From Macrostomum lignano (lineage: Eukaryota): 35,040 nucleotides of DNA. The translations under genes were made by a program, and so were the position numbers. Positions 1 through 35,040 of this stretch are shown here, piece after piece. The stretch is from assembly GCA_002269645.1 (NCBI GenBank), contig NIVC01004786.1, forward strand, positions 1-35,040. The letters are read 5' to 3'. The notes beneath the pieces are model-generated. The model was not told the origin of the DNA. It made no database searches and saw only the letters and a list, made by a program, of their open reading frames with translations. Within the stretch, counting starts at the first letter, position 1. Every line of letters starts with the position of its first letter.

Positions 1-246
1 GACTGGGCGCCATTAGAGTGCCTGGGCGCCATTAGAGCTGACTGGGCGCCATTAGAGCTGCCTGGGCGCCAGTATAGCTGCCTGGGCGCCAGTATAGCTG
101 ACTGGGCGCCATTAGAGCTGGGCGCATTAGAGCTGCCTGGGCGCCATTAGAGCTGCCTGGGCGCCAGTATAGCTGCCTGGGCGCCAGTATAGCTGACTGG
201 GCGCCATTAGAGCTGCCTGGGCGCATTAGAGCTGCCTGGGCGCCAT
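1..246. repeat. Minisatellite, ~19-20 bp unit (CTGCCTGGGCGCCATTAGAG variants), truncated by window start
   Basis: Tandem copies visible directly; explains the repetitive ORF 32..379. Confidence 0.9.
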
Positions 247-779
247 TGTTTAGCTTCGTCTCGAGGCGCGAGGTGACCGCGTGGAGTGCGAGAGGGCCTG
301 TAAGAGGCTCCCCAAGTGTATTCCTCAATACAGCTGTTCCTATCGAGTTAGCAACAATAGCTATGTTTCGCATCATCACTGACGGTTAGTGTTGAGTCTG
401 ATCATTTCTTGCTTTTTCTATGCTCGGTTTCTGCAAACTGCGGTATTTTGAATTAAATTAACAAGTCTCACCTGCATATAAGTGAGGGCAAGCAAGGGGG
501 CATTGCCATTGACTCTGTGGAAGGGTGCTGTTTAGCAACTAAAACCATGGTTTTTTAAGTAAAATTTTTCACGTATTTATATGCTCTACGAGATTTTGGA
601 TAACCAGTTTAGCCACTAAATAATGAGAATACGATGCACAGGTAACATTGAGGAAAGTAGGAAAAATAAGACTTTCTGCTGATCATTGTTACATTTGGAG
701 GTTAAACCAGGTGGAAGGGACAACCAGTTTAATGGAGGGAGGCAATTACCAGATAGGGGGGCAAACCACTTGGGGATAA

Positions 780-1005
780 ACCAGTTGGGGGGACACTAGT
801 TGGGGGGGAATCTGTTGGGGGGGAATCAGTTGGGGGACAGGTGGAGGGCAAACAAGGTGCAGGTGGGGACAAAGCAGGTGGGGGACAAAGCAGGTGGGGA
901 CAAAGCAGGTGGGTGACAAAGCAGGTGGGTGACAAAGCAGGTGGGGACAAAGCAGGTGGGGACAAAGCAGGTGGGGGACAAAGCAGGTGGGGACAAAGCA
1001 GGTGG
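780..1005. repeat. G-rich minisatellite, ~15 bp unit (GGGACAAAGCAGGTG)
   Basis: Tandem copies; source of the spurious PPALS/GGDKA ORFs. Confidence 0.9.
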
Positions 1006-1171
1006 AGACAAAACTTCGCAGCGAGGCCAGGTGGCCAATAGCAGCGAACGGTTTTGGCGCTTTCTACAAAAGAGCAGAAAAGCCAGCCCGAACTGGTGGA
1101 AGCCAATCAAATTCGCCGTCCAGATGCGCAGCCTCAGGGGTCCGTGGCTCGGGCACGGGCGGAGCGGTCTG

Positions 1172-1177
1172 TATAAA
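1172..1177 (+). promoter_or_regulatory. TATA box of the neuropeptide gene
   Basis: TATAAA in a GC-rich context, ~25-30 nt before a GCAGTT Inr-like site (~1196-1201) and 110 nt before the ATG at 1286. Confidence 0.6.
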
Positions 1178-1285
1178 TGCACCCAACGCTGGCAGGCAGT
1201 TCGGTCGCGTCCCAGCTATCGAAGTCTCCCGCACAGCTCCGATCAGCAATCAAATCCAGTCAAATCAACTCAGAGCTCAACAACA

Positions 1286-2014
1286 ATGCGCGTCGGAGTC
1301 ATCGGTCTCGTCCTCTGCGCCGTGCTGGTGCTGATGCAGTGCGCCTTCGCCCAGCAGTTCCACTTTAGCCACGGTAACTGCAGTTCATATAATGGCCGTT
1401 TGTTACATTAAACTTGCTACAAACTTGCTATCTACAATGAATTGCTACCATTTCAGGAGTTAACGGTAAAACTTCTCAGTAAATTACCTCTACATTACTT
1501 GTACCAATGTACATACCGGTATACCGATTATTATTTGCTTTGGCAACAAATCACTCGCTTGTATAGTTTGGTTAAGCATGGCAATATTCGCCTCTGTGCT
1601 TTATAACTAACAATCACTAATTCGATTGAGTACATAGCCTACTCAAGTTAGGTGCGACAACTACTTGTACTTAAACGTAACGTCGCAGGTTGGAAGCCCG
1701 GCAAGCGCGGCCTGGCCGAGGAGGGCCACGCTGGCCATCAGATCTTCCGGCTGAAGAAAGGCTACCACTTCTTCCGCCTGAAGAAGGACCAGGAGTGCGC
1801 CATCGGCGAGGAGGCCGGGCGCTGCTGGCCGATATTGTGGTCAGTTTTTTGCTTCCGTTTAAAAACGCGCATCAATACCAGCAAACCACTCTACTATAAG
1901 TAGAAAAATACGAATATTTGTATTTTTTCTCCGTTTGTACAGAAATCTACCCAGAGCGGCTCGCTGTGCCCGGCAGACAGGCAGGTGATTGCCGCGTTCG
2001 TGCAGAACCTCTGA
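1286..2014 (+). CDS. gnrh: GnRH/corazonin-family neuropeptide precursor; exons 1286-1373, 1689-1839, 1943-2014
   Basis: MRVGVIGLVLCAVLVLMQCAFA (signal peptide), then QQFHFSH-G(phase-1 intron GTAACT..GCAG)-WKP-GKR, GLAEEGHAGHQIFRL-KK, GYHFFRL-KK, DQECAIGEEAG-[1-nt frameshift at GGG 1817-1819]-ALLADIV|gtcagt..tacag|KSTQSGSLCPADRQVIAAFVQNL*. The HFSHGWxP-amide motif matches annelid/mollusc GnRH/corazonin-type peptides. Confidence 0.88.
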
Positions 2015-2117
2015 GAACGGCATCGGGACAGCTGATGGCAGCCGGATGACTTGTCAGCATCGGCAACAGCAAAACAACTGCACACTTTTTATTGTCTTAA
2101 CTGTGACTGATATATGG

Positions 2118-2123
2118 AATAAA
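2118..2123 (+). terminator. Polyadenylation signal of the neuropeptide gene
   Basis: AATAAA ~105 nt after the predicted TGA (2012-2014). Confidence 0.6.
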
Positions 2124-2248
2124 CAAATATACGAGGCATGCTTGTGAAGATGGAATGATTGAATATTCGCCATCGTTACAGCAATTTGACCTCATCTAAC
2201 AGTGTTGCATGAAACAATTGTAACTGCTTTTTAATTATTCTGGAGTTG

Positions 2249-2425
2249 AGAAAGTGGAATAACACTGATGGGGAAGAGAGGAGACTGGGGAGGCAGAGTG
2301 CCACTGATGGAGAGAGAGGAGACTGGGGAGGTGGAGTGCCACTGATGGAGAAGAGAGGAGACTGGGGAGGTAGAGTGACACTGATGGGGAGAGAGGAGAC
2401 TGGGGAGGCAGAGTGGCACAGGTGG
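2249..2425. repeat. Purine-rich minisatellite, ~39 bp unit
   Basis: Repeats of GAGAGGAGACTGGGGAGG..GAGTG.CACTGATGG. Confidence 0.8.
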
Positions 2426-2773
2426 GGAAGAGAAGAGATCAGGGATACTGATGTGGAGGATACGTGTAATGTAAAAAAACTAAGAAAGCAATGAGACACG
2501 GTAAGACTGCAACAGATATTACAGACGATAAACTTTATGTTAAATTTTTACCATTTGAAATGAGGACTTGCACGCGGCACAAAGGCGTGCATCAGCAAAG
2601 TATGATTATTATTATTATTATTAACAATATTTTCATAAAATAAAAATGCAACACTTGCATTGCACTGCGCATACAGAGGCATTGTGAACCAATTTGCGCA
2701 GAAATTTTATAAGCAAAAATATCAACAGGGTTTACAGTCTTATGGGCCAATTTATGTCGATGTGCAAAACCCG

Positions 2774-3018
2774 CCTAACAGGTGGGATAATAATCCTAAA
2801 TGAGATCGCACTAGCGTAACGGGTAGGATAATAATCCTCAATGGGATAGCCCATATTCTAACAGGTAGGATAATAATCCTCAATGGGATCACACTTAATC
2901 TAACAGGCGGGATAATAATCCTCAATGGGATCACACTTAATCTAACAGGTAGGATAATAATCCTCAATGGGATCACACTTAATCTAACAGGCGGGATAAT
3001 AATCCTCAATGGGATCAT
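2774..3018. repeat. Minisatellite, 42 bp unit
   Basis: GGATAATAATCCTCAATGGGATCACACTTAATCTAACAGG.. about 6 copies. Confidence 0.9.
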
Positions 3019-3164
3019 ATAGTTCTATACAAAGCGGGAAATGATTAAAAGCATAGTGATTGAATATCGGAGCTGCAGTGAAAGGTCCAACTGTGCAATG
3101 AAGCTGGGTGCATTAGTAGGGGTTGGGATCAAGACAGTGCGATCAGCTGACAGGCAACGCTGTC

Positions 3165-6100
3165 TCAGGGCAGGAAGGCCGGCCTGATGACCCACTCGGG
3201 GGTGCCGGCAGGAATCGGCCGCTGACTCCGGGTGGCCTCGTCGCGGACGCACTTGCCGAGCTGGGCGCGCTGCTTCACCGTGGCAAAGCGGCGCATGAAC
3301 GCCTCGTCAAGGCTCCGCTTGATGTCGCGCACCCGGTCAGACTCCCAGGCCAGACAGCGGACTCGCAGCGTCTCGTCCTCTTCTTCCTCATCTGATGAGG
3401 TCAGATCGCGGGTGAGCACGATTCGGTAATGCTCAAGATCGTCAGGCGACAGGTTCGGCAGTAGAGTCTCGAAGGCCTTCTGACGGCGGCTCAGCTTCTG
3501 CATATTTAGGTACAGGAAGGTAGAGAAGCGGTATGAACTACTGTAAGTAGCGAAATTGAATTTTACATATTTTCAAAAATTTTACTTCATAAAATATTTC
3601 CAAACAGCTGAAATTGATAAATATTAGGTGTTAAATTGACGGGGCAAAATCCGACAGTGTGGAATCTGGCACAAACTAGGTAGGTCATGGTGAATGACCA
3701 CAGAATGATCCTTTTGATAAGCATCAATAAATTCAATGATATTCAATGATATTGCTGACTGAGTAGCAGAGCTCACTCAGAGACATTGGGGATTGAGTAG
3801 CGGAGCTCACTCATGGACATTGGGGATTGAGTAGCGGAGCTCACTCAGGGACATTGGGGATTGAGTAGCGGAGCTCACTCAGGGACTCACTCATGGACAT
3901 TGGGGATTGAGTAGCGGTGCTCACTCAGGGACATTGGGGATTGAGTAGCGGTGCTCACTCAAGGACATTGGGGACTGAGTAGCGGTGCTCACTCAGGGAC
4001 ATTGGGGATTGAGTAGCGGAGCTCACTCAGGGACTCACTCAAGGACATTTGGGATTGAGTAGCGGTGCTCAATCAGGGACATTGGGGATTGAGTACCCAG
4101 AGCTCACTCAGGGACATTGAGCATTGAGTAGCTCAGTCACTCAGACTCTCCAACCAGTAGCAAGACTCTCTCACCCGCTTCCATCTGCCACTCTTTGCAG
4201 CAGACTTTCTACGCACAATAATCCACTTAAGTTCGTAAGCAAAGTATTTTGAAATTTTGCCTGAAAATTGAATTATCAGAATTAATCTATTTTCAAGCAG
4301 AGTATAAAAAGCAAAAAACTTACAATACTATTCAAGCGAGTTTGCCATGTCAGCCCAAAAGAGCTACGTTTAAATTTTTTATATTTAATAAGACCTGATG
4401 GCACAAAAACTTTTTTTATTTAGTAGATCATTTTAAGTTTTAGGACTACTTGCATTAGTACATGTGTATGCAGAAGATGGAAACAGTGTAGGTACCCCAA
4501 GGCCCAGTGTCAATGTACATTTGTGGGGCTTGTGCCAGTTCAGTGGGGGAAGGGAGACACTGTACGGTAAGGGAAGGCCCAGTGTCAATGTACATTGGTG
4601 GGGCTTGTGACAGTTCAGCGGGGGGAGAGACAGTGTACAAAAAGTCGAGGCCCAGTGTCAATTTACACTTGAAAAAAATCTAGTCAAAAACCGATCTGGA
4701 AGGATGCCTTGTGGCTGTTTTAAATTCTCATAATTACCGACTTCACTCGATAAGAGCGCCAGGCACGCCTTCGCTTATCCATAACAAATTTTCTCTCCGA
4801 GTCAAATGACGTCTTCATCTTGTCGCTGGCAGCTGGGGGAATCGATTTGTAATAGATAATAACACAAATAAAATTTACAGTGGGAGACTAAAGCTAGCAA
4901 GGGCAGAGATTGACAGAGACAGGCAGCTTAAGACAGGCAACTGACCACGCGCAATCGGGCAGACTTTCTGGCTGTCCGCCGGTTGTACAAAATCATATGG
5001 GCCAATCGGCTGTGAAAAATTTCCACGTTAGCTAAAATAATTATAATAGCAATATAATTGATATACAGATAACTGCAGTAATTAGCGCACAAGCCCACAC
5101 TGAAAATGCTGCTGCCTTAAAAAACGCTGCAATATGAATTTGATAATTCCTATCGTCCAAATTTTGAATAATGCTGTTTTTAGCTTGCAAGTGGGAGATG
5201 GCTATAAGCATTGAATATTAATTAAATGGAAATTGTCATTGAAACCTTAAAAACCTCCAGGAACTCCATCTCCGCACACACAGTGCACATCGCAGATACT
5301 ATGCCACTCAGGCATATTCAATACATACTTAGTAAAACAGCTTTCTACTTTCAGTTCAGTAGCAAAGAAGAATACATAAGCTATTTTATAAGAATAAAGG
5401 CCGCTGAAATGACTTTGATAAGTTTAGAAGCCCAAGCTTGCAGGCGTAAACAATTTGCTAGCTAATTAGTTAAGCAGTAATGTACATTAGCCAGTCCACT
5501 GAAATGTACATGGCAGCTTTAGGCTGGAATTCCGAGAAAGGCAATAAAAATTGGGCGTAGTGTGTAAAGGGGGCTGTTGGAGGGTTTAAGCTAGGGGGGT
5601 AAGAGCCAATAAAAAGAGCCTTGGCTTTAAAAATACCATAAAATGCTTCTGTTTAGCTAACTACTGAACTGAAAGTAGTTTATACGAAACGTGCTTTGTG
5701 GCCCATCTAGTTATTATCTATCTCACGTAGATCTTTGGTGCACACACAGACAAACTGGCAGGCCACACACATCTCCCAACACAGGCACTAACCACGCGGA
5801 GTCGGCCAGCTCGTTTAGCAGTTCTCCGATTAGACAATACAATATTGCCCAGCCGCCTGTGGAACTGTTCTGTGCTGGCTAAAATATTTCATGAGAAAAT
5901 ATTTATATATACATATATGCTAATGTATATAGATCTGCTTTTAAAAGCAAATTAGCAGAATGCTGTCACAGTGCTGCCAAAAAAAACGCTGCTGCTTTTT
6001 TATTTAAAAAATAATTGCATGGTGGAGTTGTGTTTTAAACTGCCTCAGAGGCCAGGGACCACTGGAAGGTCAGGTGCTCAGGACTAACCTAGCTGTTCAG

Positions 6101-9100
6101 TCTCAGGTGTTCAGGACTAACCTAGCTGTTCAGTCTCAGGTGTTCAGGACTAACCTAGCTGTTCAGTCTCAGGTGTTCAGGACTAACCTAGCTGTTCAGC
6201 CTCAGGTGCTCAGGACTAACCTAGCTGTTCAGTCTCAGGTGTTCAGGACTAACCTAGCTGTTCAGTCTCAGGTGTTCAGGACTAACCTAGCTGTTCAGCC
6301 TCAGGTGTTCAGGACTAACCTAGCTGTTCAGCCTCAGGTGCTGAGGACTAACCTAGCTGTTCAGTCTCAGGTGTTCAGTCTCAGGTGTTCAGGACTAACC
6401 TAGCTGTTCAGTCTCAGGTGTTCAGGACTAACCTAGCTGTTCAGTCTCAGGTGTTCAGTCTCAGGTGTTCAGGACTAACCTAGCTGTTCAGTCTCAGGTG
6501 TTCAGGACTAACCTAGCTGTTCAGTCTCAGGTGTTCAGGACTAACCTAGCTGTTCAGTCTCAGGTGTTCAGGACTAACCTAGCTGTTCAGTCTCAGGTGT
6601 TCAGGACTAACCTAGCTGTTCAGTCTCAGGTAGGTTTTCAGGATTTCTAGAATTAATCAAAACGTCCTACTAAAATAACCAGCTTACACTTTTGTTCTGA
6701 ACCATTTCTTAGCACTTTTGCGATGCTTCTCAATGGCAATGCGCTGAGCTGTGAACCAGGCGGAACAAGTCTCTAGTTTAAAAAAGTTATTAAGGTAAAA
6801 AAAATTTTTAAAAGACGACGCTAAAAGCAGAGCCTATTCACAACCATAGCGTCAAAGAGGTTTCAACAGAAACAAAAAGATTTCACCCCATACTACTACA
6901 AGTAGGCAGCTTACATTACGAATTCGACCGGATTTTTTTGCACTTTTACGATTTCTCTGCACTGTAACGCTCTGCGATTGAAACCACGTGAGTAGCTTGT
7001 CCGTCAGCTCTGACGCGTCATTAAAATATTATTCAATAAAGCTAGTTGAATAAAGATTAGCTAATTCTGAGAAATTATAGATATCGCGTTGTAGAGGCTT
7101 GCGTGCAATAGAAAATATTGAAAAAATAAGTTTTTTATTAAAAACACCAGGAATTTACTGTTTTCCATCGTTTGGATCGTTTGGCACTGATTCTATGCTT
7201 AGCCATGGTGACGCCCTGGGTGACAAAATATCTATTGATTGCGCCTGACGGATTGCGGCGGGGTGTTGCACCTTTAAAACACTTATTTAACAATATAAAC
7301 AGCAAATGGCAGCAAACCGCCTGCTGAACAGAAAGATAATAGAGCGCGTTGAAGAGGCAATTTTCACAACTTACAGCCTTTTGCCTGTTACTCTTGCGCC
7401 AAATTAATCTGGAACGCAAACTAGACTGCTGCAGGAAACCGTATTCCTTCTGACACGTGGCTGCGTGAGTGCGGAATATTTGTTTCTTAGAATTTATATT
7501 TAAATATCGTTTCTTATAACATACTTTAATAAAACAAGCTATGATCTCAAAATGGCTCGTTTCACAAACTCTCAAAGCTTTCGCTATTGATTTGATTTTA
7601 TAAATGTAATTTTAGAAAAAAATCTGTTGTTTCGAAGTTTCCGGATATTGTAATCTCTTAATTGTAGATGACTAGCGTCTGTCTAAATGCACATAGGGTT
7701 GGGGGTGGGACTAGGCACAGTATTCTGTGGGACTAGCGTCTGTCTAAATGTACATAGGGTTGGGGTGATGACTAGCGTCTGTCTAAATGTACATAGGGTT
7801 GGGGTGATGACTAGCGTCTGTCTAAATGTACATAGGTTTGGGGGTGATGACTAGCGTCTGTTTAAATGTACATAGGGTTGGGGTGATGACTAGCGTCTGT
7901 CTAAATGTACATAGGGTTGGGGTGATGACTAGCGTCTGTCTAAATGTACATAGGGTTGGGGTGATGACTAGCGTCTGTCTAAATGTACATAGGGTTGGGG
8001 TGACTAGCGTCTGTCTAAATGTACATAGGTTGGGGTGATGACTAGCGTCTGTTAAATGTACATAGGGTTGGGGTGATGACTAGCGTCTGTCTAAATGTAC
8101 ATAGGGTTGGGGTGATGACTAGCGTCTGTCTAAATGTACATAGGGTTGGGGTGATGACTAGCGTCTGTCTAAATGTACATAGGGTTGGGGTGGACTAGCG
8201 TCTGTCTAAATGTACATAGGTTTGGGGTGATGACTAGCGTCTGTTTAAATGTACATAGGGTTGGGGTGATGACTAGCGTCTGTTAAATGTACATAGGGTT
8301 GGGGTAATGACTAGCGTCTGTTAAATGTACATAGGGTTGGGGGTGATGACTAGCGTCTGTTTAAATGTACATAGGTTTGGGGGTGAACTCAAAAGACGGT
8401 CACGTGATTCTACGATCTGGAAGCCTCAACAAAAGATTTTTTAAATACACGACTGAATTATTTAATAGCTTTTCCACCTTACTTGCGCACCTTTTCAATC
8501 ATCTTTGAATTTCTTAAACTGGATTCCCCCAGCATTAAATATCGACTTGATTGACTGAGTTTTTAAAACTACCAGGTTAGCTAGTATCTTAAATATAATG
8601 AGATTTATAGCATTAGCAGAAGTCTACAAAATCGGAGCACATTATACTATTATTATCACTAATATAATACAATTTGTGGGACAATAAATATGACTACAAC
8701 ATTGAAGCCAATGCACAGAGGCCTGGTGAACCCCCCGGTTCCAGCAACTCGCTTGGCATGCTAAATCAATCGGAGCCGAGACTCACCATTGTTCGCCTGT
8801 AAAATTTGGCCACATTCCTACGATTAGACAGAACTGGCTGCCTATACTGTGAGTAGACGGAGCTTAGCACGGCTGCAAAATAGGCGATTGTGAGTGCCGA
8901 GAGATGCTCAGCTGTGCTGCTGCGACTGGGCTTGCGTTGCTTAATGTCTGATTAGCACTGCGGCTTGGCCCAGTGGGAGGCTGGCCCAGCAACTGAGGAT
9001 CTGGGAGGCTGGCCCAGCAACTGAGGATCTGGGAGGCTGGCCCAGCAACTGAGGATCTGGGAGGCTGGCCCAGCAACTGAGGATCTGGGAGGCTGGCCCA

Positions 9101-10547
9101 GCAACTGACATCTGGGAGGCTGGCCCAGCAACTGAGGATCTGGGAGGCTGGCCCAGCAACTGAGGATCTGGGAGGCTGGCCCAGCAACTGACATCTGGGA
9201 GGCTGGCCCAGCAACTGACATCTGGGAGGCTGGCCCAGCAACTGAGGATCTGGGAGGCTGGCCCAGCAACTGACACTCTGGGAGGCTGGCCCAGCAACTG
9301 ACACTCTGGGAGGCTGGCCCAGCAACCGAGGATCTGGAAGGCTGGCCCAGCAACTGAGGATCTGGGAGGCTGGCCCAGCAACTGAAGATCTGGGAGGCTG
9401 GCCCAGCAACTGACACTCTGGGAGGCTGGCCCAGCAACTGAGGATAAGGGAGGCTGGCCCAGCAACTGAGGATCTGGGAGGCTGGCCCAGCAACTGAGGA
9501 TATGGGAGGCTGGCCCAGCAACTGAGGATAAGGGAGGCTGGCCCAGCAACTGAGGATCTGGGAGGCTGGCCCAGCAACTGAGGATCTGGGAGGCTGGCCC
9601 AGCAACTGAGGATCTGGGAGGGTGGCCTAGCAACTGAGGATCTGGGAGGGTGGCCTAGCAACTGAGGATCTGGGAGGCTGGCCCAGCAACTGAGGATCTG
9701 GGAGGCTGGCCCAGCAACTGAGGATCTGGGAGGCTGGCCCAGCAACTGAGGATCTGGGAGGCTGGCCCAGCAACTGAGGATCTGGGAGGGGGCCCATGTA
9801 CACGTAAGTCTAGTATTCGCTATAAAAGTCTGTCTAAATCTGCAGATTTTTAAGAAGTGTTGCAAGCATAACGCAAAACTCAAATCGGAATCCAACAGCA
9901 AACATGAGAGCCAACAAGCCTACACCAACTGACGCTAAATAGTATAGTTGAAGAAAACGACAAACAAAATGTTAAATTTATAATTTTAGGGAATAATTAA
10001 TTAGGATAATTAATGCATACAATGGGCCGCACTTCTTGAACAGCCGGGACGCCAAAGTTCTGGCGCAGTGGGAGTCTGCACACCAATTTTAGAACCAAGT
10101 AGTGTATGTAGCTCAATATAAATTGCATTGACTCAATAAATTTTTACGATTATAAATCTGAGACACCTGGGCAGCGGCAATTATAACTAATTTTAAGCGA
10201 TTTTTACGGCAGACTTGCAAACACTCGCTGGTTTCTTTCTTTCTCTGTAAACCTCTGCAACGCTATAGCTTAATAATTCAATTGAATACGGCAGTATAAG
10301 TTCATTTAAATAGACATGTAACATACAGGTAAGAAATGCAGTAAATATTAATTAACTTACTGCGCCAAACTTCAGCGTTTGCTGCAATGCCGGACACAGC
10401 CTGGGCCTGATCGATTACTTTCTTGGCCACCATCTGATTCATCGGGTGCTCGAAGCTGAGCAAATTGGAGTGGCGTTGGGTTGGCTGCCTGTCTGTCTGT
10501 GTGTGTCTGTCTGTTCTGTCTGTCTGTCTGTCTGTCCGTCTGTCTGT

Positions 10548-10618
<71 letters not shown>

Positions 10619-10813
10619 TAGTGTCTGTGTGTCTGTCTTAGTGTCTGTGTGTATGTCTGTCTTAGTGTCTGTGTGTATGTCTGTCTTAGTGTCTGTGTGT
10701 ATGTCTGTCTTAGTGTCTCTGCGTATGTCTGTCTTAGTGTCTGTGTGTCTGTCTTAGTGTCTGTGTGTATGTCTGTCTTAGTGTATGTGTGTATGTCTGT
10801 CTTAGTGTCTTAG

Positions 10814-10848
<35 letters not shown>

Positions 10849-13284
10849 GTCTGCCTGTCTGTGTGTCTGTCTGTCTGTGTGTCTGTCTGTCTGCCTGTCT
10901 ATCTGTCTGTCTGTCTGTCTGTGCGGCAGCATGAAGCAAAGGCACAACTCACGGTTTAGCAAAGTCGAACAGGTGTGGTCCGCTGCCTCGCAAATTCTTA
11001 TAAGTGTCCTTCAGAAGATTCTGGAATTCCCAAGACATTCAAAGTAATTATATATAAAAACATTAACTTTTTATTGGGTCACTGGCTCAATCCCATATTT
11101 TAAGAAATTTTTTGAACAAGAATTGCATTCTACATTAGCTACTACGAGGGGCGTACCGAAAGTTTTGAGATACGCCGAAACCACAAATATCTGAAGCAAA
11201 ATTTCTGTCACAATTTTTTGAAGTAGTTGCCACCAGCTTGCACGCATTTCCTCATCCGGTGAAACCACTGCGTTCAGGCTCCAGCCCACTGTTCTTCTGG
11301 CACTGCTGACACCACCTGCTCGAACTCGAATCTTGCTGCTTTAGGGCTCTCAAACCGAGTCCCACGCAGTTGGATCTTCACCAAAGGGAAGGGAAAGAAG
11401 TCGCAGGGTGCCAGGTCAGGGAATATGCTGGATGCGTCCAACTGGACTTCATTCTCGGCCAGAAATGCCAATGTTGCAACAGCCATGTGCGCACTGGCAT
11501 TGTTGTGGTGCAGCAGCAGGCCACGAAGTCCGGTGCGCAGCCGGCGTCTGCGCCACGCATCGAGCACGAGCGGCAGGCACTGGTTAGTATACCAGTCGGC
11601 ATTGACTGTCCGCCTGTTTTGGAGCGCTACAGTCGCCAATTGGCCGGCCTGGCTGAAGAAAGTCGCCACCATCTGCTTCCCGACGCTGCGGGCCCGCTTA
11701 ACTTTCGTTGGAGTGGCATCGTCCGGAAGGAGCCAAACTGCAGAATGCTGCTTGGTTTCCGGGTCGTGCTGGCAGACCCAGGTCTCTTCGCCACTGATGA
11801 TCTCCCAGCATCACTTTGAAGTCCCAGAATCAAATCTTTCCAGCATAAACTCGCACCAAAGCACCCTCTCCGCTTTCTGGTCTCCGTTAGGTTGTGGGCA
11901 CCCAGCGGGCACACCGCTTGGAGGCTCCCAGCTTGTCGTGCAGGATGGTCGTAACTGCTGCCGATCCAATGCCGAGAGCCTCTCTGACCTATGCACAGGT
12001 CACTCGCCGGTCCTCGTCAATCATTCTTCGGACAGCAGCGATGTTTTCGTCCGTGACAGCGGAAGCTGGACGTTCCGTCCGAGGCTCGTCATCAAGGCTG
12101 CTTCGGCCCCACTTACATTCGCTGTACCACCGAAAAAACTATGGCACGTGAAGGGGCTTGATCTCCAAAGACAGCATGTAAAGTTTCAACGCACTGCTCC
12201 TACGTGAGACCTTTTCGCTGGTTGTAAACAATCATGACTCGAAAGTCGCGATTTGTCACTTCATTGGAGCAAGTACAGTTTGGTAGGGGGTATCGTTTTT
12301 AAGGATGTGATTGTGAAAGATTGACAAAAGCGCAAAGGCTGAAAATTAATACTCAATCATCTTAAAGGTGGTACAGTATGTAAATAAAAATTCCTGCAGT
12401 TGTGATTTATGAGTCAGCCGTATCTCAAAACTTTCAGTACGCCCCTCGTATAGTTAATAGCTAGCTAGTAGCTAGGCCTTTCCATTTGCTTATTTCCGCT
12501 ACACTGACTGCTACAAGAGCTCCATGAAATGCTTTCGCTACGTTCATTAATTAACAAGCCAGGCTGTCTATCTAATAAGGAAGAGAACTGAGAGTTTTCA
12601 ATAAATTTAATTCATACTACTCAGAAAGTTCATATGGTAAGTAGGCAGTGCGAATTTTAACTCTTTTTTGGCACTCACCCGAACATCCACGTTGCTGGGG
12701 CCGCCAGCAGCGCAAGCGCCGGCGCCGCCGCTGAAGCTGCTCTCCTCCTCCAGCAGCAGACAGTCGTCGTCTTCGTCGTCCCCGGGAAACGATGAGGCTC
12801 CCCCAGCATCGCTAGCAAAGCTGTCAACGTGGCCGAGAGTCTGCTGATGAAGCTGCTGGTGCTGCTGTTCCAGCTTCACGCCGAGTAGCGGCTCCTTCGG
12901 CTCCAATTTGCACGGCCGCTTTGCCGACGGCGGACTGGCGCCATCGCCGGCGCCAGCAGCAGCGGCAGCACTGGAGCAACTGGCCGCGGCTGAGTGATGC
13001 TGGCGGAGACTCTGCTGCTGCTGTTGCAGCTGCTGCAGCTGTTCCTGCAGCTCCCGATTGGAGGACTGCACCTGACCAGCGCACGGCTGCATCACATCAA
13101 CAGCCTGGTGCTGCAGGTTGCAGATGAGGCGCACAGCGGCCACCAGTTCGTCCAGCGTCATGCTGTCCAGCAGCATGCCGGCATTGAGCAGAGTGGACTC
13201 AAACAGGGTCAGCGCGGAGAATGAGGACTGAGCAGCTGACGGCTGCTGCTGATGATGGATAGGTAGCACGGATGCGGCAGACAT
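3165..13284 (-). CDS. Paralogue A of an uncharacterised C14orf93/DUF4616-like family with an internal cassette-exon array (~395 aa per isoform)
   Basis: Constant exons 13284-12679 (MSAAS..NVDVR|gtgagt), 11020-10953 ([23 protein letters not shown]), 10455-10361 ([31 protein letters not shown]|gtaagt), one cassette from 8872-4175, last exon 3497-3165 ([38 protein letters not shown]). All junctions are GT-AG and phase-consistent; every exon is homologous to paralogues B and C. Confidence 0.85.
3756..4137. repeat. Intronic minisatellite, 34 bp unit
   Basis: GACATTGGGGATTGAGTAGCGGAGCTCACTCA(T/G)G tandem copies. Confidence 0.9.
4175..4260 (-). CDS. Paralogue A cassette exon A9 (86 nt): (S)[28 protein letters not shown]
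   Basis: attttcag|GC..CGG|gtgaga; phase 1 in, phase 0 out; open; homologous to the other cassettes. Confidence 0.85.
4496..4660. repeat. Degenerate tandem repeat, ~2.5 copies of ~75 bp
   Basis: GGCCCAGTGTCAATGTACATT.GTGGGGCTTGTG.CAGTTCAG recurs. Confidence 0.7.
4738..4832 (-). CDS. Paralogue A cassette exon A8 (95 nt): (T)[31 protein letters not shown]
   Basis: ttcccccag|CT..TCG|gtaatt; phase 1/0; C-terminal half aligns with A6/A7 without gaps. Confidence 0.75.
4946..5031 (-). CDS. Paralogue A cassette exon A7 (86 nt): (T)[28 protein letters not shown]
   Basis: ttattttag|CT..GTG|gtcagt; phase 1/0; clear duplicate of A6. Confidence 0.88.
5376..5461 (-). pseudogene. Possible dead or poison cassette (86 nt, in-frame TAA)
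   Basis: attag|CT..TAT|gtattc gives exactly 86 nt and phase 1/0, but [27 protein letters not shown] shows little similarity to the others and the donor is weak. Confidence 0.3.
5793..5878 (-). CDS. Paralogue A cassette exon A6 (86 nt): (T)[28 protein letters not shown]
   Basis: atattttag|CC..GTG|gttagt; phase 1/0; shares VLSNRR with A1. Confidence 0.88.
6068..6630. repeat. Intronic minisatellite, 33 bp unit
   Basis: TCAGGTGTTCAGGACTAACCTAGCTGTTCAGTC, ~16 near-perfect copies. Confidence 0.95.
6688..6772 (-). CDS. Paralogue A cassette exon A5 (85 nt as assembled; 86 if a G is missing at the donor): (K)[28 protein letters not shown]
   Basis: ttttaaactag|AG..AAAGT|gtaagc; restoring GTG|gtaagc gives 28 codons like its siblings; peptide closely resembles A3/A4. 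Confidence 0.72.
6915..7009 (-). CDS. Paralogue A cassette exon A4 (95 nt): (K)[31 protein letters not shown]
   Basis: cgtcag|AG..AAT|gtaagc; phase 1/0; RKSAKKSGR is shared with A5/A9. Confidence 0.85.
7159..7244 (-). CDS. Paralogue A cassette exon A3 (86 nt): (S)[28 protein letters not shown]
   Basis: ccgtcag|GC..ACA|gtaaat; phase 1/0. Confidence 0.83.
7375..7460 (-). CDS. Paralogue A cassette exon A2 (86 nt): (T)[28 protein letters not shown]
   Basis: ctcacgcag|CC..GCT|gtaagt; phase 1/0; same length, more divergent peptide. Confidence 0.75.
7664..8385. repeat. Intronic minisatellite, ~39 bp unit
   Basis: GATGACTAGCGTCTGTCTAAATGTACATAGGGTTGGGGT, ~18 copies. Confidence 0.95.
8483..8568 (-). 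pseudogene. Possible dead or poison cassette (86 nt, in-frame TGA)
   Basis: cctggtag|TT..CAA|gtaagg; 86 nt, phase 1/0; [27 protein letters not shown]; strong donor but weak acceptor and weak similarity. Confidence 0.35.
8787..8872 (-). CDS. Paralogue A cassette exon A1 (86 nt): (T)[28 protein letters not shown]
   Basis: ttttgcag|CC..ATG|gtgagt; phase 1/0; an in-frame upstream acceptor at 8911 is also possible; FYRRTM mirrors FIRRLM of B4. Confidence 0.83.
8975..9790. repeat. Intronic minisatellite, 28 bp unit
   Basis: CTGGGAGGCTGGCCCAGCAACTGAGGAT, ~29 copies; source of three spurious long ORFs. Confidence 0.95.
10488..10922. repeat. (TGTC)n microsatellite with a derived 24 bp higher-order unit
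   Basis: Fills most of paralogue A intron 10952-10456. Confidence 0.95.
11145..12448 (-). mobile_element. Full-length (1304 bp) defective mariner transposon, irritans/Hsmar2-like TIR
   Basis: 30 bp TIRs CGAGGGGCGTAC(C/T)GAAAGTTTTGAGATACG (1 mismatch), TA duplication at 11143-44 and 12449-50. Minus-strand transposase remnants: HTH region, [32 protein letters not shown]. Several stops and frameshifts. Sits in intron 1 of paralogue A. Confidence 0.95.
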
Positions 13285-13984
13285 GACTCTGGTTGACAAT
13301 TGTCTTCAGTGTTGAACAAATGGACAAAGGGCTTGGAGAGTTAGATATTGCTGGCTGGAAAAATTGCAGCAATAAAGTATTTTTTACATGCCTGACATGT
13401 CCGCTTAAACTACTGACTAATGAGTAGCTTGAAGGAGTATTACTACTCGCATGAGAAATACAAGTGCGGGGTGGGTCCTAAACTGACCAGCAAGGTTTTT
13501 ATAAGTTTTATTATGCAACGATTTTGTAAAAATCGAGTTCATGTTCTATGCTACTTACTAAGTAGCTTAACTAACTTTCTTTTGTAAGATAGTAAAAGAA
13601 AAAAGGAAATAAAAATTAACTATTATATTTTTACAAGGACAGTAAATTTGTTGTATAAAACAACAAATTAAATGTCAATAGTCATTTGCTTTCAATTAAA
13701 ACTTAAAGATAAATATTTATAACAAAATTTACAATAATATTAGCAAACTCGTGCAGAATTCGGACACGAAAAAGCACATTGAACTAAATGCAAAGTAAGA
13801 CAGATTACCACTTGTTGACAACATTACGTAACGAAATCAGTTGATGATTAATCACGTAAGGAAATTATGGTTACTAAGTACAGCAGATAGGATAACTTAT
13901 TGATATGAATGCATTAAAAACTGAGAACTACAAATAAGAGATTACAGGATAGGACATAAATGAATACGAGTATTAGAATATGGT

Positions 13985-14286
13985 TTAGAGAATGGGGGCC
14001 TGGAGGAGAGGAGTTGTGTACACTAGGATAGGTGTTAAAGAATGGGGGCCCTGGAGGGGAGGAGTGTGTACGCTGGGATAGGGGTTCGAGAATGGGGGCC
14101 TGGGGGAGAGGTGTGTACAATAGAATAGGGGTTAAAGAATGGGGCCTAGAGGAGTATGTACACTGGGATAGGGATTAGAGAATGGGGGCATGGGATAGGG
14201 ATTAGAGAATGGGGGCCTGGAGGAGAGGAGTGTGTACATTGGGATAGGGATTAGAGAATGGGGGCCTGGAGGAGAGGAGTGTGTAC
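13985..14286. repeat. ~49 bp minisatellite, left part; continues at 16198-16320 after a transposon insertion
   Basis: GGGATAGGGGTTAGAGAATGGGGGCCTGGAGGAGAGAAGTGTGTACACT copies on both sides of the element. Confidence 0.85.
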
Positions 14287-16197
14287 CCCGCCGGGCTGAA
14301 TTTAGCCGTCTTTTATCCGATGCGTTGTCCGGAGTTTAATCCGGCAGGAATAGCAAATTTACATGCAAAAAAACGGACGAAAACCGGACGAAAAGTTTAC
14401 AAAACGGATGAAAGTGTTGAAAATATGACGTTTATCCGGTTTGGTATCCGGCTGTGTGTCCGGTTATTGCCCGATAAGTAATCCGGAGGAAGCCGGATGG
14501 GAGAGCGGAGCCAATTCCGGATGAAAACCGGATGAAATGTATGGATGTTACAGCCGGATAAGAAACCGGAGCCATTTCCGGATCAAATGTATGGATACCT
14601 GTATACTGTCGTCGGATAATAATGGATATTCTAGATGCTTATTACTCAGCCTTAATTTGTGCTCTTTACAGCGGCTTCCAAAGGTTTGGCACAAAAATTG
14701 CACTATGTGGCGGCTATTATAGCTACGGCTCCTGCTCCTATCTATAGCTGCTGCTCCTGCTATGATTCTGCTCGTATCTGTATGAACAAGCGAGGAGCTC
14801 TAGAGAAGCTTACTAGTAGAAAGCTTTCGGCAGGGGCGCGTCCAGAGGTTTCAGGATGGGGGGCCGATCAGGAGAGGGGAGAGAAGAGAGAGGAAGGATG
14901 AAAGAAGAGAGAAGAGATGAGATAGGAGAGATGAAAGAGGGGAAAGGAGAGATGAGAGAGCAGAGACAAGAAATGTGACAGTAGAGCTAGAACAGAGGAG
15001 AGAGGAGAGGGAAGAGAAATATGTGAGAGCAGACATGAGAGACAGTGGGAGACAAGTGGAGTGGATGGGAGGAGAAAGGAGAAAAAAGGGGGGAGAATCG
15101 AGAGGACAAGAAGAGAGGGGAAGGGAGAGAAGAGGGAGGAGAGGAAAGAGAAGAATGGAGAAGGGAGAGAGTAGAAAGAAGAGGAGATGGGAGAGCAGGA
15201 GAGGTGAGAGATGAGAGGGAGGAGAGAGTAGAGACGAAAGAGAAGAGGTGAGGGAAGATGGACGAGAGAAGAGGGGAGATATAAGCGAAAATAATTCCGG
15301 GGATCAGAATTCCACATGTTCAAAATCCGCGGGTTTCAACAGCTAAGGTAAAAAAACTGAAAGTGGGGGGCCAATGGGGGCCATGGCTTTACAGGGGGGG
15401 CCTGGGCCCCCTAGCCCCCCCCCTTGGACGGGCCACTGGCTTTCGGTAATTAAAACAGAGGATTATAAAGGCTTTAATCGAAACAGTAAGGCGATCTATA
15501 TAACTTTTATCCCAACACATACATGGGCGAATGCCGCTGAAAAAAATTGTAGGGCCAGCGCCAGTTTAATTAGATGCAAATATTTCCAACGGGTATTGTA
15601 AACAGTACAATAAATAGACATGGCATGATCAATAAAATTTCCTGTCAACATTGATGCCCGGTGGCATCTGGTTAATAGATTCGGGTACAGAAGTAAACAA
15701 CGGGCACATGTCCAATCGGCAGTCTTTTCCGTGGTATTTGAGCCGCAGTCCGCGTTTTGCTTCTCCCGGTCCATTTTTGAGCCTTGTGCGCTGAAAATTG
15801 ACATTGACTTCAAGTGAACTCCCTCATCCGGATTTTGTCCGTTTCACTATCCGGAAGTTTATCACTGTAAGCCGGATTCACAGCCGGATAAAAAACCGGA
15901 ACAACTCCGGGTAGAAAGTTATGATTCATCCGACTTTCATCCGCTTCTTATTCCGGTTGGCAGTCCGGTTTTCATCCGCTGATCGACCGGAGCAGGAATC
16001 GGACACAATCCGGATAAAATGTGATCAATAAAAACACTTTAATCCGGTTTTGCTCCGGAGTTTCCTCCGTTTGTTAGTCCGGTAAGAACTGCCGGATCAA
16101 AACCGGATAAAAATTCATTTTCGTCCGGAAAAGTCTAAAATTACGGATTAAACCGGATGAAGGCCGGGTAAATACCGGGTACCGACAGCCAGGCGGG
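14287..16197. mobile_element. Non-autonomous CMC/EnSpm-like DNA transposon
   Basis: Termini CCCGCC(G/T)GGCTG...CAGCCAGGCGGG, 2 bp target duplication AC (14285-86, 16198-99) inside the minisatellite unit GTGTAC|ATTGGG, and many subterminal TCCGG/CCGGA repeats. CCC termini with a 2 bp TSD are typical of animal EnSpm. Confidence 0.78.
14831..15438. mobile_element. hAT-type MITE nested in the EnSpm-like element
   Basis: Imperfect 15 bp TIRs CAG(G/T)GGC(G/C)CGTCCA(G/A); perfect 8 bp TSD GCTTTCGG (14823-30, 15439-46); internal GA-rich tract. Confidence 0.85.
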
Positions 16198-16718
16198 ACA
16201 TTGGGATAGGGGTTAGAGAATGGGGGCCTGGAGGAGAGAAGTGTGTACACTGGGATAGGGGTTAGAGAATGGGGGCCTGGAGGAGAGAAGTGTGTACATT
16301 GGGATAGGGGTTAGAGAATGAAGGTCCAAAGAAAGAGAGGTTAATGGTTTAACAGGAGCGTGAATGTGTACCATACACCCAGGATAGTCGTAGAGGTTAA
16401 GAGAATGGGTGAAAATGATATAGATAGCACACAACGATGCTACAATACTATATTTTCAAACAATCAATAGATTATTAACATTATTATACGTTTGGAGGAT
16501 TAAAAATTGCACAATTTCAGCTGTTAATTGCAATACTCGTTGTACAATATAGTTATAGTTATAGTTACTTCAGACTTAACTGAATGTGAACACAAAACTA
16601 TGGTATAAAAGCTTACATTAACTGCTACCAAATATTAAACAAGATGGACCATTAAACTTTGAATCAATGAACAGACTCAAGCCCATCTATTGACACTATC
16701 GATGTTAATTTTTAACTG

Positions 16719-19700
16719 CTACACCCCATAGCTCTCCTCGCCGTCTCCGCTGCCGCCGCCGGGCAGAGCCTGCCAGGCGGGATTCCTGGCCCAGGTCAGG
16801 CTGTCAGGCGGAGGCGGCCGGTTGGACAGCACAGCCGGATCGCGCTGCACCCGGCTGATCTCGGCCCGCTGCTTGTCATCGGCCAGCCTGGCTAGGAAAG
16901 TTTCGTCTAATTTCTGCTTCACAGCTCGCAGCTCGTCGCTCTCCCATGGCAACGAGCGGACCTTCATCTCAGAGTCTAAATCTGTGCCGCCCTCCTCATC
17001 CGAGCTGGTGTAGTCTCTGGTTAGCACGCTCTCGAATTTCGTTTGGGCAGACGGATCCAGCTCGTCCTTAATGAGCTCGTAGCTCTTCTGCCGCCTGTTC
17101 AGCTTCTATAGGCGGACAGTGGGAATTGGCAGGTTGGTTATCCAGGTTAATTGCATAAAGCGGCCGAGTGTGAAGAATGGAGCATCCACTCTCATCATTG
17201 CAGAGGAGTGACACACTAATATGAAAAGTGAAACAGTCACTGCAGAGGAGTGACACACTAATATGGAGAGTGAAACAGTCATTGCAGAGGAGTGACACAC
17301 TAATATGGAGAGTGAAACAGTCACTGCAGAGGAGTGACACACAAATATGAAGAGTGAAACAGTCACTGCAGAGGAGTGACATACTAATATGAAGAGTGAA
17401 ACAGTCACTGCAGAAGAGTGACACACTAATATGGAGAGTGAAACAGTCACTGCAGAGGAGTGACACACTAATATGAAAAGTGAAACAGTCACTGCAGAGG
17501 AGTGACACACTAATATGGAGAGTGAAACAGTCACTGCAGAGGAGTGACACACTAATATGGAGAGTGAAACAGTCACTGCAGAGGAGTGACACACAAATAT
17601 GAAGAGTGAAACAGTCACTGCAGAGGAGTGACATACTAATATGAAGAGTGAAACAGTCACAGCAGAGGAGTGACACACTAATATGAAGAGTGAAACAGTC
17701 ATTGCAGAGGAGTGACACACTAATATGGAGAGTGAAACAGTCACTGCAGAGGAGTGACACACTAATATGGAGAGTGAAACAGTCACTGCAGAGGAGTGAC
17801 ACACTAATATGAAGAGTGAAACAGTCACTGCAGAGGAGTGACACACTAATATGGAGAGTGAAGCAGTCACTGCAGAGGAGTGACACACTAATATGGAGAG
17901 TGAAGCAGTCACTGCAGAGGAGTGACACACTAATATGAAGAGTGAAACAGTCATTGCAGAGGAGTGACACACTAATATGGAGAGTGAAACAGTCACTGCA
18001 GAGGAGTGACACACTAATATGGAGAGTGAAACAGTCACTGCAGAGGAGTGACACACTAATATGGAAAGCGAAACACCTACAACTGAGACACAGAGCGAGA
18101 TCAGGTGGAGATAGTACATGCAGTAAAATCGCAGGAGTGGCGCAACGTCTTTGGCAACAACGGCCCACATCTGTTACTAAGGCAACTCAGCCCATTTCGC
18201 TGACTCCTGAGGCTAAGATTCGGAAAATCGTAGAAAAAATGCCATTAAATGGCGAGCAGGTGAAAAATCACAGACCATTAATCGCCGTATGAATCGCTGG
18301 GTGTCCACATTCTTAACAACATTTCTGAACGGATACTTGAGATTCTTGGCGTAATAGTAGCGAAAGTACTTCACTGCTAGGGCTAAAAACAAACAAACAA
18401 GGATAGATAACCAACGCTAGACGCATTCGGATTAGAGAATGGCAGGACGGGCTGGTGCAGGCTGGTGGCTTCTATCTGGCCTATCCTAGCTTCTTTTTTC
18501 TTCTTCAAAAATTCAAAACAGATTTAACAAACGCACCAGACTCTGCCGCACGATATTCATTGTGTCAAGCTCGCGTTTGCGCAGCTTATAAGCCGAGCGC
18601 AAGTTTTTACTATAGTGGCCGCCGAAATAACGCCTGGCTGCGTCTGAACAGTAATTCATTATGTATGATTATTAAGTTATCAATGTTCTAACTGGCTAGG
18701 TTCATTTGGATCGTTTGCAGGGCTGTTGTGCACTGTGCAGACAGCACAATATCTATTCCATTCCCAACTTTTAGCTGATAATTGGTCACGCGTTTGGCTA
18801 AAAATTATGAAGCTACGTTATGGTTACGAGTTATTCAACTATTTGTTTTAACTAAAATTGGCCTTAAAATCGGTGCAGCAAAGTGGCTGCGTATCATCTT
18901 GTACGAGTACAGCTACTTACCATTCTTTCTTTTCTGTGAACACTCACGAACAGTCGCAGTCATTCCCATTAGACACTCGCAATCCTTCCCGTGAACAGTC
19001 GCAATCATTCCCGTGAACATTCGCAATCATTCCCGTGAACAGTCGCAATCCTTCCCGTGAACAGTCGCAATCATTCCCGTGAACACTCGCAATCATTCCC
19101 GTGAACAGTCGTAATCCTTCCCGTGAACAGTCGCAGTCATTCCCGTGAACAGTCGTAATCCTTCCCGTGAACAGTCGCAGTCATTCCCGTGAACAGTCGC
19201 AGTCATTCCCGTGAACAGTCACAGTCATTCCCGTGAACAGTCGTAATCCTTCCCGTGAACAGTCGCAGTCATTCCCGTGAACAGTCGCAATCATTCCCGT
19301 GAGACACTCACAAGTGAGGCTGATACGCGAAAAGAAGGCCGATGCCGTTTGAGATGCTGGTATTGCCAGTTCTTGTAATACTGAGGACTGAGATAGCGAT
19401 GGCTCTTGGCTGGACAAGCAAATTTGAATTTAGCATTGAGCTGTGTTGTTGCCTTTCAGAACTAGCAACAGGAAAACCCGAAGCGCTGGTACAAAAGAAG
19501 ACTACAGGCATCGCAGGGTCTTGTGCGCTTAAATTGGAATTAGCTCTTTTACGGCATTGCTTACCAGAAACAGGTTGACAGAAGTTTTCATTTTCTCCTT
19601 CTGAAAGCCGTACTTCTGAGCCGGTTTCAAGGTGGACGTATAATAAATCCGCAGGTATTTGTTGTAAACCGAGTCTGCGCGATAAGACCGCGTGCCAGCC

Positions 19701-22141
19701 GACGGTGCTTATGATTTCATTAATAATCCCCAAAATCCCCCATTTCCCGAGCTGCACAACAGACTGTTGGGCAATTGGGCACGATTTGAGAGATTATAGC
19801 CAAATTTAGCTGATAATATTACAAAACTACTACTGCTGGCGATTATAATAAAATGCTAATTAGATAGTTGCGTCATACAAGGTTACGTAACAAGTGGGCC
19901 AATGCATCGGCCATAGTGTTTGTCACAAGCATATTTATTGAATTAGTTCACATTGCTAACTAACGGCCCTGCAACGCCCGTATTTTTAGAATATGCAATC
20001 AGGTGTACAGGTGTGGGAAATTGTACAACAATAGGCAAAATAATTAATATCCCTATGCATAAAAGTATTGTAAAGCAGGAATAAACTAATCGTATAGATA
20101 CTAGAACCATCAAATAGATTATACCGATATGTAGCGTAAACAAATTTCTACACTACCAACCTTCTAGAGCAAATTACTTGCAATTATTGAACCCATTAAC
20201 ACTATAGTATGCCATAATATCGTCTACCGATATGTAGTGTAAACAACTTTCTGCACTACTAGCCTTCTATTGACATAAAGTTGACTACCGATATGTAGCG
20301 AATATTGATTTCTACACGACTTTCAATGAAAAAGTGCAGAATGGAGAAGCAGACTACTCACTGCGCCAGGCCTCAACATTAGCGGGCTTGTGCCTGCTCA
20401 GCTCCAGAGCCTTGTCAATAACCCGATTGGCTGCCAGCACGTTGGCCCTGGCAGAATAGGGCAGCGAGAAGTCGAACACGTTGGTGCCAGTCTCGTCTTT
20501 CAACACTCGATAGGCTTTGCGCAGGATGCCTTTCCATTCGTTTGACAGCTCGCCGCTAGCTGAAGAGTCCGCGCCGCCGCCTGCGCCACCAGCTCCGCGG
20601 CCACCGCTGAAGCTGGCCTGCTGATGCTGCTGCTGCTGGTACAGCTGCTGGGACTGCGAGTGCTGATCGAAAATCAAATCGGCTTCCATCAGTACGCAAT
20701 CGTCGTCGGAATCGATAATCTCGGGCTTAATTAAAGTTGATGAAGCGGCTGCCGCAGTCGGACCGGTTGTTGCCAAGGCGCTATCTAGCAGCTTTTTACT
20801 ACTGCTACTATTGCTACTGCTATTACCAACGTTGCCAATGGTGACAGCTGCCGAGCCCACAGAGGTTCCGGGCAGGTGAGAAGCGACTGACATTGACTGA
20901 GTAACCGGCGGTGGACACTGGGAATGTAATAGTAGGATCATTTTGTGCACAATGAACTCATTGATAGGTAATGTAAGTCACGTCGTAATACACCCCTTAA
21001 AGTAATATTCTAAGAAAATCAATTTAAACTTGCAATCTATTTTTAGAATGAGTCAGATCTAATTTTAGAATGAGTCATGTGCAAACTGAAATGACTCAGA
21101 ACCCTATAGAGGACCAGCGTTTATTTGATCAAGGAACCGGATTTCAGCAGCTGTCTGCTTAACCCCATATATGGTAGTGCTCAAATATGCATGACCGCTT
21201 AATCAAACATGTGACGTAAGAAATTATCCGATCTCTAACCAGTTTTTGCCCAAAATTTTGCTATAAATTCAAGTGAAAATCCGAATCAAAAATTTTTTGA
21301 CTCGGAGCGGGCTCAAAGAATACTTCGAAGAAACAAAGAAGGCCAATATTTGAGGGATGAAATCCTGTCCTATTGATAAGCACTTACCATATTTAGTTCT
21401 TTGTTGCTAGCGTTAATAAGTTGATTAATTGAGTTCACGAGAGCCACATTTGAGAAAGGCCCCTTGTTTCTTAGGATATATTCCTAGAGGATTTATTGTT
21501 TTGATTTGAGCTATCCGTTACGTTTCAGACGTAACGAAGAAGACGCCCTTCAGGAGAACCTAAAATTACAGAAACCCAGAGAATACAATTGTTCATTTGG
21601 GCGCACGTTCTACTAGTGTTAATTCCGAGCTCAAGAACACCGTCAAGACTTCTTATTTGCTCTCGCTTTTGATTGACCCACCCACAGATAGAGTCAAGGA
21701 CTTCCGGTGGTAACAATCCCGGAGATATTTGATTTTGCATATACCTAGGCACTTGTTTCCCAGTGTCTAGAAGTGGGAGTTTTCGAGTGACTGATCACCA
21801 CTCTTAAACTCTTCAGTAATAATTATTTAAGGGCAGCCACTCACCAGCGCGTGCTCATCTGCCACATTAGCTAGCCGCTGCACAGTGGGATCCAGCACCT
21901 CCAACAGGTGGCCGTGCAGTTGGGCCACAATTTTGAAAGCCACTAACAGGTCCCGCACAGCCATGTTATCAATCAGCATTGTGGCGCTGGATATTGTGCA
22001 CTCGAACATTGTCAGCGGGGAGAAGCTGCCGCCTCCGCCTCCGCCTCCGCCTCCGCCTCCGCCGCCGCTGCCGCCGCCACCGCCACCGCCAAGCGGCTGA
22101 TGGTGCCCGGCGGCGAAGGGAGGAATGCCAACTGTTGCCAT
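16719..22141 (-). CDS. Paralogue B of the same family (~445-449 aa), with four candidate cassette exons
   Basis: Exons 22141-21845 (MATVG..polyG..FSPLTMFECTISS..EHAL|gtgagt), 20917-20362 (..IKPE..EWKGILRKAYRVLK..FDFSLPYS..ANVEAWR|gtgagt), one cassette from 19674-18276, last exon 17105-16719 (KLNRRQKSYE..YTSSDEE..VRSLPWES..). Confidence 0.87.
17191..18072. repeat. Intronic minisatellite, 42 bp unit
   Basis: GAGGAGTGACACACTAATATGGAGAGTGAAACAGTCACTGCA, ~21 copies; source of the spurious 354/366 aa ORFs. Confidence 0.95.
18276..18382 (-). CDS. Paralogue B cassette B4 (107 nt): (T)LAVKYFRYYYAKNLKYPFRNVVKNVDTQRFIRRLM
   Basis: gtttttag|CC..ATG|gtctgt; phase 1/0; donor weaker than its siblings. Confidence 0.8.
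18537..18643 (-). CDS. Paralogue B cassette B3 (107 nt): (N)AARRYFGGHYSKNLRSAYKLRKRELDTMNIVRQSL
   Basis: actgttcag|AC..CTG|gtgcgt; phase 1/0; YF...Y.KNL is shared with B4. Confidence 0.85.
18945..19303. repeat. Intronic minisatellite, 22 bp unit
   Basis: GAACAGTCGCAATCATTCCCGT, ~16 copies, starting right after the B2 donor. Confidence 0.93.
19312..19409 (-). CDS. Paralogue B cassette B2 (98 nt): (T)KSHRYLSPQYYKNWQYQHLKRHRPSFRVSASL
   Basis: ttgcttgtccag|CC..CTT|gtgagt; phase 1/0; RYL...Y.KN aligns with B3. Confidence 0.82.
19565..19674 (-). CDS. Paralogue B cassette B1 (110 nt): (N)SVYNKYLRIYYTSTLKPAQKYGFQKEKMKTSVNLFL
   Basis: tatcgcgcag|AC..CTG|gtaagc; phase 1/0; same length and first bases (ACTC) as the single exon of paralogue C. 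Confidence 0.85.
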
Positions 22142-22282
22142 GGTAAGTGTTCGAATTGCAGGTTCCGAGTTCAGGTAAGAACAGGTGAGAGAGATTGAGA
22201 CAAATTAACGAACTGGCAGTAATTGGCAAAGGTTAATTTAAGCAGATAACAAACAGATACGCGAATTGTACTACTTGTAGTA

Positions 22283-22701
22283 TAGTATTTGTCATGCTAT
22301 CTCAGCCTAGAGACATCCAAACTCAGCCAGTCCCATTCCGCAATGCGTTTTTTTGGCTCGAGCTAGTCGACTTTTACCATAGACATGCTTCTTAAGGCCA
22401 TGCTATCTCAGCCTGGGACATGCAATCTCAGCCAATATAGATTTCAATTGCAAACAGATCTCAATGCTATCATTTCTATAACGTGACATGAAATGGCAAC
22501 AAACAGCAATGAATGAACGCAGCAAGAAAATTCAGTAAGGGTACGCAACAACGCTGAGATTGCATGTCCCAGGCTGAGATAGCATGGCCTTAAGAAGCAT
22601 GTCTATGGTAAAACTTGACTGGCTTACGTAAAAAATCGCACTGTCGAGATGGGCTGGCTGAGTTTGGATGTCTCTAGGCTGAGATAGCATGACAAATACT
22701 A
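22283..22701. mobile_element. TA-flanked foldback MITE (419 bp) with long inverted arms
   Basis: TAGTATTTGTCATGCTATCTCAGCCTAGAGACATCCAAACTCAGCCAG.. inverted at both ends, plus an inner arm pair (~22372-22432 and ~22553-22612); TA at 22281-82 and 22702-03. Confidence 0.85.
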
Positions 22702-23164
22702 TAGCAAAACTAGCCAGGTGTGATATTTAATTTCATATCAATACCAACAGATAAAAAATTTTAGAAGAACTTGACAAATCAATTGACTCCCATATAATTT
22801 CACAGCACTGCAGGTTGTGTGTATTACTTTTGCAAACAATTTTAACAATAGCCATTTATATGAGCACGAGTAACCGGAAACACAAGCAAGCGCAGGCCAC
22901 GAGCAGAGAAATGCATCAAATTTTCAGTGTTCGGTTCAACACTAACGTAACAAATGATTAGTGAGGGCAAATTAATATATATAAATACAATATATATATA
23001 AGGCTACAATATATATATATATATAAGACTAACGTTTGCAAACGAAATTGCTCCACAAGAAATACTGAAAGCTTTCTATTTAAATTCAAAGATGGTGCGA
23101 TGAAGGAGGAAAAAAGCTGACAGAAGATGAGAGTAGGGAGAGACAAGTCAATTAAGAGGGGGAG

Positions 23165-23592
23165 ATAAGTGAGGAGACAGGTGAGAGGGAGGCAGGTGAG
23201 AGGTAGGCAGGTGAGGGGGAGGCAGATGAAGGGGAGGTTGGTGAGAGGGGAGGCAGGTAAGAGGGAAAGGGAGCAGGTGAGAGGGAGGCAGGTGAGAGGG
23301 AGGCAGGTGAGAGGAAGGCAGGTGAGAGGGAGGCAGGTGAGGGGGAGGCAGGTGAGGGGGGCAGGTGAGGGGGGGCAGGTCAGGGGGAGGTTGGTGAGAG
23401 GGGAGGCAGGTGAGGAGGAAGCAGGTCAGGGGGAGGCAGGTGAGGGGGAGGCAGGTGAGGGGGAGGCAGGTGAGGGGGAGGCAGGTGAGGGGGAGGCAGG
23501 TCAGGGGAGGTTGATGAGAGGGGAGGCAGGTGAGGAGGAGGCAGGTCAGGGGGAGGCAGGTGAGGGGGAGGCAGGTGAGGGTGAGGCAGGTA
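23165..23592. repeat. G-rich minisatellite, 15 bp unit (GGGGGAGGCAGGTGA)
   Basis: Tandem copies; spurious GRQVR/PPHLP ORFs. Confidence 0.9.
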
Positions 23593-23786
23593 TAGGAGGG
23601 AAGAAAACGAGGTATGAAAGGGAGAGAGGATACCGCGATAGACTAGAATGGAGATGTAGAACATAGAGTAAAAAGTAAAACGGAGAGATAAGGGAAAAGA
23701 GAGGGAGATAGTGGACGGATCGGAGAGGAAGTGGAGAGAGCAGAGATGTGAGCTAACCCCCAATATTGACTCGGGCAGCTCAGTTT

Positions 23787-26700
23787 CTAGAAGCGGAACC
23801 CAGACGCAGGATTATCAGCAGTGTCAGTCGCAGTCCTGTTGGCTGTAGTTGCGGCATCGCCCCAGCCAACCACAGCCCAGGCCTGCGGACTGTCGGGCGT
23901 CGGTCGCTGACTAATCCAGGCTGGGTGTCGCCGAACTCGCTCGAGCTCGCGCCGCTCTCTAGGATTAGCGATGACCTCGGCAAAGTGCCGATCGAGCATG
24001 GCTTTCAACCTGGCTGCCTCGGCCGACTCCCAGGACAGCCGTTTCACCCGCAGCACCGTGGAGCTGCTGTCGCCTTCATCGGCGGGCACCTCGTCATCCG
24101 AGCTGGTGTACTGAAGATCGAGTAGGGCGCGCAACCGGGCCGTGTCAACGGGGCTGAGGGCGCCGTGAGCCTGCAGATTGTCGTAGCTGCGCTGCCGCTG
24201 GCTCAGCTTCTGCGGTTGGGAGGGGGTCACAGCTGCCTTGGCTACTGTAGCGGGGGGGGTGTCACAGCTGCCTTGGCTACTGTAGCGGGGGGGTGTCACA
24301 GCTGCCTTGGCTAATGTAGCGGGAGGTCACAGCTGCCTTGGCTACTGTAACGGGGGGTCACAGCTGTCTTGGCTACTGTAGCGGGGGGTGTCACAGCTGC
24401 CTTGGCTACTGTAGCGGGGGGGTCTACAGCTGCCTTGGCTACTGTAGCGGGGGGGGGGGTCACAGCTGTCTTGGCTACTGTAGCGGGGGGTCACAGCTGC
24501 CTTGGCTACTGTAGCGGGGGGAGGTCACAGCTGTCTTGGCTACTGTAGCGGGGGGTCACAGCTGACTTGGCTACTGTAGCGAGGGGGGTCACAGCTGACT
24601 TGGCTACTGTAGCGAGGGGGGTCCCAGCTGACTTGGCTACTGTAGCGGGGGGGGTCACAGCTGCCTCACCTTGGCAGCTCGGGATGCCCAGCCGTGCCTG
24701 GGCTGGTGCTGTCGGCGATAATTTCTACGAAGAATGTCTTTGAACCAGTAGCGCATGAATGTCTCCACAAGGATGGAGTCTGCAAATAAAATCAGACAGA
24801 CAAGCGGTTGTCCTGGAGTCCGGAATTAAAGTAAAAATTACAAATATGGCTTCTGAGTCTAGATATCGATGGTCTTTGGTTTATGTGGTAGCGCTAAACA
24901 GTGCGGCTTGGAAAGGCTGCCCTCACTCTAATGGTCAATCAATGAGCCTCTACTACCCTCACGATTCACCAATGAGCCTCTACTACCCTCACGATTCACC
25001 AATGAGCCTCTACTACCCTCACGATTCACCAATGAGCCTCTACTACCCTCACGATTCACCAATGAGCCTCTACTACCCTCACGATTCACCAATGAGCCTC
25101 TACTACCCTCACGATTCACCAATGAGCCTCTACTACCCTCACGATTCACCAATGAGCCTCTACTACCCCATTATTCACCAATGAGCTTCTAGTGGCATCA
25201 CGATTCACCAATAGCCTCTATTACCCTCACGATTCACCAATGAGCCTCTACCATCCCTAAGATTCACCAATGAGCCTGTCTACCACCCCAATATTCACCA
25301 ATGAGCCTGTCTACCACCCCAATATTCACCAATGAGCCTGTCTACCACCCCACTATTCACCAATGAGCCTGTCTACTATCCCACTTTTCACCAATGGGCA
25401 TCTCTACTACCCTCACGATTCACCAATGAGCCTCTACTACCCTCACGATTCACCAATGAGCCTCTACTACCCTCACGATTCACCAATGAGCCTCTACTAC
25501 CCCATTATTCACCAATGAGCTTCTAGTGGCATCACGATTCACCAATAGCCTCTATTACCCTCACGATTCACCAATGAGCCTCTACCATCCCTAAGATTCA
25601 CCAATGAGCCTGTCTACCACCCCAATATTCACCAATGAGCCTGTCTACCACCCCACTATTCACCAATGAGCCTGTCTACTATCCCACTTTTCACCAATGG
25701 GCATCTCTACTACCCTCCCGATTCGCCAATGAGCCTGTTTACCACCCCACGATTCACTAATAATTGACTACTACCTCCACGGCCTAGCAATAAGTTACTA
25801 CTTTGGCTAGGATACTACTTAATCTATGGCTGTAATAATGAAACAAACATGACGCTCACTTTTCCACGACTCAACATCGGGCGGCGGTTGGCTAGTCATT
25901 GACACGGCCTGGTTGATAATGGCCTGGGCCGCCTTCAAATTCACTGGGGCAGAGTATCTGCGGGTGCAGTTAGCGATCTAGCGCTGCTATTACATATAAA
26001 AAGGATGCTAGCCTAGTGGTTAAAGCGTCGGACTCTCGACTTGAAGGTCGAGGGTTCGATTCCCGATCCCAATGGAACGATTTGTGTCCTTGACACCCAG
26101 CTATAAAAAATGGGTGCCAGAAAAAGCTGGGGAAATTGAGGGTGTGTGTGGCGACCCCCCCCCCCCCAGTCATACATGCGCAACTGCTGGCCGACCTGGC
26201 CACCGTAAATTGTGGTGGACCAGGGGTAAGTCGCAAAAATGCCCACCCCAAAGAATACAGACGTAGTACTAATTAGATGACGAGGCATTTAGCCCTTACA
26301 AGAGAGTCATAGTTACTCCTGCCGTTTACCCAAAATTGCGTTAATGTTGCTCTAGGGTTTCTTTCACAGGTAGGTCACATTTTTGGTCAAAAAGTAAGTC
26401 GCATGGCCAGTGTAAATCAGGGGGTTGCGCATGTATGCCCCAGTCCTTAGACTGAACAGCTGTACGCAGCCTTCAGTCCAATTCAGTCAATAGCTGCGGC
26501 TGAGCTGTCGGTTGCACACCTGGCCCAATAAGGCCGGGTGTAAATCAATTAATTAATTAAAAATCATGATGTACAACCTAAACTAAAACTGAATAATTGG
26601 GTTCTGAACTTTTACAGACATGAGACACTTGGAATTCAATATTTCAGTGCCGACAATGGCATCCACATCGAACTCAGTCCAAATTCAGTGCCATGCCTCA

Positions 26701-27456
26701 TGCCTCCAGTACGCCACAGAAAACACCCCCTGGCATTTTAACTCACGATTTAGTGAAGTCAAACAGCTCTCCGCATTGCTCTTTGATAGACCGATAGGAG
26801 CGGCGCAGCAGCTGCTTCCACCTGTCGGACAGGGCGCCACCGCCGCCAGTGGCTGATGAAGCGGCACCACCGGAAGCGCCGGCGCCAGACACGGAAGCTG
26901 TGGAGCTGGAGCCGCCTGCTCCAGTTGACAGCAGCAGCTGACTGTGGTTGCCCAGGCCAAGGGTGTTGGACTCTGACGCTTCATCCGACCACAGCATCCC
27001 GGCCGTGCCGCTGGCTCCGAATTCCTCCTGACTGGCTTCGCAGTCTGGCACCTCGTCGTCGTCGCCGCCGTTATCTTCAGCCGCTGCAGCACCGGCTTCT
27101 TCTTCCTTGATGCCAATCGATAGTATTGATTTTTGCAGGCTATGACTTTCAGACTGTTGGTTATTTAACTGGGACTCGGACTGCTTCGGGGGCTTCTGCT
27201 GCTCATCTCGCCGACCGTTGCTGCTGCCATTGTTATAGAGTTCGGCAATCTGCACCAGCCTCCCAGCCGACGGCTCCATCACTTCAACTAGGCGGCCCTG
27301 CAGTTGGCAGACAATCTTCTGCGCTAGTATGAGATCAACCAGCTCCATCGATTCTATTAGCATCTGGGCGTTGCTGATTGTGCATTCGAATAGGGCTATT
27401 GGCGAGAAGACACTATTCGAGCCTGGTGAGGTGGCAGGTAGACAGGCTGTGGCCAT
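23787..27456 (-). CDS. Paralogue C of the same family (446 aa), single copy of the cassette exon
   Basis: Exons 27456-26747 (..FSPIALFECTISN..IKEE..WKQLLRRSYRSIK..FDFTK-S|gtgagt), 25957-25860 (YSAPVNLKAAQAIINQAVSMTSQPPPDVESWK|gtgagc), 24779-24670 ((N)SILVETFMRYWFKDILRRNYRRQHQPRHGWASRAAK|gtgagg), 24209-23787 (KLSQRQRSY..YTSSDDE..VKRLSWES..). Phases are consistent. Confidence 0.88.
24222..24665. repeat. Minisatellite (~32 bp unit, variable G-run) making up almost the whole last intron of paralogue C
   Basis: GTCACAGCTGCCTTGGCTACTGTAGCGGGGGG, ~13 copies, between donor 24669 and acceptor 24210. Confidence 0.93.
24940..25760. repeat. Intronic minisatellite, 30 bp unit, with a higher-order block duplication
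   Basis: CAATGAGCCTCTACTACCCTCACGATTCAC; the variant series at ~25150-25410 recurs at ~25490-25720. Confidence 0.93.
26003..26285 (+). mobile_element. tRNA-derived SINE (3' end approximate), antisense in intron 1 of paralogue C
   Basis: Pol III A box TAGCCTAGTGG (26009-19) and B box GGTTCGATTCC (26053-63); poor anticodon stem; followed by a non-tRNA body GTGTCCTTG..CACCCAGCTATAAAAAATGGGTGCC. Confidence 0.75.
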
Positions 27457-29027
27457 TGTGATTAGGATTGTCAGCTGTCAGTCAGGCTTGTTGCTTGAAA
27501 GGAATGAGTAAATTTGACCACACAGATATGAAGTCAAAAACAAGAGCCCAAATGATCTGTACTAAAATAAGGCTGAAATGACAATTACACAAAATAAATT
27601 AAAATCATTTGAGTGGTGCAACTTCAATTTATGCTATATATGTATATGTATGCACTGTAAACCAAAACTTTTATCACAAAATGACTTTGTATACATCCCT
27701 ATTGCAGGTTTGCAGTCAAAGATCTAACTGCACTAGATAGTTCCTGAAGTGTGCTAGACAAGGCCAGTCCTCTTTCTTTGCTTATGTACTATTTGCTAGA
27801 TGCTTAGGCTTAAGCCTTAGTATTATAGCATATAGTAGCATACCAAGCATCATTTTAATCTATACTAGAGAGCTATCAAATAGGGATATTATAATTTGTT
27901 TTATTCCTTGTTAAAACAAATATTTTTTGATAGATGGGTACTCCACTTTCCTTATTTCAATAGAAAAACATTATAAGATAATTAGACAAATAAATTAATA
28001 TGATAAATTGAAAATAAGACTTAGTAATGATATACATACTCTATACTTTATATTTTAAATGAAAGTTGCTGTTTTTGGAAAAAAAATTATCTATATCACT
28101 GTCAATGCCATATCTAAAATTTTTCAAGCCTTGCCTAATTTAAAGCAAAAGTCTTAATGACCAAAATAATAATCTATTATCTACCTATTATTTATAGACA
28201 CATAAAAAACTAACATTAATACTATGTTTGGATTAATACTATCTTTGATATGTTGGCAAAGTAATGTTTTGATAAAGTATTGTAACATTTTAGCAAATTC
28301 AAAAATGGCATACTATAACATATATAGAAGAACAACTGCTTAACTACAATATTTGTGTTACCCTTCCCTTAGAATTGAAGACTTGCAGCAGACAAAATAA
28401 GTAATGCAGATTCAAAGTAATACATTGCACTAAATTTTCTAGCTTAAAGTGCACAAATTTAAATGCAGACAAATGGTTAACCTGGCAGTGTGGCTATCTA
28501 TTTTTGAAAACTACCTTAACATCAAAAATAGCAAATAAGAAACAGCTTTACTTTACAAATAAAAAAGAATATTAAAAATAACAAAGAAGTAAAATTAACA
28601 AATAGATAACAAGCCTAAACTGCATTTTAACAAAATGAAAAAATAAAGTTATGATTTTAACAGTCTTAATTGCCACTAGGTAGTAAAAATTCTTTTATTG
28701 CAAGTTCAAAAATTATTAAAATATGTAATCTGAATTAAAATATCATTGAAATAAGTCTTTAAAAATGATTTTGCCAAAACATTACAATACAATAGGCCTT
28801 ACTTTGCCAAAACATTATTTTGCCAAAATGTTGTGTAGCCATATGATACACTTTTTGCTATCAAGTCTATCTATTAGATTTGTCCTAAAAAGGATTATAT
28901 TTAATTTAATACAATTAAGGCACTATAAATTAATAAAGATTGGTAACAAAAAGAATTAGGTTAGGGCCTAGGTTAGGAAATTTATATTATAAAAGTAGAA
29001 TAGAATATAGCAACCATAGTCTATAGA

Positions 29028-30324
29028 TAATTGGGACTTCTTGAACTTTAGGTCTACGTAAAATATTTCCGATTTTCCAATTTTTCTAAAATTTTTGCCA
29101 GAGTCTTAGAGGCTGTTCAAAATGATAATAAAGCAAAGAAAATTGCAAAAAAATTACTGTCAGAGTAAACAGGAGCTCAATTTGTTAATCCCCAATGTAA
29201 TTTATGATAATTTGATGCAAGTAGTTTTGGAAAATTGTATGTTTGAAAATCTAACTTTTTTTAGAATCATGGCTCTCAAAGGTAAATATTGTCTAAAATT
29301 TTGATGAATTCATTGTAAAAAAACATTTAGGAGGTTAGATTTTTAACTCCAAAAAAGGAGTGTCTATTCTAATTTATCTTTACTCAGTTTGTTATAGTGC
29401 ACCGAGAGTGCTATATCAAATTAGTGCTTTTAAAAAATGCTGACTCACAGTTTGCCACTGCCCTCCTCGCCTCCTACTTTTGATTTGCTATTGTTCTCTT
29501 ATGGTTGTGACTAGCTGTACATTCTTTAAATGTTTACCTAGACTTAAATTTCTACTAATCTGCATTGTCTTCTCTATTCTGAAAGGTAATTATAGCTGCT
29601 GATGCTGATATCAATTACTTTGATAAGATTATAATTTTTCTCAATGGAGGTGTTTGATAACTTGCTGAAAGTTTTCATTTAAGCTTTATTACATTTCTAC
29701 TCTGGAACCCTCAGTCTCCAAATTTACCTACCTAATCTACAATAGACCCCCATGCCTCTATTGAAGTTTAGGTAGGTAAAATCAATCCCGATGAAGATTC
29801 TCCCTACCCTAAACCCCCATTTCCCATGTCCTAATGGTTGGTGGTTATTGGCCCATCCCCCCCTCATTAGACCCCCCTTAGGTTTAGAATTTACCTACCT
29901 AATCTTCAATAGATCCCCATGCCTCTATTGAAGTTTAGGTAGGTAAAATCAATCTCCATGAAGATTTTCCCCACCCTAAAACCCCCCATTCCCCATGTCC
30001 CAGTGGTTGGTAGTTATCGGCCCATCCCCCTTGTTAGACCCCCCCCTTTATTAGACCCCTCCTTGGGTTTAGAATTTACCTACCTAATCTTCAATAGATC
30101 CCCATGCCTCTATTGAAGTTTAAGTAGATAAAATCAGTTCCCATGAAGATTCTCCCCACCCTAAAACCCCCATTCCCCATGTCCCGGTGGTTGGCTTTAA
30201 GCTACAAAAAAATTAAGCTCAAATTTGAAATTAGCACTATAAAAAACCCCTATAGAGACAAAATTAAGATCCCGTCAAAATTGCAACTATTTTATCTATC
30301 TAAAGTTCAAGAAGTCCCAATAAT
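29028..30324. mobile_element. Putative non-autonomous TIR element with three internal hairpin repeats
   Basis: ~25 bp inverted termini AT(A/T)ATTGGGACTTCTTGAACTTTAG, imperfectly extending inward; three ~170-185 bp direct repeats at 29722-30190. No TSD resolved. Confidence 0.6.
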
Positions 30325-30886
30325 TTCACTCTTACAAAAAGCCATAAGTACTTAATAATATTATTGTATTATTAGATAAGCTAATATATATAGTCAATTA
30401 GATAATTAAATATTAACAAAATTATATTAAAATTAAAAAAAGGTAAATAAATGAATATTAAAAAAATAACTAATAAAGTTTAAATCTGTATAATAATGCT
30501 ATTACTTAATATTTATAATTTAATTAGACAATAATAATATTACTAGCTTTGAAAAATAGTATATAAGATAGTAAAATAGAATTAGATATAAATACAAGAA
30601 AATTGATTAGCAATTAAGACTTTTAATAAATATTAAGAATGCTATCTTATATATAAATGTTTATTATTAGTAGTATGACTAGTTTGATTTTTTCTAATTC
30701 TACCTAATAATCAAAGTAATAATCTAAGTAACAATTCTAAGCTAGGTGGCCTAGGCCTAGTCTGAGCTATTCAATTGTCCAAATAGTGTTTTTAGCTTAG
30801 TTTAGTACTTTAGTAGCATATTGCCTATATAAAATTGTTCATCATATCTTATCCAACTTCTAGGTCTATGACTATGGTTATTGCAA

Positions 30887-31477
30887 GGGGGCCATAGCCC
30901 AGTGGTAGGCCTAGTGCAGCTGCTCTGGTGTGCCAGCAACCTAGGCTCAATTCCAAGTGCAATCACATTAATTTGGGGCTGAATTGGAATCTTGGCTTAG
31001 CTCTACTTATGTAATTAACGGCCTTGAGAGCCAACCCCCCAAGGCGCAGTGAAATGTACATGCCTAACGATAATATAAAGTTAGGGCTGCTGTATACTCC
31101 TATGTGAGGGGGCCGAAGCCCAGCGGTAGCGCAGCTGCTCTGGTGTGCCGCGACCCAGGCTTGATTCTAAGTGCAGTCACATTAATTTGGGGCTGGATTG
31201 GAATCTTGGCTTGGCTTGCTTGTGCAATTAACGGCCTTGAGAGCCAACCCCCCAAGGCGCAGTGAAGTTTACATGCCTAACAATTGATAAAGTTAGGGCC
31301 GCTGTACACTCCTGTGTGAGTGTGTGCCTGCGTATGTATCCACGCGCTTGTATGCCTGCTCAGGGCCCAGGGGAGTTGGCAGAATGGGCAGTAATGCCTC
31401 TCGCTGGTTGTGTGCCAATGATGCTTAAATTGCGCCAGGGTGCACATAACCCCCTGCCTCTAATAAAAAAAATAAAA
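30887..31477 (+). mobile_element. Two head-to-tail copies of a second tRNA-derived SINE (30887-31107 partial; 31108-31477 with an A-rich tail)
   Basis: GGGGCC.AAGCCCAG(T/C)GGTAG head with degenerate B box (GGCTCAATTCC / GGCTTGATTCT); ~220 bp direct duplication; the 3' body ends CTCTAATAAAAAAAATAAAA and is duplicated again around the MITE below. Confidence 0.65.
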
Positions 31478-31500
31478 TACTCCTGTGTGAGTGTGTACCT

Positions 31501-32370
31501 AGAGCTCGAACGGGAGCAGAATTTTCGGGATCGGGCGGGATCGGGATTGAAAATAATTTCGGGATCGGGATTCGGGATTAGTATTCGGGATTTGGGAATC
31601 CGGGATCTGGGAATATATTACTTACTAACTAATGAATCAAGGATTCAAGGATAGTTTTATCTGACTATCTATGCTATTCAGCCTTGATGGTTGATCTAAT
31701 AGCTCTAGCCTAATGCCCTAATAGTCAATACTAATTGTCAATTCTTGATCCAGACCCTTTTTGCAAAGTATAGCTAACTTTCGAGCGCCTAAATAAAAAG
31801 GAATCAAGAGCCATTGTAGACTTTTTCTGAAAATAAGAGTTACAAGGTGGCTAAAAATCGCACGTAAGGCGACTGTTCTGCATTAATGTAATATTGAATT
31901 GCGTTAGTTATACTGCTTTTTTCTTGTAAAATTCTGTTTCTGGAATCGCTTCATGAAAAACGTATTAAACATTCGCCGACACTTATTCAGACACTTCTAC
32001 AGACACTTTAGTTTCTGTCGTACGAATCGTAGGAACAAGCATTAAATTTGTTTATTCCTAACAAACTATCATTACTCGTTAGTTCGTTATTTACGAGTAC
32101 AACTCTTTACAAATCTGTTACTAAGTAAAAATCTGCTGCTTTATTTGGTGAATTCAAGGTCAGACTTTCAACATATTTATAGTTGCTGTTACAAAAATTA
32201 GCTTAGTATTGATTACTGCTCTTGATTGTTGAAAGCATCATCTTCATTATTAATCTATTGTGCTCCCGAATCCCGAGTTCTCTAAGCCTTCGGGATCCCG
32301 ATCCCGAATTCCCGAAAAATCTTCGGGATCCGAGAATTCGAGATCGGGATCGGGATCCCGTTCGAGCTCT
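31501..32370. mobile_element. hAT-like MITE (870 bp) inserted in a duplicated SINE 3' segment
   Basis: Perfect 15-16 bp TIR (T)AGAGCTCGAACGGGA; arrays of subterminal CGGGAT/ATCCCG; GTGTACCT duplicated at 31493-500 and 32375-82, with a 4 nt offset on the right. Confidence 0.8.
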
Positions 32371-35040
32371 ATCAGTGTACCTGCGTACATATCTGCGCAC
32401 TTGTATGCCTGCTTAGGGGAGTCGGTAGAATGGGCAGTAATGCCTCTTGCTGGTTGTGTGCCTATGTTACTTAAAGTGCGCCAGGGTGCACACAACCCCC
32501 TGCCTCTAATAAATAATGGTTATTGCCATAAAATGCTAGACCTATGTTAACTATAGTACAAAAGCCAAATGTGTATAGTATAGGCCTATAAAAGAATATG
32601 GCAATCTTGTAGTTTGTTCTGCATGCCATAGCCATAGGGCTCAATTAATTGTAATTAGGCTATTTTTAACGTTGAATTTGAACAAAAGACTATCATCATA
32701 TTAGAATAATTAGATTAACTTGAAAACTTAATGAAAATCACTTCTTAGGGTGCATTGCATGTGCATGGTAGTATAGACTATAGTATGGTATGTCGACGTC
32801 CAATCCAATAGACTATTTAAGAGCCTCTTTGAAGAGTTTATTTGGCGCAGTTTTGATTTGCCTTACTTATTTATTTACCCTCTTTAAAGTTTCTAAAGTT
32901 ACTAATTTAACATTAAGTCATTAAACCCTTTGATTGAAACATTAAAAAATTCAATACTCGTAAAAAGTAAGACCCTGAATAAAAATTAATTGACTTGCCT
33001 CTATTTGAATATTACAAGACATAGTGAAACGTTAGAACAAAGTTTATCATTTTAAATTTATTACACTTGCATGATGAACTTGACGAAAGTGCAAACGGAC
33101 AAAAAATATTTCAACTTTAATTAATATAACAATTTATACTTCTTTTGCTTTGCTCCTAACTGTATTGTCTGACTCAACTCCGACATAGGCGACAACAATT
33201 CTAGAGCCAGAATCATCCCAGAAAAAAGCAGTACCAGGCGCAGCGGAGCCGAGAGGCAGGGTGGGATAATCTTGACTGTGACAGCTTCACACGACCCCCA
33301 ATGTCCCCAAGCTTTCCCCGCCTGTTACATACATATGATCCCAATAATTTATCATTTCTCTCCACTGTGCCCCCACCCTAATTTTTGTCCAATCACAACG
33401 CGGCTGGCGGTTGACGTCATTGGGGGGGGGGGCGGTTGGATACGGAGGTCCAAAGGATAGGTCTTCAGCCCTCAACCCATCCCTCTAGAGCTATTAGGAG
33501 CCTGTTTTGAATTGAGTCTGATCGGAAAATTTTTTACCTCCTTTATCCTTTACACTTTGCTTGCTGTTCTCTGCGCTTCGTTCGGTCCCTTGTGTCGTTG
33601 TTTTCTCTCGAGACTCAATTCACCTTCCCTGAGAAACTCAGCACCCGAATAACCGCGGGCAACTCTCAATTCCCACCTTTTCTCTGGGTGTGCTTTCACA
33701 AGTTTGAAATTTCGCAAGATCAAAATTTCTAGCAAAGATACTTCTTAAGCTCGAAAATTTCACAATTTCGAAATCTCACAACATCTAAAACTCATTTTTA
33801 GCCTGGTCTCCTCCCCCCATTGCTCACTATTTCCAAGCTAATATTCTGTCAACCTATTCCGCTTTAATAATACATGTAAACCGAACTGTTAAGGCCAATA
33901 GGAGGGCTAGCATACAATTCAGGGCATAGCTATGTACATGCATGTATTCAACTCGTTCTGTTGACTTATTTATCATGAGTTGTGGTATGAAGTGAGTAGC
34001 TAGTGAGTGCGCGTGTCGCAGAGCATGGACTAGAAGCTGAGGATCAGAGTGGAAGATCACAGAGTAGGAACCGAATTTAACCAAATGATCATACTCGTAG
34101 CAGTAACAATACTTCTAAAAATAAGTCTCGTAGGATGTGCACCATGAGAGAGCTCTGGGACCTGCACTTCCGGCCATCCCATATGCCGTATCAAACTTAT
34201 CTACCCTGGGATCCTGGGGCTTAGGTGCTGGGAATCGTAGTCTAAAACCGCTCACCAGCTAAAAGATCCCCCTATGCAAAAGTCCTCGTTTCCAGCAAAA
34301 AACTGGACTGTCCTTGTATGCCTACAGTCCCTTAATCGGCCATTTCAAGTAGTTGGGGTCAAGAACATTAGTCTGCTCCAGACCGGGAGTGTACTTCTAC
34401 ACAGTGACTGCATGGTGGATCGATTCTAATTTTACAGAATTTGTGCAGTAGAACCGATCATGCTCCGTTCTAACATGCAACACTGAAACTACAACCTCTG
34501 CGTTATGCGAAAAGCAAATTATGGACGAAAAGTACAGTAACCAGTACCAAGGACCACTGTATATAATGTTATGTAATGGTCCTTGACCAGTACACGTGTA
34601 TGTTAAAAATATTCTGGAATCCGAATTGACAAAGATAGGTATTATGTACAGTACATTTTGGTGTGTTTATAGACTATAATATGGAGATACATTTTTCGCT
34701 AGTCCTGCACTGACTGATTTTATTAGTTCATAACTTCATTCTCATACTACTCACAATTTAGTCACAACGGTTCAGCTACATGTACATTAAGTGTAGTGTA
34801 CATGTATGTATGGTATAGACAAACAAGCAATATTGAGTAACCTAAGAAGAGCTGTAAAGCGTCCGTAAAGCAATACTGCACGCACAGGAAGCGTATTAGG
34901 AAAAAACGTCACCTTTCGAAGACAGATACTGAATTGCAACAGAGGCGAAAAGCCCGGGATTATGTGTTAGGGGTAGAATTAAACGCAAAAATTTGCAGAA
35001 AAAAAACAAAAAAATTGGTCAGATTGTTTGGAAACGAACG

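Follow-up and report, generated by a model that had tools for sequence, protein, structure and literature searches.

Organization of the locus

The window analysed here, a stretch of 35,040 nt, corresponds to an entire scaffold from the flatworm Macrostomum lignano. Three paralogues (A, B and C) lie in tandem on it, all belonging to a family of uncharacterized proteins found across Bilateria. Paralogue A, encoded on the minus strand, begins with an exon (12679-13284; ATG at 13284) whose product is identical to the N-terminus of P0013 and P0002, and whose 3' end (GTTCGG/gtgagt) lies in phase 0. Database gene models include a further exon of 68 nt (10953-11020, minus strand; 23 aa; ccag/AAT...AACC/gtgagt), absent from the original prediction, and place the acceptor of exon 3 at 10455. 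This third exon (10361-10455, minus strand; 95 nt) is constant, and its 3' boundary, GTT TGG CGC A/gtaagt at 10361, ends in VWR plus A (phase 1). The last exon (3165-3497, minus strand), with a phase 0 acceptor at 3497 (cag/AAG CTG AGC, the start of KLSRRQK), encodes the conserved C-terminal domain and ends in AFLP followed by a stop codon. Introns at the locus are full of minisatellites.

Internal to the gene, between constant exon 3 (10455-10361) and the constant last exon (3497-3165), lies an array of short exon-like segments, here termed cassettes. The original prediction had placed nine AG...GT segments on the minus strand between 10361 and 3497; all nine are present where it located them, the flanking exons have the sequences and phases that it claimed, and the peptides it quoted are exact. 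On the minus strand these are c1 (8787-8872; 86 nt, 28 aa; tattttgcag / gtgagt), which is the most divergent and has weak homology to the others, c2 (7375-7460; 86 nt, 28 aa), which matches a cassette of the P0004 gene, c3 (7159-7244; 86 nt, 28 aa), c4 (6915-7009; 95 nt, 31 aa), c5 (6688-6772), c6 (5793-5878; 86 nt, 28 aa), c7 (4946-5031; 86 nt, 28 aa), c8 (4738-4832; 95 nt, 31 aa) and c9 (4175-4260; 86 nt, 28 aa), whose counterpart is the second of the P0003 gene's cassettes. A profile scan of the window found no tenth or decayed cassette.

Cassette lengths are similar, at 83, 85 or 86 nt for seven and 95 nt for two (27-31 aa). The proposal that all are of length 3n+2 holds for eight cassettes and fails for c5, which measures 85 nt here when its strong GTAAGC donor is used, and then shifts the frame; use of a weak donor, GTGTAA, located 2 nt further upstream (6772-6690, 83 nt) restores it, and in a second genomic copy of the locus, L002, one extra A in an A-run (a homopolymer indel) yields 86 nt with the strong donor. 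All nine cassettes are bounded by AG...GT, with a phase 1 acceptor and a phase 0 donor, in c5 by way of the weak donor or the L002 allele, and all are open, but only in the frame set by the phase 1 acceptor.

Reading-frame constraints on cassette inclusion

Given a constant exon that ends in phase 1, a last exon that begins in phase 0, and cassettes of length 3n+2, the C-terminal domain is kept only when exactly one cassette is included. Enumeration bears this out: each of the nine single-cassette mRNAs is productive and retains the conserved C-terminal domain, whereas none of the 246 combinations of two to four cassettes is productive (0/36 doubles, 0/84 triples, 0/126 quadruples), and an mRNA with no cassette reaches a stop after 18 codons. 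The frame shift anticipated for inclusion of zero, two or three cassettes is thus confirmed by enumeration of combinations of up to four. Inclusion of two to four leads to a premature stop, which in 22 of the 36 doubles falls upstream of the last junction.

These features suggest that A probably carries a nine-copy cluster of mutually exclusive exons (MXE), with one copy present in each productive mRNA. The cassette exon would encode the family's hypervariable, helical and basic segment, situated just N-terminal of an invariant KLxRRQK helix; a single cassette exon would have given rise to the nine copies by tandem duplication; and the productive output would comprise as many as nine proteins, each ∼400 aa long and distinguished from the others solely by a helix-turn-helix stretch of 27-31 residues. 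Exclusivity would be imposed by reading frame together with mRNA surveillance, and not by a specialized mechanism of RNA pairing.

Homology and conservation of the cassettes

Leave-one-out profiles recovered c3 to c7 and c9 at E values of 3e-8 to 5e-4 (c4 at 3e-8), with c8 marginal (E = 0.04); c1 (E = 0.66) and c2 (E = 39) were not recovered by the profiles of the remaining cassettes. With the marginal c8 counted, seven of the nine cassettes are demonstrably homologous to each other. Permutation gave p values of 0.002-0.01 for c1 against other cassettes, and c2 shares 13 of 28 residues with the single cassette of the paralogous P0004 gene (permutation p<0.001). A profile-free filter (AG, GT, length 3n+2, open frame, at least five K/R in the last 14 aa) identified nine loci in the 6.9-kb array interval, against ∼1.4 expected, and 13 across the further ∼63 kb examined; applied to the opposite strand of the 6.9-kb interval, it returned no loci.

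All nine cassettes recur, in identical order, in two further copies of the locus in the genome. Relative to L002, the cassettes differ by 7 substitutions in 789 nt (0.9%) and no indels, while non-repeat intron differs by 137 in 3289 (4.2%) with ∼76 additional gapped positions, so that cassettes are ∼5-fold less diverged than the surrounding intron (Fisher p=5e-7). Four of the seven cassette substitutions are synonymous and three non-synonymous, and the 10 nt preceding each acceptor are entirely unchanged (0/90). Eight of the 12 longest runs of identity with L002 fall on cassettes, and c8 sits within an identical run of 206 nt. Taken individually, c3, c6, c7 and c8 have no substitutions, each significant at p∼0.025, while c1 has one and the conservation of single cassettes is weak for c1, c2, c4, c5 and c9.

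Comparison among cassettes likewise supports their conservation as coding sequence. For c6 and c7, dS is ∼1.3 and dN/dS is 0.26; in other pairs synonymous sites are saturated, and frame, length class and splice sites have all been kept. Neutral evolution, part of one outcome that the original prediction had named as counting against it, is not borne out for the cassettes as a set, given this ratio and the divergence relative to intron. The array is old, its cassette types also occurring in single-cassette paralogues at other sites in the genome.

Transcript models and use of the cassettes

Existing gene models place two of the nine cassettes, each alone, between the constant exons. The chain of exon 3, c2 and the last exon corresponds to P0001, and c2 alone is also found in the UniProt models P0012 and P0015; exon 3, c3 and the last exon at genomic copy L001 correspond to the transcript-derived P0002, which is truncated by a 1-nt deletion within c3 of that copy. 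The transcript-derived P0013 joins exon 3 directly to the last exon, and at two genomic copies the transcript-derived representative models skip every cassette, which suggests that inclusion may be rare or restricted. The BOX15 models were built from RNA-seq by genome-guided transcriptome assembly (PMC5730564). The earlier figure of at least nine isoforms therefore exceeds the model support, which extends to two cassettes, the annotated transcripts of two copies skipping all. The frame break of c5 in this scaffold and the deletion that c3 carries in L001 may be genuine lesions and not errors of assembly. The current annotation of A, a truncated product of 274 aa, omits the productive isoforms.

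In the proposed MXE cluster the other seven cassettes (c1 and c4 to c9) would also be spliced in, and the choice among the nine would be regulated. It is conceivable, though rather unlikely, that splicing-in is limited to c2, c3 and possibly a few others, the rest being silent relics or else maintained for a non-coding role, such as splicing regulation. Such an arrangement would fit the presence of c2 and c3 as the sole cassettes in any model, the frame-broken state of c5 in this scaffold, and the failure to detect homology of c1 to the others in the profile test, but it accounts poorly for the pattern of constraint. When c2 and c3 are set aside, the remaining cassettes still show 5 substitutions in 617 nt against 4.2% in intron, with none in the 267 nt of c6, c7 and c8; all nine retain an open frame, 3n+2 length and AG/GT boundaries despite saturated synonymous sites, although a neutral stretch of 84 nt would stay open with a probability of only ∼0.2 each (estimated from base composition). 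The low dN/dS between c6 and c7 also argues for coding function, and the counterparts of c9 and of c6/c7 are expressed cassettes of other paralogues.

Less probable still is an on-switch, in which the main output of A would be the cassette-less, frameshifted 274-aa product, and inclusion would serve to restore the C-terminal domain, the choice of cassette being of minor importance. Short-read transcript assemblers often omit variable exons, and models that skip all cassettes may for that reason not mirror abundance; the on-switch nonetheless draws on the skipping of every cassette in the transcript-derived models at two genomic copies (PMC5730564), as well as on the position of the skip-all stop, which lies in the last exon and would, under the exon-junction rule, be expected to escape nonsense-mediated decay. 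One cassette would suffice for such a switch, however, and nine divergent cassettes under purifying selection would be unneeded, as would the differing types retained by single-cassette paralogues.

That the array arose by chance or through misassembly is very improbable: the genome is highly repetitive and its assembly redundant (PMC5730564), the introns are filled with minisatellites, and the interval holds 190 open AG...GT segments of length 3n+2, but most of these lie within repeats and no cassette lies inside a tandem repeat, the nine cassettes keep one order on three independent contigs, of which one differs by ∼4% in introns, two are already in gene models, and the homology and chance controls oppose coincidence. 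The three contigs and the chance filter effectively rule out this reading, the artefact part of which the original prediction had listed as a ground for rejection.

Comparison with known systems of alternative splicing

Most known MXE clusters have two members, and clusters larger than a few exons are rare outside arthropods. Clusters that arise by tandem exon duplication, such as those in Drosophila Mhc and MRP, have been defined and predicted by WebScipio and Kassiopeia (PMC3228551, PMC3923563), and 29 MXE clusters have been validated in C. elegans (PMC4165533). The criteria used by these programs are similar length, shared splice-site pattern and frame, homology, and an internal cluster (PMC3228551). 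The A array agrees in length, splice pattern and frame, and internal position, while homology is clear for c3 to c7 and c9, marginal for c8, and not recovered for c1 and c2. As in known clusters, neighbouring internal exons of similar length, one splice-site pattern and one frame, for the most part homologous, encode a single structural segment of the protein, and their lengths, not being divisible by 3, mean that zero or two exons break the frame; unlike them, the array belongs to an uncharacterized flatworm gene, has a large number of members (nine), and includes at most two that are experimentally confirmed. It is probably an MXE cluster of the tandem-exon-duplication type, large but so far only partly RNA-confirmed. 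Our literature search on mutually exclusive splicing in Macrostomum and Platyhelminthes, and on the gene identifiers, found nothing relevant.

The array resembles Drosophila Dscam1 (PMC1431710; PMC6071210) in having many tandem homologous exons between constant exons, with one variable segment per isoform. Dscam1 differs in that its exons encode Ig half-domains of established function and are present in far higher numbers. Its exon 4, 6 and 9 clusters are described as using competing docking and selector RNA structures (Graveley 2005, as cited in PMC3923563), whereas reading frame is all that explains exclusivity in A. Within flanks of 120-200 nt in this single species, duplexes between cassette flanks and the introns adjoining the constant exons were long, non-specific and did not converge on any one site, the longest stems equalled the null, and by simple measures no shared k-mers exceeded shuffled sequence. 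With neither docking/selector complementarity nor a shared intronic motif found, the Dscam-like mechanism once suggested for the array is not upheld.

The lola, mod(mdg4) and fruitless genes use sets of alternative 3'-terminal exons, partly trans-spliced, that encode zinc-finger or FLYWCH domains. A shares with them a constant N-terminal part joined to alternative variable modules. The analogy drawn originally breaks down beyond this point: those genes swap 3'-terminal exons, whereas the module of A is an internal cassette of 28 aa, followed by a constant last exon and hence a C-terminal domain common to all isoforms. The host of A is a flatworm and not an insect.

Protein family and predicted structure

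Pfam gave no family for six Macrostomum members (E<=10), for ten distant members (E<=0.01) or for fragments of A, B and C. A profile of the distant members, run in a word-indexed search, retrieved only three proteins, none of them named, and all named homologues are annotated as 'uncharacterized protein'. The earlier description of the family as C14orf93-like thus finds no backing in the 16 members scanned, and lacking a Pfam family, neither membership of C14orf93 (RTFC) nor a function can be assigned.

AlphaFold predicts two helices for the cassette, with pLDDT values of 64-92 across it, and the segment is basic as well as predicted helical. Searching the PDB with the AlphaFold model in Foldseek yielded no significant match (best E=0.47), and a nucleic-acid-binding role is accordingly neither supported nor excluded. 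What survives of the 'nucleic-acid recognition helix' originally proposed is its helical (predicted) and basic character; the nucleic-acid part is without a fold match. The cassette, being the hypervariable part of this bilaterian family of uncharacterized proteins, is a likely determinant of specificity.

Paralogues and cassette number

The cassette segment belongs to the ancestral protein, being present in distant homologues, and is the most variable block across paralogues. The number of cassettes per paralogue is 1, 1, 1, 1, 2, ∼3 and 9, the P0003 gene having ∼3 in a design like that of A, and single-cassette paralogues retain differing cassette types. For c2, c9 and c6/c7 of A, the closest relative is in each case a cassette of a different paralogous gene; the array may either be ancestral, with cassette loss in the paralogues, or have gained cassettes from them.

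Interchange between splicing and gene duplication is known from cases in which homologous alternative exons of one gene match separate paralogues in another. Cassettes c2, c9 and c6/c7 of A similarly correspond to cassettes of separate paralogues. A more ambitious and tentative reading, which we would not favour at present, is that the entire set of nine is in use, each mRNA taking one, and that cell type or stage determines the choice among interchangeable basic helix hairpins that set the binding specificity of a conserved bilaterian protein, the types having been spread by both splicing and paralogy. If this were true, the family would constitute a natural experiment on splicing-based versus duplication-based diversification, exclusivity being reached without a Dscam-like RNA device. 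M. lignano offers transgenesis and RNAi, and its family members contain 1, 2, ∼3 or 9 exon copies; with a laboratory model and cassette types shared among these genes, the choice of exactly one exon without obvious competing RNA structures and the mutual substitution of alternative splicing and gene duplication are both directly testable.

The neighbouring paralogues share the design of A, with cassettes of their own, also on the minus strand: b1 (18537-18643) and b2 (18276-18382) in B, which are homologous to each other and each of 107 nt (3n+2), and a single cassette of 110 nt (24670-24779; 3n+2) in C. These represent a longer subtype, and a profile of the A cassettes gave no match to them. 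The two B cassettes carry no substitutions in 214 nt, against 4.1% in intron.

Structure of gene A and its cassette array

The window, which is an entire scaffold of assembly GCA_002269645.1, is eukaryotic sequence rich in minisatellites, and its minus strand carries three tandem paralogues, A, B and C. Gene A comprises exon 1 (13284-12679), exon 2 (11020-10953, revealed by database models), exon 3 (10455-10361, ending GTT TGG CGC A/gtaagt in phase 1), a variable position filled by one cassette out of an array, and a last exon (3497-3165, starting cag/AAG CTG AGC in phase 0), all on the minus strand. In a protein search the spliced model matched Macrostomum lignano proteins only, with its constant parts exact.

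The original prediction placed nine cassettes, c1 to c9, between exon 3 and the last exon (8872-8787, 7460-7375, 7244-7159, 7009-6915, 6772-6688, 5878-5793, 5031-4946, 4832-4738 and 4260-4175); all are present, bounded by AG and GT, and open solely in the frame set by a phase-1 acceptor. Their acceptors have reasonable pyrimidine tracts, their donors read GTGAGT, GTAAGT, GTAAAT, GTAAGC, GTTAGT, GTCAGT, GTAATT or GTGAGA, the introns between them span 113-1488 nt, and no U12-type sites were found in the array. The predicted 3n+2 length class, which carries the frame from a phase-1 acceptor to a phase-0 donor, holds for eight cassettes and fails for c5, which on this scaffold measures 85 nt and shifts the frame when its strong GTAAGC donor is used. 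A weak GTGTAA donor 2 bases upstream gives an in-frame form of 83 nt, and in L002, a diverged genomic copy of the locus, an A-run longer by one base gives 86 nt with the strong donor. The odd length is a homopolymer indel common to this scaffold (6688-6700) and the nearly identical copy L001; it is either an allele-specific lesion or an error left over in an assembly built on PacBio reads (PMC5730564). In L001, c3 (9612-9696) carries a 1-nt deletion; such single-base homopolymer differences between copies are either indels introduced in assembly or cases in which one allele has lost a given cassette.

Joining exon 3, one cassette and the last exon yields an intact protein of ~400 amino acids in 9/9 cases (c5 as the 83-nt form). 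The C-terminal domain is kept in 0/36 doubles, 0/84 triples and 0/126 quadruples, 22 of the 36 doubles run into a stop before the last junction, and skipping all cassettes leads to a stop after 18 codons, within the last exon.

Homology and conservation of the cassettes

Open AG..GT segments of length 3n+2 number 190 in the array interval, most of them within repeats; a composition filter of at least five K/R among the last 14 residues singles out precisely the nine cassettes within these 6.9 kb, and nothing passes on the opposite strand. Elsewhere the filter passes 13 segments in the other ~63 kb searched, from which ~1.4 would be expected in the interval. No further cassettes were detected in the window. 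No internal gaps are needed to align the nine peptides, and leave-one-out profiles recover c3, c4, c5, c6, c7 and c9 (E = 3e-8 to 5e-4), with c8 at 0.04; c1 (0.66) and c2 (39) are not recovered by these profiles. Even so, c2 is clearly a genuine exon type, with the lone cassette of a paralogue, the P0004 gene, as its best relative (13/28 identical, permutation p<0.001).

An assembly artefact can be dismissed, as two other contigs of the assembly also carry the locus, each with c1 to c9 in unchanged order. Relative to L002, non-repeat intron differs at 4.2% of positions (137/3289), plus ~76 gapped positions, and the cassettes at 0.9% (7/789), with no indels (Fisher p=5e-7). The 10 bases 5' of each acceptor are unchanged across the nine cassettes (0/90), four of the seven cassette substitutions are synonymous, and cassettes carry 8 of the 12 longest perfectly identical runs; c3, c6, c7 and c8 show zero changes, and c2 and c5 synonymous changes only. 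Divergence between cassettes is old: even the closest pair, c6/c7, has a dS of ~1.3 (dN/dS 0.26), and synonymous sites are saturated in the other pairs. Because frame, length class and splice sites have nevertheless been retained in every cassette, a reading of the cassettes as silent relics is hard to reconcile with the sequence. The core of the original interpretation, in which homologous alternative exons lie in tandem and exactly one of them enters each productive mRNA, is well supported.

In the array's first intron, two ~100-nt blocks (10188-10288 and 9995-10103) are perfectly identical to L002; they are not significant, ~2 such runs being expected by chance at 4.2% divergence, and stand as candidates, being obvious places for regulatory elements.

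Gene models and the basis of exclusivity

The transcriptome behind the GenBank BOX15 models was assembled under genome guidance (StringTie/TACO, using RNA-seq together with a de novo assembly), and its ORFs were called with TransDecoder (PMC5730564). P0013, on this scaffold, and P0014, on L002, join exon 3 straight to the last exon, skipping all cassettes. P0002, on L001, contains exactly exon 3, c3 and the last exon, and its truncation is due solely to the 1-nt deletion in that copy's c3. Three UniProt models from an earlier assembly (P0001, P0012, P0015) join exon 3, c2 and the last exon. These gene models support single-cassette mRNAs for c2 and for c3, plus a cassette-less mRNA; use of all nine, as originally proposed, finds no support in them. 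The deposited annotation of A on this scaffold (PAA46591.1, BOX15_Mlig019817g1; 3165-13284, minus strand) is a cassette-less, frameshifted form of 274 amino acids, and the productive ~400-amino-acid isoforms are absent from the scaffold's annotation.

A Dscam-like mechanism had also been suggested. By simple measures in one species, when each cassette's flanks were paired with either constant-flanking intron the best duplexes failed to converge on one site, no k-mers common to the cassette flanks exceeded shuffle expectation, and the longest complementary stems matched the null, leaving that mechanism unsupported. The reading frame is therefore the sole exclusivity mechanism visible in the sequence, and mRNA surveillance presumably reinforces it; a hidden RNA-structure device may exist. 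The array is probably a mutually exclusive exon (MXE) cluster arising from tandem exon duplication, a known class, of which it would be an unusually large and new member; no MXE cluster in Macrostomum lignano or in this gene family was described in the literature searched.

Paralogues and distant relatives

Paralogue B has two mutually homologous 107-nt (3n+2) cassettes, b1 (18643-18537) and b2 (18382-18276), on the minus strand. Either one alone is productive, but including both or skipping both is not. Compared with L002 the pair has 0/214 substitutions, with B intron at 4.1%. Paralogue C has a single 110-nt cassette (24779-24670, minus strand). Elsewhere, the P0003 gene has ~3 cassettes and the P0004, P0005 and P0008 genes one each; the design of A recurs across the family. 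As the closest relatives of c2, c9 and c6/c7 are cassettes of the P0004, P0003 and P0005 genes, respectively, cassette types predate the divergence of the genes concerned. When paralogues are compared, conservation is lowest in the cassette segment and strong on both sides of it. In the P0003 gene, the second cassette (9089-9180 of locus L004) is followed by GTATCCGT, the start of which resembles a U12-type donor, with an alternative GTGTGC donor 6 nt downstream.

At two other loci (L004, 1-10499; L005, 1-8807) the gene immediately upstream of the A-like one is B-like (KLNRRQKSYE...), so the tandem pair, B then A, is an old duplicated block in its own right.

An exhaustive profile search returned 329 relatives, the named ones being from a brachiopod, an annelid, a bivalve, echinoderms, hemichordates and amphioxus, all labelled uncharacterized. 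No Pfam family matches any member examined, so the C14orf93 label is without support. In distant relatives the equivalent segment has an aromatic Y[FY] and then an extended basic stretch that abuts KLxRR, so the cassette already belonged to the ancestral protein. The c2 isoform was modelled by AlphaFold with confidence across residues ~124-240, and the cassette is predicted to cover the last part of one helix and the first part of a long basic one that runs on past it. Foldseek found no similar solved structure for this model, and the proposed role of the helix in nucleic-acid recognition is unsupported.

Repeats within the genes

Overlapping ORFs in the first intron of A (11274-12207) contain the motifs HHNNASAH and PDLAPCDFF and by eye resemble a relic mariner/Tc1 transposase; they had no Pfam match. 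An (ACAG)n microsatellite of ~440 nt (gene strand; 10485-10922) ends ~30 nt upstream of the exon 3 acceptor. In all three genes, nearly all long introns hold a minisatellite, each different, with a period of 22-42 nt and up to 30 copies (3760-4144, 4498-4667, 6070-6631, 7731-8382, 8974-9796, 17195-18075, 18948-19302, 24222-24666 and 24940-25761); simple or tandem repeats make up 15% of the M. lignano genome (PMC5730564). A 33-nt repeat fills almost the whole intron between the C cassette and the last exon of C.

Follow-up and report, generated by a model that had tools for sequence, protein, structure and literature searches.

Three tandem paralogues and their cassette exons

The analysed window was the entire contig NIVC01004786.1 of Macrostomum lignano (35,040 nt). 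It carried three tandem paralogues, all on the minus strand (Table 1), and this agreed with the preliminary description, in which three same-strand genes with identical module order and strongly diverged sequences had been reported. The pairwise identity among the three paralogues was ~30–35% in the conserved domain. Gene 3 was an exact match to GenBank PAA46593.1 (model P0045), and exon 1 of gene 1 matched the N-terminal parts of models P0014 and P0064. For genes 1 and 2, the annotation of this contig is absent or incorrect. The tRNA and Rfam scans of the whole window returned no matches, and our literature search found no prior description of these genes or of mutually exclusive exons in Macrostomum.

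Each gene contained a cassette slot, which ran from a phase-1 donor after W[RK] to a phase-0 acceptor before KLxRRQ and held nine, four and one exons in genes 1, 2 and 3, respectively. An independent enumeration accepted stretches bordered by AG...GT that began in phase 1 and ended in phase 0, had an uninterrupted frame and were basic in their C-terminal half. It gave exactly the same numbers (9, 4, and 1), and thereby reproduced the earlier count of about 14 isoforms from two tiers of duplication, of genes and of exons. All 14 cassettes measured 83–110 nt, were 2 mod 3 in length, and had AG/GT splice sites and an open reading frame. They encoded 6–11 K+R and 0–4 D+E residues, and an RRxS-type site was present in several of them (RRKS, NRKS, HRKS). 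Cassette c5 of gene 1 was 86 nt long with a better donor (gtaagc) in two other copies, and the copies differed by a 1-nt indel. Minisatellites were abundant in the introns, and the cassettes sat outside these tandem arrays; one GenBank-annotated ORF fell inside a minisatellite.

Table 1. Exons of the three paralogues in the window; identity is given to the diverged homeolog on contig NIVC01000001.1.
Feature	Position	Strand	Length (nt)	Identity to homeolog	Remarks
Gene 1 exon 1	12679..13284	(-)			first ATG 13284; donor CGG/gtgagt; N-terminal conserved helix and Q-rich/acidic linker
Gene 1 exon 2	10953..11020	(-)			phase 0 to 2
Gene 1 exon 3	10361..10455	(-)			FEHPMNQ...AEVWR; phase-1 donor A/gtaagt at end
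Gene 1 c1	8787..8872	(-)	86	85/86	donor weaker in homeolog
Gene 1 c2	7375..7460	(-)	86	84/86	2 changes, both synonymous; in models P0014/P0048
Gene 1 c3	7159..7244	(-)	86	86/86	in RNA-seq-based model P0064
Gene 1 c4	6915..7009	(-)	95	94/95
Gene 1 c5	6690..6772	(-)	83		length on this contig
Gene 1 c6	5793..5878	(-)	86	86/86
Gene 1 c7	4946..5031	(-)	86
Gene 1 c8	4738..4832	(-)	95		or 86 nt via alternative donor at 4747
Gene 1 c9	4175..4260	(-)	86
Gene 1 last exon	3165..3497	(-)			KLSRRQKAF...TSSDEEE...WES...RPIP...; stop 3165-3167
Gene 2 exon 1	21845..22141	(-)			matches P0022
Gene 2 exon 2	20362..20917	(-)			CPPPV...WKGILRKAYRVL...FDF...AWR; phase-1 donor
Gene 2 c1	19565..19674	(-)	110	110/110	NSVYNKYLRIYYTSTLKPAQKYGFQKEKMKTSVNLFL; flanks ~95%
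Gene 2 c2	19312..19409	(-)	98	97/98	TKSHRYLSPQYYKNWQYQHLKRHRPSFRVSASL
Gene 2 c3	18537..18643	(-)	107	107/107	NAARRYFGGHYSKNLRSAYKLRKRELDTMNIVRQSL
Gene 2 c4	18276..18382	(-)	107	107/107	TLAVKYFRYYYAKNLKYPFRNVVKNVDTQRFIRRLM; in homeolog models P0022/P0041
Gene 2 last exon	16719..17105	(-)			KLNRRQKSY...TSSDEE...WES...RPPPP
Gene 3 exon 1	26747..27456	(-)			BOX15_Mlig007426g1
Gene 3 exon 2	25860..25957	(-)			YSAPVNL...ESWK
Gene 3 single cassette	24670..24779	(-)	110	110/110	NSILVETFMRYWFKDILRRNYRRQHQPRHGWASRAAK; in PAA46593.1 = P0045
Gene 3 last exon	23787..24209	(-)

The arrays showed two features of a mutually exclusive exon cluster: tandem exons of similar length, with the same phases and similar sequences, shared one position between constant exons, and the reading frame acted against zero and double inclusion. 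Every single inclusion read through to the normal stop (9/9 complete in the frame test of gene 1). In the same test, skipping of all cassettes truncated the frame after ~19 codons, and double inclusion produced a premature stop in 36/36 combinations; in 17 of these, the stop lay before the last junction. The C-terminal module was encoded only when exactly one cassette was included (formally also four or seven). Since the frame was preserved by one cassette only, mutually exclusive splicing was the best reading of these arrays from their sequence. A search for docking or selector RNA motifs, a test of low power, found no k-mer shared by the nine upstream flanks, or by the nine downstream ones, above the level of shuffled controls, and frame selection was therefore the sole supported mechanism. 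By this prediction, the locus can encode about 14 proteins that are alike except for a basic helical segment of 28–37 residues.

The protein domain and the putative role of its variable helix

The predicted proteins comprised a conserved N-terminal helix, an acidic or Q-rich low-complexity linker and a C-terminal domain of ~210 residues, in which the family motifs W..LL..Y, FDF, KLSRRQK, TSSDEE, WES..LD, and S.RP.P followed one another in this order. The motifs W/V[KR]xLL[RK]xxY..L, FDF...[YF]..N, W[RK], and KLxxRQ[KR]x[YF] were invariant columns in an alignment of the three genes with one database paralogue, as were TSSD[ED]E, V..L.WES..K..LD..F, and S.RP.P, so that the conservation of the constant flanking parts, proposed earlier, was borne out. 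An AlphaFold model based on an 18-sequence alignment reached a pLDDT of 84 (a single sequence gave 44 and no usable model). Two helices preceded a very long third one in the modelled domain; the acidic TSSDEE linker and a small alpha/beta module (WES...LD...RPxP) came after it. In this model, the cassette formed the middle of the long helix (57–112), with a lower pLDDT of 65–82 over its segment, and the earlier proposal that the cassettes encode a variable helix was consistent with this prediction.

The family had 41 representative clusters at E ≤ 1e-3 among 1.84 billion, and one homologous-protein search had P0064 as its sole match. Pfam gave nothing above noise for single exons, spliced domains, all nine gene 1 isoforms and distant homologues; a PDB sequence profile search had no match, and neither had Foldseek with the pLDDT-84 model (best E 3.6 in PDB and 1.3 in BFVD). 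The proteins thus represented an unannotated, structurally confident domain family without a Pfam or PDB relative. Three known domains were considered and rejected. A homeodomain or homeodomain-like HTH (60 residues in three helices, with WFxNRR in helix 3) was prompted by a segment resembling IWFQNRRMK, and the hhalign probability was 0.2%; the nine gene 1 isoforms had no Pfam match at E up to 10, and Foldseek gave none. The BEN domain (PF10523), considered for the UniRef label "BEN domain-containing" on P0070, had no Pfam match, P0070 included. A bZIP (N-x2-AA-x2-[CS]-R plus leucine zipper), considered for a visual likeness of the motif, also had no Pfam match, and by eye the motif was offset by one residue and prolines stood in place of the zipper.

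Homologues were found in the brachiopod Lingula anatina (LOC106158935, XP_013390516.1; E 3e-8) and the hemichordate Glandiceps talaboti (LOC144453630, XP_078001082.1; E 5.6e-6), each matching a Macrostomum member over ~190 residues. In both species, the helix-3 exon was single-copy and had the same slot and phases as in Macrostomum; an N-terminal coiled-coil replaced the Macrostomum N-terminal motif. The family had been described as lineage-specific, and this part of the preliminary description was not sustained, because the same exon structure occurred in two other phyla. Both homologues were multi-exon genes, and the Lingula gene lay among ordinary neighbours, which made a transposon-derived origin unlikely. 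No tandem gene cluster was seen in Lingula.

In the N-terminal half of the cassette, aromatic residues would pack against helices 1 and 2, whereas the other half, exposed and rich in Arg/Lys, runs into the constant KLSRRQK and would present a specificity surface. Its ligand would carry negative charge, with nuclear nucleic acid as the simplest candidate, and cassette choice would re-target an otherwise constant protein. The Pfam, PDB and Foldseek searches and the homeodomain comparison gave no direct support to the nuclear regulators and the DNA recognition proposed earlier, and a nuclear, nucleic-acid-binding role would be favoured by composition alone, namely the very basic helix, the acidic TSSDEE tract and the Q-rich/acidic linkers. 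The variable basic helix is a candidate specificity module. Another possible explanation, to which we gave less weight, is that the arrays are truly mutually exclusive and that the helix tunes protein–protein contacts, oligomerisation, localisation (NLS strength) or kinase regulation. It is in line with the Foldseek and hhalign results, which showed no resemblance to folds that bind DNA or RNA, with the likeness of the basic stretch to NLS and PKA-type motifs, and with the lower pLDDT of the cassette segment. It was less favoured on general grounds, because long, strongly basic, continuous helices beside acidic phospho-tracts usually belong to nucleic-acid-binding arrangements.

Gene models and conservation of the cassettes

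The GenBank models for this assembly were built from RNA-seq transcript assemblies, and alternative and repeat-overlapping transcripts were filtered from the annotation (PMC5730564). Two of the nine cassettes of gene 1 and one of the four of gene 2 were present in existing models, the latter with c1–c3 skipped. Gene 1 models joined exon 3 to c2 or to c3, and these in turn to the last exon; P0064, the model with c3, was frameshifted by an indel in its contig. The complete database models carried one cassette each (c2 in P0014, c3 in P0064, the gene 3 cassette in P0045 and one in P0005). P0022 contained a single cassette (c4) and then ended within a retained intron; several models ended in a retained intron 3′ of the cassette, which indicated that some products may be truncated. 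P0026, a poorly assembled paralogue model, read through two cassette-like segments. At the paralogous locus Mlig012439/Mlig030636, which had at least seven cassettes, P0005 and P0050/P0031 carried two different ones.

The homeolog on NIVC01000001.1 covered 11 cassettes, all but c7–c9 of gene 1, before which its available sequence ended. These cassettes differed from it by 7 substitutions in 1054 nt (1047/1054 identical, 99.3%; n = 11 cassettes), whereas the flanking introns had 153 substitutions in 3162 aligned positions (3009/3162 identical, 95.2%; Fisher p 2.3e-12). The cassettes were reproduced on two other contigs. The assembly was redundant, and indels of 1–2 nt separated near-identical copies.

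A leave-one-out HMM search of all six-frame ORFs placed seven gene 1 cassettes as the top non-seed ORF and was uninformative for c2 and c3, to which one ORF was common. The scores were weak for c1 (E 2.8) and c8 (E 0.17), c8 being the weakest family member, and the gene 2 cassettes were more diverged, with c2 not recovered. The poor recovery of c8 and of gene 2 c2, the weakened donor of c1 in the homeolog, the 1-nt indel of c5 and the restriction of the database models to c2 and c3 of gene 1 and c4 of gene 2 could mean that each gene has no more than one or two genuine cassettes, the others being decaying duplication remnants that enter the mRNA by accident or not at all. We regarded this as improbable: splice sites, open frame and 2 mod 3 length were retained in 14/14 cassettes, and cassettes outside the models (c1 and c3 of gene 2, c6 of gene 1) were conserved like the modelled ones, without a single change against ~95% identity in the flanks. 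The absence of cassettes from the GenBank models was weak evidence because the annotation had been filtered. An artefact of a repeat-rich, redundant assembly with indels between its copies, or chance ORFs in introns full of minisatellites, one of which holds a GenBank ORF, had a negligible probability, as no cassette falls within a tandem array and the cassettes recur on two other contigs and in independent gene models, with a single-copy homologous exon in each of two other phyla; the homeolog copies and the Lingula/Glandiceps exon had effectively refuted it.

Origin of the arrays and comparison with known systems

We consider it likely that the locus holds a trio of paralogues of a bilaterian family with mutually exclusive helix exons, which would vary an inferred surface of nucleic-acid specificity. 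As far as databases show, the Macrostomum-specific part would be the expansion of the family and the cassette arrays. The Macrostomum loci had 1, 1, 4, at least 7, and 9 cassettes, so this window was only part of the repertoire. An ancestral single helix exon (2 mod 3, phase 1 in, phase 0 out) would have been tandemly duplicated in Macrostomum. It is a doubtful, more far-reaching speculation that an ancient bilaterian domain, with a recognition-type basic helix on an exon of its own, gained a programmable specificity module here through the multiplication of genes and exons. Its isoforms, by the dozen, would each bind nucleic acid or target chromatin in their own way, in a diversity system comparable to lola or Dscam but with an undescribed fold.

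Large clusters of mutually exclusive exons are documented mainly in arthropods. Such a cluster set across a family in a basal flatworm would provide an independent case for the origin of arrays and for exon choice, one in which the multiplied exon has kept its borders across Bilateria and choice is enforced simply by the frame. M. lignano is tractable for transgenesis, so isoform function is directly testable.

The arthropod clusters (exons 4, 6, and 9 of Dscam1, Mhc, MRP, and 14-3-3zeta) are likewise one-slot tandem arrays of exons of similar length that arose by exon duplication, and likewise one exon enters each mRNA and each variant swaps the same structural element. However, the 2 mod 3 length in Macrostomum lets the frame itself enforce single inclusion, with no docking or selector signal detected, and the host is a flatworm in which the variable element belongs to a probably intracellular helical domain instead of an Ig receptor or a motor. 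The Drosophila genes lola, mod(mdg4), and fruitless likewise combine a constant scaffold with one of many alternative exons, which in Macrostomum would also set target specificity, and their diversity is likewise multiplied by genomic arrays. Their variants are sets of 3′-terminal exons (zinc fingers or FLYWCH), some of them trans-spliced, whereas the variable part in Macrostomum is an internal helix of 28–37 residues between constant exons, and its DNA binding is putative.

Cassette arrays in three tandem paralogues

The preliminary description had proposed three same-strand paralogues carrying nine, four and one variable cassettes, and this observation proved real and well beyond chance. Enumeration of AG...GT intervals with phase 1 entry, phase 0 exit, an open frame and basic composition gave exactly nine cassettes in gene 1 (g1c1-c9), four in gene 2 (g2c1-c4) and one in gene 3 (g3c1). 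The splice sites were canonical in all cassettes, and the lengths were 83, 86, 95, 98, 107 or 110 nt, every one 2 mod 3. Gene-1 cassettes shared the motif x5-[YF]-x8-[hydrophobic]2-x-[NR]R[RK][ST]A[KR]K-x2-R, and those of genes 2 and 3 shared [RK]Y[FL]xxxYxKxL[KR]. Seven of the gene-1 cassettes were the top non-seed match in leave-one-out HMM searches of every six-frame ORF in the window; this test is uninformative for g1c2 and g1c3, which lie in one ORF. The scores of g1c1 and g1c8 were weak, and these searches did not recover g2c2.

The g1c5 cassette in the window (6690-6772; ACAAAAGTGTAAGC) was 83 nt long with a gtgtaa donor. Two other copies of it (L003 22810-22895 and L004 16179-16264; ACAAAAAGTGTAAGC) had an extra A, the modal length of 86 nt and a gtaagc donor. 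Both versions were in frame.

The exon before the array ended in TGG CG[C]/AA[A] A before the donor gt (phase 1) in all three genes, and the last exon started with AAG CTG (K-L) after the acceptor ag (phase 0), again in all three. Domain identity among the genes was only 31–34%, and the constant motifs of the preliminary description were invariant columns in their alignment. The module N..A..I..A...W[RK] occurred once per gene and is therefore constant; the variable part lies 3′ of it.

Features of the window
Feature	Position	Strand
Gene 3 exon 1	27456-26747	minus
Gene 3 exon 2	25957-25860	minus
Gene 3 cassette	24779-24670	minus
Gene 3 last exon	24209-23787	minus
Gene 2 exon 1	22141-21845	minus
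Gene 2 exon 2	20917-20362	minus
Gene 2 last exon, 3′ of four cassettes	17105-16719	minus
Gene 1 exon 1	13284-12679	minus
Gene 1 exon 2	11020-10953	minus
Gene 1 exon 3	10455-10361	minus
Gene 1 last exon, 3′ of nine cassettes	3497-3165	minus
N-terminal helix and acidic motif	gene 1 exon 1, gene 2 exon 2, gene 3 exon 1 (e.g., 20.6-20.7 kb)	
Minisatellite arrays	3760-4144, 6070-6631, 7731-8382, 8974-9796, 17195-18075, 18948-19302, 24222-24666, 24940-25761	
354-aa GenBank CDS	17106-18170	
Mariner-type transposase remnant	11071-12207	minus

Many longer introns around the cassettes contained minisatellite arrays (22-42-nt units, 8-30 copies). Simple and tandem repeats make up 15% of the M. lignano genome, so these arrays may be background.

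The hand-assembled 446-residue gene 3 protein was found by exact look-up to be GenBank PAA46593.1 (BOX15_Mlig007426g1), and its spliced domain matched only M. lignano proteins in a protein search. The annotation of GCA_002269645.1 was built from genome-guided RNA-seq transcript assemblies and TransDecoder, and repeat-overlapping and alternative transcripts were filtered from the GenBank version (PMC5730564). The window corresponds to one complete contig of this flatworm assembly, NIVC01004786.1 (35,040 bases). Gene 2 was not annotated as such on NIVC01004786.1 (annotation examined from 13787 to 35040; gene 1 lies outside). The last intron of gene 2 contained a minisatellite with 21 copies of a 42-nt unit, and a 354-aa CDS annotated by GenBank fell wholly within this array; the CDS was probably a spurious longest-ORF call on a gene 2 transcript.

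All M. lignano paralogues shared an N-terminal helix, FSPLTLFECT..NA.ML..SM...DL, and an acidic motif, DDDC[VIL][LIM][LM], which resembles a SUMO-interaction motif. Neither matched Pfam.

Constraint on the cassettes

A diverged second copy of the locus, the homeolog on NIVC01000001.1, had all three genes in unchanged order, their products being 471, 336 and 274 aa long, with intron identity of about 92–95%. The 11 cassettes compared (g1c1-c6, g2c1-c4 and g3c1) were 99.3% identical over 1054 nt, with 7 substitutions, four of them synonymous, and six cassettes had no difference at all. In contrast, the flanks (150 nt on each side) had 153 substitutions in 3162 aligned positions (95.2%) and many indels (substitutions, Fisher p = 2.3e-12). 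Cassettes absent from gene models, such as g2c1, g2c3 and g1c6, were conserved to the same degree as modelled ones.

A near-duplicate of the window on a third contig, NIVC01001379.1 (99.9% identity), is uninformative about selection and reveals small indels between copies. The contig's region 161300-190907 (L004) was ~99.9% identical to the window, introns included, and indels of 1-2 nt disrupted the frames of gene 1 exon 3 and g2c2. The pattern stems from either redundancy of the assembly or errors in sequencing, not from biology.

A degenerate remnant of a mariner-type transposase (Pfam Transposase_1, E 6.9e-7) lay in intron 1 of gene 1. This remnant was missing from the homeolog, where this intron was about 274 nt vs. 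about 1658 nt, and was thus a copy-specific insertion.

Evidence for alternative use and frame selection

Different gene models carried different cassettes. Two UniProt models of gene 1 (A0A1I8GSM9 and A0A1I8HID5; P0014 and P0048) contained c2 as the only cassette, and BOX15_Mlig031385g2 (P0064), a model on the contig that nearly duplicates the window, joined exon 3 to c3 and the last exon. The odd C-terminus of P0064 was exactly c3 plus the last exon in a shifted frame, because exon 3 of NIVC01001379.1 has a 2-nt insertion. Models of the gene-2 homeolog (P0022 and P0041) joined exon 2 to c4, skipping c1-c3 and retaining the next intron. At a paralogous locus (copies Mlig012439 and Mlig030636), model P0005 and models P0050/P0031 carried two different cassettes.

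With a single gene-1 cassette included, whichever of the nine it was, the frame stayed open to the normal stop. Without a cassette, the frame shifted and a stop followed after about 19 codons; with two, premature stops arose in 36 of 36 combinations, 17 of them upstream of the last junction. Therefore, single cassette inclusion is selected by reading frame. No selector-like motif common to the cassette flanks rose above shuffled controls. The combinatorial design of gene times exon was supported.

Models P0022, P0050/P0031 and P0051/P0052/P0054, from three independent M. lignano loci, ended in a retained intron directly 3′ of the chosen cassette, and their predicted proteins had no C-terminal module. 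They may represent intermediates of slow splicing or a genuine class of truncated isoforms.

The Mlig012439g1 gene (15.9 kb) had at least seven cassettes, which carried the motif KY[LFM]xxYYxxLK (L006 11829-14180, on NIVC01000068.1), and a 564-aa gene lay directly downstream. Two family members on another contig, PAA73637 and PAA73638, had adjacent accessions. Given this array and this adjacency, tandem clusters and cassette arrays may be family-wide. A further paralogue, Mlig015980, had one cassette, identical to g1c2 at 14 of 29 positions (own count).

Protein family and origin of the cassette exon

No Pfam family was matched by any exon, spliced isoform or distant homologue, and a profile of 18 family members matched no PDB sequence. 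An exhaustive phmmer search of 1.84 billion representative proteins with a Macrostomum paralogue returned only 41 clusters at E<=1e-3. Nearly all named members were M. lignano "hypothetical proteins"; the remainder were proteins from Lingula anatina and from the hemichordate Glandiceps talaboti, all uncharacterised, and a few unnamed environmental sequences. No earlier description of the gene trio and its arrays was found in a literature search.

AlphaFold2 with the family alignment gave a confident model (mean pLDDT 84, pTM 0.57) with helices at 3-20, 33-49, 57-112 and 118-127, an acidic loop, and then strand-helix-helix-strand. Both the cassette and the KLSxRQ segment, which is constant, lay within the 56-residue helix 57-112. 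Foldseek found no similar structure in PDB or BFVD. Homeodomain helix 3, which some cassettes resemble, was rejected as a relative after Pfam searches of isoforms and profile comparison.

The cassettes had 6-11 Lys/Arg and 0-4 Asp/Glu and adjoined a basic constant stretch, and the proteins also contained a TSSDEE tract and linkers that were Q-rich or acidic. Such a composition would be compatible with a protein of the nucleus that uses its basic helix to bind nucleic acid or an acidic partner, and we hypothesize a nuclear regulator or a role in DNA recognition. Alternatively, the helix might serve protein contacts, localisation or phospho-regulation.

The family had been described as lineage-specific, which held for the cassette arrays and failed for the family itself, as homologues exist in Lingula and Glandiceps. 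In the Lingula homologue, the exon before the same slot ended in phase 1, the slot exon (125 nt) coded for AACRVYYRSLRDDFKR...RLKR, and the next exon started with AAA TTA, the K-L of KLSRRQ. The Glandiceps homologue had the same arrangement, with a slot exon of 113 nt. This shared slot indicated that the cassette is a discrete exon of ancient origin, with a length of 2 mod 3 in all three phyla, and its tandem duplication happened in the Macrostomum lineage.

What the first reader, a model, noticed from the sequence alone, without database searches (positions are those of the whole stretch)
18276..19674. Independent second cassette array (four exons) at the homologous position in paralogue B
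Seen: 19674-19565 (110 nt), 19409-19312 (98), 18643-18537 (107) and 18382-18276 (107), all phase 1->0 and 3n+2, share [KR]Y[FL]xxxYxKNL-like starts (SVYNKYLRIYYTSTLK, KSHRYLSPQYYKNW, AARRYFGGHYSKNLR, LAVKYFRYYYAKNLK). Their lengths and sequences are closer to each other and to the single C exon than to the A cassettes. Inference: the same exon was amplified separately in A and B, i.e. repeated selection for diversifying this helix, while C keeps one copy.
Basis: partly seen in the sequence, partly recalled or inferred. Interest (0 to 1): 0.88.

Follow-up and report, generated by a model that had tools for sequence, protein, structure and literature searches.

The report
Flatworm alternative-exon array with RNA docking site
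Four interchangeable copies of one coding exon sit in a Macrostomum lignano (flatworm) gene of unknown function, and a conserved intron sequence can base-pair just upstream of three of them, the arrangement that insects use in Dscam to pick one exon per transcript and that I found no report of in flatworms.

Summary
At 19674-19565, 19409-19312, 18643-18537 and 18382-18276 (minus strand) lie four homologous exons. Each has AG/GT splice sites, is open in phase 1->0, and is 3n+2 long. Any number of cassettes other than one gives a premature stop.

The window is a 35,040-bp contig of Macrostomum lignano, not an arthropod. Against a duplicated copy of the locus, the cassettes are 421/422 nt identical, while the surrounding intron differs at 5.5% of sites. 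B1, B2 and B3 each have an orthologous cassette in paralogous genes elsewhere in the genome, with pN about 0.3-0.4 against saturated pS.

New here: a 15-nt docking site (19979-19965, GGGCGTTGCAGGGCC) lies in the intron after the constitutive exon. It is conserved in five paralogous genes whose introns otherwise barely align. Complementary selector sequences lie 48-92 nt upstream of B2, B3 and B4, but not of B1.

The B array predates gene B, and gene A carries a homologous docking core.

Only the junction into B4 has transcript-derived support. Use of B1-B3 and the RNA pairing itself are inferred.

The parts
21845..22141 (-). Gene B exon 1 (Met at 22141; donor GTGAGT after 21845). Encodes the conserved N-terminal FSPLTMFECTISSATMLID... 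helices.
   Evidence: matches P0002 residues 1-93.
20362..20917 (-). Gene B constitutive exon 2, ending ...ANVEAWR with one base left over (phase 1); donor GTGAGT at 20361.
   Evidence: 559/565 identical to L001 over 20926-20362.
19955..19983 (-). Docking site ATACGGGCGTTGCAGGGCCGTTAGTTAGC, with core GGGCGTTGCAGGGCC at 19979-19965. It is the only place in the first intron that pairs strongly with the regions upstream of several cassettes.
   Evidence: Core is 15/15 identical in L001 and conserved in L002, L003, L004 and L005. The motif occurs once per B-type gene.
19855..19881 (-). Second conserved intron block, CTTGTATGACGCAACTATCTAATTAGC, between the docking site and B1. Function unknown.
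   Evidence: Invariant columns in the alignment of the window and five other loci.
19565..19674 (-). Cassette B1, 110 nt: (N)SVYNKYLRIYYTSTLKPAQKYGFQKEKMKTSVNLFL. No strong selector; a weak one at 19762-19746.
   Evidence: (110/110 vs L001); nearest relative is L005 cassette 1; folding z = +0.4.
19502..19545 (-). Selector for B2 (core GACCCTGCGATGCCTGTAG, 19520-19502; a 5' arm AGCTAATTCC at 19545-19536 pairs with the 3' extension of the docking site). Ends 92 nt upstream of the B2 acceptor.
   Evidence: Duplex about -35 kcal/mol, z = -4.9; dock+selector fold z = -6.3; core 20/20 identical in L001.
19312..19409 (-). Cassette B2, 98 nt: (T)KSHRYLSPQYYKNWQYQHLKRHRPSFRVSASL.
   Evidence: (97/98 vs L001); orthologue is L005 cassette 3, also 98 nt, bootstrap 94.5%.
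18708..18727 (-). Selector for B3, AACAGCCCTGCAAACGATCC, about 63 nt upstream of the B3 acceptor.
   Evidence: (inverted repeat I3); dock+selector fold z = -4.6.
18537..18643 (-). Cassette B3, 107 nt: (N)AARRYFGGHYSKNLRSAYKLRKRELDTMNIVRQSL.
   Evidence: (107/107); orthologue is L002 cassette 6, bootstrap 97.5%, pN 0.29 vs pS 1.0.
18446..18491 (-). Selector for B4 (core CCAGCCTGCACCAGCCCGTC, 18465-18446; interrupted helix extending to 18491). Ends 63 nt upstream of the B4 acceptor.
   Evidence: p = 0.02; p = 0.01; fold z = -2.4.
18276..18382 (-). Cassette B4, 107 nt: (T)LAVKYFRYYYAKNLKYPFRNVVKNVDTQRFIRRLM. The only cassette found in an annotated, RNA-seq-derived model of this gene's duplicate.
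   Evidence: (107/107); P0002 = PAA94809.1.
17195..18075 (-). 42-nt minisatellite in the last intron (21 units here, 37 selector-like motif matches at the 42-nt spacing in L001). Each unit carries a weak selector-like CCTCTGCA(A/G)TG. Possible decoy or a by-product; role unknown.
   Evidence: -16 to -19 kcal/mol per unit against the docking site.
16722..17105 (-). Gene B last coding exon, KLNRRQKSYELIKDELD...TSSDEE...LPWESDELRAVKQKLDE..., phase 0. Stop codon at 16721-16719.
   Evidence: 379/384 identical to L001.

Best explanation
B1-B4 are four homologous coding exons of one gene, used as alternatives: a mutually exclusive exon (MXE) cluster. The gene is a duplicated copy of M. lignano BOX15_Mlig028318. 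It belongs to an uncharacterised metazoan protein family with no Pfam domain.

Each cassette supplies about 33-37 residues, rich in aromatic and basic residues, in the middle of one long alpha-helix.

Proposed mechanism:
- The pairing loops out the cassettes in between and brings the chosen cassette next to the constitutive donor. This is the model proposed for the Dscam exon 6 cluster.
- B1 lies nearest the docking site and has no strong selector. It would be used when no long-range pairing forms.
- Products with 0, 2, 3 or 4 cassettes are out of frame or hit a stop.

The array and its docking site are old. They predate the duplications that produced the five B-type genes examined, and probably the A/B split.

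Shown here: exon anatomy, conservation, cross-paralogue orthology, purifying selection, docking-site conservation, and positional enrichment of complementarity.

Inferred: that B1-B3 are actually spliced in, that inclusion is exclusive, and that the RNA pairing forms and decides the choice.
For: Exon anatomy and frame. Every product with 0, 2, 3 or 4 cassettes ends in a premature stop.

Conservation: cassettes are 421/422 identical to L001 against 5.5% intron divergence, p = 2.6e-8.

Orthologous cassettes in paralogous genes keep length, splice sites and frame, with pN 0.29-0.43 against pS 0.8-1.0.

The AlphaFold model of paralogue P0001 places the cassette inside helix 244-299 at pLDDT about 90.

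Transcript-derived NCBI models (built as described in PMC5730564):
- constitutive exon -> B4 in the duplicate of this gene (P0002);
- a single cassette spliced on both sides in three paralogues (P0001, P0003, P0004).

A different cassette of the same paralogue appears in UniProt gene models (P0016, P0011).

Docking site:
- It is the best-pairing window of the first intron against all four upstream regions (-26, -33, -28.5, -28 kcal/mol, against -15 to -20 for most other windows).
- The core is conserved in five paralogous genes whose introns otherwise barely align.
- The motif occurs once per B gene.

Selectors:
- The top 1.5% docking-complementary windows fall 47-95 nt upstream of cassettes in 3 of 4 peaks (window), 5 of 6 (L002) and 6 of 6 (L003).
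- Per-cassette empirical p <= 0.02 for B2-B4, for 6 of 7 L002 cassettes and for 7 of 8 L003 cassettes. Shuffled docking sites mostly give 0-2, at most 4.
- Dock+selector folds give z = -6.3, -4.6 and -2.4.
- All selectors pair with the same GTTGCAGGG core, so the pairings exclude one another.
- Sense-strand pairing is more stable than antisense, Wilcoxon p = 0.004.
Against: No transcript or protein in the databases searched contains B1, B2 or B3.

The one model for this gene's duplicate uses B4 and then runs into the intron. Some transcript-derived models of paralogues skip all cassettes (P0008, P0161).

B1 has no convincing selector.

In paralogues L004 and L005 only 1-2 cassettes have a significant selector.

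The docking site is G+C-rich. Unrelated stretches after B4 reach -24 to -26 kcal/mol against the 48-nt version.

Covariation between docking site and selectors is mostly one-sided (G-C to G-U), with no clear double compensatory change. The window and L001 are too close to test covariation.

Nothing here measures RNA structure or splicing.
Confidence: 0.62

Rival explanations
1. The cassettes are real alternative exons, but choice and exclusivity come only from splice-site competition plus reading-frame and nonsense-mediated-decay filtering. On this view the conserved GGGCGTTGCAGGGCC and its complements are binding sites for a protein, or a DNA-level element, rather than RNA pairing partners.
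For: The 3n+2 lengths alone remove all wrong combinations. B1, and most cassettes of L004 and L005, lack significant selectors. No double compensatory changes were seen. G+C-rich sequence gives strong background duplexes.
Against: There is one copy in one orientation next to the constitutive exon and many copies in the complementary orientation at a fixed distance upstream of cassettes. A protein or DNA motif would not need this. Departures from perfect complementarity are enriched for G-U, which makes the sense strand pair better than the antisense strand.
Confidence: 0.2
2. Only B4 is a functional exon. B1-B3 are decaying duplicates (pseudo-exons) that happen to remain open.
For: Only B4 is seen in an annotated model. 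No protein containing B1, B2 or B3 was found.
Against: B1 and B3 are 100% and B2 99% identical to L001, where introns differ by 5.5%. B2 and B3, and probably B1, have orthologues in other genes that keep the same length, intact splice sites and pN well below pS after synonymous saturation. B2 and B3 have the strongest selectors.
Confidence: 0.06
3. One reading: gene B amplified its own exon independently of A, as a recent gene-specific diversification, and C retains the ancestral single copy.
For: A-type and B-type cassettes fall in separate groups (A-type clade 57.5%). They differ in length.
Against: The window's four B cassettes are monophyletic in 0.5% of bootstraps. B2 and B3 have strongly supported orthologues in other genes. 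Four other B-type paralogues carry arrays with the same docking core. Gene A shares the docking core.
Confidence: 0.08

Closest known systems
Dscam1 exon 6 cluster of insects and crustaceans (docking site plus selector sequences; Graveley model as summarised in PMC6071210)
   Same: A tandem array of homologous exons. A single conserved docking site in the intron just downstream of the constitutive exon. A selector upstream of each variable exon. All selectors are complementary to the same docking nucleotides, so only one pairing can form.
   Different: Four exons here (3-8 in the other B-type paralogues examined), against 48. A different gene family of unknown function and a different phylum (Platyhelminthes). 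The first cassette usually lacks a selector. The cassette lengths (3n+2) add a frame filter. The same docking core is kept across a whole set of paralogous genes. Nothing has been tested experimentally.
14-3-3zeta, Mhc and MRP1 mutually exclusive exon clusters of insects (competing RNA structures, as summarised in PMC6071210)
   Same: Small clusters of a few exons, with intron-intron competing base pairing.
   Different: In those genes the docking site lies downstream of the cluster. Here it is upstream, and no downstream docking candidate was found.
Human and mouse ATE1 exons 7a/7b (PMC7797038)
   Same: Mutually exclusive exons outside arthropods, controlled by competing conserved intronic complementary elements.
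   Different: Two exons only, with additional ultra-long-range helices. It has been validated experimentally, which this locus has not.
Tandem-duplication model for the origin of competing structures (Ivanov and Pervouchine 2018, PMC6071210)
   Same: Duplicating an exon together with one arm of a flanking stem-loop yields several selectors for one docking site. The fixed selector-to-acceptor distance seen here (about 45-100 nt in most cassettes) is what that model predicts.
   Different: That is a model of origin, not a family. Here it is only consistent with the data, not demonstrated.

Membership tests
Tandem mutually exclusive exon (MXE) cluster | Adjacent exons that are homologous and of similar length | tested here: met
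   Lengths 110, 98, 107 and 107 nt. Shared KY[FL]..[YF]..NLK motif. An HMM scan finds exactly these four.
Tandem mutually exclusive exon (MXE) cluster | Each exon has usable splice sites and fits the same reading-frame phase between the flanking constitutive exons | tested here: met
   AG and GT at all eight boundaries. All four are phase 1->0 and give full-length open reading frames.
Tandem mutually exclusive exon (MXE) cluster | Exactly one exon of the array is present in mature mRNA | not testable with these tools
   No RNA-seq reads are available here. Indirect evidence: the transcript-derived model P0002 joins the constitutive exon to B4. Models of the paralogues carry one cassette each (P0001, P0003, P0004), with other cassettes in P0016 and P0011. 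0, 2, 3 or 4 cassettes give premature stops.
Tandem mutually exclusive exon (MXE) cluster | All alternatives are maintained by selection as coding sequence | tested here: met
   421/422 identical against 5.5% intron divergence. Orthologue pairs have pN 0.29-0.43 against pS 0.8-1.0.
Docking-site / selector-sequence control (Dscam exon 6 type) | One conserved docking site in the intron flanking the cluster | tested here: met
   19979-19965. 15/15 identical in L001. The core is conserved in L002, L003, L004 and L005 amid otherwise poorly alignable introns. One occurrence per gene.
Docking-site / selector-sequence control (Dscam exon 6 type) | A selector complementary to the docking site next to every variable exon | tested here: inconclusive
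   Present for B2, B3 and B4 (p <= 0.01-0.02; z = -6.3, -4.6, -2.4) and absent for B1 (z = +0.4). In paralogues: 6/7, 7/8, 1/3 and 1-2/6 cassettes.
Docking-site / selector-sequence control (Dscam exon 6 type) | Selectors compete for the same docking nucleotides | tested here: met
   All ungapped registers overlap the GTTGCAGGG core.
Docking-site / selector-sequence control (Dscam exon 6 type) | Compensatory covariation between docking site and selectors | tested here: inconclusive
   GGGCG/CGCCC against GGACG/CGTCC (L003), and CGTTG/CAACG against CATTG/CAATG (L004), are suggestive. However, the same selector variants also occur as G-U pairs elsewhere. The sense strand pairs better than the antisense strand, p = 0.004.
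Docking-site / selector-sequence control (Dscam exon 6 type) | Disrupting the pairing changes exon choice and compensatory mutation restores it | not testable with these tools
   Requires minigene or transgenic experiments.

The most novel reading that the evidence does not exclude
A Dscam-exon-6-style docking/selector system operates in a flatworm, inherited across a whole paralogous gene family. The five B-type genes examined (the window's gene with its duplicate L001, plus four paralogues) share one docking core, and at least one A-type gene carries a homologous core. Each gene would then express one of 3-9 variants of a single helix. This would be an origin of large RNA-structure-guided exon arrays outside arthropods, with paralogues serving as natural replicates for how selectors and docking sites co-evolve.
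Probability: 0.5. Interest if true: 0.78.

Novelty: new member of a known kind. Interest (0 to 1): 0.7.

Why it matters
According to the literature read here (PMC6071210, PMC7797038), multi-exon clusters guided by a docking site and selectors are documented mainly in insect genes, with two-exon cases in mammals. My full-text searches found no report in flatworms.

If the pairing is real, this locus shows that the same solution arose, or persisted, in Spiralia. It would also come with an unusual resource: several paralogous arrays in one genome share a docking core but differ in cassette number and selector strength. That makes questions about the origin, gain and loss of selectors directly testable.

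M. lignano is transgenic-tractable (PMC5730564), so docking and selector mutants are feasible.

There are practical consequences for annotation. UniProt gene models of this family concatenate several cassettes (P0005, P0171). Some NCBI transcript-derived models skip every cassette (P0008, P0161) or run into the intron (P0002, P0170).

Tried and rejected
- **Arthropod origin.** My first guess was Drosophila-like. The protein search returned only M. lignano. The window length equals a 35,040-bp contig of GCA_002269645.1.
- **Known domains or folds.** Pfam gave nothing for the B protein, its relatives or distant homologues. A PDB sequence profile gave nothing. Foldseek against PDB had no hit with E <= 0.001. 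Function stays unknown.
- **Known RNAs.** Rfam and tRNA scans of the window found nothing.
- **Extra or relic cassettes in B.** tblastn with all cassettes found only weak hits, none convincing after multiple testing.
- **A downstream docking site** (14-3-3zeta/Mhc type) in the last intron: no window stands out.
- **The three 54-nt repeats at 20113-20330 as docking candidates.** They pair poorly with cassette-upstream regions. Their core motif also occurs elsewhere in L004 and L005, so they look like a dispersed repeat.
- **Reversed docking site as a negative control.** This was uninformative because the core CGTTGC reads the same backwards. Shuffled docking sites were used instead.
- **A formal pair-count on dock+selector rows.** Not run, because choosing the best window per cassette fits the rows to the structure.
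- **Literature.** No paper names these gene models.
- **The inserted ORF in gene A's intron.** It looked like a mariner/Tc1 transposase to me, but Pfam gave no hit.
Full report
**1. What the sequence is**

The window is eukaryotic. It carries three tandem paralogues on the minus strand: C at about 27456-23787, B at 22141-16719 and A at about 13299-3165.

A protein search with a spliced B model returned only Macrostomum lignano proteins. One cluster member, PAA46593.1 (BOX15_Mlig007426g1), is exactly my model of gene C. It sits on a contig of 35,040 bp, the length of the window. So the window is a whole contig of assembly GCA_002269645.1.

A second copy of the same C-B-A cluster lies on NIVC01000001.1 (locus L001). 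It is collinear with the window. In the gene B region it is about 94-95% identical in introns. The assembly's authors state that it contains about 180 Mb of duplicated blocks at least 95% identical (PMC5730564).

**2. The observation**

- Constitutive exon 2 (20917-20362) ends ...ANVEAWR with one base left over and a GTGAGT donor.
- The last exon starts at 17105 (ctatAG|AAGCTG, KLNRRQK...) in phase 0.
- B1 (19674-19565, 110 nt), B2 (19409-19312, 98 nt), B3 (18643-18537, 107 nt) and B4 (18382-18276, 107 nt) each have an AG acceptor and a GT donor. Each is open in the required frame and is 3n+2 long.

I enumerated every AG...GT, 3n+2, open interval in the 3.2-kb region and scored them with an HMM of cassette peptides. 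Exactly these four were returned.

Skipping all cassettes, or including two or all four, gives a premature stop. Three cassettes total 3n nt and so shift the frame.

**3. Are they real exons?**

*Conservation against the duplicated locus.* The cassettes differ from L001 at 1 of 422 positions. Non-repeat intron differs at 88 of 1598 (Fisher p = 2.6e-8; each cassette alone p = 0.002-0.026). This matches the constitutive exons, at 6/565 and 5/384.

*Cassettes in paralogous genes.* Other B-type genes elsewhere in the genome also have arrays at the same junction: L002 has seven cassettes, L003 at least eight, L004 three and L005 six.
- B3 is orthologous to L002 cassette 6 (20/35 residues identical, both 107 nt).
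- B2 is orthologous to L005 cassette 3 (16/32, both 98 nt).
- B1 is nearest to L005 cassette 1.
- In these pairs synonymous sites are saturated (pS 0.8-1.0) while pN is 0.29-0.43. Length, frame and splice sites are kept.
- This is purifying selection on the encoded peptide over a long time. It argues strongly against pseudo-exons.

*Transcript evidence.* NCBI's BOX15 models come from RNA-seq-based transcript assembly (PMC5730564).
- P0002, the L001 copy of gene B, joins the constitutive exon to B4 and then runs into the intron.
- In paralogues, P0001, P0003 and P0004 each carry one cassette spliced on both sides.
- UniProt models of the same genes carry a different cassette (P0016, P0011).
- No database protein contains B1, B2 or B3. 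Their use is therefore inferred, not shown.

**4.

*Finding the docking site.* I scanned the first intron (20361-19675) in 28-nt windows for pairing with the regions upstream of all four cassettes. One place stands out: 19983-19955, ATACGGGCGTTGCAGGGCCGTTAGTTAGC. Its duplexes are -26, -33, -28.5 and -28 kcal/mol, against -15 to -20 for most other windows.

*Conservation of the docking site.*
- The core GGGCGTTGCAGGGCC is 15/15 identical in L001.
- It is one of only two conserved islands when the first introns of the five paralogous genes are aligned. L002 and L005 have the identical core, L003 has GGACGTTGCAGGGCT and L004 has GCGCATTGCAAGGCC.
- The motif C[GA]TTGCA[GA][GA]G occurs on the gene strand once per B-type gene in loci of 24-36 kb.

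*Position of the selectors.* I slid the 21-nt docking site along each cluster and took the best 1.5% of windows.
- In the window there are four peaks. Three lie 61-87 nt upstream of B2, B3 and B4.
- In L002, five of six peaks lie 56-66 nt upstream of cassettes.
- In L003, six of six lie 47-95 nt upstream.
- The per-cassette empirical p against non-zone stretches is 0.000, 0.000 and 0.010 for B2, B3 and B4, and 0.28 for B1.
- Six of seven L002 cassettes and seven of eight L003 cassettes reach p <= 0.02.
- Only one of three in L004 and one to two of six in L005 are significant.
- Shuffled docking sites mostly give 0-2 significant cassettes, at most 4.

*Folding.* Dock plus selector, folded as one strand, gives z = -6.3 (B2), -4.6 (B3), -2.4 (B4) and +0.4 (B1).

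*Competition and strand.* All selectors pair with the same GTTGCAGGG core, so only one pairing can form at a time. Pairing is on average 1.8 kcal/mol stronger on the transcribed strand than on the antisense strand (Wilcoxon p = 0.004). That is expected if G-U pairs in RNA are tolerated. It is not expected for a DNA or protein-binding motif.

*Limits.*
- The docking site is G+C-rich and reaches -24 to -26 kcal/mol against unrelated intron when a 48-nt version is used.
- Covariation is mostly one-sided.
- Nothing here measures RNA structure.

**5. How it most likely works**

The anatomy is that of the Dscam exon 6 cluster as summarised in PMC6071210: a docking site just after the constitutive exon, and a selector upstream of each variable exon.
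- The inferred sequence of events is as follows. One selector pairs with the docking site. The cassettes between them are looped out. The cassette just downstream of the paired selector is spliced to exon 2, and then to the last exon.
- B1 has no strong selector and lies closest to the docking site. It would be the default when no long-range helix forms. The first cassette also lacks a selector in L002, L004 and L005.
- The 3n+2 lengths add a second safeguard through premature stops.
- What prevents the downstream cassettes from also being included is unknown here, as it was in the original Dscam model.
- The fixed selector-to-acceptor distance fits the tandem-duplication origin proposed by Ivanov and Pervouchine (PMC6071210).

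**6. What the cassette encodes**

The family has no Pfam domain. A profile search of 1.8 billion proteins found 556 relatives. They include uncharacterised proteins of a hemichordate, a sea star, a bivalve and amphioxus.

In an AlphaFold model of paralogue P0001, the cassette (residues 249-284) lies inside one long helix, 244-299, at pLDDT about 90. The overall pLDDT is 63, and the region from residue 185 on is mostly 85-95. No structural neighbour was found.

So "diversifying a helix" is reasonable. What the helix binds is unknown.

**7.

A neighbour-joining tree of 41 cassettes gives the following:
- B2 pairs with L005 cassette 3 (94.5%), B3 with L002 cassette 6 (97.5%) and B1 with L005 cassette 1 (49.5%).
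- The four window B cassettes are monophyletic in 0.5% of bootstraps.
- A-type cassettes, from the window plus L002 and L004, form their own group (57.5%).

Hence the B array is older than gene B. It has been inherited, with gains and losses, by the B-type paralogues examined.

A's nine cassettes (8872-8787 ... 4260-4175) look largely like a lineage-specific expansion, since A-type paralogues have one to four. Yet gene A has a docking core, AGCGTTGCAGAGG at 10264-10252, with selectors 60-99 nt upstream of A3, A4, A5 and A8. Its similarity to B's core suggests that the alternative-exon system predates the A/B split.

C has one cassette, confirmed by PAA46593.1, and no docking motif.

**8. Verdict**

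The most interesting content is the conserved docking/selector architecture in a flatworm gene family.

It is a new member of a known kind of system. The evidence is strong comparative and thermodynamic evidence. There is no direct evidence for splicing of B1-B3 or for the RNA pairing.

Noticed in passing
window 19881-19855 (minus strand): A second conserved intronic block, CTTGTATGAC...CTAATTAGC, lies 75-250 nt downstream of the docking site in the five B-type paralogous genes examined. It contains a palindromic CTAATTAG. Function unknown; it could be a protein-binding splicing element.
   Followed up: partly
window 17195-18075 (minus strand): The 42-nt minisatellite in the last intron of B carries a weak selector-like CCTCTGCA(A/G)TG in every unit (-16 to -19 kcal/mol against the docking site). 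There are 21 units here, and 37 motif matches at the same 42-nt spacing in L001. It could be a decoy or balancer, or an amplified former selector.
   Followed up: partly
window 10264-10252, and 8628-8605, 7367-7344, 7102-7079, 6864-6841, 4916-4893: Gene A has its own docking candidate, AGCGTTGCAGAGG, about 95 nt after its constitutive donor. Complementary sites lie 60-99 nt upstream of cassettes A3, A4, A5 and A8. There is also a strong orphan site at 8628-8605 with no recognised cassette after it.
   Followed up: partly
window about 12614-11144: About 1.47 kb inside gene A, between its first coding exon and the next, is absent from the duplicated locus L001. It holds ORFs (for example 11274-11672) that looked like a mariner/Tc1 transposase to me, but Pfam gave no hit.
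   Followed up: partly
window 20113-20330 (minus strand): Three copies of a 54-nt repeat containing GCTACATATCGGTA lie in the first intron of B. The same motif occurs in L004 and L005 at other positions, so it is probably a small dispersed repeat, not part of the splicing system.
   Followed up: yes
whole window; L001: Most introns of the three genes contain a minisatellite of 15-42-nt units (for example 18948-19302, 8974-9796, 24940-25761). In the 42-nt array of gene B's last intron, the copy number differs between the two copies of the locus.
   Followed up: no
whole window: The window length equals a complete 35,040-bp contig of GCA_002269645.1. NCBI annotates gene C on it (PAA46593.1, BOX15_Mlig007426g1). 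No protein returned by the searches is an annotated product of the window's own genes B or A.
   Followed up: partly
loci L002, L004, L005 (database proteins P0005, P0171, P0008, P0161, P0170): Existing gene models mishandle these arrays. UniProt models string several cassettes or pieces of them together. Some RNA-seq-derived NCBI models skip every cassette (frameshift) or retain the intron.
   Followed up: yes
L002, L003, L004, L005: The tandem order B-type then A-type (C-B-A in L005, as in the window) recurs at four other places in the genome. The whole cluster has therefore been duplicated repeatedly.
   Followed up: partly
proteins P0057, P0059, P0077, P0082: The protein family has distant, uncharacterised relatives in a hemichordate, a sea star, a bivalve and amphioxus. 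They share the ...Y[FY].S.[KR]D... helix, an acidic SSDEE/SSEES patch and the L.WES..L...K..LD motif. None has a Pfam domain.
   Followed up: partly
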